From assembly GCA_030917815.1 (NCBI GenBank), contig JAUPTZ010000010.1, forward strand, positions 11,944 through 75,943: a DNA stretch of 64,000 bases. Reading direction: 5' to 3'. Under the pieces are notes generated by a model. The model saw nothing but the letters and a program-made list of their open reading frames with translations. It was not told the DNA's origin and ran no database searches. Numbering within the stretch: position 1 is the stretch's first letter; each line of letters begins with the position of its first letter. This DNA comes from Candidatus Babelota bacterium (GTDB lineage: Bacteria > Babelota > Babeliae > Babelales > JAUPTZ01). This document shows, in pieces, positions 1 to 64,000 of the stretch. The translations under genes and the position numbers were made by a program.

Positions 1-2806
1 CTGTAATCAATTCATTCAAACCATGGTTGATCGACTGAATCTTGAAATTACACCGGCCCGCGCCCTTGAATTCTTAACGCAAAATTCAACTATCCAAAAC
101 AAACTCAAGCTGCTCGTAGAAAGCATTTTTCAACAAAATAGAGCGGCAAACATTAACAGCGATGACAGCAACGATCTTCCAACGCAATTTCGTGAACAAC
201 TCGAAGCGTTACAGCTTCCTGAGCTAACCGCCAACTTTTTGTTTGATATGATTGACCGCTATGAAAGAAGCAAACAAAATCAGCTTGAAGGCCCTGGCCT
301 TGAAACCTATCTACGCTTTGCCCTCGCTCTTCCCTGGGCCGACGCCGCCTCAACCGAACCGGAAATGTTCGATCTGGACACGGTAGCAGAAGCACTTAAT
401 GAATACCAGTACGGCATGGATCAAGTAAAAGATATCGTGCTGACCCACTTAGCACTGCGCATGGTATGTCCAGGAGGGACCCCGCTCGTGCTCTGCCTCG
501 TTGGCGCACCCGGCACCGGAAAAACCTCGATTTGCACCCATATTGCGCAAGCACTGAATAAAAAAATGTACCGCATCAGCCTTGCCGGTGTACACGCACA
601 GTCAGATATCACCGGCGTAAGTCGCTCATATTTGAATGCGTCAGAAGGTAAAATCTTGCGAGGACTCAAAACAATGCAAAGCGCATCTGGCGTAGTCTTG
701 CTTGATGAAATCGATAAGATGGGTAACGAAAATAAATGGCATGGTTCGCCGGCAGATGCGCTTTTGCACGCGCTAGACCCGGAACAAAATACGGCATTTT
801 TTGATGACTACCTAAGCATCCCCTTTAATATCTCAAAAATTCTTTTCATTGCAACAGCGAACAACGAGCGGGAAATTCCAAGCGCATTACGTGATCGTAT
901 GACCATCGTGCAAGTACCTTCGTATACTCGTGCCGAAAAGATTGAGATTGCTCAAACAAAGATCATCCCTCGCCTCTTGAAGAAGATCGGTTTAATGAGT
1001 CAAAAGCCATCGTTTAGCAACGAAGTTATTGGCACCATTATCGATAAATATACATTCGAAGATGGGCTGCGTGGGTTAACCAATCAACTCAACTTCCTCA
1101 TTGGAAAATTTGCACGCGGTTACCTGCGCAACGAAACAATTACGTTTACTCCCGATAATCTTATCTCATTCCTTGGCTTGGCTCACAACAACTTAGCTCA
1201 GTTCAAACGCAAGGCAAAAGAAATTGAACCATACCTCTCGCCACTCGCACGTAAAAAACTGTTTGAAGCTATCGATGCCTTCGATGTTGCTCGTGAGCGC
1301 ACCGATACGCATGAGCAGCTACGAGCCTACATCGCTGCCTTCCTTGCCATTCCATGGGCACCAGAAGTTGATACCACCAACTATGATCTGGTAACGGTTG
1401 CACAAGCAATAGAAAAAACACACTATGGCGCCGATGAAGTAGAAGAATCGATTCTTGATTACCTCACTCTTGCACAGCGCAACACCGACAAGAGCGCTGG
1501 CACCGTGCTTTGCTTATACGGGCCGCCCGGCGTTGGTAAAACATCGATCGCTCAAGCGCTTGCCACCGCTCTTAACAAAAAACTTATTCGCGTCTCAATG
1601 GGCAGCATAACCTCGTCGCTCGATATCCGTGGTATTGCATCGGAATACCGCAATAGTCATGCCGGTGTTATTGCGCAAGCATTGATTGATAGTGGCTCGA
1701 AAAACACACTGATTGTTCTTGATGAAATCGATAAGATTCCTCACATTTCCATCGCGAACACCTTGCTTGATGTACTCGACCCATCGCAGAACACTGCCTT
1801 TGTTGATGATTATTTAGGCGTGCCAATTGATCTCTCAAACGTGTTGTTTGTCGCAACAGCCAACGATTTTCAAAATATTCCCTACCCTCTCTATGACCGC
1901 CTAACAATCATAGAGATGCCAGGCTACTCAGAACGGCAGAAAGTTGAGATTGCACAAAACTACTTACTCCCAAAACTGTATGCACAAAACGGGATTACCG
2001 ATTTATCATTTATAACACCAGAACTGCTTCACGCCGTTGTATTTAACTACACCAAGGAAACCGGTGTTCGCCAGCTCAATAAGCGCCTCAAAACAATTGT
2101 CGCTCGATATCTACGCAATCAGAATAACAACATAACACCGGAAAACTTAGAGACGGTCTTGGGCGAACCAATTCTACATGATGCGATCTCCCGAGCCGAT
2201 ACCGTGGGCACTTGCAACGGCCTCTACTGGAGTATGGGTGGCGGTGGCGTATTGCTCATCCAAGTTACGATGGCCAAAGGAAAAGGCGAAATTAAAATTA
2301 GCGGTCTTGCAAAAGAAGACATGCAGGAATCGGCACGAGCTGCGCTCAGCTACGTCAAAACAAACTTCGCTAACATCATGGCCACCTACGCACCAAAAGT
2401 ATCACTACAGAACACAACAAGCCTGGACAAGCTTGATATTAATATCCACGTAATGCGCGGCGCCATCCCTAAATCAGGCCCATCGGCCGGCCTTGCGTTT
2501 GGCACTGCACTGATCTCAGCATTAACCGGTCGCCCAACACGACATGATTACGCAATGACCGGTGAAATTGATCTCTTTGGTAACGCATTTGCAATTGGCG
2601 GACTCGATCAAAAACTTGAGGGAGCGCGTAGCCTTGGTATCAAGCATGTATTGGTACCGGAAGAAAACAGAGCCAGCATTGAAGCGCTCAAGGAGATGCC
2701 GGCCGGTATTGATATTACGTTTGTACAAACCATTGATGACGTGCTAACACAGATTTTGCTGCCAGCCACCGTTGATACTAGTTCACTGTTTACCGCTGTT
2801 GCTTAG
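1..2806 (+). CDS. lon: Lon (S16) family ATP-dependent protease with two tandem AAA+ modules; probably 5'-truncated by the window edge
   Basis: Walker A GAPGTGKT (503-526) and GPPGVGKT (1520-1543), each followed by LDEIDK and LDPxQNxxFxDxY. C-terminal protease domain PKSGPSAG with Lys 43 residues after the Ser (IGGLDQK). The frame is open from base 2 to the ATG at 23, so the true start may be upstream. Confidence 0.9.
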   Translation, partial: CNQFIQTMVDRLNLEITPARALEFLTQNSTIQNKLKLLVESIFQQNRAANINSDDSNDLPTQFREQLEALQLPELTANFLFDMIDRYERSKQNQLEGPGLETYLRFALALPWADAASTEPEMFDLDTVAEALNEYQYGMDQVKDIVLTHLALRMVCPGGTPLVLCLVGAPGTGKTSICTHIAQALNKKMYRISLAGVHAQSDITGVSRSYLNASEGKILRGLKTMQSASGVVLLDEIDKMGNENKWHGSPADALLHALDPEQNTAFFDDYLSIPFNISKILFIATANNEREIPSALRDRMTIVQVPSYTRAEKIEIAQTKIIPRLLKKIGLMSQKPSFSNEVIGTIIDKYTFEDGLRGLTNQLNFLIGKFARGYLRNETITFTPDNLISFLGLAHNNLAQFKRKAKEIEPYLSPLARKKLFEAIDAFDVARERTDTHEQLRAYIAAFLAIPWAPEVDTTNYDLVTVAQAIEKTHYGADEVEESILDYLTLAQRNTDKSAGTVLCLYGPPGVGKTSIAQALATALNKKLIRVSMGSITSSLDIRGIASEYRNSHAGVIAQALIDSGSKNTLIVLDEIDKIPHISIANTLLDVLDPSQNTAFVDDYLGVPIDLSNVLFVATANDFQNIPYPLYDRLTIIEMPGYSERQKVEIAQNYLLPKLYAQNGITDLSFITPELLHAVVFNYTKETGVRQLNKRLKTIVARYLRNQNNNITPENLETVLGEPILHDAISRADTVGTCNGLYWSMGGGGVLLIQVTMAKGKGEIKISGLAKEDMQESARAALSYVKTNFANIMATYAPKVSLQNTTSLDKLDINIHVMRGAIPKSGPSAGLAFGTALISALTGRPTRHDYAMTGEIDLFGNAFAIGGLDQKLEGARSLGIKHVLVPEENRASIEALKEMPAGIDITFVQTIDDVLTQILLPATVDTSSLFTAVA

Positions 2807-2895
2807 CAAGCCCCTAAACTATTGCCTCGGCCGCGCTATTCTTACCATCCTACTCGAATCAACGACACGGAGCACCACCTACAAAGGTCACGTCT

Positions 2896-3708
2896 ATGCT
2901 CTATCGCATCTTCTGGCACGCCCTACGTGCCACACCAACTACCCTTCTCACGCTGACTACCACTACCGCCACCCTAGCTCCTATTGCCAATCCCACCGCT
3001 CCGTACGCCAGCCTCACACCAGACCCCTACTTCCTCAATGAACACTACGATCTCACCGCTCCTTTTCAACTCAGAACCTTCCTTGACATCAGCCTGCCAA
3101 GCATTCACAGGAACCTGTTTGGCCTCGTTGTTGCTCTACCAGCCACCACACCAGAACCACAGCGGCTCGGCTCCCAAATAGCTGCGGTCCTTGCGCAACT
3201 CGACCTTCCAGCCTATGTCATTACCACCGATAGTCCGATTAATAGGCCGGCCCGCACATTAACCTGCGTGTTTTTTAATCAACCAACAGGACGCAGAATG
3301 CCATTACTAATCGCAGGACTGAGCCTCTTGCTGTGCATGGTAACCGGAGCACTAGCCTGGCAAACCCAAGTATCGACCCAGAGGCCGGCCGTAGCGAATA
3401 TAGCAGGCCTAAACACAAAGCGGCCGATTCCTCGGCAAGAGAAAATCGACCACCTTGTCTATCAACCTATTGCCGCTGCCGTGACGGCTCATCAAGCCTC
3501 ATGTCAACTTATCAAACTGATTGGGGAACCAAAGAGTACTGCGGTTCATTTTGTTACCTGCAACCCGGCGCATCTCACTATCGTACGCACAATGTTTGAA
3601 ATGGCGACTCAATCACCATGGAGCACAAGCACCCCACGATATCAGGCAGGCTACCCGGCACTCTATAAAGCGATGCTTAACGCTAACGCCACAAAATTAA
3701 TCGTCTGA
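2896..3708 (+). CDS. Hypothetical membrane protein, single central TM helix
   Basis: 270 aa ORF; hydrophobic stretch LLIAGLSLLLCMVTGALAW; no motif recognised. Confidence 0.6.
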   Translation: MLYRIFWHALRATPTTLLTLTTTTATLAPIANPTAPYASLTPDPYFLNEHYDLTAPFQLRTFLDISLPSIHRNLFGLVVALPATTPEPQRLGSQIAAVLAQLDLPAYVITTDSPINRPARTLTCVFFNQPTGRRMPLLIAGLSLLLCMVTGALAWQTQVSTQRPAVANIAGLNTKRPIPRQEKIDHLVYQPIAAAVTAHQASCQLIKLIGEPKSTAVHFVTCNPAHLTIVRTMFEMATQSPWSTSTPRYQAGYPALYKAMLNANATKLIV

Positions 3709-5598
3709 TACGATTCGTTGGCGCTTATTTCGTAACTCCCTGACTCTCTGAACTTCTAGCTCTTCTGCATACGTAGTAGTCCACACGCTAATATGTACAG
3801 AACATTCATCTCGATAGCTATCATGTACCGTTGCTATATCACTTAAGCTTTGAATGATAATCTTCCCACCATCAAACGAAGCAGAGGCTAGATACCGTAT
3901 CAATAACGTTATACATCGAGGTGTTAAAGACTCAAACTGACATCCGATAGAACCTAGCTGAGAATACACATACATTTCTGCCAACCCCGCTGTCATGAGC
4001 CTTTCAATATTATTTTCAGCAAATGTAAGAAGTTTCCCAGCATTTACCTCATTGCTACAAGCAAAGGTATTATAATCCTCGACCTCAACCTCCTGTACAA
4101 AAAAAGTCTCTAACAGATCATCAAGCTCTAGACTCGCCCGATCCGATGCTTCTGCCGTAAATAGTGTCGGCGACTGTAGTGGAATGCGATTAAACAGTGG
4201 CGCAACAGTAGACAATGTTGGCACAGGAAGACAATCACCTATCGTTAAATCATCGATTTTCTTCGTAATAAAATCTAACAAAGTTGAAGTCTGTGAGTAT
4301 GAGTACGCCGATCGAAGGTGCTCGGACCTACTCTGCAATAGACGAAAAACAGCTTGATTCTGGCTTTCATCGCTTCCAATAAACAGCAGATCAATGAGCT
4401 TTTTTTGATATTCCACCCAAGCGTCTTCCCTCATTTTATTAGCTCCTAGCTGCGCATCAAAGAAAGCACAATAAGATAGGAATTCACCACGATACCACTC
4501 TAAACAAGCCGAAGTATTACTCTGCAAACACAAGCGAAGCGCATCAGCAACCATTGTAATAACATAAGGTTTTTCCCTACAAGCGATCACCAATTGCGAA
4601 GCGGACCCCACGCTAGCTAAAGCAGCAGCTTGTAACAGCTCAACGTACCAAGGAGCAACAATCTTAATAGCCACCAAATCCACCCCATATGAAGATATCC
4701 TTTTTTGGATCTCATCTTCGGATGCTAAGTAAAAAATAAACTTAACTCCTGGCCTATTATAAGTACCAGATTTTTTAGAAACCATTCCGCCGCCATTCGA
4801 GCCTGATGATACACCACCAGCCCTTTTAGCATAGCTAATGGCATCCGCCCCTCCCCCTGACAGCACTCCACCACAAATACCAGAAACTTTTTTAATCGCT
4901 ACTTTTTCGCCAGTAGGACCGGCCTTAGCCGGAGCACCAGCGTGCATTGACCGCTCCCCAAGCGCAGGCCTATTTTGAACAATGCCATACCGCTGCAAAA
5001 ACGCAGACAAACATGGCGTATCTTTCGCTTCAGCCGCGCCATTACCCACTAAATAACCGTTCGTAATCATCCAGCACAACATGCTCTTGATTTCCTGCGC
5101 CCCCACCTCCTTAGATTCTCCGGTAGGCGCACCTTCAAGCCGCTTAAGTAGGACCTCCATAAGCTGGGCGACGGAGGCTGTGGATGAATTCGTGTTTTTC
5201 ACACCACCGGCCGTAAGCATGCCCGCGGTCTCAAGAATGCTACTTAAAGCCTTAAGACAATGAGCAAAGAAAGGAAAGTAGAACCCCGGATCACTCTCAG
5301 GAGTATTCTCGAAAACTCTAAGATTATATACGATTATAAGCCGAAACAGACGGTTACCAAGCTTTGGCTGTTTTTTGACCTCCTCAGCCCAGTGGTTCAA
5401 TATACTTTTCCACCCTTCAAGCGAGCATTTATCTGCCGCCTCGAAAACCTCTGTTGTTATATTAGCTGGATCGGCATTAGTCAAAATCCCAAAAATATCA
5501 GGCAAGCAAGAAGAAGCCCCGTCTGATGGCCGAACCTGAAACGGCAATCCCAAAAAAATTACTACACCAAACAATATGAATTTATTAACGCACCTCAT
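3697..5598 (-). CDS. Hypothetical exported protein (helical, orphan)
   Basis: Long ORF (track gives 3697..5664). Likely start ATG 5598 after a GGGGGGA stretch, giving signal-like MRCVNKFILFGVVIFLGLPF. Confidence 0.7.
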   Translation of the reverse strand: MRCVNKFILFGVVIFLGLPFQVRPSDGASSCLPDIFGILTNADPANITTEVFEAADKCSLEGWKSILNHWAEEVKKQPKLGNRLFRLIIVYNLRVFENTPESDPGFYFPFFAHCLKALSSILETAGMLTAGGVKNTNSSTASVAQLMEVLLKRLEGAPTGESKEVGAQEIKSMLCWMITNGYLVGNGAAEAKDTPCLSAFLQRYGIVQNRPALGERSMHAGAPAKAGPTGEKVAIKKVSGICGGVLSGGGADAISYAKRAGGVSSGSNGGGMVSKKSGTYNRPGVKFIFYLASEDEIQKRISSYGVDLVAIKIVAPWYVELLQAAALASVGSASQLVIACREKPYVITMVADALRLCLQSNTSACLEWYRGEFLSYCAFFDAQLGANKMREDAWVEYQKKLIDLLFIGSDESQNQAVFRLLQSRSEHLRSAYSYSQTSTLLDFITKKIDDLTIGDCLPVPTLSTVAPLFNRIPLQSPTLFTAEASDRASLELDDLLETFFVQEVEVEDYNTFACSNEVNAGKLLTFAENNIERLMTAGLAEMYVYSQLGSIGCQFESLTPRCITLLIRYLASASFDGGKIIIQSLSDIATVHDSYRDECSVHISVWTTTYAEELEVQRVRELRNKRQRIVSDD

Positions 5599-5747
5599 AG
5601 ATCCCCCCCACTGACCGCCAAAACACCATCCTCTGGCTGTAAATATACTATACTTGAAGGACAAAGGGTGCCTGGGCAGGTATCAAATGTCAATACGTCA
5701 ACACAGGCGGTCGCTAAGAGATGCCTCTTAGCTAATGAGGGCTCAAT

Positions 5748-5776
5748 TTGCAGTCCCTACCAACCTCTGCTATTAT
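5748..5776 (+). promoter_or_regulatory. Putative sigma70 promoter of rpsA-ndk
   Basis: TTGCAG-17 bp-TATTAT with an extended -10 TG, ~100 bp upstream of the rpsA ATG at 5878. Confidence 0.5.
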
Positions 5777-5877
5777 TTACGGGCGTGAAAGCCTAGTTGT
5801 TTCCACGTTTTTTAGTATATGTATCATTCCTAAACCGATGGCAGGTCCGCCTGGCATCATCGAAACGAAACTCAAAC

Positions 5878-7686
5878 ATGCTTAAAAGTACGATTGACGC
5901 GAAAGCGACTCAACTCTTAAACGAAGAACTGATTCAAGACCAGTTTACGTTATCGCCAAAAGAAGAGGCATCTTTAAACGAACTCTACCAACAACACGGC
6001 GCAGTCTTTGCTCCGGGCCAATTGTTCACCGGCAAGGTACTCAGCCGTAGCAACAGTGGCATGGTAGTAGACGTTGCCTTCAAATCATATGGCACTATTC
6101 CTATGAACGAATTCAACTCTCAAGAACTCGCCCTTCTTGTCGAAGGTGCTTCTATTGAAGTATTAGTCGACCGCCTTGAAGATGAAAACGGCTCAGTAGT
6201 ATTGTCATACCAAAAAGCTAAATCAATGAAGGCTTGGGACCGCATTGTCGATCTTGCAAAAGAAGACAAGCCGGTTTCAGGTATCGTTCTTGGTAAAGTT
6301 AAAGGTGGTCTTAACGTTGACATTGGTATCCCAGCTTTCCTTCCTGGCTCGCAAGTAGATATGCAACGTATCAACGATTTCGACCAATTCGTTGGCCAAG
6401 AAATCGTATGTAAGATTTTAAAAATCAACAAAAAACGTGGCAATGTTATTATTTCTCGTCGTCGCTACCTTGAAAGTGAACGTCAAGCTAATAAGTCAAA
6501 AGTCATGACCACTATTGTCGAAGGACAAGTAATACAAGGTATCGCTAAGAACATCACCAACTACGGTGTGTTTGTTGATATCGGTGGCGTAGACGGCTTG
6601 CTTCACATTACCGATATGTCATGGGGTCGCGTAAGCCACCCAAGCGAATTGGTAAAGATTGGCGACACTATCACCGTTAAAGTTATCGGCCTTGACCGTG
6701 AACATGAAAAAATCTCTCTTGGTATCAAGCAACTCTCAAGCAACCCTTGGGACGAAGTTGAGAAGAAATACCCTATCGGCAGCACGCTGACCGGCAAGGT
6801 TTCAAGCATTACCGAATACGGTTTGTTTGTAGAAATCTCTCCTGGCGTTGAAGGCTTGGTCCATATTTCCGAAGTTTCATGGACAGAACGTATTACCAAC
6901 TTACACCGTCATTTCCAAATCGGTAAAGAGGTAACCGTTGTCGTCATTACGCTCGACAAGCAAAATCGCCGTATGTCTCTGAGTATCAAGCAATTGACAC
7001 CAGATCCATGGCAAACAATTACTGCTAAATACAAAGTTGGCGATCGCATCTCTGGCAAAATCAGCAATGTGACCGACTTCGGTGTGTTTGTAGAACTTTC
7101 CGACGGTATTGATGGCTTGGTACACGTATCAGATATTTCGTGGACCGATCATATCACTCACCCAAGTGAACATTACAAGAAAGCCGACGTTGTTGAAGCG
7201 ATCGTCTTGTCTATCGATACCGACAGCAAGAAGATCTCTCTTGGCATCAAGCAACTGCAAAATGATCCTTGGAATTCGGTAGAAACCGTACATCCAGTAG
7301 GCTCAACTGTTGATGGCGCCGTTTCAAAAATAACCAGTTTTGGTGCTTTTGTTCGTCTCCAAAGCGGCCTTGAAGGCTTGATCCACAGTTCAGAATTGGC
7401 TGAAGGATCGAACATTAAGGTTGGCGAGCCTGTTCGTTGCAAAGTAATCAAGATCAACACCGATGATCGTAAGCTTGGCTTATCAATCAGAGCGTTAGAT
7501 CCTGGCTACGTTGCACCACATGCACAACAATCTGCAGATACGGCTGAACGTCGCAAACAACAGCAACAAGATGCAGTTGCACGCAAGAAAGCCACTGAAG
7601 CTAAGCCTGCAGTTACTTCAATGAAGTCTGTACTGCAACAAGCTCTTCAAGAACATGCTGACCGCGTAAAAGCAGATAAGGAATAG
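5878..7686 (+). CDS. rpsA: 30S ribosomal protein S1
   Basis: Six S1 repeats (AFLPGSQVD, YGVFVDIGGVDGLLHITDMSW, EGLVHISEVSW, DGLVHVSDISW). ATG 5878 preferred over TTG 5797. Confidence 0.97.
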   Translation: MLKSTIDAKATQLLNEELIQDQFTLSPKEEASLNELYQQHGAVFAPGQLFTGKVLSRSNSGMVVDVAFKSYGTIPMNEFNSQELALLVEGASIEVLVDRLEDENGSVVLSYQKAKSMKAWDRIVDLAKEDKPVSGIVLGKVKGGLNVDIGIPAFLPGSQVDMQRINDFDQFVGQEIVCKILKINKKRGNVIISRRRYLESERQANKSKVMTTIVEGQVIQGIAKNITNYGVFVDIGGVDGLLHITDMSWGRVSHPSELVKIGDTITVKVIGLDREHEKISLGIKQLSSNPWDEVEKKYPIGSTLTGKVSSITEYGLFVEISPGVEGLVHISEVSWTERITNLHRHFQIGKEVTVVVITLDKQNRRMSLSIKQLTPDPWQTITAKYKVGDRISGKISNVTDFGVFVELSDGIDGLVHVSDISWTDHITHPSEHYKKADVVEAIVLSIDTDSKKISLGIKQLQNDPWNSVETVHPVGSTVDGAVSKITSFGAFVRLQSGLEGLIHSSELAEGSNIKVGEPVRCKVIKINTDDRKLGLSIRALDPGYVAPHAQQSADTAERRKQQQQDAVARKKATEAKPAVTSMKSVLQQALQEHADRVKADKE

Positions 7687-7687
7687 T

Positions 7688-8098
7688 ATGATCGAAAGAA
7701 CATTCGGACTCATTAAACCAGACGCAGTAGCGGCCGGCCATACCGGTGCAATCATCAGCCGTATTGAAAAAGAAGGCTTTAAGATTGTAGGTATGAAAAA
7801 AATGACCATTTCTCGCCCTCAAGCAGAAGTGTTCTATGGTGTTCATAAGGCTCGTCCGTTTTATGAAGAGTTGGTAACGTTCATCACTTCAGGCCCAGTA
7901 ATAGCCCTTGCTCTTGAAAAAGACGGCGCTATTAAAGCATGGCGTGACTTGATGGGTGCTACTAACCCGGCACAAGCGGCTGAAGGTACTTTGCGTAAGC
8001 AATTTGCTATCAGCATCGGTCAAAATGCTACTCATGGTTCCGACCCGGCAGAAACAGCACCGTTTGAATTGGTGCTGTTCTTCCCCGAAATCATGTAA
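7688..8098 (+). CDS. ndk: Nucleoside diphosphate kinase
   Basis: ERTFGLIKPDAV N-terminus, FYGVHKARPFY, catalytic NATHGSD. Confidence 0.97.
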   Translation: MIERTFGLIKPDAVAAGHTGAIISRIEKEGFKIVGMKKMTISRPQAEVFYGVHKARPFYEELVTFITSGPVIALALEKDGAIKAWRDLMGATNPAQAAEGTLRKQFAISIGQNATHGSDPAETAPFELVLFFPEIM

Positions 8099-8123
8099 CT
8101 GATTGTAGAAATCAGCATAATTT

Positions 8124-8160
8124 AGAGGCGGTATTACTCTTACTGGGTAATCCCGCCTCT
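8124..8160 (+). terminator. Probable intrinsic terminator after rpsA-ndk
   Basis: AGAGGCGGTATTAC-9 nt loop-GTAATCCCGCCTCT, 14-bp stem with one mismatch. Confidence 0.65.
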
Positions 8161-8236
8161 CTGTATTCTGGCATCTTTATGAGTATTTCTGGTACACTAT
8201 TAGGGCAAATCATTACTAATTACCTGAGAGGTTTTT

Positions 8237-9568
8237 GTGTTACGTAGTTACTCTTTGCTTGCTCTTTGTCTATTGAGCCTATCAGGTGCCGGCTTTGCCG
8301 CCGAGACACGACCTACTGCGCAGCCAACATGGAGCTGGACTAGCCCAACGAGCTGGCTAAACCCTGTACGCAGTTTATGGGCAACACCGAGCGAACCATC
8401 GGCACCGATGAACTCGGTAACCGCTGCTAAAAAAGAATTTGCCACTTGCCGGCCAGCACAGCGGCAACACCTCATCAATAACGCATTAAGAACGCTAGGC
8501 ATAGATCGATCTAGACGGTTTGGTGAACAACTTAATGAAAACGATAAAACAATACTCGGCGTAATTGGCCTTCTCGCAGAGCAAGGAAAAAAGCCGCTCT
8601 CTCCTCAAGAAATTGCACATGCATTGCTAGCCGGAACAATAACCGGTGATGAACCGCACACGCCGGCAACCACTTTCAAACCAAATCCTGCAGTAGCCGA
8701 AATTCTGCGAGAACTATACCCTTCAGATGCAGCAGTTGACCCAGTCGAAACCGCAGAGCCAACCTTTAACGACACACACGGCAATAAAGTCGATACGGCC
8801 GAAGATGGAATAGGTGGTGAAGAAGATGACACAGCCGCACAGCCTGTTGATCATGAGGAAGGAGAGGACAAGAAGCACCCTACTATGCCAGCCGTCAAAT
8901 CAGCCTTAGAAGAAGATGATCTAGTTGCAAGTGCTACGACCAGCAGTAGAGACAGTGATGTATCTGAAGAAGACAGCAGCGACAGGGAAGAAGCTACGAC
9001 TAAGAAATCAGTTGCTACCGCCGAAGGCATCCCCAAAGAACATCCTCATACACCAGCCGCTGAAAAAGTACCCGAAGAAAGCGAAGGAAGCAAGAGGACC
9101 GACGAAGATGAGGAAATTGCTAGCGATAATGGTGAAAAGGTAGCCCAGCTAGTCGCAACGAAGCCAACGCCTAAAGTACTCGATACACTAGTAGTAACCA
9201 CATCAAAGTCCTCAAACATTAGAACCGTAGTAAAAGCACTCCCCGCAACACCTGCGTCAACAGGGACAGAAGCAATTTCACCGCAAAGAAGCCGGATCAA
9301 CACCGAAACAATCGCTGGTAGCACCGCTCTTCTTCTGGGCCTTACCTTGCTTAGCATAGTATTCACCAACCAAAAATCGCGCATGGCCTTTCTTTCTTGG
9401 TTCACCAATCAGGAGGTGCCAGACGCCCTAAATAGGTCACCAGAAGAATTAATAGCTCGCTATGGGGAACGAAAATCAGCCATTCTGCTAACCGCAATCG
9501 GCCTTATCGCCATGGGTGGCGGAGTATATGGGATTTCGCGAGGCCTGAGTGCGACTGCAGCCGCTTAA
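8237..9568 (+). CDS. Hypothetical exported protein with acidic disordered middle and C-terminal twin TM helices
   Basis: GAGAGG RBS, signal peptide MLRSYSLLALCLLSLSGAGFA, D/E-rich region, two hydrophobic helices near the C-terminus. Confidence 0.8.
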   Translation: MLRSYSLLALCLLSLSGAGFAAETRPTAQPTWSWTSPTSWLNPVRSLWATPSEPSAPMNSVTAAKKEFATCRPAQRQHLINNALRTLGIDRSRRFGEQLNENDKTILGVIGLLAEQGKKPLSPQEIAHALLAGTITGDEPHTPATTFKPNPAVAEILRELYPSDAAVDPVETAEPTFNDTHGNKVDTAEDGIGGEEDDTAAQPVDHEEGEDKKHPTMPAVKSALEEDDLVASATTSSRDSDVSEEDSSDREEATTKKSVATAEGIPKEHPHTPAAEKVPEESEGSKRTDEDEEIASDNGEKVAQLVATKPTPKVLDTLVVTTSKSSNIRTVVKALPATPASTGTEAISPQRSRINTETIAGSTALLLGLTLLSIVFTNQKSRMAFLSWFTNQEVPDALNRSPEELIARYGERKSAILLTAIGLIAMGGGVYGISRGLSATAAA

Positions 9569-9671
9569 AAGTAGCTTTTTAGCTTGGTTTTTTATAAAAA
9601 AGTAGGCGTATGCCGTTCTTATTGGTTATACTGTTCGGCAGTAGAATTTGTACTATTTTAGGATATTAAGT

Positions 9672-11018
9672 ATGAAGTTATTCACTCACGTGATACTTGC
9701 CGTGTGTTTTTTCGGTGGTTCAAGTTGCCTTGGCATGGAAGTTGATCCTACGGTAGCCGGTACAGCTCCAGCCCCAACACCACTCCCAGTACCGCCTGTC
9801 GTCGGGCCATATATGCGTACCATGAAAATACTCACCGAAGCCACCGGCAAAGGGCAAGCCGATTTAATTAGGAAACAACTTAACGAAAAGGGGGAAGCGA
9901 TATTTAATGCTTTCGAAACCGCTCTGAGCTCAGGAGAATCCTACACGGCACGCGACATCTCCCATTCACTTTTTACCGGGAAGCTAGAAAGATACACTCC
10001 TGGAATCCCTTACGGAACCCTTGACTGGGAGCGAATCAGCACACTACAGGGAAATAACCGAAACCGGAGCTACTTTGCCGAAGCAGCCCCAGCCCATAAC
10101 GCTGCCAGAGATATACTTGTAAGTGCGCTAGAAAAGCCGGTCCTCAGCGGAGGCAGCGAAAAAATTGAGGCTTCAGATATAGCAGAAACGGATAATGCTA
10201 TGCTTATGCTTGAAAAAAAGAAGGACCCCTCCCACAAAAGAGAGCAGTATCTGACCAAAGGACTAGGCATCTTAAATGCTGCTGGCATTAATCTTGCCAG
10301 TGAAGACCTCGAACCAGCCGGTCGGCTTTTAGTCGCTGAATGTGGCTTTCTCGCAGAACATGGAAAAACGTTTACCGCTCAGGACATTATGCACTCGTTA
10401 CACAAGGGCAAATTAGCTAAGTATGAAACTACTGCTCGATATAAGCCAACAATCCCTACCCTTAAAGGGCTTGATAAGAAAAAAGATCCAGAATTCGAAG
10501 AACGATACCAAGAGCTAGCTAATGCATTCACCAAAGCGCTCACTCCACCTCCTACTCAACCAGACAAAAGCGATAAAAAACCAACCGGTACCATTCCGGC
10601 AGAAACGCAAACAGACCCTGCACTCCCCGTGGCCGTACCAAAGCCTCCTCGATCTGTCCTTACTCTAGATCTAAAAGTAGTCAATGAATCGATCCCGGCA
10701 GCACTGCCCTTCGATCCTAACGGTCTACCAACCGCAGCACCAGCATCGAGCATGAACAAAACACGTGCCGCCGGCATCCTGGTAGCCGCCCTAGGCGCCC
10801 TATGGACACTCAAAAAATTTCGTCGCCAAGAACGAGGATATGTGCGCAAATTCCTCCGGCGACTCACGTCACAGAAATATCGCGACGAGCTGTCTCGATC
10901 TCACACAGAACACTCGATGGAACTCTCTCTCATCGACAGCAATGGACATGAAGCACTTGCTGCCGCAAGCACAACACTGCTTGGCATCGTGCTTGCCGGC
11001 TATGGTCACTACAAATAA
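9672..11018 (+). CDS. Hypothetical exported protein, paralogue of 8237..9568, with an internally duplicated domain and C-terminal twin TM helices
   Basis: Signal peptide MKLFTHVILAVCFFGGSSCLG; repeated xTAxDIxHSLxxGKL motif; Pro-rich linker; two C-terminal hydrophobic segments. Confidence 0.8.
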   Translation: MKLFTHVILAVCFFGGSSCLGMEVDPTVAGTAPAPTPLPVPPVVGPYMRTMKILTEATGKGQADLIRKQLNEKGEAIFNAFETALSSGESYTARDISHSLFTGKLERYTPGIPYGTLDWERISTLQGNNRNRSYFAEAAPAHNAARDILVSALEKPVLSGGSEKIEASDIAETDNAMLMLEKKKDPSHKREQYLTKGLGILNAAGINLASEDLEPAGRLLVAECGFLAEHGKTFTAQDIMHSLHKGKLAKYETTARYKPTIPTLKGLDKKKDPEFEERYQELANAFTKALTPPPTQPDKSDKKPTGTIPAETQTDPALPVAVPKPPRSVLTLDLKVVNESIPAALPFDPNGLPTAAPASSMNKTRAAGILVAALGALWTLKKFRRQERGYVRKFLRRLTSQKYRDELSRSHTEHSMELSLIDSNGHEALAAASTTLLGIVLAGYGHYK

Positions 11019-11090
11019 ATCTTGACATCCCCGGCCGTTATGGCACGCTACTACGACTGCGGACCATTCTCACTCTGGAGATTCACTGCG

Positions 11091-12200
11091 TTGAATACAT
11101 TTTGGTACATAAGTATCGCGGCATTGGTATGCGCACTATTTACTCTCCTCATAGCTTACCGTGTTTGGTATCACGCCGCTGCCGCGCAGCAGGTGCAACG
11201 TAACAATCGAGCCATTACTCCCGCAATCACAACGACGTGGCCAATCACTATTACCGTCGGCATCTTAACACCTTTACCTAATGAAGCGGCCCATTACCTG
11301 GCTGAAGGGCTATCGGAACTCCTCTCTGTCAGCAGCCGCACTCGATACATTATCGCCCCGTTGCCAGGCGACAACACACGCGTCACTTTATTTGAACAAG
11401 CTCAACACGCCGGAAGCACCTGCGACATCTTAGTCACCTTCGGTGTAACGTGCGCTAACATTGCGGCCGAAGCTGCCGAATTTTTGCAACACATTCCGGT
11501 CATCAAAGCCGGGCTGCGCAACGAACAAATAACCCGCTTATTACCCCATGAATTCAACACCATTATTCTGACAACTGAATATGATTATCAACAACAAGTA
11601 GCCCTTTTCCAGAAGATAAAACCACTCGCCAAAGAGGTCTGCATTCTCTATCGCCTCCATAATGAACACATTCGTGAAGAGGTTCTGGCTCTAAGCAACG
11701 CGCTACAGGAAGCCCATCTAAAGACGCATGCACATGTCCTGGCGCACAACACGCATATTGATAATCAGCTCAGTGCATTTTCAACCTCATACGACACACT
11801 TTTTCTTATGCCTCATACGGTAACGGCCACAAATGTGCAAGAGCTCGTTACGTATTGCACCACAAAAAAAATAACCCTGTGCGCCCAAGAATTAGATGTT
11901 GTAACGCTCGGCGCTGCACTTGGATTTGGAAAATCGGAAAAAGAATTAGGTGCTCATATTGGACACCTCATTCGCAATTTATGCGAGGGAAAGAAAAAGT
12001 ACCCTACCGGTACGATCATGACACACTATCCGAATTATCATTGCGTTATTAACAAGAAAAAATGTTATGCACAAGGGATCGAACTCAGCCCCGAATATAT
12101 AACAATGCTTGAGCAAGTTCATATTGTTAACCATCAACGAACTCCCTACCCACAATATCGCCATGATCAATCCCCCCCTGCCGCCAACCGAAATGTTTGA
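11091..12200 (+). CDS. ABC transporter substrate-binding protein-like (ABC_sub_bind type), N-terminally anchored
   Basis: N-terminal TM helix; DILVTFG, KIKPLAKEVCILY, GAALGFG and VINKKxxxxQGIEL resemble the PF04392 family. Start TTG 11091 after GGAG (track extends to 11022, which coincides with a TTGACA box). Confidence 0.65.
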   Translation: MNTFWYISIAALVCALFTLLIAYRVWYHAAAAQQVQRNNRAITPAITTTWPITITVGILTPLPNEAAHYLAEGLSELLSVSSRTRYIIAPLPGDNTRVTLFEQAQHAGSTCDILVTFGVTCANIAAEAAEFLQHIPVIKAGLRNEQITRLLPHEFNTIILTTEYDYQQQVALFQKIKPLAKEVCILYRLHNEHIREEVLALSNALQEAHLKTHAHVLAHNTHIDNQLSAFSTSYDTLFLMPHTVTATNVQELVTYCTTKKITLCAQELDVVTLGAALGFGKSEKELGAHIGHLIRNLCEGKKKYPTGTIMTHYPNYHCVINKKKCYAQGIELSPEYITMLEQVHIVNHQRTPYPQYRHDQSPPAANRNV

Positions 12201-13149
12201 TGGAGCTGTTCGGCATGCCGGGCAGACACTCCTCACCGTCGCATTTTGCCTACATGCGCACAATGAATATCATGAACAATACATCGCACTTTTTTTACGC
12301 CTATGCACGCTTCGAGGACTCCACTGTAAAGCATTGCGCCTTTCACCACTCGACCTAGAAAGCAGTATCGAATCAATCAGTCATATACCCCTGGCTCTTA
12401 TTGTCTGCTTAGACAATCAATATGCGGCACTCATGTTATTAACACGCGCCAAATTACATATTAGTGCTCCGTTAGTATTCGTTGATTTAGATCTGCCAAA
12501 AGCACTTCCAATCCCACTCCCTGCAAAGTGTATATGCATTGCTACCGATCTCACCACGTTTGTCAGCGATATGTGCAGCCTCATTCCTACCATTCAAAGC
12601 ATACACACCGTCGGCATTCTCTATGACCAAACCGATCAAATTTTAACACCACTCCTACCAGAGATAGTCGCGTGGCTTGAAAAACGAGACTACGTGGCCA
12701 AAGCAATTGTACGGAAACCAACTATTACGAGTGCTGATGTACTGGTGTTTGGTTCCTGCGACATGCTCATATTCCTTAGCAGATCGGCCCCCGAAGATTA
12801 TCAGCAACGCCTTGCTACCGTATGCAAACAACAACACACGATGCTGTATGCAACAACCCCTTCAGCACTTTCCTACGGTGCATCGTTTGTATTTACCCCA
12901 AACATGCATCATATGGCCGATGAAGCGGTGAGTGTACTTTCCCGGTACTTAAGTACCAATACGGTTAGCCCAACGATTTACATCGGCTACCAATTACTCA
13001 TTAATAGTTATGAGGTAGCCAATAATAAACTACTCGCCGCATCACTGAATCTTTTCATGACATTATCACAAACAATAACAATAGCTACACCTACAACTCC
13101 GGAAAAAGTTTCGGCGTATTTACGGCTCGAACAGGTTCCTCTCGAATAA
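12109..13149 (+). CDS. Divergent ABC substrate-binding-like protein (second copy)
   Basis: IHTVGILYD, ALSYGASF, LLIN motifs parallel the upstream gene. True start probably 12163 or 12193. Confidence 0.5.
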   Translation: MSKFILLTINELPTHNIAMINPPLPPTEMFDGAVRHAGQTLLTVAFCLHAHNEYHEQYIALFLRLCTLRGLHCKALRLSPLDLESSIESISHIPLALIVCLDNQYAALMLLTRAKLHISAPLVFVDLDLPKALPIPLPAKCICIATDLTTFVSDMCSLIPTIQSIHTVGILYDQTDQILTPLLPEIVAWLEKRDYVAKAIVRKPTITSADVLVFGSCDMLIFLSRSAPEDYQQRLATVCKQQHTMLYATTPSALSYGASFVFTPNMHHMADEAVSVLSRYLSTNTVSPTIYIGYQLLINSYEVANNKLLAASLNLFMTLSQTITIATPTTPEKVSAYLRLEQVPLE

Positions 13150-13223
13150 ACCGTTGCAGAAATGAGTGCAAGCTAGAGATAGTATTTGGCACAATAAGTT
13201 TCTCAACGGATCAGGAGGTTTCC

Positions 13224-14207
13224 GTGCTCACCCCACGAACCATATTCATCATGCTGTATCTATCAACTATCACCGCTGCGTATGGCGATATTTTCATACT
13301 TCACGGCTCTTTTGGCAGCGATAGCCGCTGGTTTCGACCAAACGGAACGTTTTACGAAGCGGTCAAAAAACAGGCCGCGCCGCTAGGGCACGATATACAT
13401 CCATTTATCTGGTCTGGCGGTGTATCGCCACAAAGCATTATTGAAGGCGCCAAAAGTTTTATCGAGCGCATGCTGACACTCCCACCGAACACACCAATTA
13501 TCATCGAAGCACACAGTAACGGCGGCAATGTCGCCGCGTTCACCACTATGCTCTATGCCGCTTTGTATAAAGCACAAGCAACCGATGAAACCGAAGTGCC
13601 TGACATTATCAGAAGCCCTTTTTTAGAGAAAAAACTAACCAAAAATAGAACCTATATTTATGAAGTTGCACCAAAAGTAGAATCACTTTTGCAAGAAACT
13701 TTTACCGAACTCAAAGAGGCAATGAATACCAGCCACCGACTGCGACGCACGCTACCCGATTATCCAATCCAGCTACTCTGCTTAATGGGCACCCCGATCA
13801 ACACCGATAGGTTTGATATTAACATGCAAGTGGTACGGCAGGTAATTAACCTTTACTCACCGGCCGACTTCATCCAACCACTCGTCGGGGATCAGGTAGT
13901 GCCAATTCACGAGCGCCGAGCAAATATCCAAGTCAAGCTGCATGATGTGAATCTGGGCGCCGACCCTATTGATCCCTGCCACAAAAATATTCGCAATCAA
14001 ATAATTGGACAGTGGCTACTAGAACTACCAGACATCGCTGCATCAACAAAAGAAGATGCCGCTCCGTATTCTCTACAAAGCGGCATTGCTACATTTTACA
14101 GCGATCAACCACCGCTGTTTGTACAAACAGATGAAGCTAATCAGCCGGCATCCTCTGATGATTCCGATTCAGAAGAAGAGGACGACTCTTGGCCATTTGA
14201 TGCATGA
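13224..14207 (+). CDS. Exported alpha/beta-hydrolase fold protein (lipase/esterase-like)
   Basis: AGGAGG RBS; signal peptide; ILHGSFG, nucleophile elbow AHSNGG, LMGTP, NLYSPADFIQ. Confidence 0.75.
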   Translation: MLTPRTIFIMLYLSTITAAYGDIFILHGSFGSDSRWFRPNGTFYEAVKKQAAPLGHDIHPFIWSGGVSPQSIIEGAKSFIERMLTLPPNTPIIIEAHSNGGNVAAFTTMLYAALYKAQATDETEVPDIIRSPFLEKKLTKNRTYIYEVAPKVESLLQETFTELKEAMNTSHRLRRTLPDYPIQLLCLMGTPINTDRFDINMQVVRQVINLYSPADFIQPLVGDQVVPIHERRANIQVKLHDVNLGADPIDPCHKNIRNQIIGQWLLELPDIAASTKEDAAPYSLQSGIATFYSDQPPLFVQTDEANQPASSDDSDSEEEDDSWPFDA

Positions 14208-14746
14208 ACAGCCAATTCGGTATCGTTAGCCATCGAGTGTGGGTACAATAACTTTACTTGATCAAGAATACCATTAACGAAACGGTATGCATCCCGCTCA
14301 GCAAAAGCTTTTGCTAACTCTACTGCTTCATTAATAACAATCGAGGCTACTGCATCAGGCTGCTCAAATTCCCATAGCGCCATGTACAAAATCAACCGCG
14401 TACAGCAACCAAGGCGGTCAAATCGCCAGTGCTCCAACAATGGCTGAATAACTGTTTCATACCGAACATGGTTTTCAACAACTCCCTGCGCTATGTTCAA
14501 GGCAAAAGTATGATCACCAGGCTTCAATCCAAAACCGTCCAAAAACAATCGTGAAACATCTTCAAGCGACCCTTGATAATCGGAACGATCAAGAGCATAA
14601 ACATAATGAAACGCCAATGCACGCAGCTGACGACGTGTCACCGGTTGTACCGTAATAAGCTCGTCACAAGAATCATTCAGCGGTCCATCATTACAACGGC
14701 ACTGCTTACTGCGATCAAGTGTATTCTTTATATCGTCCACCGACAT
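14141..14746 (-). CDS. nusB: Transcription antitermination factor NusB
   Basis: RRQLRALAFHYVY, WRFDRL, IVINEAVELAKAF, FVNGILD. Confidence 0.93.
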   Translation of the reverse strand: MSVDDIKNTLDRSKQCRCNDGPLNDSCDELITVQPVTRRQLRALAFHYVYALDRSDYQGSLEDVSRLFLDGFGLKPGDHTFALNIAQGVVENHVRYETVIQPLLEHWRFDRLGCCTRLILYMALWEFEQPDAVASIVINEAVELAKAFAERDAYRFVNGILDQVKLLYPHSMANDTELAVHASNGQESSSSSESESSEDAG

Positions 14747-14765
14747 AGCACCCCCAGAATATCGA

Positions 14766-15323
14766 TTAAACGCGCTCTATATAGCTGCCATCACGAGTAT
14801 CAACTTTAATAGATTCACCCTCGTTAACGAATAACGGAACGTTAACAACTACACCGGTCTCCAGCGTTGCCGGCTTGCTACCACCTTGCGCAGTATTTCC
14901 CTTAACACCAGGCACGGTACTCGTAACGGTCAACACCATGAAATTTGGTGCCTCAATAGAAATCGGCTCACCTTTAAATTTAAGCATGGTATACACCGCA
15001 TCTTGCTTCAAGTAATCTTTTACTTGGTCGATCTGCTCTGCGCTAAAAGCAAGTTGTTCGTAAGACCCTTGGTCTAAGAAATTGTATTGATCATCGGCAT
15101 ACAGATACTGTACTTGTATAAGTTCAAGATCTGGTGCAGGAAATTTTTCGCCAGAGCGAAATGTTTCTTCTTGCAGGCGATTGGTAATGAGATTTTTCAT
15201 CTTGGTACGTACAAATGCACCGCCCTTGCCCGGCTTTACATGCTGGAATTCAACTACAAGCCATGGTTCATCATTCCAAAGAATCTTGGTTGAGCCACGA
15301 CGAAAATCGGAAGTTGCTATCAT
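14766..15323 (-). CDS. efp: Elongation factor P
   Basis: HVKPGKGGAFVRTK, PGVKGNTA, KPATLETG, VPLFVNEGE. Confidence 0.97.
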   Translation of the reverse strand: MIATSDFRRGSTKILWNDEPWLVVEFQHVKPGKGGAFVRTKMKNLITNRLQEETFRSGEKFPAPDLELIQVQYLYADDQYNFLDQGSYEQLAFSAEQIDQVKDYLKQDAVYTMLKFKGEPISIEAPNFMVLTVTSTVPGVKGNTAQGGSKPATLETGVVVNVPLFVNEGESIKVDTRDGSYIERV

Positions 15324-15429
15324 GTTGAGCTCTTTCGTATCATAAATGTATGAGACGCACTACACTAAGTGGTGCAAATGAGAGCGGTATCGTAACATAT
15401 CTTTTTATATTGCGAAAGGCAGAATATTC

Positions 15430-16683
15430 ATGAATACAAAAACCCTATCGGTCGCTAGCATTGCGCAGCTTCTGACCGCCGAACATACCCGTCATCAGAA
15501 CACTATTAACCTTATCGCCTCAGAAAATTATGCAACCGCAGAAACCAGAGCTCCTCTGGCAAGTATCGCCGGAACAAAGTACGCCGAAGGGTATCCTGGT
15601 CGACGCTATTACGCCGGCTGTGCCGTAGTAGATGAAATAGAACGAATCGCACAACAAGCCCTCCTCGACCTCTTTGTACCCAAGGAACTACAAGCAGAGT
15701 ATCATGCCAATGTACAGCCACACGCCGGTTCATCGGCAAATCTTGCTGTTTACAACGGATTACTCAAACCTGGCGATACTATTTTGAGCATGTCGCTAGC
15801 TCATGGCGGCCATCTCACCCATGGTCATGCGGTCAACCTTTCGGGCAAAACCTATGCCATTGTATCTTACGGCGTTGATCCGGACACCGGCCTGCTTAAT
15901 TACGATGAAATCGAGCGACTAGCCCAGCTTCATAAGCCAAAGCTCATCATAGCCGGCGCCACCGCCTACTCACGCACTATCGATTTTGCTCGCTTCGGCA
16001 CTATTGCTCGCTCGGCAAATGCTTTCTTGTTGGCCGATATCGCCCACATTGCCGGCCTCATCGCCGGTGGATGCCATCCAACACCGGTGGGGCATGCCGA
16101 TATTATCACGAGCACGACCCACAAAACATTGCGTGGCCCACGAGGCGCCTTCATTCTTTGTAAAAAAGACCTCGGTGGTAAAGTTGATTTGAGTATAATG
16201 CCTGGTACCCAAGGGGGTCCCTTTATGCATGCTATCGCGGCGCGCGCCGTTGCCTTTCTTCTTGCACAAGAACAATCATTCGGTGACTATGCCAAAACTG
16301 TCTGCAGCACCGCAGCAACATTGGCTCATGAGCTCCAATCTCGGGGCTATCACATAGTAAGTGGCGGCACCGACAATCATTTGTTCCTAGTCGATCTCTC
16401 AAAAACACCGGGGCTTGAAACACTAAGCGGCAAAGAAGCGGAACAGCTTCTTGAACAAGCCGGCATCGTACTTAATAGAAATGCTATTCCGGGAGATACA
16501 CGACCACCGCTCACCACGAGTGGCATCAGAATTGGTCTGGCCGCCATGGTAACGCGTGGCGCAAAACCGGCCGATATGGCACAGCTAGCAACATTTATAG
16601 ATACGGTACTAAGACGCAGAGAGACACCAACAACCGGCATTGATATTAGAGCATTTGCCCACCGGTTCACCGTGCCGGCGTAA
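15430..16683 (+). CDS. glyA: Serine hydroxymethyltransferase
   Basis: LIASEN, KYAEGYPGRRYYAG, HGGHLTHG, PLP-lysine motif STTHKTLRGPRG. Confidence 0.97.
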   Translation: MNTKTLSVASIAQLLTAEHTRHQNTINLIASENYATAETRAPLASIAGTKYAEGYPGRRYYAGCAVVDEIERIAQQALLDLFVPKELQAEYHANVQPHAGSSANLAVYNGLLKPGDTILSMSLAHGGHLTHGHAVNLSGKTYAIVSYGVDPDTGLLNYDEIERLAQLHKPKLIIAGATAYSRTIDFARFGTIARSANAFLLADIAHIAGLIAGGCHPTPVGHADIITSTTHKTLRGPRGAFILCKKDLGGKVDLSIMPGTQGGPFMHAIAARAVAFLLAQEQSFGDYAKTVCSTAATLAHELQSRGYHIVSGGTDNHLFLVDLSKTPGLETLSGKEAEQLLEQAGIVLNRNAIPGDTRPPLTTSGIRIGLAAMVTRGAKPADMAQLATFIDTVLRRRETPTTGIDIRAFAHRFTVPA

Positions 16684-16686
16684 TTA
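16635..16686. repeat. Left copy of a 52-bp direct repeat (glyA 3' end)
   Basis: CGGCATTGATATTAGAGCATTTGCCCACCGGTTCACCGTGCC-GGCGTAATTA; first 42 bp identical to 17900-17941. Confidence 0.95.
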
Positions 16687-17796
16687 TTGCTTGATAACCA
16701 ATAGCTCAAATTGAGATGCTAAACGATATCGCCGCGCTTTTTTAGAACTATCGGCAATCTCTAAAAATCGCTCCGCAACCCACTTTTTGCACTGGAGTGC
16801 GGCCGATCGCTGGGTATAGCCAAGAATCTGCGCTATCTGATCTGCCGAAATTGTCTCATGCGCCTCAAAGAGTTCGAGCACCTTTCGCTGCAGTGGTTTT
16901 AGCGAGCGTAATAATAAAGTGCGATCGCGAACCGAACGAGTCGGCATATCAGAGCGACGCTCACTAAATAATTGATCGACAACTCGCTCAAAGGCCTCAG
17001 CCATACCGGCAATAAAGTAGGAGATCCATCCGCTTATATCGGCTTCGGCACGCCCCATATAATAATTATGCGATGGCCCAACAGACAAAGCCTTGTAGTA
17101 ACTCGCAAGATCACGCGCATAATACTCTTCAAGCGAATAAATACCCTGAAGATCATAGCTATACGTATGAATAATAAAGGTCGTCAGCAATCGAGCAGTG
17201 CGCCCATTGCCGTCATAATACGGATGAATAGTAGCGAATTGATAATGCGCAATAGCGGCAAGTAGAGGACAGGGCAACTCTTTATTCTCATGAAGCCATT
17301 TCACGAGACCGGCCATGAGCAATGGCACATCTTTTGCCTCAGGTGGCATGTAGACGATGCCTTTAGTTGCTCCATCATAAATAACATTCTGACCATCTCG
17401 ATACAACGATGGCTTAAGGCCCTCTTTCCCACCACCAACCACTAACGCATGTGTCTGCTGAATCAGCTTCTCAGAGATGGTCACTCCTTGAGCAACCCAT
17501 CGCTCTACTTGGGCCAGCGCCACATAATATCCTTTTATTTCCTCTTCATCCCGCTCTCGACCCGGGAAATGCCCTTTGTGCTCAATAACTTTATCGATTT
17601 GCTCCAAAGATAACCGGTTCCCTTCGATAAGCGTAGAATAATGGACCGTCTGTAAACGGGCACTCTTCCGCAAGGAGGCAAAAACAGCCGGCGCCAACGG
17701 CGCATGGAAAGCCCTCCCCCTGCATGCTTCAATACGACCGATATCGCGCACCATCTCAGGTGAAATTGCATAAACCGGCTCAAACTTCGTTGCCAT
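16684..17796 (-). CDS. Fic family protein with C-terminal winged-helix/HTH domain
   Basis: STLIEGN, Fic motif HPYYDGNGRTAR, C-terminal ISADQIAQILGYTQRSA...RRYRL. ATG 17796 preceded by AAGGTG (track start 17805). Confidence 0.92.
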   Translation of the reverse strand: MATKFEPVYAISPEMVRDIGRIEACRGRAFHAPLAPAVFASLRKSARLQTVHYSTLIEGNRLSLEQIDKVIEHKGHFPGRERDEEEIKGYYVALAQVERWVAQGVTISEKLIQQTHALVVGGGKEGLKPSLYRDGQNVIYDGATKGIVYMPPEAKDVPLLMAGLVKWLHENKELPCPLLAAIAHYQFATIHPYYDGNGRTARLLTTFIIHTYSYDLQGIYSLEEYYARDLASYYKALSVGPSHNYYMGRAEADISGWISYFIAGMAEAFERVVDQLFSERRSDMPTRSVRDRTLLLRSLKPLQRKVLELFEAHETISADQIAQILGYTQRSAALQCKKWVAERFLEIADSSKKARRYRLASQFELLVIKQ

Positions 17797-17797
17797 A

Positions 17798-17852
17798 TTA
17801 ATCACACCTTCATCGCACTTTAATCACATTTTAAAAACACTTTAATCGCATT
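17798..17852. repeat. Five tandem 11-bp repeats (TTAATCRCAYT consensus), candidate operator
   Basis: ttaatcacacc/ttcatcgcact/ttaatcacatt/ttaaaaacact/ttaatcgcatt, lying between the fic promoter and start codon. Confidence 0.75.
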
Positions 17853-17857
17853 TTATC

Positions 17858-17886
17858 AGAATAAAGATAATGGGAAGGGCGGTCAA
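17858..17886 (-). promoter_or_regulatory. Putative sigma70 promoter of the fic gene
   Basis: TTGACC (17886-17881)-17 bp-TATTCT (17863-17858) on the minus strand. Confidence 0.6.
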
Positions 17887-17899
17887 GATCTTAGAGAAG

Positions 17900-17951
17900 C
17901 GGCATTGATATTAGAGCATTTGCCCACCGGTTCACCGTGCCTGCATAATTA
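17900..17951. repeat. Right copy of the 52-bp direct repeat (displaced glyA 3' end)
   Basis: Identical to 16635-16686 except two changes, both synonymous in the glyA frame (CCG GCG TAA vs CCT GCA TAA). Confidence 0.95.
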
Positions 17952-18785
17952 ACGCTCCCTACAGAGTCTAAATATCTGATTTGAAGTAGATTCATCAGAT
18001 AGAGCAGGATCAACGATTTTCCCAATCATTCTTTTAAAATCCTCAAGAGACTCAGGAATTGCGGCAGCATCACACACAATATAATTAACAAGACCCCATT
18101 TAGACGGGATGATATATTCTCGTGGAGCCTCAGTACTTTCAGGATTCGGTCCGTCATAATTGAAAGGTTTCTGCCATTGAGCCCGATAGCGCTGTGTCAC
18201 CATACCCTTTAAGTCATTGCTCATTGTGAAACATAAGAGCACTATACCGCATAACAGCATGCCGCCTGCAGCACTCAATATTGCTTTTTCATGGCTCATT
18301 CCTTCCTGCCACGCAACAGAATGGTTGAGAGAAGAGGAAATGACCACAGTGAGCTTCCACACGGCTAAGCCAACACTCACAAACACAAGAATCATACTTG
18401 CCAATGTTCTAGTGGAAACAGAGCCCACTATATCGGTAGAGGAAAAAAGCTCTTTCACACTTGAAAAGCTCTCATCACTCATTTGCCGACACAAACGATC
18501 ATGAATAAACCTAACCTCAGTTCCTAACCGATTCTGAACGGTGACTTTCAATAAGCACCGCCTACGACTTAATTCACGAAGCTTCATTACCAAATAATAA
18601 GCGGCACGGGCCGCATTTTGAGTATCAACAACGTGGGTATCATCGACATCAGCGATCGCGTCGCTATCGATAGGGATTAATACTAAGACATTTTGAGTAT
18701 CATCGGTATCATCTGCTGCAATGAGTGGGGAAAAAACAAACAAAAGAACACTGAACAAGCCCCACACTATTTTTTTCAATCCCAC
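17949..18785 (-). CDS. Hypothetical exported/membrane protein with two internal TM helices
   Basis: Signal peptide MGLKKIVWGLFSVLLFVFSPLIAA; two hydrophobic helices. Confidence 0.7.
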   Translation of the reverse strand: MGLKKIVWGLFSVLLFVFSPLIAADDTDDTQNVLVLIPIDSDAIADVDDTHVVDTQNAARAAYYLVMKLRELSRRRCLLKVTVQNRLGTEVRFIHDRLCRQMSDESFSSVKELFSSTDIVGSVSTRTLASMILVFVSVGLAVWKLTVVISSSLNHSVAWQEGMSHEKAILSAAGGMLLCGIVLLCFTMSNDLKGMVTQRYRAQWQKPFNYDGPNPESTEAPREYIIPSKWGLVNYIVCDAAAIPESLEDFKRMIGKIVDPALSDESTSNQIFRLCRER

Positions 18786-18805
18786 GGTAACCCCTCAATG
18801 GGAAT

Positions 18806-19657
18806 TCAAGACAAGCGCACCACCACCGCTGTGCTTTGAATCTGTTTCTCAGATTCGGCCGCATGAACTGCAATTTTTTCCCGCTGCAAAGCAAGCTCGA
18901 TCGAATGATAACGCTCCGTAATAGTCTGCACATGAGCCTCTTTCTTCTCAAGCAAATGAATCAAGATCGGCTCGCCATGAGCACCAAGTGCCGAAGCATA
19001 CCCATCAACCGCCATCGTACGCACCATACTAATATGTGGTGCTATCTTGGTATCAGGAAGCCAATCAAACGAATCCCATTCAAGGGTATTGACCAACAGC
19101 GTACCGGCCTCCCACTCAACAAATTGTTCAGGAGTTAGGCTCACTAATTCAAGGCGATACTCGGCCGGGTCAATAACTGGATGGGTGTCGTAATAAGAAC
19201 GCACCTCGAACTCTGCAACGCTGCAGCGGTTACGAAACTCATAACTTTTAAATGATTCGATCATGAAGTATTGAGTAAGCTGAGCACGATAGGTATCAAA
19301 ATCGATACCTATCTGCCCCTTAAGTAACATATCTGCTTGATCATCGGGAAGTCCGGCAAGGCCGTTGTCTTCCTTGTAACGAATAACGCTCCGCGTCACG
19401 TCTTCATCAACCACAATACTCTTTTTTTCGGCTCGTTCTTGCCACAAAAGGTGCGCAGCGTACTGTTCGAACGTAAACGGTTTTCCGTTGTTAGCAATTT
19501 GTGGAACTTCCAATTGTTTCCTCGTCACGATGGTGCCGTTAACAACCCCTTCGATCTGATCAACTAAAATACGTTCCCCTATTTGGTCGCCATACAACGA
19601 ACCACTCAGTGAAGCAATAGCGCCAATAATAGTAAGAACCTTATGCATGTGTGGCAT
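18806..19657 (-). CDS. SurA-like periplasmic chaperone (degenerate PPIase domain)
   Basis: Signal peptide; LVDQIEGVVNGTIVT resembles the SurA N-terminus; VAEFEVRSYYDTHP. Confidence 0.65.
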   Translation of the reverse strand: MPHMHKVLTIIGAIASLSGSLYGDQIGERILVDQIEGVVNGTIVTRKQLEVPQIANNGKPFTFEQYAAHLLWQERAEKKSIVVDEDVTRSVIRYKEDNGLAGLPDDQADMLLKGQIGIDFDTYRAQLTQYFMIESFKSYEFRNRCSVAEFEVRSYYDTHPVIDPAEYRLELVSLTPEQFVEWEAGTLLVNTLEWDSFDWLPDTKIAPHISMVRTMAVDGYASALGAHGEPILIHLLEKKEAHVQTITERYHSIELALQREKIAVHAAESEKQIQSTAVVVRLS

Positions 19658-19678
19658 TACGAACCCTCTCAGTGATAC

Positions 19679-20737
19679 TTAGCCTTGCGCCTCGTCATCT
19701 TGAGCCGCTGTTTCAAGTTCTTCAAGGAATTCAGGACTCAATTCTCCTTGTGCTGCCAACATTTGTTGTAGTGCGGCAAATGGATCTTGTCCTGAACCAA
19801 GAATTGAGTTATCAACATCAACCGTGTGCTTACCGCGAATCTCGTTTATACGAGCATCACGCACAGCTCTAAACTTTTCTTGCTTTACCATGGCACCTAA
19901 TTGCTCTTGTACTTCTCCAAATGAAAAGTAAGTCGGCTTAGTGCGGTCAATAACTTGAACAACCCAGAAGATATCGCCATCTTTTGCTTGCGCATAGTAT
20001 TCTTTATCACCAAGTGCAGCCAAAGCTCGCTTCACCACCATCGGAGCACTATCGGTTCCTTGCTTGCGTGGGTCAAGAGAGATCGTTCCAAAATCAACAA
20101 CAGAGACGTCAGACTCTTTTGCTAAGTTCGCAAAAGTATCTTCTTCTTTTTTGGCAACAAGATCATAGAAGACTTTTGCTTTTTCTTCACTCTTAAACGA
20201 AACACCAACCGCTTTAACCGATCCCGGTTCCTTAATCATTTGATCACGATCAGCGTCGAATTTGGCGATTACCTCATCCTCAGAAACCGAAACGGTATCG
20301 AAGATCTCTTTATCAAATGACTGAGCAACGAGTGCTTGCTTCAATTGATCGATAATCTTTGCATACGACTCTTTATATTGCGCGGTATTTTCAATACCCT
20401 GTGCTTGCCCCCAACATGCAATCAGTTTTTGTTGCACCACTGCATCAAGCAACTGTTGACGAATTGGTTCTGGTGCCGATTCGAAAGAGGTAATACCAAA
20501 AGAAGCAAGATATGGATTTGCTTTCATTGCTTGCTCTGCAAACTCAAGAAACTCTTCTTTGCGCAGTACCGGTTTACCATCAATTTTTACCAAGATTGGA
20601 TCGTTTGGATTTTCCGGCTTTTGCGCCTGAGTCGACGCGCCGTTAGAATTAAAATAATCTTGAAGACTACTAAACTTACAACCAGAAAAACAAAACGCAG
20701 CTCCCGCACACGCAACCAAGAGTAAAAGTTTTTTCAT
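19679..20737 (-). CDS. PrsA/PpiC-type foldase lipoprotein
   Basis: Lipobox-like FSGC; LVKIDGKPV, VSVSEDEVIAKFD, FANLAKE, FSFGEVQEQL. Confidence 0.75.
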   Translation of the reverse strand: MKKLLLLVACAGAAFCFSGCKFSSLQDYFNSNGASTQAQKPENPNDPILVKIDGKPVLRKEEFLEFAEQAMKANPYLASFGITSFESAPEPIRQQLLDAVVQQKLIACWGQAQGIENTAQYKESYAKIIDQLKQALVAQSFDKEIFDTVSVSEDEVIAKFDADRDQMIKEPGSVKAVGVSFKSEEKAKVFYDLVAKKEEDTFANLAKESDVSVVDFGTISLDPRKQGTDSAPMVVKRALAALGDKEYYAQAKDGDIFWVVQVIDRTKPTYFSFGEVQEQLGAMVKQEKFRAVRDARINEIRGKHTVDVDNSILGSGQDPFAALQQMLAAQGELSPEFLEELETAAQDDEAQG

Positions 20738-20928
20738 ACACATAACCTTACGATTAAAAATCCAGTACTAGACCTTAAGGCCGGGGATACTAGCATAGTC
20801 TTTCTCGCATGTCACTTCTTCCTCGCTTACATTGTCACAACAGCAAAATCATTTCATTCTCCCACTCCACCAAGGTATAATCTCATACCTACCAGCAAGA
20901 CAAAGCGCCTCACGAAAGATACGTTTAT

Positions 20929-22485
20929 ATGAAAAGATTTATCGCACAACTCCTAACCACGTTTTTACTCATCAGCACCGCAAGCAACGCGCGGCTTGAC
21001 ATGTCTACCATTGGGCTTGGCGCAGCAACTGGCGGGCTTTTTTTAGGCACTCTATACAGTGGATACCGCACCGCTGCAACGGCCGAGAGAAGAGCGGCAT
21101 TCAAACGATTGATCGCGCTTCACCGCGATGCATCACAAAATCGACTACAAGACCCAGAGACATACAATGCATTCATGCGATCAGGCAAAACAGCAGGACT
21201 TGCTCTTTTGACGCTCATCTTTGCGCAGCTCATGAGAAAAAATACAACCACCGCCCCGCTCCCTGCTTCTGCACCAGCACCCATTCTTAAAATCACCATT
21301 ACTCAATCAGCCGTCATTCCTAAACCAACTCCTGAACCACTAAAATCACCAGTGGCAGTTATAGCAACAAAGCAACTAGCCCCACCGATAGTAACCGGCA
21401 TTATTCCCCCAGTACCGGTTGCATTGGAACCAATAATTCCGGCGAAACCAACCACCACCGATACCGATCCCAAAACACCGCCACGCCAGCTTGCTCCATC
21501 GCCGGAAGAGTTGGGAGAGCACGTCACCCCCGCCATAGATTCGACATCACCACCGCTCAGACCAATGACGCCATTAAAAGAACCAGATATCACGGAAGAT
21601 ATCGCTTTCACCCCCCTTGCACCAATCGATGCACCAATACTTTCCCCGCAGAAAACAGATCGGTCACGCGCCTCGTTTCAAGTAACACCTCGTACGCCAC
21701 TTGATGCTTTCAAAGAACTCATGAAATCGCCGGCCATGACTAACATGAGCTTTTCGTCACACAAATCAAACACTCGCGCCTTATTTGATAACCAGACTAC
21801 GCCAGTGCCATCACCTGATGCCGAGCTACTCACGCCATCACCACCAAGCAGCCTCCGGGCTCCACAGACACCACCGAAATCACCACTCCCTCACCCAATC
21901 TTTGCGGCAAGCGATGAAGCAAGCGATGCGGTGCCAGCTCAAGACGATGCGCCAAAAACACCTGAAAGTCCGGCCGCAACCGGCTCAACCTCTTCAGATG
22001 GGAACATTGCATTCAATTTTTATAGAGCAGGCAAGCTACTCAATAATGAATCGGGAAAATACAATGAAATTATGCTCCGCATTCTAGCCCCGGCCCAAGA
22101 AAGACTTGCGCGAGAAATCCCCTCAACCGTGGGGACAATCAGCCTAGAAATTCCGGCAGACCTCAAGGCAGAAGGTTATGCACTTGATGTTGTAGTCTCA
22201 CAATCAGAAACTCAATCAAAAATAGAAGAAAGTGAAGAGCCTATCCCCATCTCCATGAATACACCACAAGAGAGGTTTAGCTCAGCCAGTGGAAGCTTCT
22301 TTATTCTCGTCACAGATGCACGAGGGACAGGTCTTGATAAAAAAAGCGGCATGTATAGAACTATCATGAGGGCTGTTGACCCAGATCTCAAAAAAATGAA
22401 CCTCCTGACACTCAAGCCAGGTCATCGCTACGCACTTCCAGTAGAGTGTGCAGGCTGTCTCTGCTACATAGGTCGCTTCTCATAG
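20929..22485 (+). CDS. Hypothetical exported Pro/Thr-rich protein with N-proximal twin hydrophobic helices
   Basis: Signal peptide MKRFIAQLLTTFLLISTASNA; two hydrophobic segments; long P/T/S-rich region; small globular C-terminus. Confidence 0.8.
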   Translation: MKRFIAQLLTTFLLISTASNARLDMSTIGLGAATGGLFLGTLYSGYRTAATAERRAAFKRLIALHRDASQNRLQDPETYNAFMRSGKTAGLALLTLIFAQLMRKNTTTAPLPASAPAPILKITITQSAVIPKPTPEPLKSPVAVIATKQLAPPIVTGIIPPVPVALEPIIPAKPTTTDTDPKTPPRQLAPSPEELGEHVTPAIDSTSPPLRPMTPLKEPDITEDIAFTPLAPIDAPILSPQKTDRSRASFQVTPRTPLDAFKELMKSPAMTNMSFSSHKSNTRALFDNQTTPVPSPDAELLTPSPPSSLRAPQTPPKSPLPHPIFAASDEASDAVPAQDDAPKTPESPAATGSTSSDGNIAFNFYRAGKLLNNESGKYNEIMLRILAPAQERLAREIPSTVGTISLEIPADLKAEGYALDVVVSQSETQSKIEESEEPIPISMNTPQERFSSASGSFFILVTDARGTGLDKKSGMYRTIMRAVDPDLKKMNLLTLKPGHRYALPVECAGCLCYIGRFS

Positions 22486-22669
22486 ACGATCGCCACGCCA
22501 GCCCCAACGACTCTTTCTATTGATCACAGAAGCCAATGCCAAAATAAACCCAAATATGGCCTCTCCGTAACGAAAAAACGATTTTATTTCTTTTTTATCT
22601 GAATTCGATAGTCTATCGGCATGATCAGAAATATGGTCATTACTACATACTAATTGTTAAGAAGGAATA

Positions 22670-23365
22670 ATGAGCATGTTAAGCAAGAAATTATTATTAC
22701 TGACCATTGCCGTTTCCACCCTGTCACTGGGAAGTGCATTTTCAATGGACAGTGGCCCCGTTCCAACAGCCTCGCTACCGGGAACCGTCACTGACGAAAA
22801 TGCAGATAAACCAGCAGATAAACCAGCAGATAAACCAGTAGATAAACCAGTAGATAAACCAGTAGATAAACCAGTAGCCGCAATAGCTGAACCAGGTAAA
22901 GAAATACCGACTGCAGGCACCGATGGTGCAATAGCCACCCCTAACGCAGTAGTCGATTCTAAAGCTGACAATAAAACTACTGATAAGGTTACTGATAAAG
23001 CTGCTCCTGCCACCGAAGATAACCGTTGGAGCCATGGAACTAAAGCAATTATCTACAGCAGCGTAGGCCTTGGCGGATTAGGCGCCTTTCTTGGACGTCT
23101 TGTATTCACTAAAGATAGTAACGGCAACCCTCGCATCAATAAGCTAGCCCTCAAAGGACTCATGGATCGCCTTAAAAACGACCACGACGCTGCAGCGGTG
23201 CTTAGTGAAACAGTAATATACGCCCTCTTGATGTTTATTGGTGCCATTGGCGCAACCTATGAAGGGTGCCACATAGGCGACACAAAAGAGAACAGCAAGG
23301 GAGAAAAAACTAAAGGGACCGACGCAACCCCAGCGCCAACTCCTACAATTAAAGCAGCGGCATAA
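22670..23365 (+). CDS. Hypothetical exported protein with DKP(A/V) repeats and twin TM helices
   Basis: AAGGA RBS, signal peptide, tetrapeptide repeat, two hydrophobic helices. Confidence 0.8.
   Translation: MSMLSKKLLLLTIAVSTLSLGSAFSMDSGPVPTASLPGTVTDENADKPADKPADKPVDKPVDKPVDKPVAAIAEPGKEIPTAGTDGAIATPNAVVDSKADNKTTDKVTDKAAPATEDNRWSHGTKAIIYSSVGLGGLGAFLGRLVFTKDSNGNPRINKLALKGLMDRLKNDHDAAAVLSETVIYALLMFIGAIGATYEGCHIGDTKENSKGEKTKGTDATPAPTPTIKAAA
22802..22873. repeat. Coding 12-bp tandem repeat x6
   Basis: GCAGATAAACCA x3 then GTAGATAAACCA x3. Confidence 0.95.
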
Positions 23366-23389
23366 CTATTCTACATGCTACCCATTATC

Positions 23390-23422
23390 GGAAAGAGGCC
23401 TGCGCTATGCAGGCCTCTTTCC
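23390..23422 (+). terminator. Probable intrinsic terminator
   Basis: GGAAAGAGGCCTGC-GCTAT-GCAGGCCTCTTTCC, perfect 14-bp stem ~25 bp after a stop codon. Confidence 0.7.
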
Positions 23423-23503
23423 ACATCCCTAGGCAGGCACAAAACAACCCGATATACTTTGCATGCGTTTTTAGCGCACATCATTCTATAGAGGAATACT
23501 ACT

Positions 23504-24862
23504 ATGAGCTCACAACAAAAGATCTCACTAACCAGTGCTATACTAATGAACATCAACCTTATGGTTGGCGCATCGGCTTTCATTGCTCCAGGAGCGATGG
23601 CCAGCTATGCCGGATCGGCCAGTTTCTATGGTTGGCTGTTCGCCGGAGCACTGTTTTTCCCCGTGGTATGGTGTATTGCTCAAATTACCAAGCATTTTCC
23701 TGGGCAAGGCAGCTTCTACGCATACAGCAGCAACACCATCTCTCGGACCGCTGGATTTGTCAGTGGCTGGATCTATTTTCTTGGGTACGTCAGTATCGGT
23801 TCGTTGCAATTGCTCAGTTTAACCACCATTGTTAACGCCACATTTGGGATTCCATTTATGGTAACATTCCCGGCACTCTGTGGAACAACACTCGTAATTC
23901 TGCTCGGTGCTTTAAGCGTTCGGTCACTTAAGCTCGTTGAGCGGATTCAAAGCGTGGCGACCCTCTACAAGCTCACCCCTCTCTTTTTGGGTATCGCAAG
24001 TTTGTTATACTACTTTTCACCATCGGCGACACCATCGATTCTCAGCACATCACCTCTGGTCCTCATCCCAACCATTCCTATGGCTATTTTTGGGTTTTGG
24101 GGATTTGAGGGAGTGTGCAGCATCAGCCACTTGATTGAAGACAGTAAACGTAACGCAAGCAAAGCAATCTTTCTTGGCTTTATTTTTACGGTACTCATTT
24201 ACACCCTCTTCCATCTGAGCCTTTTAGCAATCATGGGACCCGAGGCCCTTCAAGCACACGGTGCTATTGGCTTTGTGAATTACTTAAACATCGGCTCGCC
24301 AGCGATTCTACGTCTGCTTAATATTATGGTTATGAGCGCCATCATTGTCGCCCACATAAACGCCATTTTTGGCGGCATTGTGGCAAACAGTGCAATGCTC
24401 TGCGCCATGGCCGAAGAAAAACTCTTATTCATGTCATCGTTTTTTGCAAATCGCCTCCCAAGCACCGGCCGACCACTCGGCGCTATCATCGCCCACTGTG
24501 CCGGAATCATCTTTTGCATCACCGTAGTCGCAAGTGCCAATGTTTTAAACGCCATGGCAAACCTCGGTGTATTAATCGCTTTCTTTCTTACTATCGTCGC
24601 ACTTTATCGCAAAACACGCACACAATGGCAAAGCGTAGTCGCCTGCCTGCTCGGTCTAGCCTCCTGCGCTATTCTTTGCTATTACAGCTGGCAAGGCATA
24701 GGCGCAACACACGGTGCTCGGCTATGGGCTATTATGCCAATGCTCGTCGCGATCGTTGCCGGATATGTCATGTACCGCGCCACGGCATCAACAAAAAAAG
24801 GCCAAGAAAAGCCGCTCTCAGCTAAGAGAACTACAGATGCAATAACCAAAAAAATGCGCTAG
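23504..24862 (+). CDS. APC-family amino acid permease
   Basis: ~12 hydrophobic helices; NLMVGASAFIAP, PGQGSFYAY, IFGFWGFE, DSKRNASKAI. Confidence 0.9.
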   Translation: MSSQQKISLTSAILMNINLMVGASAFIAPGAMASYAGSASFYGWLFAGALFFPVVWCIAQITKHFPGQGSFYAYSSNTISRTAGFVSGWIYFLGYVSIGSLQLLSLTTIVNATFGIPFMVTFPALCGTTLVILLGALSVRSLKLVERIQSVATLYKLTPLFLGIASLLYYFSPSATPSILSTSPLVLIPTIPMAIFGFWGFEGVCSISHLIEDSKRNASKAIFLGFIFTVLIYTLFHLSLLAIMGPEALQAHGAIGFVNYLNIGSPAILRLLNIMVMSAIIVAHINAIFGGIVANSAMLCAMAEEKLLFMSSFFANRLPSTGRPLGAIIAHCAGIIFCITVVASANVLNAMANLGVLIAFFLTIVALYRKTRTQWQSVVACLLGLASCAILCYYSWQGIGATHGARLWAIMPMLVAIVAGYVMYRATASTKKGQEKPLSAKRTTDAITKKMR

Positions 24863-24878
24863 ACTGCCTAGAAATAAG

Positions 24879-24922
24879 AATATTAGATAAAGCCCGGTGT
24901 CTACCGGGCTTTATCTAATATT
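24879..24922 (+). terminator. Perfect 20-bp inverted repeat, probable terminator
   Basis: AATATTAGATAAAGCCCGGT-GTCT-ACCGGGCTTTATCTAATATT, 16 bp after the permease stop. Confidence 0.75.
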
Positions 24923-25006
24923 ACCGGCTATTGCTATACAGCTCTTGACCAAATTGGCTACTATAGCTCTATAGACAAACTTTAAAACTGATGGGGACGC
25001 GCATCT

Positions 25007-27634
25007 ATGAAAAAGCAGATTTTACTACTCGTTTTGGGACTTACGATGGGGCTATCGCTCCACGCATCACCACCAACCGAAACTGCTGATGCGAGCACTG
25101 CTGATACGGGCTATGTTACCACTATTAAAAATCACCTCAAAGCTCATGACGGTGCCTACGCGGCCGGTGCATTTGGTGCCGGGCTCACGAGCTTTGCCGA
25201 AATGTATCGCACACGCCCAGACGGAAAAAACTACTTTGCCAACTATCAAAAAGACGAGAATGGTGAAAGCTTCTTTGCTCGCCTTAAAAAGAAAGATAAG
25301 AAAGCATGGCAGGCACTGCTGCGGGGCATAGTAACTACCGGACTCATTGCCGGTGGTGGATATTATGGCATTAAGCACTTGAGATCTAAAGAGGCTAAAA
25401 AGAAGACGGCGAAGAAAAAAGAAGATGAGGACGTCGGACAAGACGCTCGCGCAGCCATTCCAGTATCGGTAAAAATAGAGAATCTAACCACCGCATACAA
25501 CAAGCTTCCTGCCACCCTCTCTTTAACAAAAGAACAAATTGCTGAATGGGTAAAAGCCCAAGAGATCAAACAAAAACTGCAGGAACAATTACGCAAGACC
25601 CGCATCGCCCTTGCCGGAGAAATTCAAGCCGATGCCCAAGATGACGTTACCATTCGCGCCGTCGGCATCGAAAAGAAAATCGAAGCACTAGAGGGGTATT
25701 TAGCCAAGGCAACCCTCACCGTAGCCCAGAAAGAGGAGCTGATTGCGTTGCTCGAAAGAATAAAAACCGCAAGCGAAGCTCTTAAAGCGGCAAAGGGACA
25801 GGAGATACCACTTGAAGGCCCGCTTAAAGCAAAGCAGCTCGGTGAACTCACCGACGATGAAGCAGCACAACAGCAGGCTCTTGCGCAAAAGCATATGCGC
25901 GCAATGCTCACAAGCACACTGCAAGAAAAATATAATCTTTTGTCAGAACTCATTAACGGCAATGAAGGTTTTATAAAAAAACTAGAAAGCTTCGATAGAA
26001 CTTTCGCAAGAACGCATCAGGAAGGAGTAACTACCGAAACACAGCGAGCCGATATAGAAAAGCTCGCTAAACAGCTCAAAGAAGAAGAAAGATCATTAAT
26101 AGCAGCCGCCAAAAAATTAGCGGAAACCCGGGCGGCTACGGCGCTCGCCCCTTTCATCGAGGAAATCACTCGCATCGATACAGTGCTAGAAGTCCACGAT
26201 ATGGCCCATGCAGCTTCTGCCCTAAGCAGAGAGCAGGCGACGGCATTAAGAAAACTCAGACAAGATACCTTGGACCGATTACTCGACGCCTTAAACGCAC
26301 ATCCCGATACAAAGCCACTTGCCAAAACATTCCAAGAAAGGTTTAGCAAGGCACCTGAAACTGCTCGCTATGATTACGCGCGACAAGCAAGACATATCAT
26401 GCAAAATATTCGGCAAGCAGAAGTGATAAAAGAAAAACAAAGGGCCAAGTTAGAAAAATTGCGACTTGAACTCGATAGAAAACCGTACGCATACCTAGTG
26501 GACGAAATAAGCAGAGAACGAGCAGAAATACTCGGTAGGAGCCCAAAAGACTGGGAAAGAGTGCACAGAGTAGAAGCGGCCGAAAGAGACAATTTACGGC
26601 CAGCAAAAGAAAAGGCCAAAAAATTAAGTGATTTGCGTCAACTTTACAGAAAAAGTGAATATCAGCAAGGCCTTACCCTTGAACAGCGCCAAGCAGCCGC
26701 TGCCGCTAACCAAAGAAAGCTACCGGCTGAGCTTGCAGCTGCGCGTGATGCAAATGATCAACCCCTGATCGCCGAAGAGATTGCCTATATCTTAAAATCA
26801 AATGAAGAGTACGATAGAGAATTGTCCTCCAGCGGTGGCTCAACCATGTCTGATGAAGAACGGGATCTCAGAGAAACCATTAACAATATCTTTGAAACCA
26901 TGGAGCAAGCCGATACTATGATTGCTCGTACTTCAGATAGAGATAGAGCAGTGGATATGTTGTTCAAACAACGTGGCGCAGTAACCGATGGCCACAATTT
27001 CCTTGAGTCTCTTGCACTCGAAGATGCCAAATTCTTATTGGGGAACCGCTCAGCAGAAGAATACGCCGACGAATACATACAAAACCTAAAAATACTCTTC
27101 CCTGCCGATTGGGCCACCGGTTCCGAATTGCTCACCGTTCTTCCACCCTCAAAGAATCCAAAGAAAGCTAAAGCTTTGCAAAAGCTAAAACTTCTGCAGA
27201 AAGTTTTGCAAGATACCGTTCCTTCGCCCGAAGAAAGACAAGCGTTACTCCATCGTGCGTATTACGCACGACACCTCGGTGCAACGCCATCAGCTGAATT
27301 AGATCCTAAGGGTAGTTACGAGGCGTGGGTTCGAGAACTGCCTGCTGGTTATGCACCGACAACTGAGCTCAGCAATCGAGACGAAATCTATCAAAAGAAA
27401 AAAGCAGAAAAGGAAGCTCGCATAGCAGCAAAAGCGGCTGGAACCCCAATCGCACCACCGGCGGTCGCTCCACGGATAATACCGGTAATAACCATTGACC
27501 CAACCGCAACACGAGAAGAAATCGAGAGAATTTGGCGTGAGAACATGAACACCGTAGAAGGTCGCCAAGCGCTACTAAACGCTATGCTTACTCTACATAC
27601 CACTAGAGGAGCGACACCAGTTGACCCCGCCTAA
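25007..27634 (+). CDS. Hypothetical exported coiled-coil protein with N-proximal hydrophobic hairpin
   Basis: Signal peptide MKKQILLLVLGLTMGLSLHA; two Gly/Ala-rich hydrophobic helices; long E/K/A/L-rich helical region. Confidence 0.85.
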   Translation: MKKQILLLVLGLTMGLSLHASPPTETADASTADTGYVTTIKNHLKAHDGAYAAGAFGAGLTSFAEMYRTRPDGKNYFANYQKDENGESFFARLKKKDKKAWQALLRGIVTTGLIAGGGYYGIKHLRSKEAKKKTAKKKEDEDVGQDARAAIPVSVKIENLTTAYNKLPATLSLTKEQIAEWVKAQEIKQKLQEQLRKTRIALAGEIQADAQDDVTIRAVGIEKKIEALEGYLAKATLTVAQKEELIALLERIKTASEALKAAKGQEIPLEGPLKAKQLGELTDDEAAQQQALAQKHMRAMLTSTLQEKYNLLSELINGNEGFIKKLESFDRTFARTHQEGVTTETQRADIEKLAKQLKEEERSLIAAAKKLAETRAATALAPFIEEITRIDTVLEVHDMAHAASALSREQATALRKLRQDTLDRLLDALNAHPDTKPLAKTFQERFSKAPETARYDYARQARHIMQNIRQAEVIKEKQRAKLEKLRLELDRKPYAYLVDEISRERAEILGRSPKDWERVHRVEAAERDNLRPAKEKAKKLSDLRQLYRKSEYQQGLTLEQRQAAAAANQRKLPAELAAARDANDQPLIAEEIAYILKSNEEYDRELSSSGGSTMSDEERDLRETINNIFETMEQADTMIARTSDRDRAVDMLFKQRGAVTDGHNFLESLALEDAKFLLGNRSAEEYADEYIQNLKILFPADWATGSELLTVLPPSKNPKKAKALQKLKLLQKVLQDTVPSPEERQALLHRAYYARHLGATPSAELDPKGSYEAWVRELPAGYAPTTELSNRDEIYQKKKAEKEARIAAKAAGTPIAPPAVAPRIIPVITIDPTATREEIERIWRENMNTVEGRQALLNAMLTLHTTRGATPVDPA

Positions 27635-27645
27635 TAGCCTAACAA

Positions 27646-27792
27646 ACTATGGCGCGGTTTTTGTGGTGGCAGTCGCGACGAAGCTCAAGGAGCGAAGTCG
27701 GACCCGCCGCCGTCTTTCCAGACTTCTTTCCAGACTATGGCGCGGTTTTTGTGGTGGCAGTCGCGACGTAGCTCGCAGAGCGAAGTCGGACC
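27646..27792. repeat. Two 59-bp direct repeats, each containing a REP-like interrupted palindrome
   Basis: 27646-27704 and 27734-27792, 4 mismatches; core CGAC-GWA-GCTC-NNN-GAGC-GAA-GTCG. The spacer holds TCTTTCCAGACT x2 (27713-27736). Confidence 0.9.
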
Positions 27793-29345
27793 TTATCAAT
27801 TTTTCCTGTTGCCGTCATGGGCAGATCATTAAGACAGGTTACTACTCGAGGGACCTTGTAGGCGGCCAGATTTTCACGACAAAACGCGTCAATGTCGGCC
27901 GGCGCCACTCGCGCTCCTTCACGGACCGCTACATAGGCAATCGGCACTTGCCCACCTTCTTCATCTTTAGCAATGACCGCCGCTTTAAAAACAGCCGGAT
28001 GGCGAAGCAGAACATTTTCCACTTCCTGTGGATAGATGTTAAACCCTTTATTAATAATGAGCTCTTTGCTGCGACCAACAATCGAGACATACCCCTCATG
28101 ATCAATGGTAGCAAGGTCACCGGTATTAAGCCAGTCGGCATGAAGCACTTCGGCCGTTAAAACCGGTTCGTTATAATATCCCTGCATTACATTATCACCC
28201 TTCACCCACAGCGTACCAACACTGTCAAACGGTAAGGGATTAAGCTCAGTATCACGAATCTGACAGGTAACACCAATTAAAGGACGACCAACCATATTAG
28301 TCGGATGATCTTGCCCAAAACCATCAACGGCTACCACCGGGCTTGCTTCAGTTAAACCGTAACCGCTCACAATTTTACGGCCATAGACCAGAGAAAAGGC
28401 CATGCGAATTTTATCGGGGAGCGCATCGGCACCAGAAACAAAAAGTTTTATAGAATTGAGTGGTGCATTACGCATCATTACGAGCAGCCCAAATAAGGCC
28501 GGAAAGCCAAAAAACAATGTTGGCTTGTAGGCTAAGCCTTGGAGTAATGACCGACGCTCTATTTTAGGCACCGTAATAATAGTAGCCCCCATCATGACCG
28601 GGAGCCACATACTCGCATTTTGAGAAAAAGCATGAAAAAGTGGAAGAATGGCCAAGAAACGTTCATTGTTACTTGCACCCACAACCCGTTCAAATCGTGC
28701 ACGAACCTGAATCGTATTAGCTATAACATTTTTGCCGGAAAGCACCACTCCCTTAGGTACCCCAGTTGATCCGGAAGTATAAAGAATGACCGCACTCTCC
28801 TCGACCAAGCGAATTGCTGGCGGCAACGCAGTGTCACGATCTACACAGTCTTGTGCATCGTAGGTAAAATTCCATAAATAAGTATCAAGAACAAGAACAG
28901 TTTTAGAAGCTGCCTTGCTTTGGGCCAAAGAGGCCTCAAGCTGCTCTTGCATACTAGCAACGGTAATTATAACGGTCGCCTGTGCATCATCAAGAATGGC
29001 GGCAACCTCACGTGAGTGAAGATAGATATTCAACGGCACTACCACCGCACCAACATGCCAAGTCGCAAAGTAAGCACAGTAAAATTCAACGGTATTGGGG
29101 ATGTAGAGTACGACGCGGCTGCCTTGCGTAACGCCTCGCACAAGTAACCAGTCGGCAACTATAAGCATATAGTACCACCACTGGCTATAGGTCAGAGTCC
29201 GCTCTGGAGAGATTAATGCTTCTTTGTTCCCCTGCTGAGAAACAGTGCGCCACAATAGATGGCTAACGCCGCGTAATCGACCGGCATCGGTCCAATCGCC
29301 CCGTAATCTATCGTAGATCTGTGATTCGACGATATCTACTCTCAC
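27735..29345 (-). CDS. Long-chain-fatty-acid--CoA ligase / AMP-binding enzyme
   Basis: LYTSGSTGVPKG, LPLFHAF, GYGLTEASP, WLNTGD, GRSKELI, AAYKVP, TGKIDK. Confidence 0.93.
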   Translation of the reverse strand: MRVDIVESQIYDRLRGDWTDAGRLRGVSHLLWRTVSQQGNKEALISPERTLTYSQWWYYMLIVADWLLVRGVTQGSRVVLYIPNTVEFYCAYFATWHVGAVVVPLNIYLHSREVAAILDDAQATVIITVASMQEQLEASLAQSKAASKTVLVLDTYLWNFTYDAQDCVDRDTALPPAIRLVEESAVILYTSGSTGVPKGVVLSGKNVIANTIQVRARFERVVGASNNERFLAILPLFHAFSQNASMWLPVMMGATIITVPKIERRSLLQGLAYKPTLFFGFPALFGLLVMMRNAPLNSIKLFVSGADALPDKIRMAFSLVYGRKIVSGYGLTEASPVVAVDGFGQDHPTNMVGRPLIGVTCQIRDTELNPLPFDSVGTLWVKGDNVMQGYYNEPVLTAEVLHADWLNTGDLATIDHEGYVSIVGRSKELIINKGFNIYPQEVENVLLRHPAVFKAAVIAKDEEGGQVPIAYVAVREGARVAPADIDAFCRENLAAYKVPRVVTCLNDLPMTATGKIDKVRLRSASYVATATTKTAP

Positions 29346-29350
29346 TACCG

Positions 29351-29554
29351 TTATTCCTTGTCATTACTCTCAGTGACTTCAATAACACTTACCGGACACA
29401 TTTCTGCAGCCTCATCAACCTCTGCAGGATGAGAAGAGACCGCTCCGTGGTTATGCACCCGGGCGGTCCCTTCAACAACAAATACGGCGGGACATATTGC
29501 TTCACACGTGCCACAACTAATGCAGCCGGGAACGATACGTACCTTTTTTGCCAT
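29351..29554 (-). CDS. Single-cluster ferredoxin
   Basis: CISCGTCEAICPAVF ... AAEMCPVSVI. Confidence 0.9.
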   Translation of the reverse strand: MAKKVRIVPGCISCGTCEAICPAVFVVEGTARVHNHGAVSSHPAEVDEAAEMCPVSVIEVTESNDKE

Positions 29555-29557
29555 TAT

Positions 29558-30190
29558 TTATTCCTCGTCTTGCTCATCTTCAGTGCGGCAGCATGGATCT
29601 TGCTTACCACAGCATTCATCGCTGTCATCGCCACACTCTTCATCTGAACACTCATCGTCCAAACAACAGTTGCCTTCAGCTTCTTCTTCTTCCATTTCAT
29701 CGATCGCTTCAATGAATTTTGCAAGGTCGGCGATATTGCCTTCTTCGATAGCCGATTGCCAGTCTACCAATACTTCATTAACACCGCGCTTAAGGCTTAC
29801 CATTTCTTCGGTAGCCCAAGCCTTAAATTCATGCGCATCGGCTTTGAAATCGCCTTCGGTAATCATTTCTTCTGCAACGTCGGCCCACAGAGCGGTATCA
29901 CCGGTCAACGCAACGCGATCAAGCATCTTCTGCCAATCTTCGATTGCATCAACTTCCTGTTGCATCATTTCTTGCAAAGCTTCAAGGCGGCTTGCTGCAA
30001 AGGCATAAATCTCTTGGAGGTCTTCAATAGTTTCTGCGTCTTCGGTTTTATCGCTTTGAGCATCAATTAAAGCCAAAAAACGACCGTATTCGTCTTCACA
30101 AAACTTAACCAGTTCAAGGCTCTGTTGCTTAAAAAAGGCCGCTTGCTCTTGCAATGACGGGAGTAATGAGATGTCGTATGAACGTGCCAC
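29558..30190 (-). CDS. Hypothetical acidic helical protein with Cys/Asp/Glu-rich tail
   Basis: GTG start after AAAGGGGG; tail GNCCLDDECSDEECGDDSDECCGKQDPCC; 3 bp upstream of the ferredoxin. Confidence 0.8.
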   Translation of the reverse strand: MARSYDISLLPSLQEQAAFFKQQSLELVKFCEDEYGRFLALIDAQSDKTEDAETIEDLQEIYAFAASRLEALQEMMQQEVDAIEDWQKMLDRVALTGDTALWADVAEEMITEGDFKADAHEFKAWATEEMVSLKRGVNEVLVDWQSAIEEGNIADLAKFIEAIDEMEEEEAEGNCCLDDECSDEECGDDSDECCGKQDPCCRTEDEQDEE

Positions 30191-30281
30191 GGGTGGCCCC
30201 CTTTCAATGAGTATGTATATGGTATAAAACTAAAGATAAGAACCAGTGTAGCCTGATTTTCCATTTGTTGCAAAAACTAGC

Positions 30282-31472
30282 CTAACCCTCGCACTTTGCC
30301 AGCCAACCATCCTCGCCCCTCACTCGACGCCAGAGCATTTCAAGATTGGCCCTACCAGGAGCCGCACTGTCCCCATTTCGTAGGAAAACATCTGTATCCC
30401 GAATTTTTTTATCCCTAACCGTCCGCTTAACCATCACTTCAAACCGCCCATCAGGCCGTCGCACTAAACAATGCCCTGAGTCGGTCAAACGCCTATCAAG
30501 CGATGAATGTGAACTCATATACACAATAATAGCATTGCAATCATAATCGCTCAGCGAGCGGACCCCATATCTAAGCATAAAGCTTCTTATTCCGTCTCTT
30601 TGTGTCTGCGCACGCTTCAGGCCTGCTTCCTCATCAGCCACATCGGGTAACGCAGCCTCCAGCAGCATTTTTATCGGCATGATCGGACGCGCCAACCGCT
30701 TTTTACGACGTATCTTTTTTCCAACCGGCGACCTCTCAGGCGAACCGCTCACACTACGCACGCTGGGGCTGGCCACATAATCTTTTGCATGATGGCCCAG
30801 CTCGCCCCTTCCCCTTTGGTGCCCATATCTTCGATAGCTACTATCGCCCATACCGCTGGATACTGCCTCGTCACACGATTTTTCTTCACCACACGCGGTA
30901 GCCTCAATATCTTCTTCGCCAAATAACGACCTCAAGAGGAGATCACTATCTTGATGTACTACGAAATACCAAGATTCGACCCAAAAATCTGTTCTCATCT
31001 TTTTTGCATCATAGCATGCGCACTCACGTACAATCTCAGCGTTATCGAGGGCAACAATAACAAATGATTCATCGATACACCGCGCATACAAACATTGCCG
31101 AGTCTCAATCTCCCCACTGCGAATGCGCAGACACGTATCAGCAACTCCCCAAAAAATTGAACCCTCTTTACGATAACACAACGAGCGATGAGCTTTTTCT
31201 AACGCACAACAAAGAGACCGCAGATTCACCGGCTCATCGGCCCTCGCTATGTACTTTCTAGAAAATTCGTCACAATCATATAAAGCATTTTTACATAAAG
31301 GAAATGGCGCGGCAAAAGATACGGTGTCTAAAGCAGAACCAATCCTAAACATGCCTGATCTACTAAAAAGCTCTCTAGCAACTTCAAGGTTAATCGATGG
31401 TTCTTCGGCTGCCGTCACCATAGATTGCAGCGCACTACTTATTACCAACAAAAAAAGAATACGTTTAACCAT
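30282..31472 (-). CDS. Hypothetical exported protein
   Basis: Signal peptide MVKRILFLLVISSALQSMVTA; basic patch KKIRRKKR. Confidence 0.75.
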   Translation of the reverse strand: MVKRILFLLVISSALQSMVTAAEEPSINLEVARELFSRSGMFRIGSALDTVSFAAPFPLCKNALYDCDEFSRKYIARADEPVNLRSLCCALEKAHRSLCYRKEGSIFWGVADTCLRIRSGEIETRQCLYARCIDESFVIVALDNAEIVRECACYDAKKMRTDFWVESWYFVVHQDSDLLLRSLFGEEDIEATACGEEKSCDEAVSSGMGDSSYRRYGHQRGRGELGHHAKDYVASPSVRSVSGSPERSPVGKKIRRKKRLARPIMPIKMLLEAALPDVADEEAGLKRAQTQRDGIRSFMLRYGVRSLSDYDCNAIIVYMSSHSSLDRRLTDSGHCLVRRPDGRFEVMVKRTVRDKKIRDTDVFLRNGDSAAPGRANLEMLWRRVRGEDGWLAKCEG

Positions 31473-31552
31473 AAAGCACAGCCCCCACTGAAAAAAAATA
31501 AGGGCTACACGCTATAAAGAAACTAATTAAAAGTCAAAGGCAGAAATTAGTA

Positions 31553-33331
31553 CTAAAACGCCACCAAACAACCGGCATACATATCAACCTCTTTTGGTAT
31601 ATTTTGTCCCGCAAACGTAATAGCTCCGCCAGCGCGAAGACTAAACCAATCAGAAAGGTGATAGGTAATGCCACCTTTAATGCGATGAGCAAATTGTTCG
31701 GTATTTGCTGCGGCAAGATTGTTATCAAGCGCAATGGTGTTTTCAATAGCATAGTCTTTTACACCATCGGTAGGATCATAGAACGCCCCAAGCCACGAAT
31801 CAACCGTTCCTGAACGGAATCGTACCGTATCCTGTCGCTTCCAGTAAAACTGGTAACCGACAAAGCCGGTAATATCGGTCGTATGCGAGTGGCAGAAGTG
31901 CATATCGGCATTCGCAATCACCGAGTGCCAACTAACGTCGGCAAGCTGCTCAGAGCCCATATTTTTAATCAATGATTCGGCCGGGGTGCCACATGTTTTT
32001 TCAGCACGCGCAAGCGCGAAACGATATTCAGTATCAAAATGCATCATCATCCAAGAACGGGTCTCAACGTCAAAATGCATGCCGCCACCGATTTCAACAT
32101 GCCGTCCATTACCGGTATGAGAACGATAAGGATTACCGGTATAATTTGCTTCGTCTGAGCCGCTACCGCATGCGGTCGGCGTACGGAGCAAAGCGCTCAA
32201 GCCACCAACAATGCGGTCTCCAAAATAGTAATCATAGTAGAGTTCAAGATCGATATCTCCAAGACCAAGCTGCCGTGTTGTTTCAAGCACATAGCCACGA
32301 TCATTGAGCCACTCATAGGTGTTAGCATTAAAGGTTGAAACCATATCTTTCATACGAGCATTGATCGTATTTGTTGCACCACTACTCACCTGTGAACCAT
32401 CTGAGTTATGCGTAGACGATATCCAAACCGTTGCCTTTTTATCTTGGTTCTTTACCCGCGTTGGTGTATTTGCCGCAGAAGCTTCAGTAAGCGCAGAGAA
32501 ATCACCGGTGCCAAGGGCATAAATAGTGTCTTCATCAAGGCTTTCAAGGGTTGTCGAAATCGGCGTTGCCGAGAGTGCGGTAGAAGCAAGAATACCCACC
32601 CGTGTTCCACGTGGCACATATCCCTCTGGCGAATAAATCGCTGCTGCTTTACCGGACAAGGTCGTTCCCCCGAAGATACTAATGTAAGTATCTGGGCCGC
32701 TTACCGCAGCATAATCAACTTGCGAAGCGGAGAAATCATTTGTCGGCATTGCTTCAAGAAAATCAAGCCGATACGCAAAACCAAGCGATGAAGACGCTGC
32801 TTCATTTTTTTGAAACTTTGCAACATCTTCTGTTTGCGAATCACGACGCGAGGCGATATCTTTACGCACCGTATCTACTGCTCGTACCGGCACCTTCACA
32901 CGCACGCCCCAACGAGCTTTTCCGCCCATTACTGAACGGGAAACATTCGCAGAAAGACACATACCATTTTCATAGTATTCTACGCGAGGATCAATCTTCA
33001 TGATACGCATATACGGATTATAATGCTCAGTATTTTGCGCTACCGCACAGTGCTCAAAAATATGACTTAAGCGGAACGAATCGGCATTAAAAAAGAGTGT
33101 CGAAAGCTCACCGGTTGCAACACCATGGGAAGCAAATGCACGATGCGCGCTACGACTGTACCAATCAACATCGGCCATTATATACCAGGGAGATTTTTCA
33201 CAAGGATCAAAATCGTGCCCTACATGCCCAACCATTAATGGAGCGCGAAACTCACGCGCACCAACAGTAACGGTACTACATACAGCCATAAACACTCCCA
33301 GCGCTATGTACCGCTCTATTTTTCTTGCCAT
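31553..33331 (-). CDS. Probable outer-membrane beta-barrel protein
   Basis: Signal peptide from ATG 33331 (AGGAAAG RBS); alternating amphipathic strands; GLGDID motif; terminal strand ending in Phe (DMYAGCLVAF). Confidence 0.7.
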   Translation of the reverse strand: MARKIERYIALGVFMAVCSTVTVGAREFRAPLMVGHVGHDFDPCEKSPWYIMADVDWYSRSAHRAFASHGVATGELSTLFFNADSFRLSHIFEHCAVAQNTEHYNPYMRIMKIDPRVEYYENGMCLSANVSRSVMGGKARWGVRVKVPVRAVDTVRKDIASRRDSQTEDVAKFQKNEAASSSLGFAYRLDFLEAMPTNDFSASQVDYAAVSGPDTYISIFGGTTLSGKAAAIYSPEGYVPRGTRVGILASTALSATPISTTLESLDEDTIYALGTGDFSALTEASAANTPTRVKNQDKKATVWISSTHNSDGSQVSSGATNTINARMKDMVSTFNANTYEWLNDRGYVLETTRQLGLGDIDLELYYDYYFGDRIVGGLSALLRTPTACGSGSDEANYTGNPYRSHTGNGRHVEIGGGMHFDVETRSWMMMHFDTEYRFALARAEKTCGTPAESLIKNMGSEQLADVSWHSVIANADMHFCHSHTTDITGFVGYQFYWKRQDTVRFRSGTVDSWLGAFYDPTDGVKDYAIENTIALDNNLAAANTEQFAHRIKGGITYHLSDWFSLRAGGAITFAGQNIPKEVDMYAGCLVAF

Positions 33332-33370
33332 TGAACTTTCCTTTCTTATCAACCGTGCGCTCATCATCAT

Positions 33371-36300
33371 TTATGCAATACAGAAAGCTTCTGGGGCACC
33401 GCTTTTCAGCGATCCACCAGGAGTTGTACCAATAAAATATCCACCATCTAACGAGAGCAGCGGTGATATACCGTTACCAAACTTATCTTTTGCAACCGTT
33501 ACGGGCGTCCGTACAATTAACGCCGATGTTAAATCGACGTTAACGGTCAAATAGGCCGCGGCAACGCCACCAGCAATCTTACCAGCCGGAACAAATTTTT
33601 CTGGATAACCACCATAAATCGGCATACTCAATATGTTATAGAGCTCAATAAGCGCCGCCCCTTGTGTCTCAGGACCACCAGCTGCTCCATCAACGACTGA
33701 GCTTTGAAACGAGTAGTGTATCGGATTGCCAGAAGAATCATTGGTAACACTAATAGTTTCTGTCCCTGTCGGATTAAGCGGCGATCCAGTTGGCGTCGTA
33801 TAACTGTACACCATAAGACTTGGTGCCAATATTGTGTACTTACCGCTATCATCGGTTCCGGTAAGATAGGTCGACGTATTCCAAATACTCAACGGCAACG
33901 GATCATCTTGCGGAATACCGGCATCGACATACACAACGTTACCACCGCCACGAATAAAGGCCTGCGATGGATCACCAATAGTCAGTGTATAGCTACCACC
34001 ATTAATCGCATCAGCTTCATCATCAGCATTGTAATCAAGCGGTCCAATAGCGAGAACAGAGCCGTATTTTGCCGATGCAGAACCATCAAAAATCTGGTTG
34101 TGATCAAAGAATCCACTTGTTATATTAAGCGCAATATTTTTAACATTCCAGAGCGATTGCACTTGCCATGCATTGTATTGATTACCACTTAAATCGGTAC
34201 TAAATGCTGTCGTCGAAGAAGGCAATGTACCGTTTGGATTACCAACTTTATTGACCACACCAGCAGCAAGGCCCATGAATCCTGACCGATCTATATGGCA
34301 CATTGCCGTATCACCATTAAGCGTTAAGGAGAAACTAATATCGGTTGGATGAGCACCAACAACATCTCTACTATTCGTTCCATCGCCACCGCCATCGAGA
34401 ATGTTACCGACTTGAAACGCACCACCAGAACGATTAGCATCACCAATAAGCATCTTCGCTTGTCGCTGAATACTAATGGTTACATCGGTTGTTGGTGTTT
34501 GATAATCGGCTTCAATGCCAACTAATGCATTATCATAAATCGTCAACGTTGCCTGTTTATTGAGCCAAATTTGCCCAATACCCAGAATCTTTGAACGCAC
34601 TTTATCAAACGCCTGCACAGGAGCATCGCTGCTCCAAATCCATCGCGATGCATCGGCCTGCTGATTACTCATGAATACGCATTGGCTGTTATCATTAAAA
34701 TACAATACTGGACCACAGGCATGATTGTCGCTGGTCACCGTACTTGGAAAGCGTATTTTTGCGCCCGGCTCAAGGACCAATTTAGTATAGCCGCTGAATA
34801 CAATCTGCTGAAATGCTGCTGCACCACGGCCAAACGAACTGAGATCAAGCTCTCCGCCTGATAATATTCTAATTTCTCGAGGAACATCTGAGTAGAATAT
34901 TAGCTGATGCGCGGTTGCTCCATTACCAAAATTTTCGGTCGCAATGATCGGTAATTTGTCAGTAATAATGATGTCTGAGTTCAGATCAACAACACCATTG
35001 CCATTGGGATACAAGGTAACCTTATCAAGGCCCAACTGATTCCATGCATTTATCGAATTAGCATTCCAGGCACGATTACCCAGCCCAATCCGTGCGCCAT
35101 GATCAAGGAAAAGCGCTGCATAAGGGCCTTCACCAAGCACCACCGGATCGGAGGTCATGCTTACAAATTCACGTATACGAGAAAATCCGACACCATCGCC
35201 AGAAAGCCATAAATGGAATGGGTTTGCCCGTGTCGCACCAAAGACCAACAGCTGCTCAACCGTGTCACCACTGGTCATCACCAGCATGCCGGAGCTTGGC
35301 ATTGTTACCGGCAACGTCACCGAGTCGGTAGAGCGCGTATGCAAGCGACGCGTATGCGGCCAATGAAACGACGGTGAACGACGATCAATCCCTTTAATTG
35401 GTTCAAAACCGCCCGGTGTTGGGAGCTCATTTACATTAATCGATACAATCGGATTGTTACCAAACTGATTCACTAAGTGAGGTGTCTCATTAGCAACCGG
35501 GTCAAAACCAAATGTTTCCACACGACCATGTGACTGGAAAATAAATTGATCTTCCGGAATAGTCACAAGCCCGGCACCGGCCTGAATGGCGCAGGTTCGT
35601 CGGCCCATTACCGTATCAAGAATCATATCATGACTCCCGCTAGCCGTTATCGTACCACCAAAATTTGCATACACAATACCACCGCTATCGCGCACGCCAC
35701 GAGGTATCAGTTCGTTAGCAGCAGGAGTAATGACACCCTTTGGATTATAGCGACCAGCACCACCAACATAAATATCATCGCCCGCAAACTCTAAAATACC
35801 ACCACCATTCAAATATGGAATAAAGCTGGTTACATCTTCTGGATTGTCAACAATAACAGCCTGTAGAACCTCATCGGAAAATTCCCAAGCGGCAAACGTA
35901 CTATCTACTCTTAAGTGAGTAACCGACGTTGGAACACTTTCAATAACATCGATACTTTGATACTGTCCCGACGGCCAACCAACGTTAATTTGAGAACGGT
36001 CAGAAATATGAATTGCTTGGATCGCTTTGTCAGATACCGTGCTGGCTTCGTGCGCAGTTTCCACAGAAAATTTAATAGTGTTTGTCTCATCACCGGTAAT
36101 AATCAAAGGCGCCGGCATTGGATTTTGACGGTACACATCAACAAATGCATCTCGCAACGAACTCTGCGGGTATACGCCATCGCCAATGGAGAGCGGATCA
36201 AGTGTTTCACCATCGGCCATGGTATTTAATCGAGAGCCAAGCTGAAAATAGCGGCCCATACCACTTAAGGTGAGGTCATACTCGCTACCACGATTGTACA

Positions 36301-38506
36301 TAATAAGATGCGAAGTATTATCGCCAAGTACCCGTATTTGATCATCGGTAAGACCGTCAGTTACGCCACCTTCATAATCAATAACCGAATCGCGAACTAC
36401 CCAGTGCACGCCGGCGCTCACTAAACTTTCATGACACTCAATAGTGCTGTTAACAAGATAAATCGGCGAACCGGTATAATCAAGAACCCAATACGCAGGA
36501 TCTTCAGCAAGACGCTTAGAAATCATCAACGAAGGAAGCTCTCCACCCACAATTGCAGGGTAGGCATCCCCCGTACCAATAAGAGCTACGTTACGACCAA
36601 CATCATTATGAACTAAACGCACCTGATTCAACGTCATGGCATCGTTCACTAACAATTGTGAATTGTTATAACGTAAAAATTGATATCCCTCGAGCGGCAA
36701 AGCACGACCAAAGCCACTACGAAGACCATGATAGTCTTCAGAATACGCAATTTCCTGTCCACGATGATCAATCATTATTGAGGGCATATTGATATAACCA
36801 TTCGGTGCAATTACTTCATCAAAGGTCGTCGTAGAAATTATTGAGACCTGCCCTTCCACATCAATAGCTATCTCCCCAATAAGAGAAATCTCTGGCACAA
36901 TATCACCAAAATCATCGAGCATCATAACGCTAAAGCCATCATACGAGGCCTGCCCAATCGTGCCACCAATATAGGTCCCACTAAATCCTGCATCTCTCAA
37001 CCCATCGGTACCAATAGTAAGACCTACTCCGGCCTCATCGGTTGTGCCAACGGTCAACACTCCGGACACACTGTCGGCTGCAACACGGGCATAGATACCA
37101 GCATTCCCTCGTAAAAATATTTGGGCCACATCGGTAGCATCATATTCGAAAGCAGGATCTTGTGCCGCCGTAGTATTTGTTTTTCGAAAGGCATTCCCAT
37201 CGATAATAAATGCTGATGAATTATGCTGCTTAACTTTATCGGATGCATGAGTGCCATCACCGGTCGTTGCCGATGTAACAACATGCACTCCATCTTTTGG
37301 AAAGTTTTCTAAAGCGGTATTAACGCGACACGCAAAGTAATCAAGAAAACGATTGTTTTCTATTTCTAAAATCCCGTTATTACCCAACACAAAACCATTT
37401 TGTACCGTATTTGCGGCAAACCATTTTGAAGTAATCAACCCACCTTCAAGACTACTCAAATCGCCAGAAAATTGTGCGATCGTTTGGTCATAGTTATTAG
37501 CAAGACGAGGAAACGAATTATTATAGTTCAAGACCACCAATCCACGGCTATTGGTCGGTTCGCTCAAAAACGCACTCAATTCATCAGAATCTGGCTCATA
37601 ACCACTTCGTGCCAACGCATCACTGATACGTACCGCTGCCGCAATACCGGCACGATATTTGTACACCACATTGGTACGCATGTCGCTGGTAACAACCTCT
37701 GCCGAACCAAGACCGGTTGGCTCTACATAACTACCATATATCATGAATGAACCATCGGTGAAATCGGCCGCTTCAGATCCTGCCGTAATCTTAAGAATCA
37801 TACGACCAGTACTGTTATTTGAGGGGTCAAACAACAGTGAACCATAACCATAATCAAGAGCCCCAGAATCATCAACCAAGCCGGACTTATGCTGAGAAAT
37901 AAACGAGACTGAACTGTTTTGACCAACTTCAATAACCGAGTGAAGTGAAGGATCAAGATTGACTCCATGGTCTGTATCGGCACTAAGACTCCAGCGAACA
38001 AAAGAAAGCTGCGATGAGGCTTGCATTTGCGCTAACGTTTGCTCCATAAGAATGCGAAGATGAGCACCATTCAAAGTAATATTTTTTCCACATGGCAAAC
38101 GAAATCGAACCTCTCCTTTTCCGCGAACACCAATATACAAAGGCCTATAGGTTGCATCGGCACCACTGCTTTGAAAGATCAAGTCATTAAGCACCTGTAC
38201 TTCAAGTACTGAGCCGGCCGAAAAGACATCGAATAATAGTATCGAATCTACTTCACTACCTGGTTGAATGGTTACCGCTCCAGACGACGGTGTTGCACCA
38301 ATTTTTACTATCGCAGTGGCGGCGTCACCAACCAGCGAAATCACACGATCGCCGGTCAAAGAAATGGTACCGCTATTCATGGTCAACACATTCCCATCGA
38401 CTAACTCGAAATCTGCAGAGCCGTTAAAAGCGGTTGCTAAAACATTACTCCCCAGAGCAAGCCCTATTATTAGTGTCACAATACATGTTTGCAGCATTTT
38501 TTTCAT
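33371..38506 (-). CDS. Large exported beta-rich protein (modules A+B+C)
   Basis: Signal peptide MKKMLQTCIVTLIIGLALGSNVLA from ATG 38506; G/S/D/N/T-rich; colinear similarity to the 1181, 886 and 6297 aa neighbours. Confidence 0.88.
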   Translation of the reverse strand: MKKMLQTCIVTLIIGLALGSNVLATAFNGSADFELVDGNVLTMNSGTISLTGDRVISLVGDAATAIVKIGATPSSGAVTIQPGSEVDSILLFDVFSAGSVLEVQVLNDLIFQSSGADATYRPLYIGVRGKGEVRFRLPCGKNITLNGAHLRILMEQTLAQMQASSQLSFVRWSLSADTDHGVNLDPSLHSVIEVGQNSSVSFISQHKSGLVDDSGALDYGYGSLLFDPSNNSTGRMILKITAGSEAADFTDGSFMIYGSYVEPTGLGSAEVVTSDMRTNVVYKYRAGIAAAVRISDALARSGYEPDSDELSAFLSEPTNSRGLVVLNYNNSFPRLANNYDQTIAQFSGDLSSLEGGLITSKWFAANTVQNGFVLGNNGILEIENNRFLDYFACRVNTALENFPKDGVHVVTSATTGDGTHASDKVKQHNSSAFIIDGNAFRKTNTTAAQDPAFEYDATDVAQIFLRGNAGIYARVAADSVSGVLTVGTTDEAGVGLTIGTDGLRDAGFSGTYIGGTIGQASYDGFSVMMLDDFGDIVPEISLIGEIAIDVEGQVSIISTTTFDEVIAPNGYINMPSIMIDHRGQEIAYSEDYHGLRSGFGRALPLEGYQFLRYNNSQLLVNDAMTLNQVRLVHNDVGRNVALIGTGDAYPAIVGGELPSLMISKRLAEDPAYWVLDYTGSPIYLVNSTIECHESLVSAGVHWVVRDSVIDYEGGVTDGLTDDQIRVLGDNTSHLIMYNRGSEYDLTLSGMGRYFQLGSRLNTMADGETLDPLSIGDGVYPQSSLRDAFVDVYRQNPMPAPLIITGDETNTIKFSVETAHEASTVSDKAIQAIHISDRSQINVGWPSGQYQSIDVIESVPTSVTHLRVDSTFAAWEFSDEVLQAVIVDNPEDVTSFIPYLNGGGILEFAGDDIYVGGAGRYNPKGVITPAANELIPRGVRDSGGIVYANFGGTITASGSHDMILDTVMGRRTCAIQAGAGLVTIPEDQFIFQSHGRVETFGFDPVANETPHLVNQFGNNPIVSINVNELPTPGGFEPIKGIDRRSPSFHWPHTRRLHTRSTDSVTLPVTMPSSGMLVMTSGDTVEQLLVFGATRANPFHLWLSGDGVGFSRIREFVSMTSDPVVLGEGPYAALFLDHGARIGLGNRAWNANSINAWNQLGLDKVTLYPNGNGVVDLNSDIIITDKLPIIATENFGNGATAHQLIFYSDVPREIRILSGGELDLSSFGRGAAAFQQIVFSGYTKLVLEPGAKIRFPSTVTSDNHACGPVLYFNDNSQCVFMSNQQADASRWIWSSDAPVQAFDKVRSKILGIGQIWLNKQATLTIYDNALVGIEADYQTPTTDVTISIQRQAKMLIGDANRSGGAFQVGNILDGGGDGTNSRDVVGAHPTDISFSLTLNGDTAMCHIDRSGFMGLAAGVVNKVGNPNGTLPSSTTAFSTDLSGNQYNAWQVQSLWNVKNIALNITSGFFDHNQIFDGSASAKYGSVLAIGPLDYNADDEADAINGGSYTLTIGDPSQAFIRGGGNVVYVDAGIPQDDPLPLSIWNTSTYLTGTDDSGKYTILAPSLMVYSYTTPTGSPLNPTGTETISVTNDSSGNPIHYSFQSSVVDGAAGGPETQGAALIELYNILSMPIYGGYPEKFVPAGKIAGGVAAAYLTVNVDLTSALIVRTPVTVAKDKFGNGISPLLSLDGGYFIGTTPGGSLKSGAPEAFCIA

Positions 38507-38586
38507 ATAAACTACCCTTTTAAAAACAATACGCCGCAAACATGATAATCGAGGCTATCGCGAAGGTGTCAATGAAACCGCAATTT

Positions 38587-41500
38587 TTATCGTCGACTCG
38601 ATGATCTAACCCGCTTCCTCTGACGCGCTCGCCCCTTTACTTGCACTAAAGTTGGAGACTGCATCGGTTTACCAGTCGCAAAATACGGAGAGTTTTTCGG
38701 TATGACAATGTAACCTGCATAGTCGCCACTAGTTTCGGCCGCCGCAGAAAAATCGGCTCCATATCCCTGCACTCGCCCATTCTCAGCTAATATAATTTGA
38801 TCGGGTGGCATAGTAACGGCACCGGCCAGAGACCCGTTGCCAAGCGCCGCAGCTATGGTCGCGTCAAGCACAAAGTCTTTATGCTCATCGGCCCGCAAGG
38901 TGCCGCCAAAATCAACATAGAGAATCCCGCCCTGATCAATAGTCTTAACCGGATGGCGCGGCGGAAGCCCATTCGACATGCGAGAGCCTAAGCATAAGTT
39001 GTCACCAGCAATGCGTAAGGTACCACCACCGGTTGCTCCTGGATCAAATTTCTTCGTCTCATCAAACGTTACCCCACTCAATGGAATCGTCCATGGGGAA
39101 TAATTATCAGTAGAGCCAAATGACGTAGGCCATCCAATATTCATGCGTGATTGATGTGCAAGAAACAATATCTGCGTTGATCTGTCTTTAGCAGAAATCC
39201 CCGATTCACCAGCGGTCTGCAATGCTAATTCAATCGTTGATGGCTGAAGCATCGTCGCGCCAGGAGTTAACGCGCTACGATAAATATCAAAAAATCCATC
39301 GCGCAGCGAACTCGTAGTCTGCACGCCGTCAGAAGAAAGCTGCACAGAAGCGCTCAACGTACCATCGCTCATACGATTTGCAATCGATCCCAGTTGAAAT
39401 ACCGAGCCACGGCGGCGACCGGAATCATGAGTACGGCCCCGTTGATACAGTATTAATGCTGAGCTATTATCCCCGTTAGCAGTATCGCTCCCGCCATCCG
39501 CACTATCATTTTCGTGAACGTTCCAGCGAACACCGGCACTCACCAGCGATTCTTGGCAGGCAATAATACTATTGCATAACGAAATTGTTGGACCCCAAGT
39601 ATCACCAAAGAGCGTAGAGCGCTCACCGCCAATAATAGTTGGTAATGCACTCGTAGTTACGCTAGGCAATTGCATTTTCCCTAAATTACGCGAAACATCA
39701 CTCTGTATATACCAAACATTATGCAAATGAGTCGGTGCATTCACTAAAATTGATGACGAATTATAGCGCCCATATAACGCATTTTTCGTTAATGGTCGTA
39801 TACCATAGAGCGGATGCTCTGACGGTGCCGATACTTGACGTGCCGCACTGTGTGATGACTGCGCAAAAAAGGCATCACCACTAGCTTTTAGATGATTTAA
39901 AAAGAGCTGCTGAACCAATGCCAATGGCGGAAATACGGCAGGCAATAGACCAGAATCACTTGTCTCATACCAGGTACCACTTACAAAATTGTAAGCCCAT
40001 TCAACAAAAACACCTTTCCCATCAAGGAAAACTTGCCAACGACCAGTAGACGCATTATACGTCCATTCATCGAAGTTTGGCGTGTACATCCATGAATTTG
40101 AACTATCCTGCTGTGTCCATTGTATGGAACTATCGCCAGCACTAACCCAATATGGCGATATGCCATCAAAATAATACCAAGAATTAACCGTAGGATCGCC
40201 ATCACGAACCCAACAGTTATGTAATGTCGTATAACGCCAGCACGCAGTATCAAACACCCAGACCCACTCGCCACTGGTGTCATTGTAGCGTACTTGATTT
40301 TTCCCAGAACTATCGGTCCAGTAATAAGAATAGCCTTTTCGAACATCATAGGTCGCCCGGCCATTGCCAAAGCTATCACTACCAACCCATGCCTGCGCAC
40401 CCGAGGCCCAGCTCATGAGTGGTGAAGTGTCAAATGCATGAGCATTGATCAAGGCTCTCATCACCTGATAAGTCATTATGAATTGCGTAAGAGGACGTGG
40501 CAGGATAAAGCCGCCAGGAAGTGACGACCATCTATTGGCAATAAAGTCATAGGTAGATGAAGTGTAGCGATCAGTAGTTGGGTGGTACGTCGTGCTTCCA
40601 AGCCGCGCACCGCTAAAACGATGCCCATTATACCTATAACGCCACTGTTCTTCAGCCGACAAACTGGTCCACCTTGTGGTCGCGGGGTTATAGCTCCAAG
40701 CATCGCTCTCATCAAGATTGTTTTGCCACATCAACGTACTACTATCATAGGTAAACGATTCAGGACGATAAGGATTCAAATAATTCTCCCATACCCACGA
40801 ACCGTCAGTAGAAAGCGAAAACTGCACTCTATCATCGATCCAGGACGGCTCATCAACCGCTTTAAATGAAACGGTAATCTGATGTGATGATTGTGTACTA
40901 TCATAAGAAATCCTCATCCTATTGCTTTCGTTTGCACCCAACCAGGTTCCGTCATCTTGCCGCTCAAACGTTAAATCGGTCACTCGACCAAATGAAATTC
41001 CAGGTTCTCCAATCACCGCATCAAAGACGGTGCTGATAACGGTCGTTTGGCGCACTACTGAAGGAGGTTGGAAATCGGTGAGATCTTCGGGCGGCGTACC
41101 GGTTACTAAATACCATGTCAGCGATGGTTCATCGTAACGCCATACCGAAGCATCGCCATTCGCCAATAAAGCACCCCATGAACAGGTAAGTGGCTCATAG
41201 CGCCAGGTAATGTCATTGTGCACATCATACCAGGTTGCGCTTAAAGGCGTATAACGCCAATCGGCAGTAACATCTTCCGGATGAGCCGAATCATAGTGCC
41301 CCCATATTTTAAGATCATTACTACTACTCAGTAGCTTCCACGAATCATGGCTAGGCCCCGCAAGCACGTGCGTTGTAGTATTATACGTCCAGGTTTTTGT
41401 TGAAATCTCAAGCTCCTGCACCCATGTCCATGCACCGGTACTAGGATTATAGGTCCAATGAACTGAGGAATCATCAGTTTCAGAAGTAATGGACGGAGTC

Positions 41501-44500
41501 CCTTCCTGCACCAGATCAACGGTCACGGTGCTTCCCGGCCTTACCCATTCATAAACGTCAGGCTGATCATCAATTGCCGTAAGACTTCCGGCCAAGCGTG
41601 GCTGCGGAAAGAAGCTTTGCGCAGCCAACTCGTACATCACGTTATTCAGATAATACTGATGAATCAAGGCAACTGGTGGCATTTCAACACCGGTTACAGA
41701 ACCGGTAAGCCGCTCCCAAAATCGTCCCGCCGTTTTGTATTGCCATGATGCTTCCCAAGCCGGCGCACTCCAAACGTCATCACTTGATGAGTAATACCAC
41801 AGTACCCCATCGGTCACCGAACTCTGCCAGCTATCATCGCCTGGATTATAACTCCATGTTACCGACTCGTCGGCATTTGTCCAAGTTCTCGCTACTCCAT
41901 CGTACGTCCATCTCGTAGCATCGATATTCCGCTCCATCCATACGCCAGTATTTACATCATACGAAGCAATGTACGGATTATTAGTCTCAAAATAATTCTC
42001 CCACGTCATCAGTGCCGTAGCAAAATTAATGGTAAAGAAATTTTGCTCACTATTCCCGGTCCATACCGCAGCCGCTTTTGCTGGCGTATAGGAAATATCC
42101 TGAGTTTCAGCCGCATTAAGCGATTTCCAATAAGAAGGAAACGCCTCGTCATCGCCAGTAGCTACAATTTCTGCAAAAGTGCTCCAACCAAACGGGCCAC
42201 CACTTTTATCAACCCCACCGGCAAACCTGACTGCATCCATTATCGATGCAATAAAGGTTTTTTGGAGCACAATCAATGGCGGAAACCCATTGGCAGGCCG
42301 ACTAAGGTTCGTGGTAATCTGTCGCCAACTATGTGATAAAAATTCATAGCGATACTGCCACAGCCGTTCACCATCGTCATGCACCCATAAGCTCGTAGAT
42401 GCATCATAAAGCCAAGCGGCTACACCATCGTTCTTAATCCATGTACCATCTGAAGGAGAATAGCGCCACTGGTCACCATCAATTCCACCGGTTACATTTA
42501 CCCAAACAAGAGTCTCTTCGTCTTGTATCCAAACCGCTTCGTCATGGCTCTGATTATAGATCCAGACAGTACCAAGCGACTCAGCCCATCCTGTCTCTGT
42601 GGCAACACCATCAATACTTTGCTCCCACGTAAAATTACCCGTAATATCATCAAAAGAAAAGGTAAGCGCACCATTATCAATTGGCCGTGGTCCTACAAGG
42701 CGCCCCGCGAGAGTATGCGTAGTTGGGCTATATATTACCGCAAAATCTACCGGATCATTTATCACCGTAAGCCTACCATCGCTATCAAAAAAAACTCCCC
42801 AATTGGTAAGTCCACTTTCCGAACAGACTCCATTGGCCAAAAATGCGCGCAAAATTCGCTGCATATACAACTGTTGCACGAGCGGCAGCGGCGGGGTTTC
42901 ATCAGGCAATATCGCATTGAATGATACAGCTCTCCACGGTGATTCAGTCGACTTAAAGTCATAAAACCACTCACTGTTATCACCTACGTGAGTCCACAGA
43001 GAAGTATCACCATCCCAACGCCAATGCCCGCCCCAACGGCCAAGATAATCCAATCGCCAAACCTGATCACCACCCGACGTTTGTGTCCATTCCCGACTAG
43101 TGCGATCATATGACCACGTATCACCACTCAAAACATCTCTCCACTCGGCGGTAACCTCATCAAAAATATATGCATTGCCTTCGCTTATATAAGAATCCCA
43201 TTCGCTATGCCCCGTATCTACCGCATAGGTAAATGCAATATCGGCCCCATCCCCCAGCGCCCTGCCATTATTTCTCCAAGTAATAGTCGTTGCGTGGTCA
43301 TTGTCAATACCAGAGGTGGTAAGAACCGCGTAATCATTAAACCGACCCCCGGTCATATGCCATTCGGTAGAACTAGTTTGAGTTACTGCTTGAAGCGGAC
43401 CTAAAATATTCCATGCCGACCCAATAATCGCATTCTGCACTGCCACCAATGGCGGAAGCCCACCATCAGGCTGACCTAGATGTGATGATATTTGTTGCCA
43501 TGCACCGGCCAAAAATTGATAACTCCACAGCCAAGTACGCTCACCATCATCATAAGACCAATGCCCGGTTGAAGGCGCATAGACCCACACCGTATCACCA
43601 CCATCTTGCGTCCAATGCGTACCAGTTAGACTAGACTGCCAGGTTGTCTCACCAGCTGTCCACGTATTAGCGCTTGGATCATATACCCATTCGTCCGCAG
43701 TCCTATCATGGGTCCACGTTAATAAATCAGCGTCATATCTCCATACCTCAAACCACAAAGGATCTATTGAGCGAAACCATGTAAACGAACCTGTTTCAAC
43801 CGTATAATCAAAACCAAATGTACTATTAGCGATCAAAGAATCACCGTTGGTATAACGACCGCTAAGGATTCCACCATCCGTAGTGCAGGTCACCTCCAAA
43901 TCACCATTCCCATTAACTGCTTGATACGTAGCTAAAGATGGCGAAGCAAACACCCAGTCGGCCGTTGCAGTTTCAGCAAATACACCAGCACCTAAGAACG
44001 CTGAAATAATACGATGCACATACATTAGTTGCACCAAAGGTAATGGTGGCATAAATGAAGGAAGTGGCGCTGCAGGGGTTAATGGCTCCCAGGGACTGTC
44101 AGGCGCGGTAAAATCATATACCCATTTTGTACCGGTTTCCCTGTCGGTCCACAACCCATTAACGCTATCCCACGCCCAAGCTTGTCCAGAATGACTCCAT
44201 GCCTCACTCTCAGAATCATACACCCATGCAGTAGCACCAGAGTCGGTTGTCAAAACTCCGGTTGCTCTATAATAGACCCATGGTTCAACCCCATCGACAA
44301 AATTATTCCAAGTCGAAGTACTAGCATTAAAAACCGCAACAGGGTTAGTATCTTCAGGAGTAAGCCACGTAGTAGAGCCGGTGCGAAGTGATGCGGTAAA
44401 ACTGGTGTCAGAATCTTCGCCCAGAGCATTCCCCTTATTGCGCCAAGCAATGGTTGCATCGGCACCATCTTCTGCAAAAGTAAGTGTCGCGTAGTCATTA

Positions 44501-47500
44501 AAATAGCCACCTTTAAGTAGCCAGACGCCATCCTCAACCGATGTAACTGCCGGCACATCGTCAAAAACCCCGGTAAACGATTGAATAAACGCCTTTTGCA
44601 CAACAATCAGTGGTGGCAGTCCGCTAGCTGGTAGCCCTATATTGTCGGTAATCTGCTCCCAAGTATTAGTGAGCACACGGAAGCTATACTGCCATGTATG
44701 CTCACCATCATCGTATGACCAATGACCATTTGATCGCGTATACGTCCAGACCGCATCGCCATCGTTCTGCGTCCACACCAACCCAAGCTCATCCGACTGC
44801 CAGGCCCCAAGATCTTCAGGCCCGGTCCATGTATTCACTGCCTCATCGTATGACCACTCCTCACCGGTTTGCCCGTCCAGCCACAATGCACTCGTGCCAT
44901 CGTATACCCATACCAAAGGTAGTCGTGGGTCGATTGTCACCTGCCACGTAAAGCCACCGGTATTAACATCATAGTCAACGGTAACCGCATCATTTATAAA
45001 GGCATAATCACTAGTACGAGACCCGGTCATCGTACCATGTGAAGCATCATAAGAAACGGTGAAATCATGAGTACTATTAGTTAAGGTAAACAGAGCCGAA
45101 GAAACAATCGGTGAAGCAACAATCCAATCAACTTTACCGCTCTCATCAAATATTCCATCCAATAAGAACTGCCGCAAGATACGGGCGCTATGCATCTGTT
45201 GTACCAATGGTAACGGCGGAGTCACCCCTGGTAGCGTTGCATTAAGCGATAAGGCATTCCATGGCGTATCAGGCATAGTGAAGTTATAGCCCCATGTGGT
45301 CTCATCAGCAAGGTAATACCATACACCGTTATCAATATCCCAGGCCCACTGTTCACCACTATTGGCAACCCAAGAGCTCGTTACATTATCATAGGACCAC
45401 ACTCGATCACCACTATCGGTCTGCGTCCACTGAATCACCAGCGGATCATAGCTCCAGGTCTCGCTACCGCCAGTATCGGCCCACGCACCAGTACTTGCAT
45501 CAAACGTGTATGAGTCAGATGTCCCAACATTATTGAACCAGACACTATCTCCGGTAGTCAGTGTATAATTAAAAGATGCGCTTGGATCACTACCCAAATT
45601 ACTGCCAAAGTCTCGCCACATAATAGTAGAACTGCTAGTGTCAATTGGCGTCTCAAGAACAGCATATTCGTTGAGATAGCCACCAGTTAATATCCAATGG
45701 CGCGAATCATACTGCTCAACATCAAACAAGGTACCCAACGCATTCTGCAAAGAATCTATAATAGCTTTTTGTACAACCACGAGCGGCGGCAGGCCACCAA
45801 TCGGCTGACTATCAAACGAAGTTACTTGCTGCCAGACACCAGCCAATGCTAAATAGCGCCACTGCCATACCACATCACCATCATCATACGACCAAACACC
45901 ACCTGAATTGTATGTCCAAACCGTATCCCCACCATCTTGTGACCATTCTCCGGTAATCTGATTAGACTGCCATACCACAGCGTCGGGCCCATTCCACGTA
46001 TTAGTATTAACATTGAATGTCCATTCTTCACCGGTCTGCTGATCGGTCCATATACCAAGATCGGAGCGATACTGCCATCCCTCTACCACCGGACTATTAA
46101 TCGTACGCAACCAGGTAAAATCACCATATTCTACGTTGTAAGAATCAAGCGTATATGATCCATTAATAAAGTCGTAGTTGCTCACTAATGAACCTGAAAT
46201 CTCACCGGCAACCGTATCATATGCTACCGTAAAAGTTTCGGCCTCATTGATCGCTATATAGGTACGGTCAGCAAGACTGTCTATCATCCATGCCGCATCG
46301 CTACTTTCAGCAAGCACACCACCACTTAAAAATTGATTCAGAATAAAGTGCATATAGACTTGCTCAACTAACGGTAATGGTGGCAGTTTATCTGGTAACA
46401 CTACTTCAGCCGCCAAAGCCTCCCAGGGGCTATCAGGCTGTGTAAAATCATAAAGCCATTGATACCCGGTCGTCACATCGATCCACACAGCGGCACGAGC
46501 ATCCCACATCCAATTATGCCCACCAGCAGTTATCCAGTAACCGGTTGTTTCATCAAACGACCAGGTTAAATAACCGCCTGAGACCCGGGTCCACGTAACA
46601 TCTTCGGCATCATATTCCCATACGATATCGGTACCAACTTTATACCACGCATCAGTAATAGTCGTTGCCGGATCCTCGCCACCATCAAGATACCAAGAAC
46701 TCTGGCCGGTACTTACGTTGTACGTAAAAGTGACTGCTGGGGTACTCTCTAAATCGTTTCCATTACTCCGCCACTCAATCGTTGCGTTTGAGCCATCTTC
46801 TAACACGATCAATGTTGCATAATCGTTAAAATAACCACCAACCAGAGACCAGCCATTTTCATCATTTTGCGTAATGATAATCTCACGGTCAACGCATATA
46901 TCTGCAAGGCCATCAAAGAATGCTTTTTGCACTACAACTAACGGTGGCAGCCCTGTTGACGGCATGCCATCAAATGAGGTTACTTGCTGCCACGTTTGTG
47001 ACAACAGAATATACCGCCACACCCATAGATGATCACCGTCATCGTATGACCAGTGCCCATTCGATCGAGTATAGGTCCACGACGCATCGCCATCATTCTG
47101 TATCCACTGTCGATGGGCATCATTGTAATGCCAAGTAACCGCATCGGGCCCTGTCCATTGGTGCGTGTCAAGAGAATAATGCCACTCTTCACCGGTTTGC
47201 TGATCGGTCCAAATTCTAGAGGTACTGTCGTATAGCCACTGCTGCGGCCATTCAGGGTCAATCGATAACTGCCAACTAAAATCACCTGACGTACGATCAT
47301 GCGCAACATTCATATATGATAAAAGCGAACCTTCTAACCTGTTCTCTTCAGGATTGTAGGTAACAGTGAAGTTATTACCGCCGTTCTCAATCGTCAGCAG
47401 TGCATCTGATAACACCGGCGAACTCAAAATCCAATCAGGCTCTCCTTCATCGTCAAAAGCTCCTGCGACCAAAAACTCATTTAAGAGCCGAGCCGCATAC

Positions 47501-50500
47501 AACTGCTGCACCAGAGGCAAAGGCGGGGTAGTTGTTGGTATTTCAGCATCAGGTGTCAATGCAATCCATGGATGATCTGAAGCAGTAAAGTCATAAAGCC
47601 ATTCATTGTACGGCGCAACGTGCTGCCACAGACCGGTGTCGGCTTGCCACAACCAATCAACTGGAGAACTCGTAGTATTCCCATACATCCAGTACCCGGT
47701 AGTTGCATTAAATGTCCATACTTGCGACCCACCGTGTGTTTGTGTCCATGTTTGCGCGCTAGCATCATATGCCCATGTATCTTCAGTTGCCACATCGGTC
47801 CAGGTGCCGGTGGTTGCATCGTAGGTATACGCCGGATCATCTGCACCATCAAGGTACCAAAGAATATTTCCCGTACCAACTGCAACAGAAAAATTCACCG
47901 CTGGATCAACTTCTAAATCAATGCCATTATTACGCCATTCAAGTACTGCATCAAAACCATCGGACGGTGTTATGGTTGCATAATCATTGAAGAAACCACC
48001 TTGTAATGTCCACTCTCCAGAATCCTCATCAACAGAAACATCTATCGTAGTGTTGCCAACGAGAGTGCTCAACGAGTCAACAAAAACTTTTTGTACAATC
48101 GCAAGAGGCAAAAATCCGTCAGCCGGTCTGGCATCATACGCGGTGTACGGCTGCCACATGCCAGCAAAAAATAAGTAACGCCAATTCCATTGATTTTCTC
48201 CATCATTATGCGTCCAATAACCGGCAGATAGATCATACGTCCAACTCACCGAGCTATCTCTTTTTGACCACACTAACCCGGTTTCATCGCCAGACCATTC
48301 GGTAGCATCAACGCCATTGTGCCATGTTAAAGTATCGGAATCATAGATCCACTGTTCACCGGTTTGGCCATCGGTCCAAACCGTGTTAAACGCCCATTCT
48401 TCCGGCAATCTTTGGTCAAGAAATCGCTGCCACGTGAAACTACCCAGTGCCGTATTAAGAGAGACTGCTACCGATCCGGTCGCTAATGAGTATGGGTTAC
48501 TAAAATTCCCTTCAAGGCTACCGGCCTGCTTACTATACACAGCGGTAAAATCATTCGCATCATTACTTATCATGAATACCGTATCAGCTACCGGTGGAGT
48601 ATTAAAAATCCAGTCATTTTTTTCACTGCTATCAAAGGCACCGGCTAGCAAGAATTCATATACTAAACGCTTACTATACAACTGCTGTATTAAGGCCAAT
48701 GGTGGTGTTATTGAGGGGGCTGACTCGGTCGATGTCAACGGTTTCCATTGACTGTCGTCGGCTGTTAAATCATAGATCCAATAAACGGTTGTAGCGACTT
48801 CTTGCCACAAAGCTTTATCGGCATGCCACATCCAATGCGTTTCATCCTCACTACCACTACCATATACCCAGTAGCCGGTAGTAGTATCGTAACTCCATGG
48901 CAAATCATCCCCTGAACTGTGCGTCCATGTTCTTGATACTGCCGCATATACCCATTCATTACTATCAGAGATCTGAGTCCAAGTCCCACTCTCTGCCACG
49001 AAAGTATAGGCAGGATCGCTGCTACCATCGACGTACCAAGAGGTGTCACCAGTAGCCAGCGCATGAGAAAACCCAATAACAGGATCGGTTTCTAAATCAT
49101 ACCCATTATTTCTCCACACGATCGTTGCAGTCGAAATATCATCCGGAATCGTAAGCATTGCATGATCATTAAAGTGTCCACCCAGCGCAGTCCACTCGCC
49201 ATCATCGGTTTGTAAAATTACTGCGTTATCACTGAATACATTCTGCAATGAATCAAGATAGGCTCGTTGCACCACCACCAGCGGAGGGAATGATAATGGA
49301 TACGCATGGCCATCATCACCAGATGCTATTTGCTTCCATGTACCGGCCAAATAATTGTAATGCCACTGCGATACCAAAATACCATTGTCATACGACCAAT
49401 AACCGGTTGATGGGATGTAATACCAGGAGCTAACACCATCAGACCATTGCCGTGTTATTGGATTTGAGTACCAAATCACTTCATCAGCATCGGCCCACGC
49501 ATTAATAGCCACATCGTACAACCATTGCTTACCGGTCTGATTATCGGTCCAGATATGAGACACGCTATCATATACCCATTGTTGCTGCCATTGCGCATTA
49601 ATCGATTGGTTCCAGGTAAAATCACCCGTATGAGTGTTAGCCGTAACCGAAATCGCATCATCAGCAAACGAATATGAACTTATCGAATGTCCTTCAATAG
49701 TTGCATCATTAACAGAATACGTAGCAACAAAATCGCCAATACCATTTTGCACACGCAATAGTTCATCTACCACCACATCGGTATCAAAAATCCAATCGGC
49801 TTGACCACTCCCTACAAAAACACCTTCCACTAAAAATGCATTCAGCACATTCTGCGAATACATCTGCTGCACTAACGGAAGTGGTGGCGTTATTGTCGGA
49901 ACCGTTGCATCGGCCATATTAGACGACTCCCAAGGACTACTTGTTTCCACAAAATCATAAAGCCAATCACTACCAGTAGCTACATCATGCCACAATGCAT
50001 TCGTACCATTCCAAATCCAATGTGCCTCATCACTGCCATTATGATAAATCCATTCTCCAGCCACTCCATCAAATGTCCACACCTGACTGCCACCTGTTAT
50101 CTGCGTCCATGTCTTTGACGACGCATCATAATCCCATACATTGGTACCAGCAGCGTTACTCCATGTGCTTTCTGTACCATCAAAAGTATATGCTGGATCC
50201 TCACTACCAGAAAGATACCAAGACTCATCACTCGTTGTTAAAATGCGTAAAAAATTAATATCTGATGTGGCACCAAGATCGTTTCCTTTATTTCTCCACG
50301 CTATCGTTGCTGGATCACTATCATCTGGTACCGTAAGCACCGCATAGTCATTAAAGTAACCACCACGAGCAATCCACTCGGTCGGGCTTTCTTCAGTAAC
50401 TACTGCGACATCGTTTAGCGCATTCCACAACGCATTAATAAACGCCTTTTGCACAACCAGCACGGGAGGAAGTCCACCCGATGGCGTGCCGCTATGAGAA

Positions 50501-53500
50501 GAAATTTGCAACCAACTATCGGTTACCATTTGATAAGACCATTGCCACGCACGCACACCATCGTTATGTGACCAATACCCGGTTAATGGATCATAGACCC
50601 AAACAATAGAACCGGAATTTTTAGACCATGATAACCCGGTAACATCTGACTGCCACGTAGTACCACTGTGACTCCACTTATGCGTATCATCATTATAAAG
50701 CCATTCTTCTTCGGTCTGCAGATCGGTCCACGTCTTCGCGTCAGCATCATACATCCATTTTTTTTGATGCTCAGGATCAAGCCGCAATTGCCATATAAAA
50801 GAATCCGACTCACTATTGCTGTATACCGTTACAAAAGAAAGCAAATGCCCCTCGATTTCATGCGAGAACGGATAATAAACCGCTGTAAAATTATCATCAC
50901 TATTGTGTACCGTAAATGAGGCCTCAGAAACCACCGGAGAGCTAAACAGCAAATCTTCTTTACCACACTGATCAAAAACACCCATAGGCGCAAACTGATT
51001 CAATACATAGACACGATACAACTGCTGAACCAATGGTAACGGTGGCCTTACCGTTGGTAACGGTGCATCAGGAGTTAACCCCTCCCATGGATCTTCCGAA
51101 ACCGTAAAATCGTACAGCCATTGTGTCGTACTGCCGCCAATATACAACCAAAAAGCGTGTTCAGCGTCCCAATGCCAGCTCTCACTACTATCGGCAACCC
51201 AGTGGCCTGTCGTACTATTGAATGTCCATATCTGACTACCGCCAATCGTTTGTGTCCAAGATGTCTCTTCCGCATTAAACACCCATACATCACCGCTGAT
51301 ATAGTCGGTCCATACCCCTGTTGTTGCATCAAATGTATAAGCAGGAAGCCCGCTAACAGCCGTATACCAGTGCACAGACCCACTCTTGAGTGAGTACAGG
51401 AAATTAGTATGGGGCGTCGCCGCTAAATCATCCCCTCTATCACGCCAGGTTAACGTTGCATCAGCATTATCTACCGGCATGGTAAAAACTGCATAATCAT
51501 TAAAATAGCCGCCACGAGCGATCCATCGATCACTTTCATGCGTCATAATGGCAGTATCAGTAAACACATCAAACAAAGTATCGATTACCGCCTTATGAAC
51601 CACAACCAGCGGAGGCAATCCTTGCGCAGGTTCTCCCGCATGAGAAGAAATTTGCTCCCAAATTCCGGTCAAAAAGATATATTTCCACTGCCAAACAAGA
51701 TCACCATCATCATACGACCAATAGCCGGTTGCCGGTTCGAAAGTCCATAACGACTCAACCTCATCACTGACTTGTATCCACTCCATAGTTATCGGATTGG
51801 ACTGCCACGTTACTAGCGGTTCACCACCGGTCCAAGTGCTACTATCTAGATCGTATGCCCACGTTTCATTAGTCTGCCCATCAACCCAAATTTGCTCATC
51901 ACTATCGTACGTCCATACATCTGTCCATCGCGGATCGAGGGATCGATACCACGCAAACCCACCAGTATCAAGATTGGCAGCAACCGATACGGCTCCATCA
52001 GCAAACAAATAGCTGCTCACATAATTTCCAAGAATATAACCAGCATTGCTATCAAAACTAGCGGTAAAATCTCCATCACTATTGTTCACCGTCAATATAG
52101 TATCATCAACCACAGGAGAATTCGTTATCCAATCGGTTTTACTGCCTTCAGGTAACACACTGGCAAACAGGAACAGCAGTCGCTGACTAAACATTTGCTG
52201 CACAAGAGGCAAAGGAGGAATCTCAGTAGGAATCGATGACGCCATATCAACCGATTGCCACTCATTACGAACAAAATCATAAAACCATCGAAGCCCTGTA
52301 ACGGTATCAATCCAAACAGCACTGTCCACATCCCATCGCCATGGAAGTCCTCCAGACATCAACCAATAACCAACTGTTCCATCAAAATACCACTCGCTAT
52401 CCCCGCCAACCGTCTGTGTCCATGTTCTACCATCACTGTCATAGGTCCATTGCTCACTCTCATCGGCATTGGTCCATAAAAACCCGCTAGCCGAATAGGT
52501 ATACGCAGGGTCACTATCAGCAATAGTATACCAGCTCATATTTCCCGTACTCAGTGCATAGGAAAAATGTGTCTCGGGTGTTGCACCCAAATCATTGCCA
52601 TTACTACGCCACGTAATAGTTGATAATGAACTATCGGTTGGGATTGTGAAAGTAGCATAATCATTAAAGCGGCCGCCGGTTAATTTCCAATGCCCTGACG
52701 AAGTCTGAGAGATAACCGATAATTCGTTAAAGACAGTCCAGAGCGAATCAATAAACGCTTTTTGCACCGCTACTAAGGGAGGCATGCCACCAACCGGCAC
52801 ACCAGGACGAGAGGATATCTGCTGCCAGACGCCAGCCAACGCTAAATAACGCCACTCCCACGCATGAGTACCATCGTTATGCGTCCAATGTCCGGTTGAT
52901 GGTACATAGATCCATGCATGACTACTGCCGGCCTTTATCCAGCTCAGCCCATCTTGCCCCGACAACCAGGTTGTCGTGTCATCAGGGGCGATCCAGGTAA
53001 ACGTTGCATCATCATAGGTCCATTGCTCAGCCGTTTGAAGATCGGTCCATGTGGCCAAATCAGAATCATACTGCCACCGCTCTGCAAATCGCGGATCAAT
53101 ACTACGTGCCCACACAAAGTCGCCATATTCAATGCTGTAAGAGACAAGCGAAAAAGTTTCATTGGTATATGGATGTCCACTAATAAAACTTCCATGTACA
53201 TCCCCGGTAATCGTGCTACATCCGACGATAAAATCACTCACACTGTTAACAGCCGAATAGGCGCCAGTACTTGGCCCGCTCACGATCCAATCGGCCTTTC
53301 CACTTTCTGCAAATACACCGGCCGCTAAAAAATTGTTCAAAATTTTGCGGCTATACATCTGCTGCGTCAGCGGCAACGGTGGTGTTACCGATGGTAGATC
53401 GGCGGCAGACAGCGGTCGCCATGGGGCGCTCGGCATCGTAAAATCATAAATCCACTCAGACCCATCGGCAACATGCTGCCATTGTCCTGCATCAGGTTGC

Positions 53501-56500
53501 CACAACCAAGAAACAGAACCACCACCCCCGAGATCATACACCCAATGCCCAGTCGCCGTATCGAATGACCACACTTGGCTGCCACCAACCGTATGAGTCC
53601 ATATCTTCGCTCCGGCATCATAGACCCAGACCTGGCTTCCACCAACATTAGACCAATGACCAGTATCGGCGTTGTAGTTATAAGCAGGACTTTCGCTTGC
53701 CGCAGTGTACCAGGAGCTATAAGCAGTCCTCATGTTATAAGAGAAGCGAACATCGGGTGTTGCACCTAAATCATTACCGTTATTACGCCACGCAATAGAG
53801 GCATAAGAATCATCTCCTGATACCGTAAGCGTTGCATAATCATCAAAATATCCTCCGGTCATTTTCCAATGGCCCGCAGAGGTTTGAGTGACTACACAAA
53901 GATCAACAAACACCGTATAAAGGGTATCAAGAATTGCTTTCTGCACAGCTACAAGTGGTGGTAGCCCATGCTCCGGCTCACCCTCATACGCCGATATCTG
54001 CTGCCAACCGCCGGCCAGCGCTAAGTAGCGCCATACCCACGTGTGAAGACCATCATCATAGGACCAATGACCATTTGATGGAGCATATGTCCAAACAGCA
54101 TCCCCGTCATTTTGCGTCCATTGCAACGCATTGACATCGGACCGCCACGTTGTTATCTCATCGGAGCCGGTCCAAGTATTCGTATCGGCATCATACGACC
54201 ATTGCTCACCAGTTTGAAAGTCCATCCATAATCCAGGACCAGAGTTGTACTGCCATGTTTCAGGCCAGCGCGAATCAACCGAACGTTCCCACGTAAAATC
54301 GCCGGTTTCCATAGTATACGACACTAAAGAAACAGCCCCTTCAAGAAAAGCATAAGCCCCCACAGAACTCCCCTGAATATCACCGCTAATCGTGTTGTAG
54401 GTAGCGGTAAAATCGGCAGCGCTATTAGTAGCAGTATAGATACCAGAGATTGGATTTCCCACGATCCAATCGGCTTTTCCACTTTCAGCAAGAACACCAT
54501 CAGATAAAAATTCATTATATACATGACGACTATAGAGCTGCTGCACCAATGGTAACGGAGGCGTACGACTTGGTAGAGATGCACCATACGACAAAGCTCG
54601 CCACGGGCTACTTGAAGCGGTTAAGTCATACAGCCATTCGGCATTTCCATCAACATCAATCCAAACCCCTTTGCGTGAATCCCAAAGCCAATGAACACTG
54701 GAACCGGTACTCGTCCAGTAGCCGGTAGTATCATCAAAATTCCAAATTTGGGAGCCGCCATGAGTCTGCGTCCACGTTTGAGCCAATGAGTCATAATGCC
54801 AAATGAGACTACTTGCAGCATCGTGCCATATACCGGTACTACCAACATACACGGAGGATGGACTACCACCAGATCCGATATACCAAGAGCTATCCCCAGT
54901 GCTTACAACATGACTGTAATGAGCATCTGGCGTAGTACCCAAATGGTGCCCATTATTTCTCCATGCGATAGTTGCTGAGGCACCACCACTCGGTACCGTG
55001 AGCGTTGCATGGTCATTAAAAATTCCGCCGGCCAGCGTCCATTGTGCAGCAATTCCGGAACTCGCACCGTTGTCGGTAACGGCCGACAACATGCTCACGG
55101 CATTCCACAAAGAATCAATAATCGCTTTTTGCACCACAACCAATGGCGGCAACCCTGTTGCCGGTTCACCGTCATACAAAGATACTTGCTGCCACGTGCC
55201 AGCAAGAGCCAAATATGACCATACCCAGGAACGCTCACCATCATCATAAGACCAATATCCTAATGATGGAGCATACGACCATACCGCATCACCATCATTC
55301 TGTGACCACTGCATAGTAAGCAAGTCCGATTGCCAAGTCGTTGAGCCACTATCAGGGCCGGTCCATGTATTTGTAGCCGGGTCAAAAGACCAATATTCAC
55401 CGGTCTGTCGGTCTGTCCATCTATGTGTTGTACTGGCATATACCCAGGACTCTGGCCACTCTGGATCGACCGTTCGTGTCCAAGTAAAATCACCATGCTC
55501 TATGTCATAAGAAGTTAAGGCGACCGCAGCATCAATACAACCAGTGTCACTCACCGACTGGCCCTGCACAATGCCTGACACCGTATTGTAGATCATCGCA
55601 AAATCGGCCGACCCATTTACAAGAACGTACTCACCAGCATCAAGATTACCCACAGTCCAATCGGTCGTACCAGTTCCTGCAAGAATACCGGCTGCAAGAA
55701 ATTTATTCACAATATTACGTATAAAAACCTGCTGCAACCAGGCTCGCTGAGTATCACCAGCCGTCGGATCAAATCGCAAAAAATCTCCATCAGTTGCGAC
55801 CCACAATGAATTTTGAGGCCGCCAGAACCACTGGTTTGGCAAAGAATCATTCCACAGGCCAAGTGTACCGTCATACATAAATGCTGCACTTCCTCCGACA
55901 GTCTGGTGCCAGCCTTTAGTCTCAACAACGTAGTGAAACACGCTACTATCACCCGAAGTCGCCCACAAAGAGGTAGCCCCATCAAAGGTATAATCCGGAT
56001 TTGCTCCGCCAGGAACATTCCATCCGTAACTACCGGTTGCTAGGTTATACGAAAAAGTCGCATCAGGAGTTGAGAGTAAGTCATCTCCTTTATTCCGCCA
56101 TGCAATAGTCGGAGCGGAGCCGTCTGCAGGTACAGTTAAAAGTGCATAATCATTGAAAAGTGCCCCACGCAACTCCCAGGTCGTACTGCTCGTTTCGGTA
56201 ACCGAATATTCATTCCCAAAAACGGTGCGAATTGATTGGACGATAGCCCTTTGAGCAACAACAAGAGGTGGTAGCCCGCTAGCCGGCTCACCATCATGTA
56301 CAGATACTTGCTGCCAACCACCAGCCAGCATCATATAGCGCCAAACCCAAGCATGAACACCGTCATCATATGACCAATGACCATCAACCGGTGTATAGGT
56401 CCAAACGGCATCACCATCGTTCTGTGACCACTCAAGACCAAAAGCATCTGACTGCCATGACTCATCTCCTGGCCCGGTCCATGTATTGGTAGAAACATCA

Positions 56501-57480
56501 AACGACCACTCTTCACCGGTTTGTCCATCAACCCATTTTTGCGTTGAGCCACTGTAAGCCCATGAATCTTGCCACCAAGTATTCAACGTGCTGCTCATAG
56601 TAAAATCATTAAAAGTCATGTCATGAGTTAATGACAGAGCATCCAGAACAACAACGTCATAAAGTAACGCACCATCATTAATAAATGTTGCAGTAAAAGC
56701 ATTATCAGCAACCTGATACACTGCCTTAAAATATCCATCATCATTCAGCGCAGTATATTCAGACGAATTAGAATGCCCCGAATCAAAAAGGAACGTCGTA
56801 TTACCTTCTCCATCAAGAGCTCCGGAACGTAAAGCCGCTGTTAATGTCTCTCTTGCATACATTTGTTGAAGCACCGGCAGCGGCGGCTTGATTGCAATGG
56901 TCAAACTCTCCGGATTGGATACCGCAGCCCAACTCTCCGCAGTAAAATCATAGCTCCATGTAGTGCCCGAAGGAATATGGCTCCATACAAAAGTAGACCG
57001 ATCCCAAGCCCATGCAACAGGACTACTGCTTGGACTATACAGCCAATGCCCAACAGTCCCATCAAAGGCCCAGACTTGACTGCCCCCAGCAGTTTGTGTC
57101 CACGTTTTTGAACTTGGTGTATATAACCAGGTTACTCCACTCAAGTTCGACCACTGATGCGTTGATTGCGTAAAGGTATACTCGGTTGTATTAGTACGAT
57201 TTTGCCAATCAATATCACCAACTGATAAATCCCATACCACTACGAATGCAGAATCTTCTATAGGCAAACTATGGTGATCCCGCCAAGTTAATGTAGCAAT
57301 ACCAGTAAACCGATCATTATCAAGAGCAACCGAATCCTCATATGGGCCACCGGTCAGATACCATCCAACTGCATGGGAAGCCGAAATCTGAGTATGCTCC
57401 AATATATAAGGATCCACAGAATTGCACACACCACTGTAGAAAAAAAGAACTAAAGTTAAGAGGCAACGCCGCATATTCAT
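38587..57480 (-). CDS. Giant (6297 aa) exported Trp-rich repeat protein with C-terminal module B
   Basis: Uninterrupted 18.9-kb ORF; signal peptide MNMRRCLLTLVLFFYSGVCNS; recurring WxYD...W hairpins, GLPPLVVVQKA, GGYFNDYA and PPLPLVQQ motifs. Confidence 0.92.
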   Translation of the reverse strand: MNMRRCLLTLVLFFYSGVCNSVDPYILEHTQISASHAVGWYLTGGPYEDSVALDNDRFTGIATLTWRDHHSLPIEDSAFVVVWDLSVGDIDWQNRTNTTEYTFTQSTHQWSNLSGVTWLYTPSSKTWTQTAGGSQVWAFDGTVGHWLYSPSSSPVAWAWDRSTFVWSHIPSGTTWSYDFTAESWAAVSNPESLTIAIKPPLPVLQQMYARETLTAALRSGALDGEGNTTFLFDSGHSNSSEYTALNDDGYFKAVYQVADNAFTATFINDGALLYDVVVLDALSLTHDMTFNDFTMSSTLNTWWQDSWAYSGSTQKWVDGQTGEEWSFDVSTNTWTGPGDESWQSDAFGLEWSQNDGDAVWTYTPVDGHWSYDDGVHAWVWRYMMLAGGWQQVSVHDGEPASGLPPLVVAQRAIVQSIRTVFGNEYSVTETSSTTWELRGALFNDYALLTVPADGSAPTIAWRNKGDDLLSTPDATFSYNLATGSYGWNVPGGANPDYTFDGATSLWATSGDSSVFHYVVETKGWHQTVGGSAAFMYDGTLGLWNDSLPNQWFWRPQNSLWVATDGDFLRFDPTAGDTQRAWLQQVFIRNIVNKFLAAGILAGTGTTDWTVGNLDAGEYVLVNGSADFAMIYNTVSGIVQGQSVSDTGCIDAAVALTSYDIEHGDFTWTRTVDPEWPESWVYASTTHRWTDRQTGEYWSFDPATNTWTGPDSGSTTWQSDLLTMQWSQNDGDAVWSYAPSLGYWSYDDGERSWVWSYLALAGTWQQVSLYDGEPATGLPPLVVVQKAIIDSLWNAVSMLSAVTDNGASSGIAAQWTLAGGIFNDHATLTVPSGGASATIAWRNNGHHLGTTPDAHYSHVVSTGDSSWYIGSGGSPSSVYVGSTGIWHDAASSLIWHYDSLAQTWTQTHGGSQIWNFDDTTGYWTSTGSSVHWLWDSRKGVWIDVDGNAEWLYDLTASSSPWRALSYGASLPSRTPPLPLVQQLYSRHVYNEFLSDGVLAESGKADWIVGNPISGIYTATNSAADFTATYNTISGDIQGSSVGAYAFLEGAVSLVSYTMETGDFTWERSVDSRWPETWQYNSGPGLWMDFQTGEQWSYDADTNTWTGSDEITTWRSDVNALQWTQNDGDAVWTYAPSNGHWSYDDGLHTWVWRYLALAGGWQQISAYEGEPEHGLPPLVAVQKAILDTLYTVFVDLCVVTQTSAGHWKMTGGYFDDYATLTVSGDDSYASIAWRNNGNDLGATPDVRFSYNMRTAYSSWYTAASESPAYNYNADTGHWSNVGGSQVWVYDAGAKIWTHTVGGSQVWSFDTATGHWVYDLGGGGSVSWLWQPDAGQWQHVADGSEWIYDFTMPSAPWRPLSAADLPSVTPPLPLTQQMYSRKILNNFLAAGVFAESGKADWIVSGPSTGAYSAVNSVSDFIVGCSTITGDVHGSFISGHPYTNETFSLVSYSIEYGDFVWARSIDPRFAERWQYDSDLATWTDLQTAEQWTYDDATFTWIAPDDTTTWLSGQDGLSWIKAGSSHAWIYVPSTGHWTHNDGTHAWEWRYLALAGVWQQISSRPGVPVGGMPPLVAVQKAFIDSLWTVFNELSVISQTSSGHWKLTGGRFNDYATFTIPTDSSLSTITWRSNGNDLGATPETHFSYALSTGNMSWYTIADSDPAYTYSASGFLWTNADESEQWTYDSDGRTWTQTVGGDSEWYFDGTVGYWLMSGGLPWRWDVDSAVWIDTVTGLRWFYDFVRNEWQSVDMASSIPTEIPPLPLVQQMFSQRLLFLFASVLPEGSKTDWITNSPVVDDTILTVNNSDGDFTASFDSNAGYILGNYVSSYLFADGAVSVAANLDTGGFAWYRSLDPRWTDVWTYDSDEQIWVDGQTNETWAYDLDSSTWTGGEPLVTWQSNPITMEWIQVSDEVESLWTFEPATGYWSYDDGDLVWQWKYIFLTGIWEQISSHAGEPAQGLPPLVVVHKAVIDTLFDVFTDTAIMTHESDRWIARGGYFNDYAVFTMPVDNADATLTWRDRGDDLAATPHTNFLYSLKSGSVHWYTAVSGLPAYTFDATTGVWTDYISGDVWVFNAEETSWTQTIGGSQIWTFNSTTGHWVADSSESWHWDAEHAFWLYIGGSTTQWLYDFTVSEDPWEGLTPDAPLPTVRPPLPLVQQLYRVYVLNQFAPMGVFDQCGKEDLLFSSPVVSEASFTVHNSDDNFTAVYYPFSHEIEGHLLSFVTVYSNSESDSFIWQLRLDPEHQKKWMYDADAKTWTDLQTEEEWLYNDDTHKWSHSGTTWQSDVTGLSWSKNSGSIVWVYDPLTGYWSHNDGVRAWQWSYQMVTDSWLQISSHSGTPSGGLPPVLVVQKAFINALWNALNDVAVVTEESPTEWIARGGYFNDYAVLTVPDDSDPATIAWRNKGNDLGATSDINFLRILTTSDESWYLSGSEDPAYTFDGTESTWSNAAGTNVWDYDASSKTWTQITGGSQVWTFDGVAGEWIYHNGSDEAHWIWNGTNALWHDVATGSDWLYDFVETSSPWESSNMADATVPTITPPLPLVQQMYSQNVLNAFLVEGVFVGSGQADWIFDTDVVVDELLRVQNGIGDFVATYSVNDATIEGHSISSYSFADDAISVTANTHTGDFTWNQSINAQWQQQWVYDSVSHIWTDNQTGKQWLYDVAINAWADADEVIWYSNPITRQWSDGVSSWYYIPSTGYWSYDNGILVSQWHYNYLAGTWKQIASGDDGHAYPLSFPPLVVVQRAYLDSLQNVFSDNAVILQTDDGEWTALGGHFNDHAMLTIPDDISTATIVWRNNGYDLETDPVIGFSHALATGDTSWYVDGSSDPAYTFVAESGTWTQISDSNEWVYAAVSRTWTHSSGDDLPWSYDTTTGYWVYGSGSEDETHWMWHADKALWQEVATTVYWIYDLTADDSQWKPLTSTESAPSITPPLALIQQLYSKRLVYEFLLAGAFDSSEKNDWIFNTPPVADTVFMISNDANDFTAVYSKQAGSLEGNFSNPYSLATGSVAVSLNTALGSFTWQRFLDQRLPEEWAFNTVWTDGQTGEQWIYDSDTLTWHNGVDATEWSGDETGLVWSKRDSSVSWTYDLSAGYWTHNDGENQWNWRYLFFAGMWQPYTAYDARPADGFLPLAIVQKVFVDSLSTLVGNTTIDVSVDEDSGEWTLQGGFFNDYATITPSDGFDAVLEWRNNGIDLEVDPAVNFSVAVGTGNILWYLDGADDPAYTYDATTGTWTDVATEDTWAYDASAQTWTQTHGGSQVWTFNATTGYWMYGNTTSSPVDWLWQADTGLWQHVAPYNEWLYDFTASDHPWIALTPDAEIPTTTPPLPLVQQLYAARLLNEFLVAGAFDDEGEPDWILSSPVLSDALLTIENGGNNFTVTYNPEENRLEGSLLSYMNVAHDRTSGDFSWQLSIDPEWPQQWLYDSTSRIWTDQQTGEEWHYSLDTHQWTGPDAVTWHYNDAHRQWIQNDGDASWTYTRSNGHWSYDDGDHLWVWRYILLSQTWQQVTSFDGMPSTGLPPLVVVQKAFFDGLADICVDREIIITQNDENGWSLVGGYFNDYATLIVLEDGSNATIEWRSNGNDLESTPAVTFTYNVSTGQSSWYLDGGEDPATTITDAWYKVGTDIVWEYDAEDVTWTRVSGGYLTWSFDETTGYWITAGGHNWMWDARAAVWIDVTTGYQWLYDFTQPDSPWEALAAEVVLPDKLPPLPLVEQVYMHFILNQFLSGGVLAESSDAAWMIDSLADRTYIAINEAETFTVAYDTVAGEISGSLVSNYDFINGSYTLDSYNVEYGDFTWLRTINSPVVEGWQYRSDLGIWTDQQTGEEWTFNVNTNTWNGPDAVVWQSNQITGEWSQDGGDTVWTYNSGGVWSYDDGDVVWQWRYLALAGVWQQVTSFDSQPIGGLPPLVVVQKAIIDSLQNALGTLFDVEQYDSRHWILTGGYLNEYAVLETPIDTSSSTIMWRDFGSNLGSDPSASFNYTLTTGDSVWFNNVGTSDSYTFDASTGAWADTGGSETWSYDPLVIQWTQTDSGDRVWSYDNVTSSWVANSGEQWAWDIDNGVWYYLADETTWGYNFTMPDTPWNALSLNATLPGVTPPLPLVQQMHSARILRQFLLDGIFDESGKVDWIVASPIVSSALFTLTNSTHDFTVSYDASHGTMTGSRTSDYAFINDAVTVDYDVNTGGFTWQVTIDPRLPLVWVYDGTSALWLDGQTGEEWSYDEAVNTWTGPEDLGAWQSDELGLVWTQNDGDAVWTYTRSNGHWSYDDGEHTWQYSFRVLTNTWEQITDNIGLPASGLPPLIVVQKAFIQSFTGVFDDVPAVTSVEDGVWLLKGGYFNDYATLTFAEDGADATIAWRNKGNALGEDSDTSFTASLRTGSTTWLTPEDTNPVAVFNASTSTWNNFVDGVEPWVYYRATGVLTTDSGATAWVYDSESEAWSHSGQAWAWDSVNGLWTDRETGTKWVYDFTAPDSPWEPLTPAAPLPSFMPPLPLVQLMYVHRIISAFLGAGVFAETATADWVFASPSLATYQAVNGNGDLEVTCTTDGGILSGRYTNGDSLIANSTFGFDYTVETGSFTWFRSIDPLWFEVWRYDADLLTWTHDRTADEWVYDPSANTWTAGETTWQSSLTGTHWTQDGGDTVWVYAPSTGHWSYDDGERTWLWSYQFLAGAWQQISSHLGQPDGGLPPLVAVQNAIIGSAWNILGPLQAVTQTSSTEWHMTGGRFNDYAVLTTSGIDNDHATTITWRNNGRALGDGADIAFTYAVDTGHSEWDSYISEGNAYIFDEVTAEWRDVLSGDTWSYDRTSREWTQTSGGDQVWRLDYLGRWGGHWRWDGDTSLWTHVGDNSEWFYDFKSTESPWRAVSFNAILPDETPPLPLVQQLYMQRILRAFLANGVCSESGLTNWGVFFDSDGRLTVINDPVDFAVIYSPTTHTLAGRLVGPRPIDNGALTFSFDDITGNFTWEQSIDGVATETGWAESLGTVWIYNQSHDEAVWIQDEETLVWVNVTGGIDGDQWRYSPSDGTWIKNDGVAAWLYDASTSLWVHDDGERLWQYRYEFLSHSWRQITTNLSRPANGFPPLIVLQKTFIASIMDAVRFAGGVDKSGGPFGWSTFAEIVATGDDEAFPSYWKSLNAAETQDISYTPAKAAAVWTGNSEQNFFTINFATALMTWENYFETNNPYIASYDVNTGVWMERNIDATRWTYDGVARTWTNADESVTWSYNPGDDSWQSSVTDGVLWYYSSSDDVWSAPAWEASWQYKTAGRFWERLTGSVTGVEMPPVALIHQYYLNNVMYELAAQSFFPQPRLAGSLTAIDDQPDVYEWVRPGSTVTVDLVQEGTPSITSETDDSSVHWTYNPSTGAWTWVQELEISTKTWTYNTTTHVLAGPSHDSWKLLSSSNDLKIWGHYDSAHPEDVTADWRYTPLSATWYDVHNDITWRYEPLTCSWGALLANGDASVWRYDEPSLTWYLVTGTPPEDLTDFQPPSVVRQTTVISTVFDAVIGEPGISFGRVTDLTFERQDDGTWLGANESNRMRISYDSTQSSHQITVSFKAVDEPSWIDDRVQFSLSTDGSWVWENYLNPYRPESFTYDSSTLMWQNNLDESDAWSYNPATTRWTSLSAEEQWRYRYNGHRFSGARLGSTTYHPTTDRYTSSTYDFIANRWSSLPGGFILPRPLTQFIMTYQVMRALINAHAFDTSPLMSWASGAQAWVGSDSFGNGRATYDVRKGYSYYWTDSSGKNQVRYNDTSGEWVWVFDTACWRYTTLHNCWVRDGDPTVNSWYYFDGISPYWVSAGDSSIQWTQQDSSNSWMYTPNFDEWTYNASTGRWQVFLDGKGVFVEWAYNFVSGTWYETSDSGLLPAVFPPLALVQQLFLNHLKASGDAFFAQSSHSAARQVSAPSEHPLYGIRPLTKNALYGRYNSSSILVNAPTHLHNVWYIQSDVSRNLGKMQLPSVTTSALPTIIGGERSTLFGDTWGPTISLCNSIIACQESLVSAGVRWNVHENDSADGGSDTANGDNSSALILYQRGRTHDSGRRRGSVFQLGSIANRMSDGTLSASVQLSSDGVQTTSSLRDGFFDIYRSALTPGATMLQPSTIELALQTAGESGISAKDRSTQILFLAHQSRMNIGWPTSFGSTDNYSPWTIPLSGVTFDETKKFDPGATGGGTLRIAGDNLCLGSRMSNGLPPRHPVKTIDQGGILYVDFGGTLRADEHKDFVLDATIAAALGNGSLAGAVTMPPDQIILAENGRVQGYGADFSAAAETSGDYAGYIVIPKNSPYFATGKPMQSPTLVQVKGRARQRKRVRSSSRR
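42200..56950 (-). repeat. About 12-13 degenerate coding repeats, ~1.17 kb (~390 aa) period
   Basis: GLPPLxxxQKA-type motif recurs near 56270, 55145, 53955, 52780, 51610, 50465, 49280, 48105, 46945, 45785, 44610, 43450 and 42280. Confidence 0.88.
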
Positions 57481-60137
57481 GAAAGAACTCCATTATTTTC
57501 TTGCCCAGTATAATCAATACGAATCGAAGGCAATGTTATATAACCATTAGGAGGAAACCCAAATCGGCCAATCACCGACACTATGCTAAATTCACCCTCA
57601 ATATCAAGTACATGCTCACCATCTAAACAACGAGGCCCATCATCATCCATTAAAAAGGGATTTCCTGCGCGATCAATCCAAATCGATTCTGCATGAGATT
57701 GCACTCCGTTAACATCAAGAACCGGACAGAATGTACCGTCGTACACGCCAACACCAATCGTTGCGTCCAACGTCTCGGCGCCAGTATCACTATCGGTATC
57801 AAGCACATTGTCGATAACGCCGGAATCCCATGATGCACCACAACGGAAATAGCATCCAGCAGTGCCCTCAAGCACCATTGTTCCATAACTCGTACCAGCA
57901 TATGTCATATCGTACGAAGCATCGACTGATGCTCCATACACGCCAAGCTGATCAACAATAAACGCTGACGGATTATGTAATTTAACGGTAGCCGAAGTAG
58001 CATCAGCTCCACCAAGTTGCAAAGGATCAACCGCTTGGTTTATTGCACCGGCGACATAATCCAAAAACAAATTATGCCCCACTCTAAGCTGACCATTATC
58101 ACCAAGAATAAAACCGGGTTGATACCCTTTTTGTTTTTGTGACGGCGCCCAATCACTCGTCTCAAGTGATGAAGCATTCGAAAGATTTGAAGCGAGATAC
58201 GGATAGGTTGTATTATTGTTAACTATTACCAGACCACGACGATCATTTGGCCCACGAGCAACCCAGCCAGCAGCATCGTCATCAATATTTTCCACTAAGG
58301 TGCTAAATGCGAGGTCATCGGTAATGCTCAGAACAGCCAGCATACCGGCACGCTTATGAGGGTACACTTTTGTACGTAAATCAGAGGTGGTCACTACAGA
58401 ATCTTCACCCGTACCAACAATCAGCGATCCCCAAATATTTATACCGGCATCATAACCAAGACCAGGGATTACACCGGGCGCTAGATCAAGAATAGTACGT
58501 CCGGTTCCAGCGTGGCATACATCAAACGCCAGCGCACCATATCCAGCAATAGAATCATCAGTGCCGGTTGCATTATAAGAAATGAATCGCAGCGATGATG
58601 AAGTGCCAAAACGAATCCAAGTGGTTTTGTTTGTAGCAGTGTTCCTCGCACCCTCATCATGAGAATCCTCTTGCGCATAACTCCATGGCTCAAATATCAC
58701 CTGCTGCATTCCAATACTAATATCATCAATATCTAAATCCATAAGCACTTGCACACATACACCAACCGATGAAGAATCGGCCGATTCAGGACCAAATGAG
58801 AGAGTAACTCCGGACGGCAACCGAAATATCGTTGTACCTTTCCCCCGAAACGTAATGAGCAGCGGCACCGTAGCACTTGCCTGGAAATACACGTTATTAA
58901 CTACATCAATCTCAAGTGTTTTGCCCGAGACAACATTAAAAATAAGGTGTGCATACGTCGCATCATCACTTGGCTTAATAACTACATCATCAGAAGAGTC
59001 ATCACCAAGGGTCAGTACCGCATCGCTTTCAACTAATAACTCAATATCACCAGACAAGGTAACGGTATTGGTCATTATCATCTTGGTAACAAAATCAAAA
59101 ACAAAAACGCCTCCCTTAAACAAAGAATTTTGTGTTTCATCAATAAATCCAGCACCGGTACCATCATCGCTGCCAAACCGAACACCTTCATCTGAAAGAG
59201 TTGCCAAAGCATGGTCAATTACCGCCTTGTATTGCGCAAAAGGTGTTGGCAAAAATAACGGGACAATCTCGACCGGATCAATAGTCAAATCGCTCGCATT
59301 GTGCCACAAGTAATCATCATTACTATAATGCCATAGCTGCAGTAATCCGGTCGCTGGTGGTGAAATTGCGACGGTCCGCGATGTCCATACACCAATTGAT
59401 AATGTTTGCATCCAACGCACATAATCCCAGCCACTAGGCGGTACATTTCCGACAATATTCCATTGGGACTGTGTATCGGTCATGCGCTCAAAGCGCCACC
59501 ACTCGCCAGTAACTAAACTTTTCCACTGACCATTAGCATTGTCTGAACGATACATCCACGATGAACCGGTAATCGGATCATTCTGTGACCAAATCTGTGT
59601 TGATGGTTGAAATGTCCACGTTTCATCAACCGGAACAGTCGGTGGCGCACCCACACTGCGGACAAAGTGCCACTCATCGGTATCGGAAAGATATTGCCAA
59701 TACGCCACAGGAAGACTTACAAAGCTATAGTGCCCCCCCGAGAATGAGCGCCTAACAGGATGCCATCGCTGCGTCTCGTCATCAAGCGCCCATACCTGAT
59801 TTACAATAGCATTTGATGTTGTAAGATCATAGGAAGATTCAAAGGTATTAACCCACACACGATACGTATCATCATATATCCATCGCTCACCAGTTTGATA
59901 ATCTTGAAAAATTCCGGAATCAGCGTCAAAGGCCCATAGATTAGATGTTGCAATATCAAGCCAAGTCCACGCACCATTCTCTATCGAATACTCCCAAATA
60001 CTCGTTGCATTAGAATAAGAAACAGTACCGGCATCATTGTCAATCGCAAGACCAGTAGAGCCAGTGAGCATGCATCCATACATGCACATAAAAAACAGTA
60101 TCTTTAATGGAGAGATCACTCTCATACTACACCTCAC
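57477..60137 (-). CDS. Exported protein: Trp-rich N-terminal region plus module A only
   Basis: Signal-like N-terminus (start may be ATG 60125); Trp-rich first ~310 aa; then PLLITFRGKGTTIFRLPSG, GYGALAFD, RRGLVIVNNN, PSIRIDYTGQE; ATGA overlap with the giant gene. Confidence 0.88.
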   Translation of the reverse strand: MRCSMRVISPLKILFFMCMYGCMLTGSTGLAIDNDAGTVSYSNATSIWEYSIENGAWTWLDIATSNLWAFDADSGIFQDYQTGERWIYDDTYRVWVNTFESSYDLTTSNAIVNQVWALDDETQRWHPVRRSFSGGHYSFVSLPVAYWQYLSDTDEWHFVRSVGAPPTVPVDETWTFQPSTQIWSQNDPITGSSWMYRSDNANGQWKSLVTGEWWRFERMTDTQSQWNIVGNVPPSGWDYVRWMQTLSIGVWTSRTVAISPPATGLLQLWHYSNDDYLWHNASDLTIDPVEIVPLFLPTPFAQYKAVIDHALATLSDEGVRFGSDDGTGAGFIDETQNSLFKGGVFVFDFVTKMIMTNTVTLSGDIELLVESDAVLTLGDDSSDDVVIKPSDDATYAHLIFNVVSGKTLEIDVVNNVYFQASATVPLLITFRGKGTTIFRLPSGVTLSFGPESADSSSVGVCVQVLMDLDIDDISIGMQQVIFEPWSYAQEDSHDEGARNTATNKTTWIRFGTSSSLRFISYNATGTDDSIAGYGALAFDVCHAGTGRTILDLAPGVIPGLGYDAGINIWGSLIVGTGEDSVVTTSDLRTKVYPHKRAGMLAVLSITDDLAFSTLVENIDDDAAGWVARGPNDRRGLVIVNNNTTYPYLASNLSNASSLETSDWAPSQKQKGYQPGFILGDNGQLRVGHNLFLDYVAGAINQAVDPLQLGGADATSATVKLHNPSAFIVDQLGVYGASVDASYDMTYAGTSYGTMVLEGTAGCYFRCGASWDSGVIDNVLDTDSDTGAETLDATIGVGVYDGTFCPVLDVNGVQSHAESIWIDRAGNPFLMDDDGPRCLDGEHVLDIEGEFSIVSVIGRFGFPPNGYITLPSIRIDYTGQENNGVLS

Positions 60138-60225
60138 CGTGCCGTACTGTTCGCCTCCCCCACGTCCTTGCAGTAAAGATAGGATTGATGCTCACTTACT
60201 TGTCAACGATCTCTTAATCACCACG

Positions 60226-63200
60226 TTATTTTATCGGCTCTTCATCAGAAGTTTCATACAACTCAGGAACATCAACGCTGTGGATTTTATCCACAACCGA
60301 CATCACAATATTGTTTGCATACGGCCCATCGATGTTTTGATCGGTAGTAAAATCAATACCATAATCTTGGATGGAACCGTTAGCTAAAAAATAAACCTGA
60401 TCTTCTGGCGCAATAATAGTCCCGGTCGCGGCTAGCAATCGAGCTTTGAGCCGACCCACAACCGTATCTATGAACAAATCGGTAGTGCTGGTAACTGATA
60501 ACGTACCACCACAATTTACATAGACAACACCATCAACATCCATGCCTGGAATTGGACGCTCTGGCGGCAGTGCATCAATACTATCACCGGCCCCTATACA
60601 AAATGGACCACCGTTAAAAAGTAACGCTCCACCACCGGTTTCGTACGGGCTAAAGCGAAACATTTTACTATTTGCCGGATCAACATCCTGCAGTTGCTTC
60701 AGTACCACATCATCCATCATCGCCGGCAAATAGCCACTATCACCCTCAAGCGTTGGCCATCCCAAATGAATCTGAGAACCGTTCGCCAGATAGAGTGAAT
60801 GAAGTGCCCGATCAGCACTCGTCACCGTTCGCTCTCTATCAGAATCTATATAAAGGCGAATTGTTGTTGGACTATCAGGAGGAATATTACTTGCAACCAA
60901 AGCAGATGTTGGTGCAGCACGATATACATCAAGAAAAGCCGAACTATACAATAAATTCGTCGTCACTTGATCAGACGCAACGTTAGCTTGGCTCCCTAAT
61001 TGAATTACGCGACCATAGCCATTTTTATCATACTCACGCCCACGGTTATAACAGATAATATGTGAAATATTATTAGCAAGACTGAGTGAACTGCTTGAAC
61101 CAATATCATACTCTTGCACCGTTATCGCCGCACCGGTTACCACCAATGACTCGTGGCAATCAAGCACGGTGTTGTACAGCTTCAAGAGCGGTGGATATAA
61201 ATCATTTTGCAAACTTGCAAGCTCACCACCGACAACATGAGGCAATGCCTCGGTAAATGGACGTGGTAAAACCTCGGGCGCATTAAGCTTACGGGTTACA
61301 TCGGCATGAATCCAATTAACCGAATCGAATATTAAATCTGCATTCAAGAAAATAGTGGATTTATCGTACACCGAATAATATTTTGCAGAATAAAGAATCG
61401 GAGATGAAGTATCAGGAATAGCTGCTGTTGTAGGAAGCGGTCGCACAACCGTTGTATCATCGGAACTATCACCAGAAGTACCATCAACCGTAACCGCCTG
61501 CGCAAGATTAATAGAGGTGAGGCTGTCAAACGAAAACGACGTTCCACTTATCGGCAAATAAACAGTCTGGGGCTGGCCACCAGCATTAGTAAGCCATGAT
61601 TGCCACGCTGCCCATTGCTCAAAATTCGTGTACCCAACCTCTCTGCCGGTATGATCAATTTCAATCGAGGGAACAGAGAAAAATCCTGCGGCCACTTCCC
61701 CGCGAACTCCTGATTGCGAGACAATAGACAAAGGGCCTTCTACATCAAGCGCATGCACTCCATCAAGCTCAGTTGTTTGCATCACCGGTTGGTTGTAGAC
61801 ATCGGTGATCGCAACAAAATTTCCATCATAAAGACCAATTCCTAACGTTACCGTAAGGGCCTGAGTATCGCTGCCGGAACCGACCGTATCCAAATAATAA
61901 AATTCTTTGGTATAAGGCTGCAAGAAGAGATTTTTAACGTATGCACCTGAATCATTCGGTGCTGCCGCGCGCACAAAAAAACCGGCATCGCCCTGAAGTA
62001 TTACCGTGGCTCGCGCTCCTCCTGCATATAAGATGTCACTAATAGGTGAACCCCATTGATCGAGTTGATGAGAAGAACGACGTGGAAAGGTTGGCAATGT
62101 GCTGGTATAAAAAGCGGCCGGATTATGTTTTTTTACCAAATCAGGCGTATATATAGAAAGATCGGCATGGGCCGATGAAATCTCTCTATTAAAGTTATTT
62201 GCTATGTAATCAATAAACGTATGTGGCTGCACTTCAATTTGACCATTCACTCCTAAATTAAACCCAGGCTCATAATCATTAAATATTGCCCACGCAGAAT
62301 CATCGATACGGGCCGCATTCTCATAGTTGTTAGTAAAATGAGGAATAGAGTTGTTGTGATTAATAATTACCAATCCACGTCGATCACTAATCGGACGAGT
62401 AAGCCAATTTGCTGGCGCATCAAAGAGATCTCCATCGGACGCTACAACGCGCTCATAGTAAGAAACTTCATCGGTCACCCGAAAAAGTGCGGCCACCCCA
62501 GCACGCTGATTAAACCAAACATTGTTACGAAAGTCGGCATTCAAAATAATGGCCTGCTTTCGGCTAGAACTCGGAACGCGTGGCTCTAGCAATGCACCAT
62601 AAATATTAAATCCTGCATCGGTAAAATCATTTCCTGCCGGATCTTGTCCCGCACATAGTTGCAAAATCATGCGACCGGTGCCGGCACTGGAAGGATCAAA
62701 CGATACCGAGCCATAGCCGGGCTGAAATAACACTTCCGATAAACTCTCATGCCCATCGGCAATTACGGCATCATTCCATGTTTCTGAAATGCCCAAGTAA
62801 TTATCTGAAACAAACACAAATGAAGACAACTGTCCCCAGGTAATCCACGTGTCTAGACTTAAGTCGGCATTCACTTCATTAACACCGTAGCTCCACTTGT
62901 CAAAACAAAGTTGTTGCCGTGGCGCCACAATGGTATCACCATATCCATCAACCACATCGATTGGCCCAGAACCGCTACCATACGCATCAATGTACCCTTG
63001 TTCCATGTACACACGAACATGAACGCCGGCCGTGCTGAGCGGTGAATCGGCAGGCACCGAGTCGAACGCAGTATGACCAGGATTTGGTGGCCCAAAGCGA
63101 AGCCTTGCACCAGATGGAAAAAGAAACACTGTGCTTCCACGCCCACGAAATGTAATATAAAGTGGTATTGGCGCACCAACCGAGTGAGTATCTGAAGGAT

Positions 63201-63771
63201 TATAGCCACCTAATGCATCAACACTTTGAAATTCAAGATCGGCATACATATTCACTAGAATAGTTTTACCTTCTGCTGGGTTAAAAATAAGTTGTGAATA
63301 CCCATCAACCGTTGTTGCGCCGTCGGTATAGGAAGACACAACGACTGGACTCACCGAGTCAAGAACAAGAGACCCGCCTGAACCTGAATTAGTAGCACCA
63401 ATGTTGATGGTGAAGATTTCAGGCGCTATCTGCGGCATGCCACTATCATCAAGTGTTGGTGCCGATCCAGTAAACCGAATTTCGACATCCCCTTTAATAG
63501 AAACCGATTTTACAATGTTAAGCGTATCACCGGCATGCGGCTTAAAAATACCGTATTGAGTCACCGTTGAAGTGTCAGGCAAGGTAAACGTATCGGCAGT
63601 CGAGAGAAAAACCGCATTGTTATCAGCAATAAGATTGCCGGATGAATGCCCGTTCCACGCACCACTCGTCAACCCCCATGTATACGAAGTTCCGTTAATA
63701 GCCGATGTACAACCAATCAGAAAAATTAGAAGAAAATACGCTTGACGTTTGATAATCATTGCCACGCTCAC
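60226..63771 (-). CDS. Large exported beta-rich protein (modules A+B)
   Basis: Signal peptide (start may be ATG 63759); PLYITFRGRGSTVFLFPSG, GYGSVSFD, RRGLVIINHNN, PSIEIDHTGRE, CHESLV, GRVIQLGS, IHLGWP. Confidence 0.88.
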   Translation of the reverse strand: MSVAMIIKRQAYFLLIFLIGCTSAINGTSYTWGLTSGAWNGHSSGNLIADNNAVFLSTADTFTLPDTSTVTQYGIFKPHAGDTLNIVKSVSIKGDVEIRFTGSAPTLDDSGMPQIAPEIFTINIGATNSGSGGSLVLDSVSPVVVSSYTDGATTVDGYSQLIFNPAEGKTILVNMYADLEFQSVDALGGYNPSDTHSVGAPIPLYITFRGRGSTVFLFPSGARLRFGPPNPGHTAFDSVPADSPLSTAGVHVRVYMEQGYIDAYGSGSGPIDVVDGYGDTIVAPRQQLCFDKWSYGVNEVNADLSLDTWITWGQLSSFVFVSDNYLGISETWNDAVIADGHESLSEVLFQPGYGSVSFDPSSAGTGRMILQLCAGQDPAGNDFTDAGFNIYGALLEPRVPSSSRKQAIILNADFRNNVWFNQRAGVAALFRVTDEVSYYERVVASDGDLFDAPANWLTRPISDRRGLVIINHNNSIPHFTNNYENAARIDDSAWAIFNDYEPGFNLGVNGQIEVQPHTFIDYIANNFNREISSAHADLSIYTPDLVKKHNPAAFYTSTLPTFPRRSSHQLDQWGSPISDILYAGGARATVILQGDAGFFVRAAAPNDSGAYVKNLFLQPYTKEFYYLDTVGSGSDTQALTVTLGIGLYDGNFVAITDVYNQPVMQTTELDGVHALDVEGPLSIVSQSGVRGEVAAGFFSVPSIEIDHTGREVGYTNFEQWAAWQSWLTNAGGQPQTVYLPISGTSFSFDSLTSINLAQAVTVDGTSGDSSDDTTVVRPLPTTAAIPDTSSPILYSAKYYSVYDKSTIFLNADLIFDSVNWIHADVTRKLNAPEVLPRPFTEALPHVVGGELASLQNDLYPPLLKLYNTVLDCHESLVVTGAAITVQEYDIGSSSSLSLANNISHIICYNRGREYDKNGYGRVIQLGSQANVASDQVTTNLLYSSAFLDVYRAAPTSALVASNIPPDSPTTIRLYIDSDRERTVTSADRALHSLYLANGSQIHLGWPTLEGDSGYLPAMMDDVVLKQLQDVDPANSKMFRFSPYETGGGALLFNGGPFCIGAGDSIDALPPERPIPGMDVDGVVYVNCGGTLSVTSTTDLFIDTVVGRLKARLLAATGTIIAPEDQVYFLANGSIQDYGIDFTTDQNIDGPYANNIVMSVVDKIHSVDVPELYETSDEEPIK

Positions 63772-63859
63772 TCCGGTAAGAATTTTTACACCGGAGTGTG
63801 AACAACAATTGTGATCTGAAGCAATAATCGAGAGAAATTAGTGTACGTACCAACTAACG

Positions 63860-64000
63860 CTAAATCCCCAGATTATCAAACGGCTCTTCTCCTTCTTTAC
63901 AATCCCACCAGTAGCTAAAAACCGTATCAGACTCGCTTGACACCGTTGAGTTATCGTCAGGAATAAATTCCTCATCTGAAATCTGGGTATCGGCTGTTGA
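63860..64000 (-). CDS. 3' end of a probable gene entering from beyond the window (acidic C-terminus)
   Basis: Open minus-strand frame STADTQISDEEFIPDDNSTVSSESDTVFSYWWDCKEGEEPFDNLGI ending in TAG at 63862-63860; only 46 codons visible. Confidence 0.45.
   Translation of the reverse strand, partial: STADTQISDEEFIPDDNSTVSSESDTVFSYWWDCKEGEEPFDNLGI

Follow-up and report, generated by a model that had tools for sequence, protein, structure and literature searches.

A giant modular protein and a neighbouring 12-stranded barrel in Candidatus Babelota: a candidate surface export or anchoring pair

Gene organization and shared modules

The window (the whole 64,000 nt stretch analysed, from contig JAUPTZ010000010.1 of the Candidatus Babelota assembly GCA_030917815.1) contains five co-oriented ORFs, all on the minus strand, which encode proteins of 1181, 886, 6297, 1722 and 605 aa (g1 to g5). 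The spacing from g1 to g5 is 88 bp, −4 bp (a 4 bp overlap of g2 and g3), 47 bp and 0 bp. These exact coordinates agree with a first-pass annotation, made from the sequence alone, that described five minus-strand genes with gaps below 100 bp. The genes and their associated features are:

60226-63771, minus strand: g1, 1181 aa; signal peptide, genus-specific part (residues 1-133), module A (134-711) and module B (799-1181)
57477-60137, minus strand: g2, 886 aa; signal peptide, Trp-rich N-terminal part (~1-340), then module A (347-880)
38587-57480, minus strand: g3, 6297 aa; signal peptide followed by a tandem array of ~15 Trp-rich units (~390 aa each), module B (5903-6260) and a Lys/Arg-rich tail
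42793-56778, minus strand: the 12 best-kept Trp-rich units of g3, each with 43-55% identity to the reference unit
38545-38572, minus strand: promoter-like site in the g3-g4 gap (10/12 matches; a consensus match only)
33371-38539, minus strand: g4, 1722 aa; signal peptide, module A (residues 44-596), module B (623-1049) and module C
36740-38422, minus strand: module A of g4
35390-36682, minus strand: module B of g4
33374-35389, minus strand: module C of g4
31553-33370, minus strand: g5, 605 aa; signal peptide, conserved mature N-terminus (R/K)EFRAPL and modelled 12-stranded outer-membrane barrel
31476-31510, minus strand: terminator-like hairpin with 14 pairs and a T-rich tail, downstream of the barrel stop and ahead of the next gene

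All five N-termini show the tripartite pattern of a signal peptide (basic stretch, hydrophobic stretch, small-residue site), as judged by eye without a predictor, and the pattern recurs in orthologues of g1, g4 and g5; signal peptides on all five genes had also been noted in the first pass. The lipobox-like LIGC of g1 was considered as a possible lipoprotein signal, and this was dropped because six orthologues have ordinary signal peptides without LIGC. The promoter-like site would allow separate transcription of g4 and g5. The stretch is contained in five listed DNA sequencing runs, four of which may be the source sample, and in no listed RNA run. The terminator-like hairpin is likewise only a consensus match, and such sites are no more numerous in the region than in shuffles. 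The gene that follows, g6 (30282-31472), was considered as a member of the system and rejected; the hairpin lies before it, and none of 15 other loci compared carries an equivalent gene downstream of the barrel.

Modules A and B are common to four of the five genes, g1 to g4, as had been proposed. BLASTP comparisons gave E values of 3e-54 to 5e-71 for module A (g1, g2 and g4), 1e-43 to 2e-48 for module B (g1, g3 and g4) and 9e-89 for g1 against g4 overall. On this sequence similarity the paralogy of g1 to g4 is far beyond chance. Module A shows no relation to modules B+C by hhalign (probability 2.4), and module C is absent from g1, g2 and g3.

The Trp-rich N-terminal part of g2 is related to the repeats of g3, and the split between the two genes, with the g2 stop overlapping the g3 start by 4 bp, is found again in the same-genus genome G018. 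The open frame of g3 varies widely in length within the genus, from 1600 aa in G036 through 6297 aa here to 8612 aa in G018. Trp makes up 6.3% of g3, with an invariant Trp about every 9 residues in the repeat units, and this repeat has neither a Pfam nor a PDB sequence match. Matches to g1, g2 and g3 were found only within the same genus. Besides g1 itself there are 14 g1 orthologues (42-63% identity), and g1 as a stand-alone gene is likewise confined to the genus. By this distribution g1 to g3 are a genus-restricted expansion of the locus.

Distribution and co-duplication of g4 and g5

Across 101 related genomes, 66 have a barrel match and 62 a module C match, and every genome with module C also has the barrel (62/62). 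The two matches lie within 2 kb of each other on the same strand in 57 of these 62 genomes, and in the remaining 5 they are split across contigs. The order is module C followed by the barrel in 56 of the 57 linked genomes. In 13 of 13 loci inspected in other genomes, which were picked because both matches were already known there, fewer than 135 bp lie between the end of the A-B-C gene and the start of a separate barrel gene. The genes flanking the pair in these loci are unrelated housekeeping genes that differ between families. Judged from these gene neighbourhoods, what is conserved across Dependentiae is a two-gene unit made up of g4, which encodes the A-B-C protein, and the barrel gene g5, joined through module C.

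The first-pass annotation had proposed a heteromeric surface system exported or anchored by its own barrel, and had made the linkage of the barrel to the large protein in other genomes a point on which that proposal could fail. The linkage holds, and the barrel is tied to g4. A five-gene heteromeric system is not supported, because g1 to g3 occur in the same genus only; the conserved core is g4 and g5 alone.

A second pair is present in this genus in reversed order, with the barrel followed by a module-C protein of ~1190 aa. It is sister to the first pair in both trees, with SH-aLRT support of 99 for the barrels and 90 for module C. The barrel and module C trees mirror each other, which points to co-duplication of the pair in this genus; this is suggestive only, because neighbouring genes are duplicated jointly even if their products do not interact. 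In genome G050 both genes of the pair appear to be degraded together.

Predicted folds and likeness to known systems

Searches of Pfam and NCBIfam gave no family for g1, g2, g4 or g5 at E≤0.1, and Pfam gave none for either half of g3 at E≤0.01; the sole rows were a sub-threshold LolA_like match (E 0.025) and similar noise. In keeping with the first reading of the sequence, POTRA, TPS, ShlB, autotransporter, RTX and T9SS families had no match in g1 to g5 (Pfam/NCBIfam; Pfam only for g3), and the modules, whose identity with a characterised family would have counted against a new system, matched none by sequence. Sequence searches of the PDB returned nothing meaningful for module A, B+C, C or the Trp repeat (profile searches) or for the barrel (phmmer). 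No glycoside hydrolase, lyase or peptidoglycan-binding family was found among the locus genes (Pfam/NCBIfam), and no FapA-E or C39-type/FapD peptidase family in g1 to g5. In the whole genome the autotransporter beta-domain PF03797 has no match, and control genomes did match. As weaker evidence, a search of proteins of 1093-3120 aa returned no fusion of passenger and barrel. PF13557 is absent from g5 (Pfam, E≤0.1); a whole-genome search for it is uninformative, as the control matched nowhere either. The genome encodes a single BamA-type Omp85, on another contig, and three secretin genes.

The AF2 model of g5 (pLDDT 85, pTM 0.77) has 12 long strands that form an outer-membrane barrel, and the protein ends in ...AGCLVAF, so the last gene was correctly read as a beta-barrel with a terminal Phe. 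Of 19 aligned barrels, nine end in F, eight in L/I/M, one in Y and one in C. The closest structure is the COG4313 channel 4rl8_A (Z 24.5, rmsd 2.2 Å, 261/267 residues aligned, model range 46-605; VIA), followed by FapF 5o65_A (Z 23.1, 255 residues aligned, VIA; Foldseek E 5e-9). Autotransporter beta-domains (Hbp, NalP, BrkA, EstA, AIDA-I) score Z 16.2-17.4 and the porins KdgM, VhGalP and NanC Z 15.9-16.6 (VIA). On the model, then, the fold is not new and belongs to the 12-stranded COG4313/FapF class.

By manual strand assignment, the loops predicted to be extracellular are long (L1 ~54 aa, L2 ~195 aa, L5 ~47 aa; pLDDT ~78-91) and total ~300 residues, and the predicted periplasmic turns have 2-6 residues. 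The N-terminal helix (residues 4-31) is the signal peptide only; strand 1 starts at residue 62, with ~22 residues between signal peptide and strand. The model has no periplasmic domain, neither POTRA nor a FapF-type coiled coil. The conserved mature N-terminus aligns with the N-terminal region of the templates, including the lumen-inserted segment of COG4313, and may itself lie in the lumen.

Within g4, conservation is highest in module C, which lies at the protein C-terminus in the best 150 of 414 representatives. The region of its model with pLDDT 75-94 is a right-handed beta-helix. The leading structural matches are beta-helix adhesins or autotransporter passengers, namely SRRP (Z 12.1), Fap2 (Z 10.8), Ag43b (Z 10.3) and Vag8 (Z 9.8), and Foldseek gave weak rows led by the passengers EspC, Ag43, Hap and SepA (E 0.016-0.04). 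At Z 8-9.9 the model also matches polygalacturonase, pectate lyases, alginate lyases and tailspike depolymerases. Overall the matches to the model are moderate (Z 8-12) and generic, with enzymes scoring alongside adhesins; the model shows a right-handed beta-helix of a generic kind, as also seen in type V passengers. Its invariant columns are mostly glycine (13/23, with one Glu), and its conservation therefore looks structural rather than catalytic. The ESM Atlas model of g2 is poor (pLDDT 0.36, best TM 0.26), and modelling gave no dependable fold for module A, module B or the Trp repeats. The ESM Atlas leads for g4 are all below 0.9 (beta-strand repeat 0.86, pertactin region 0.84, Chlam_PMP 0.79).

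Four known systems resemble the pair in part. FapF of the Pseudomonas Fap functional amyloid system (PDB 5o65/5o67) is, like g5, a 12-stranded barrel encoded by a separate gene adjoining that of a Sec-exported polypeptide; it has an occluding N-terminal segment, forms trimers in the membrane, and its substrate forms stacked beta structure outside the cell. Experiments have shown that it exports a polypeptide encoded by another gene through its barrel, which resembles that of autotransporters and has 12 strands, and it carries a periplasmic N-terminal coiled coil (PMC5557850). In contrast, g5 has no N-terminal coiled coil and no sequence-family match, and carries ~300 extra loop residues. Its partner is a beta-helix protein of 1400-2000 aa, whereas the FapF substrate is a ~250 aa amyloid subunit. 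Unlike the Fap operon, this locus lacks FapA-E and a C39-type peptidase, its conserved unit being two genes with housekeeping flanks. COG4313 (Pput2725, PDB 4rl8; PF13557), a monomeric 12-stranded barrel, is the best structural match of g5, N-terminal lumen segment included, and its proposed role is that of an uptake channel for hydrophobic small molecules (PMC4493636). However, COG4313 has 267 aa against 605 aa in g5, PF13557 does not match g5, and COG4313 genes lie among degradation genes whereas g5 lies next to the gene of a giant secreted protein.

Type Va autotransporters (EspP, Hbp, Ag43, pertactin, chlamydial Pmps) share the order signal peptide, passenger, 12-stranded barrel, and their passengers are beta-helices, as is predicted here for module C; the g5 model matches their beta-domains at Z 16-17 and the module C model their passengers at Z 8-11. 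Their passenger and barrel form one polypeptide, whereas here there are two genes, each with its signal peptide, and g4 has its own stop codon (33371-33373). Structurally g5 is closer to COG4313 and FapF than to type Va beta-domains. Likewise, type Vb TpsA/TpsB systems are two-gene units of a large beta-helix exoprotein and a dedicated barrel that duplicate as cognate pairs. TpsB, however, is a 16-stranded Omp85 protein with POTRA, whereas g5 has 12 strands without a periplasmic domain and the only Omp85 of the genome lies away from the locus. Additionally, the TPS domain of TpsA is N-terminal, whereas the barrel-linked module of g4 is C-terminal.

Possible roles of the pair

We put at about even the chance that g4 and g5 form a split-autotransporter or FapF-like pair for export or anchoring. 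In such a scheme the giant g4 protein would be exported by Sec and the g5 barrel inserted by BAM, after which the barrel would serve as outer-membrane translocator and/or anchor for g4, as gene linkage and fold suggest. Once outside, g4 would take up its beta-helix fold and function as an adhesin or as a fibre for host contact. The order of the two genes, passenger first and barrel second, would mimic the domain order of autotransporters in separate polypeptides, and a separate barrel for a separately encoded substrate would mimic FapF. In this genus the passenger gene may have been duplicated and shuffled, giving g1 (A-B), g2 (W-A) and g3 (W x 15-B), where W is the Trp-rich unit. As g1 to g3 lack module C, they probably ride on or bind g4 via the shared modules A and B; for the same reason, the pair model leaves their exit route unexplained. 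Against export, g5 has no periplasmic domain to recognise a substrate, and its best match, COG4313, is thought to be an uptake channel.

Parts of the evidence would also fit other arrangements. The giants could cross the outer membrane by type II secretion, with the barrel as an anchor only, its loops (L2 above all) docking module C and holding a surface layer or fibre on a membrane that lacks LPS. The three secretin genes make such a route available, and passages of PMC4776705 report type II components as core genes of TM6. The residues by which g5 exceeds COG4313 lie in modelled extracellular loops, and the way barrel and module C are strictly paired and co-duplicated fits binding as well as transport. 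We nevertheless think this arrangement unlikely. Type II secretion is generally understood to handle folded proteins, among which beta-helix fibres of 1400-6300 aa would be atypical, and the mature N-terminus of g5 is highly conserved; because that N-terminus aligns with the lumen-inserted segment of COG4313, it is more suggestive of a gated channel than of a passive anchor. Alternatively, the barrel could be a substrate channel in an uptake unit, with the beta-helix protein capturing or cutting a host polymer and feeding it in. The structural matches to COG4313 (hydrophobic molecules) and KdgM (oligosaccharides), as well as to VhGalP and NanC, the resemblance of module C to polymer-degrading enzymes, and the reported reliance of Dependentiae on imported host nutrients (PMC6561590) all speak for this. 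The glycine-dominated invariant columns of module C, the lack of any glycoside hydrolase or lyase match and of a PF13557 match in g5 speak against it, and proteins of 1400-2000 aa whose repeat number varies up to 8600 aa are more adhesin-like than enzyme-like, which makes uptake quite improbable in our judgement.

Two further arrangements have less to recommend them. The giants could remain periplasmic and link the outer membrane, via the barrel, to the cell wall in place of lost tethers, since passages of the genome papers report that the lineage has lost LPS and outer-membrane components (PMC4776705, PMC6561590). With modelled periplasmic turns of 2-6 residues, however, g5 would offer almost nothing to bind there; no peptidoglycan-binding family was matched, and exposed proteins typically show repeat variation of the kind seen here among species of a single genus (1600/6297/8612 aa). 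We regard a periplasmic scaffold as very improbable. That g4 and g5 are neighbours by descent only would accord with the wholly genomic nature of the evidence for coupling, but it is scarcely credible given a barrel in every module-C genome, same-strand adjacency in 57 of 62 while the flanks differ between families, a second pair kept in reversed order and the apparent joint decay in G050.

Should the pair indeed export or anchor g4, a broader and tentative reading, which we hold to be doubtful as a whole, is that Dependentiae possess a further type V-like branch. A POTRA-less barrel of the COG4313/FapF class would both export separately encoded giant beta-helix proteins and hold them via the C-terminal module C, and the pair would be the main surface and host-entry apparatus of these protist parasites, which are poor in LPS. 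In the present genome it would have become a four-paralogue heteromeric fibre, in which the Trp repeats of the 6297 aa protein might represent a new repeat fold.

As a phylum-wide pair that duplicates as a unit, g4 and g5 are the best candidate for the surface apparatus of Dependentiae. On attachment to the protist host and entry into it, the relevant passages of the Dependentiae genome papers name type IV pilus or type II genes and ‘surface antigens of unknown function’, and nothing else (PMC4776705, PMC6561590). No description of a pair of the g4-g5 type was found in the literature searched, although the supplementary tables of these two papers might carry the genes as hypothetical proteins. 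The pairing thus looks like an undescribed two-gene way to put adhesin-like proteins on the cell surface, and at two genes the system is small enough for tests in E. coli. Were g5 to export g4, autotransporters, FapF and COG4313 channels, three groups now treated separately, would be connected. It would then be clear that a 12-stranded barrel can work in trans for a giant passenger, a point of relevance to the long debate about the passage of autotransporter passengers through the outer membrane.

The minus-strand gene cluster and its modules

The first-pass annotation had described five co-oriented minus-strand genes (g1–g5), and ORFs were found at matching coordinates.

Genes and protein modules of the cluster
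60226–63771, minus: g1, ORF, 1181 aa
57477–60137, minus: g2, ORF, 886 aa
38587–57480, minus: g3 (giant), ORF, 6297 aa
33371–38539, minus: g4, ORF, 1722 aa
31553–33370, minus: g5 (barrel), ORF, 605 aa
Module A (BLASTP among the five proteins): g1 134–711, g2 347–880, g4 44–596
Module B (BLASTP among the five proteins): g1 799–1181, g3 5903–6260, g4 623–1049
Module C: g4 1050–1722, C-terminal; absent from g1–g3

Spacing is 88 bp between g1 and g2, 47 bp between g3 and g4 and 0 bp between g4 and g5, with a 4-bp overlap of g2 and g3. The source genome (1.2 Mb, 17 contigs) is 98 % complete. Four of the genes had been called paralogues with common modules A and B, which BLASTP among the five proteins bears out (E 1e-43 to 9e-89). 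Likewise, the N-termini of all five are signal-peptide-like when judged by eye, as claimed, and the last gene does end in Phe (...LVAF). Homologues with names are hypothetical proteins of ‘Candidatus Dependentiae bacterium’. No Pfam or NCBIfam families were found in g1, g2, g4 and g5 at E≤0.1, nor Pfam families in g3, scanned as two halves, at E≤0.01. Against PDB sequences, profiles of modules A, B+C and C and of the Trp repeat in g3 matched nothing, and relatedness between A and B+C was undetectable. The system had been proposed as new, and no match of its modules to a characterised family was found by sequence (Pfam, NCBIfam, PDB profiles).

Genome G018, of the same genus, shares all five genes with the window in synteny. 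Trp-rich repeats, without a match to a known family, are common to g2 residues 1–340 and g3 residues 1–5900. Approximately 15 tandem units of ~390 aa make up the repeats of g3, which is 6.3 % Trp over its whole length; the 12 best-kept units (window 42793–56778) are 43–55 % identical to the reference unit. Each unit has two blocks of some ten invariant Trp residues, spaced at roughly 9-residue intervals and frequently in the context (Y/F)D..T..W. The giant has an open frame of 6297 aa in the window; the frame measures 8612 aa in G018 and is 1600 aa long in a further compared genome, G036, thus the repeat number changes fast. The C-terminus of g3 (window 38587–38640) is a strongly basic tail, ...KGRARQRKRVRSSSRR; none follows module B in g1 or g4.

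Predicted folds of the barrel and module C

The AF2 model of g5, built from an alignment of 19 barrels, has 12 long strands (pLDDT 85, pTM 0.77). In a structural search against all representatives the COG4313 channel 4rl8 ranks first (Z 24.5, rmsd 2.2 Å, 261/267 residues aligned) and FapF 5o65 second (Z 23.1), followed by autotransporter beta-domains (Hbp 17.4, NalP 16.9, BrkA 16.9, EstA 16.5, AIDA-I 16.2) and KdgM-type porins (Z 15.9–16.6); Foldseek is consistent (FapF, E 5e-9). Periplasmic turns are 2–6 residues in our own strand assignment on the model, so the extra mass of g5 (605 versus 267 aa) is predicted to lie in extracellular loops, chiefly L2 (~residues 170–364). The mature N-terminus, (R/K)EFRAPL, directly follows the signal peptide and is kept by most barrels of the 19-sequence alignment. 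Its counterpart in the template alignment is the segment by which the COG4313 channel has its lumen occluded (PMC4493636).

Residues 601–1722 of g4 were modelled by AF2 from 14 sequences (pLDDT 67.7, pTM 0.70; best part g4 1080–1430). Foldseek gave no match at E≤0.001, and its weak top rows are nearly all autotransporter passengers (EspC, Ag43, Hap, SepA, IgA1 protease, VacA, pertactin). A wide structural search places a right-handed beta-helix across model residues 408–1062. Adhesins and passengers (SRRP adhesin Z 12.1, Fap2 10.8, Ag43b 10.3, Vag8 9.8), tailspikes and pectate/alginate lyases (Z 8–10) and TPS domains (Z 7.4–8.3) are all matched, and therefore the model makes module C a generic beta-helix, a fold that passengers of type V secretion adopt but that is not diagnostic of this route.

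Conservation and duplication of the g4–g5 pair

The same-order set of 101 genomes yielded the barrel in 66 and, by profile search, module C in 62, all 62 of which carry the barrel. The four barrel-only genomes have just weak and partial module C matches (E 1.6e-5 to 6e-4). Linkage of barrel and paralogue elsewhere, on which the first-pass annotation had staked its proposal, holds in 57 of the 62: a script on reported positions places both on the same contig and strand, <2 kb apart, with C preceding the barrel in 56 of the 57. In the remaining five the matches are on separate contigs of fragmented assemblies. At all 13 loci from other genomes that were read gene by gene, chosen because both matches were already known, an A-B-C gene (1365–1998 aa) ends <135 bp upstream of the barrel gene. 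The g1 architecture (A+B) was found in 31/101 genomes, beyond the genus solely as the A-B part of the lone barrel-adjacent gene. Module C is found in 64/121 genomes of a phylum-level sample, all labelled ‘same order’, which makes the sample uninformative on other orders. A library-wide profile search returned 414 module C representatives, with the module C-terminal in the 150 listed.

At the 13 loci read gene by gene, the neighbours of the pair vary by family and are housekeeping genes (DegT-family aminotransferase, thymidylate kinase, DNA polymerase III delta', ABC sugar transporter). Downstream of the barrel in the window are:
30282–31472, minus: g6, 396-aa orphan with signal peptide, just past a terminator-like hairpin
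29558–30190, minus: Glu-rich ORF, 210 aa

The g6 protein (11 % Arg, 3.8 % Cys) shows no similarity to genes downstream of the barrel in 15 other loci; Cys-rich proteins (8.6–9.3 % Cys) occupy the equivalent position in some other clades (L029, L030). The Glu-rich ORF, which a plus-strand ORF (29508–30008) overlaps and competes with, weakly resembles ORFs directly after the barrel in L023 and L024 (E 1e-6 and 1e-5; 21–22 % identity), a match that may be compositional.

Further copies lie on contig C5 of the source genome:
L003:12838–18258 (minus) and L003:825–6254: second barrel pair and third module-C protein

The second barrel (621 aa, 30–34 % identical to g5 depending on aligner) is directly followed by an 1181-aa protein with module C at its end, and this reversed pair recurs in every one of the genus's five genomes. 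The third module-C protein (1809 aa) is 10 kb from the second pair and weakly matches the Trp repeats close to its N-terminus. In maximum-likelihood trees, the 32 barrels and the 32 C modules fall into the same main groups, and in both trees the second pair of the genus is sister to the first (SH-aLRT 99 for barrels, 90 for C), pointing to co-duplication of barrel and module C as a pair. Two tandem barrels occur at three loci (L026, L027, L046). At L045 (G067:C1:48501–63000) three A-B-C genes in tandem stand upstream of one barrel, their C modules nearly identical; here the passenger gene has been amplified independently. In G050 (C2:440125–443715) the module C region is broken by stop codons (frames 54–171 aa) and the barrel frame is 262 aa; both look degraded, and the pair may be decaying together.

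Possible roles of the pair

With confidence evenly divided, we read g4 and g5 as a cognate outer-membrane pair, functionally unproven, in which the barrel would export and/or anchor the beta-helix protein, an autotransporter logic split over two polypeptides. The BamA-type Omp85 encoded in the source genome would insert the barrel into the outer membrane; no Pfam autotransporter domain was found in that genome. A precedent is FapF, whose 12-stranded barrel acts on a substrate encoded by another gene (PMC5557850). FapF has a periplasmic coiled coil, for which g5 leaves no room, and the lack of a periplasmic recognition domain in g5 weighs against export or anchoring. So does the lack of module C in g1–g3, as do three secretins, an alternative export route:
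C6:142655–143143: secretin gene
C5:66482–66955: secretin gene
C5:71616–72080: secretin gene

On C5, ~12–17 kb separate the two secretin genes from the closest module-C gene of the second cluster. That the barrel only anchors its partner is doubtful. COG4313 proteins have been proposed as uptake channels (PMC4493636, in the portions consulted), which also counts against export or anchoring, and the pair as an uptake unit is unlikely. A periplasmic scaffold is improbable, and still more so is the absence of any functional link between barrel and partner.

No description of the barrel/module-C pair was found in the literature consulted, including passages of two Dependentiae genome papers. We rate the pair as a putative type V/FapF-like system of unproven function, whose architecture would be new.

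Follow-up and report, generated by a model that had tools for sequence, protein, structure and literature searches.

Natural single-layer beta-sheets, such as those of OspA, the TCP domain and MORN repeats, are stabilized by ladders of side chains that run across their strands, and in the choline-binding, CROP and glucan-binding families, aromatic residues form the ligand sites. Here we compare these and other described systems with a very large tryptophan-rich protein encoded in a 64,000-nucleotide stretch of DNA (the window) from a Candidatus Babelota bacterium. The organism is an obligate intracellular, protist-associated member of the Babeliales (Dependentiae/TM6), with about five genes for TLC ATP/ADP translocases in its genome. 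Dependentiae are widespread, nearly uncultured parasites of protists, and we know of no established mechanism by which they recognize and enter their hosts. The reading that we favor, although by a modest measure of confidence, is that this protein is a Sec-exported giant surface fiber or adhesin of ~700 kDa, built from a new repeat module.

The giant's mature product has a calculated mass of ~701 kDa and a pI of 4.2, and its features are collected in Table 1. Tryptophan makes up 397 of its 6297 residues (6.30%) and lysine 1.19%, the proteome means being 1.15% and 5.2% (estimated from 922 ORFs called crudely across the genome); Asp and Glu together number 765 versus 262 for Lys and Arg, and Cys is scarce. 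The computed composition thus bears out the initial annotation, made from the sequence by itself, which had called the region acidic and poor in Lys and had also placed the repeats correctly (residues 27-5867, or 39880-57402 in the window). A hydrophobic leader is found at the N-terminus of the orthologues in genomes G001 and G002 as well, and no distinct head or tip domain was found at the giant's own N-terminus. Contigs from four DNA runs span positions 38400-57600 and show a single substitution but no indel (all four runs are from one freshwater study, and three of them may be the source of the sequence itself); none of the runs listed as containing the stretch was of RNA. An apparent "joint" in the run contigs had sides of only 21 nt and was disregarded. 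In a scan of the upstream region for promoters and terminators, the number of sites was no higher than in shuffled sequence.

Table 1. Features of the giant gene and its neighbors, with positions in the window
Feature	Position	Strand	Description or evidence
Giant gene	38587..57480	minus	One intact ORF, 6297 aa plus stop
Sec signal peptide, residues 1-21 (MNMRRCLLTLVLFFYSGVCNS)	57418..57480	minus	Predicted by reading the sequence alone
Leading half-unit, type B, residues 27-192	56905..57402	minus	Period-profile hmmsearch, profile positions 220-387, E 1e-30
13 periods of ~390 aa, residues 199-5267	41680..56886	minus	Each consists of two homologous ~195-aa modules
Three to four divergent trailing half-units, residues 5268-5867	39880..41679	minus	hmmsearch E 2e-11, 7e-11, 4e-12
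Module B, residues 5881-6260	38701..39840	minus	Predicted right-handed parallel beta-helix
Polybasic C-terminal tail (KGRARQRKRVRSSSRR)	38590..38640	minus	Read from sequence
Upstream 886-aa gene (p886)	57477..60137	minus	Signal peptide and Trp hairpins at the N-terminus; residues 347-880 form module A
1181-aa paralogue (p1181)	60226..63771	minus	Modules A and B in a single chain, without Trp array
1722-aa paralogue (p1722)	33371..38539	minus	Modules A, B and C; represents a Babeliales-wide family
605-aa protein (p605)	31553..33370	minus	Signal peptide; ends in Phe; abuts the p1722 gene

A search with a profile of the period (hmmsearch) gave one leading half-unit, 13 full periods and three trailing units resembling half A, in agreement with the ~30 half-units given in the initial annotation. 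The latter had also put four more divergent units before module B; the profile finds three there, in a region that fits three or four, and such divergent trailing half-units occur in every member of the family, including the short forms of 1600 aa. The tally of 13 for the GLPPLVVVQKA-type motif stands, with 12 strict matches spaced 374-396 aa apart and a degenerate 13th copy (FLPLAIVQKV, in period 8), whereas for the PPLPL-type motif "about 13" became 14 matches. The period of ~390 aa had likewise been read correctly, but its alternating halves are not separate types: they are homologous (hhalign 99.3%), and the true unit is therefore a module of ~195 aa. In this module, an amphipathic helix beginning at a Pro-Pro-Leu motif is followed by a small sheet of 5-6 strands and then by about 10 short Trp strands. 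These follow a nonapeptide consensus, [T/V]-W-[T/S]-Y-D-x-x-x-x, which sets successive Trp residues 9 apart. The looser description of a Trp roughly every 7-10 residues gives way to a strict register inside the hairpin run: neighboring Trp residues stand exactly 9 apart in 164 of the 396 intervals, as against 14.8 +/- 3.7 (maximum 27) in 1000 shuffles. When 32 periods from three species are aligned, 15 columns are invariant, and 13 of these are Trp. Pairwise identity among the periods is 24-53%, and TRF detected no tandem repeat at the DNA level (its longest period being 500 bp).

AlphaFold2 predicts an antiparallel meander for period 3 (53383-54561) with a pLDDT of 89.9 and a pTM of 0.83, from an input alignment that comprised the internal repeats and two orthologues only. 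The predicted strands are 4-6 residues long, 26 of the 27 Trp residues lie within them, and helices break the sheet every 195 aa; this secondary structure agrees with the earlier picture of aromatic hairpins capped by a PPL helix. The top structural analogue of the model is an engineered OspA single-layer sheet (2af5; Z 8.6, rmsd 2.7 Å over 102 residues), followed by the TCP10 domain of CPAP (4bxr_A, Z 7.3) and MORN4 (6jle_A, Z 5.8), and a search independent of Foldseek also returns TCP/SAS-4, OspA and MORN4. All of these matches lie at the level, Z about 8, that the structure-search tool calls common or background, so that the term "single-layer sheet" rests on the AlphaFold2 model together with weak analogies. 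Because the best analogues are single-layer beta-sheets, even if at background-level Z, the elongated stalk proposed in the initial annotation is plausible. Foldseek comparison of the same model with the PDB and BFVD gave only low-TM matches (0.19 at most), and a viral origin is therefore not indicated.

The view that the architecture is an unrecognized one has fared well. Pfam models, against which the whole giant was run in two pieces, gave 0 families at E<=0.1, the kind of match that could have overturned it; NCBIfam gave 0 families for the C-terminal 1137 aa, the period profile had 0 matches among PDB sequences at E<=1, and the ESM Atlas held no usable match for the period (for p1181 it returned only a 0.79 match to an unnamed cluster). 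Across the six genes of the cluster, Pfam and NCBIfam yielded nothing but a sub-threshold DUF1349 match on a 396-aa gene (E 0.024; its 14.8 bits fall short of the cut-off, 32.4), and the Chlam_PMP family was not found in the organism's own genome. Two candidate relatives were tried and set aside: the Trp repeats of DUF3078 proteins, for which the hhalign probability was 9%, and the RTX nonapeptide beta-roll, which shares the 9-residue period but has the consensus GGxGxD rather than [T/V]WxYDxxxx, with no Pfam HemolysinCabind match here. By sequence comparison, then, the ~195-aa module matches no catalogued family among the databases searched. Full-text literature searches, and the passages of PMC6561590 retrieved by search term, mentioned neither the repeat nor any beta-helix surface protein in Dependentiae.

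The Trp array was found in 3 of 261 Babeliales genomes, all from one genus. A search of 1.84 billion representative proteins gave 49 matches at E<=1e-3 (11 of them at E<=1e-30), a word-indexed search with period 3 among proteins of 689-2000 aa gave one (P0002), a scan of metagenome contigs added a single further locus (L063), and a scan of genome contigs found matches only on those of G001 and G002. Copy number varies: the giant has 13 periods, G001 has 19, six proteins of 1595-1804 aa have 1-2 each, and a 7212-aa protein (P0003) carries a separately expanded array in the tree of periods (a quick IQ-TREE run in which four rows from P0009 and two others sit on long branches and are left out of the interpretation). 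Within the sequences covered, the array thus occurs only in a single genus plus a few relatives from metagenomes, and it has undergone at least two independent expansions. Trp units also lie distally at the N-termini of p886 and of an 1809-aa protein on contig C5.

The C-terminal module B is 34% identical to the 1181-aa and 1722-aa neighbors (BLASTP, E 5e-47 and 1e-43). Its AlphaFold2 model (pLDDT 73.8, pTM 0.77) is that of a right-handed parallel beta-helix with a pectate-lyase-like fold, and all 50 matches listed in a VIA-wide search are right-handed beta-helix proteins (Z 7.4-10.2, 140-229 residues aligned), among them adhesins, autotransporter passengers, lyases and tailspikes. Examples are SRRP (5nxk_A; the best, with Z 10.2, rmsd 4.0 and 184 residues aligned), UpaB (Z 9.1) and Vag8 (Z 9.1); the top Foldseek rows belong to the same class, all at E>0.03. 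Polybasic tails like the giant's are found in G001, G002, P0010 and P0014, and the 1181-aa paralogue has none.

The stop codon of p886 overlaps the giant's start by 4 nt, and this split with overlapping stop and start is kept in G001, G002 and the metagenome locus. Both halves of the split beta-helix have also acquired a signal peptide and Trp units of their own. While these paralogue and split-gene relations are seen directly, how the halves meet is a matter of prediction: for module A plus module B, the median ipSAE of three runs was 0.81, versus 0.00 for the best control. Of 157 solved complexes 116 score this high, as do 2 of 215 mismatched pairs, counts that are only rough with our custom alignments, and halves of a split gene are a class that tends to pass complex prediction. 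The runs share at least 49% of their contacts, the partner's pLDDT is at least 71, and the predicted interface joins the C-terminal rungs of module A (498-532) with the N-terminal rungs of module B (26-49). The model thereby supports end-to-end docking of p886's module A on module B of the giant, and a split beta-helix with predicted re-association would make a neat natural test case for protein complementation.

The A-B family extends well beyond the Trp array. Module B is represented in 106 of 261 Babeliales genomes and p605, the conserved partner of p1722 across the Babeliales, in 150 of 261; in 19 of the 20 genomes from which the module-B match was retrieved, a p605-like match lies 2.1-3.2 kb downstream of module B on the same strand. 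We infer that p605 is possibly an outer-membrane protein; it has no match in Pfam, NCBIfam or PDB sequences. An outer-membrane translocator, a sortase signal, a T1SS signal and a lipobox were all looked for, and none was recognizable. Neither a type Va autotransporter nor a type Vb two-partner system is indicated by sequence: Pfam and NCBIfam found no C-terminal 12-strand barrel (PF03797), TPS domain or Omp85-type TpsB with POTRA in the giant, p886, p1181, p1722 or p605. Display on the cell surface would therefore follow from the analogy with beta-helix adhesins.

The giant takes up 1.6% of the DNA of a 1.2-Mb genome and 1.7% of its coded residues, but 9.4% of all its Trp codons (397 of 4230). 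A search for TrpA and TrpC family members detected none in this 98%-complete genome, although 14 of 14 control genomes have them, so the earlier argument that this is a costly product holds; judged by gene content, the cell is a probable Trp auxotroph. Such a share of Trp codons and of DNA in one secreted protein makes the giant a prime candidate for the host-contact apparatus of Dependentiae.

As we picture the surface fiber, its shaft would consist of the ~30 copies of the one ~195-aa module. Given the nonapeptide strand pattern, the Trp of every strand should fall on the same face of the sheet, so that Trp, usually with a Tyr two residues on, would form an aromatic ladder along one side of a narrow meander, the opposite face being Thr/Ser/Asp. 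At ~33 strands per period and ~0.48 nm per strand, 13 periods would reach ~0.2 µm if the modules are roughly collinear, and the length could be tuned by gaining and losing periods. At the base, module B would stack on module A of the co-translated p886 and rebuild the A-B helix that the neighboring paralogues form in a single chain; the A-B family appears genetically coupled to the conserved putative outer-membrane protein p605. Projecting from the cell surface, this multivalent, acidic, aromatic-laddered filament may contact the protist host in attachment or uptake, or may cover the infectious stage with a fibrous coat.

It is also conceivable that the giant is a passive coat or spacer, a fibrous and protease-resistant layer that has no specific ligand and protects the extracellular stage or enlarges the particle. 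We consider this unlikely, though a composition poor in Lys (1.2%) and Cys and rich in acidic residues, a length that differs between close relatives and the absence of a distinct tip domain would all suit it, because a strictly kept aromatic pattern of exposed type would be a high price for nothing more than a spacer in a cell that is probably auxotrophic for Trp, and because the distal, N-terminal position of the Trp units in p886 and the C5 protein suggests that they are the working end. A multivalent lectin, close to the glycan- or lipid-binding stalk of the initial annotation, would have its Trp hairpins as degenerate Tectonin/Kelch beta-propeller blades that bind glycans of host or prey. 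Aromatic platforms do often stack on sugars, the local motif W-x-Y-D-x-x-x-x-x-W is similar to a hairpin of such blades, "vW.f(n/d)p.t..W", and 7 of the 31 weak profile matches scanned carry a Pfam Tectonin domain, with the match on or beside it. Yet the repeat period is 9 residues rather than about 35-50, AlphaFold2 predicts an uninterrupted meander instead of 4-strand blades, no Pfam Tectonin or Kelch model matches the giant at E<=0.1, a Tectonin protein compared with the period profile by hhalign reached a probability of only 38%, and the Foldseek propeller matches have TM 0.11-0.19 with rmsd above 20 Å; we regard this reading as very unlikely.

Teneurins and T6SS Rhs cores fill the top Foldseek rows, with probabilities up to 0.97, and the giant does contain the Y-D dipeptide motif, so a shell of YD repeats or a toxin carrier also has to be weighed. 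The same matches have TM 0.13-0.17 and rmsd above 23 Å (VIA Z <=6.2 over 75-135 residues), there is no RHS_repeat or other Pfam match, the short strands and the helices that interrupt the sheet do not fit, and the C-terminus is a beta-helix common to paralogues that are not toxins, with no toxin domain; this already disfavored idea seems extremely improbable. To the notion that the gene is non-functional, being either a decaying repeat or an artefact of assembly, we give next to no credence: nothing speaks for it beyond the origin of the sequence in a metagenome-assembled genome, and as far as sequence goes it is refuted by a frame open over 18.9 kb with no indel in the contigs of four runs, by periods too divergent for an assembler to collapse or mis-join, by Trp columns invariant over periods from three species and by syntenic orthologues of 8608 and 1600 aa.

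A bolder form of the surface-fiber reading, which we think distinctly unlikely, holds that the module is a new fold class, a natural helix-punctuated single-layer beta-sheet with a continuous Trp/Tyr ladder, of which ~30 are polymerized in cis into a ~0.2-µm acidic filament that leaves a beta-helix split over two polypeptides at its seam and serves as bait or grapple for phagotrophic protists. If so, the aromatic face could bind host surface glycans multivalently, the filament could enlarge the particle enough to trigger uptake, and lineage-specific expansions from 1 to 13-19 periods could adjust its reach to one host or another. Enlarging the particle, and so triggering uptake, is a role proposed for the fibrils of giant viruses with the same protist hosts. 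Whichever form of the fiber is considered, the confidently predicted module with its exact 9-residue Trp register is a potential natural model for the stability of single-layer beta-sheets and a potential scaffold for protein design, and the claims can be pursued with recombinant fragments, without culturing the organism.

Among known structures, the central sheet of OspA (and its engineered extensions), the TCP domain (G-box) of CPAP/SAS-4 and MORN proteins are long meanders of antiparallel hairpins in one layer, an arrangement that the period model suggests at background-level Z, and they are elongated and rod-like, as the proposed fiber would be. Unlike them, the giant has shorter strands (4-6 residues) with an invariant Trp every 9, and a helix plus small sheet every 195 aa in a module repeated ~30 times; the profile search of PDB sequences (0 matches) shows no sequence relation. 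With the choline-binding, CROP and glucan-binding repeats it shares aromatic hairpins, each about 18-20 aa long and arranged in tandem, in an extracellular protein, but it has a different consensus with no Pfam CW_binding_1 match, its module has a helix cap that those families lack, and none of the choline-binding or CROP solenoid chains is among the fold matches listed for the period model.

The right-handed beta-helix predicted for module B, with Z 8-10.2 over 140-217 residues, recalls UpaB, Vag8, TibA, Fap2, HMW1 and the SRRP binding region, and homology extends the prediction to the A-B paralogues. Like those proteins, module B belongs to a secreted product, and the conserved neighboring gene for p605, the possible outer-membrane protein, recalls two-partner secretion. 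In contrast to type V systems, no autotransporter barrel, TPS domain, POTRA or ShlB was found with Pfam and NCBIfam, and unlike type V passengers, the giant's helix is split over two polypeptides with the repeat array attached at the split. SiiE, Embp, the 7651-aa Mobiluncus adhesin and the Giant proteins of A. kunkeei are reported to be built from Ig-like/BIg, FIVAR-GA or other catalogued domains, none of which this unit matches. They too are very large, extracellular proteins of beta-rich tandem repeats with variable copy number, and among giant bacterial adhesins, as here, a single protein can dominate a small genome.

The best-supported reading of the 6297-residue protein (hereafter the giant) is that it is a secreted surface fibre, whose shaft would be a chain of Trp-ladder sheet modules and whose base would be a beta-helix docking onto an 886-residue partner. 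Its 397 Trp make up 6.3% of its residues, Lys 1.19%, and Thr, Ser, Asp and Gly 8-10% each; D+E number 765 versus 262 for K+R, and the calculated pI and mature mass are 4.2 and ~701 kDa. In a rough set of 922 ORFs of at least 100 aa, called across the entire genome (1.2 Mb, 98% complete), the giant contributes 1.7% of coded residues versus 9.4% of all Trp (397 of 4230), and the proteome without it contains 1.06% Trp and ~5.2% Lys. The acidic, Lys-poor character noticed in the initial annotation is borne out by these figures. Other very large ORFs of the same genome, listed below, are not Trp-rich (0.3-0.6% Trp). The otherwise very acidic giant ends in a polybasic tail, which could be an anchoring or sorting signal; equivalent tails are found in the orthologues, namely those from the other two genomes of the genus (G001 and G002) and the proteins P0010 and P0014, and the 1181-aa paralogue lacks one.

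Coordinates of the features discussed (in the window unless another contig of its genome is named)
Feature	Position	Strand	Remarks
Lon-type protease, 927 aa	23-2806	plus	two AAA+ domains (157-296, 496-626) before a Lon_C domain
Fic/DOC-domain protein, 373 aa	16684-17805	minus	Pfam E 3e-18
Six-gene cluster, ~33 kb	30282-63771	minus	tightly packed, same strand
Giant ORF	38587-57480	minus	uninterrupted, 6297 aa; typical hydrophobic leader at the N-terminus
Polybasic tail of the giant	38590-38640	minus	KGRARQRKRVRSSSRR
TLC-family ATP/ADP translocase genes	C11:19422-27663 and C2:42749-44092		~5 genes, four clustered
Very large ORF	C10:6293-22489	plus	5399 aa
Very large ORFs	C14:98-16112	plus	2325 plus 3026 aa
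1809-aa protein	C5:83898-89324	minus	N-terminal Trp hairpins, PPL-type helix, long helical middle, module C-like C-terminus

The repeat had been described as ~30 half-units with recurring helix motifs, and both features were recovered: we count 12 strict matches plus one degenerate copy of a GLPPLVVVQKA-type motif and 14 matches of a PPLPL-type motif, with a helix-motif spacing of 374-405 aa, and a profile of the ~390-aa period detects 13 full periods (residues 199-5267), preceded by a single half-unit and followed, ahead of the C-terminal module, by three more half-units resembling half A, about 30 half-units in total. The two halves of a period are themselves homologous (hhalign probability 99.3%, E 1.6e-20, 182 columns), which leaves one module of ~195 aa as the building block. 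When 32 periods from three species are aligned, 15 columns are invariant and 13 of these are Trp; within the giant the Trp-Trp spacing is exactly 9 in 164 of 396 intervals, versus 14.8 +/- 3.7 in shuffled sequences; the consensus nonapeptide of the hairpin run is [T/V]-W-[T/S]-Y-D-x-x-x-x.

From the same 32 rows, AlphaFold2 models period 3 (window 53383-54561) with a pLDDT of 89.9 and a pTM of 0.83. Each modelled half comprises a 16-18-residue helix directly after Pro-Pro-Leu, then 5-6 longer strands and ~10 short strands of 4-6 residues with turns of 4 residues between them, and 26 of the 27 Trp are strand residues, usually the second of the strand. By strand geometry, Trp (i) and Tyr (i+2) fall on the same side, so in the model one face of the ribbon must be aromatic and the opposite face Thr/Ser/Asp, an assignment that comes from that geometry rather than from coordinates. 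A Foldseek-independent fold search with the period model placed the TarM sheet domain at the top (Z 8.1), with barrels, TCP/SAS-4, OspA, polo-box and MORN4 likewise among the matches, and realignment of the Foldseek top 1000 ranked single-layer sheets of engineered OspA highest (2af5: Z 8.6, rmsd 2.7 Å, 102 residues) and the CPAP TCP10 domain next (Z 7.3), all to be read against the search tool's own calibration, by which Z ~8 is background. Because the matches lie at that level, we take from them only the class, not membership in a family, and take the period to be an antiparallel meander without an evident second layer.

That the repeat architecture was unrecognised, as initially noted, is upheld by the searches: PDB sequences (with the period profile) and the ESM Atlas were empty for the repeat, Pfam at E<=0.1 had no family matching the giant or the large proteins encoded next to it, NCBIfam had nothing on the giant's C-terminal 1137 aa, and the BFVD viral structures reached TM <= 0.16 at best against the period model. 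Among 1.84 billion representative proteins, the period profile matched 49 at E<=1e-3 and 11 at E<=1e-30, the latter being the giant itself, proteins of 7212 and 4060 aa, six of 1595-1804 aa, one of 1229 aa and a 213-aa fragment.

Within the order, the profile matches 3 of 261 genomes, all in the window's genus, of which the other two genomes are 66% and 83% complete. The orthologue of the giant in G001 has 8608 aa with 19 periods, and that in G002 has 1600 aa with one. (The G001 contig record, L021-L023, is labelled uncultured Pseudomonadota bacterium, probably wrongly, since a genome search groups it, at genus level, with a record that bears the title Candidatus Babeliales.) In a quick maximum-likelihood tree of 59 periods, the last period of the giant and that of its G001 orthologue cluster with the single period of some ~1600-aa forms; this last period is the ancestral copy. 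The remaining periods of the two proteins (12 and 18) fall together in a single clade (support 99), with several orthologous pairs between the two plus lineage-specific duplications, and those of the 7212-aa protein make up a clade of their own that includes nearly identical recent copies. The tree pattern indicates that the array has expanded independently at least twice and is still changing.

The giant belongs to a cluster of six genes (1181, 886, 6297, 1722, 605 and 396 aa), in which the 886-aa stop overlaps the giant's start by 4 nt and the 1722-aa stop directly adjoins the 605-aa start. None of the six has an above-threshold match in Pfam or NCBIfam, the sole Pfam match being a sub-threshold DUF1349 on the 396-aa gene. 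Module B (giant residues 5903-6260) shares 34% identity with the 1181-aa protein at its C-terminus (E 5e-47) and with the middle of the 1722-aa protein (E 1e-43), and module A (residues 347-880 of the 886-aa protein) matches the N-terminal parts of the same two (E 5e-71 and 6e-54); besides the 1722-aa A-B-C protein and the 1181-aa A-B protein, the cluster therefore encodes a split pair, in which the 886-aa protein supplies A and the giant supplies B, both partners having a signal peptide of their own and N-terminal Trp units. Split and gene order are kept in G001, G002 and a metagenome locus (L063). The 1809-aa protein encoded elsewhere in the genome suggests that the three modules of an ancestral A-B-C protein all exist as separate Trp-decorated chains, the others being the 886-aa protein (with A) and the giant (with B).

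The AlphaFold2 model of module B, from an alignment of 30 homologues, has a pLDDT of 73.8 and a pTM of 0.77, and all 50 of the VIA-wide matches listed are right-handed parallel beta-helix proteins, including adhesins, type V passengers, pectate lyases and tailspikes (best 5nxk_A, Z 10.2, rmsd 4.0, 184 residues); the Foldseek matches are also of the beta-helix class, but all at E>0.03. The predicted complex of modules A and B has an ipSAE of 0.81 (median of three runs) versus 0.00 for the best of three controls, a mark that 116 of 157 solved complexes attained, as did 2 of 215 mismatched pairs, counts that hold only roughly here because A:B was run with alignments that we supplied. The runs share at least 49% of contacts with partner pLDDT of at least 71, and the predicted interface lies between the last rungs of A (fragment residues 498-532) and the initial ones of B (26-49), at the seam where the paralogues have a covalent link. 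Split-gene halves are, by the tool's own warning, a class prone to pass, and the prediction supports binding of A to B but does not demonstrate it.

Module B occurs in 106 of the 261 genomes, mostly single-copy in ORFs of 1300-2000 aa, and the 605-aa gene in 150; in 19 of 20 genomes whose module-B match was retrieved, a match to the latter lies 2.1-3.2 kb downstream of module B on the same strand, the lone miss lying at a contig end. This order-wide pairing makes the Trp-decorated split pair a genus-level elaboration of a two-gene cassette, namely a beta-helix protein and a ~600-aa partner with a signal peptide and a C-terminal Phe. The partner, which has no counterpart in Pfam, NCBIfam or the PDB sequences, is only putatively an outer-membrane protein.

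Could the array be an artefact? Its periods are only 24-53% identical and no tandem repeat was detected at the DNA level, so assembly cannot have produced it; judged by sequence, the periods are old. Separately assembled contigs (four runs, one study) cover window 38400-57600 with 0 indels, and DNA carrying the stretch is found in freshwater metagenomes. A Rhs-like shell is brought to mind by the Foldseek comparison of the period model with the PDB, in which teneurins, Rhs cores and WD40 proteins appear, as low-TM matches only (<=0.19, rmsd above 20 Å). A Tectonin-like lectin is likewise brought to mind by weak profile matches, which fall on the Trp-hairpin part: a Pfam scan of 31 of the 48 non-self matches, from which strong family members and nine short proteins were set aside, identified Tectonin/Kelch propeller proteins (seven with Tectonin), five DUF3078 proteins and assorted others. 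Profile-sequence comparison gave a probability of 38% for one Tectonin protein and 9% for one DUF3078 protein, and we read these likenesses as a common local hairpin motif without demonstrated homology.

The last rival reading is a passive coat. We infer a function in host contact from the lifestyle as a parasite, the copy-number variation, the resemblance to beta-helix adhesins, the acidic, Lys-poor composition of extracellular type and the fact that three different proteins carry Trp units at a free N-terminus. Cultured Dependentiae are described in PMC6561590 as parasites of protists, and the same source gives signal peptides on 44% of CDS in the Chromulinavorax genome. The TLC translocases of the window's genome fit energy parasitism, and its Fic/DOC protein may be a host-modifying enzyme of an intracellular parasite; the TrpA and TrpC families, both present in 14 of 14 controls, were not found in this genome. 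As a fibre, the giant would be ~0.2 µm long if its modules are collinear and each period has ~33 strands spaced at 0.48 nm. The glycan or lipid binding proposed initially is possible, and there is a slim chance that the module represents a new class of fold that serves specifically in being taken up by the host.

Giant surface proteins built of repeats are already known. The repeat unit, the exact nonapeptide Trp register and the attachment at a split beta-helix seam match nothing in the libraries searched, and a literature search returned nothing on them. The likeness of the period model to the engineered OspA sheets and CPAP TCP10 is one of class, with Z at background. Long runs of a Trp hairpin repeat, xxVWxxNDSxK, which Pfam leaves without annotation, occur in the DUF3078 proteins (P0017, P0021, P0031, P0036 and P0047). 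These are Trp-hairpin arrays like the giant's, but with a repeat of ~10-11 residues and a different consensus, and they look analogous, probably through convergence.
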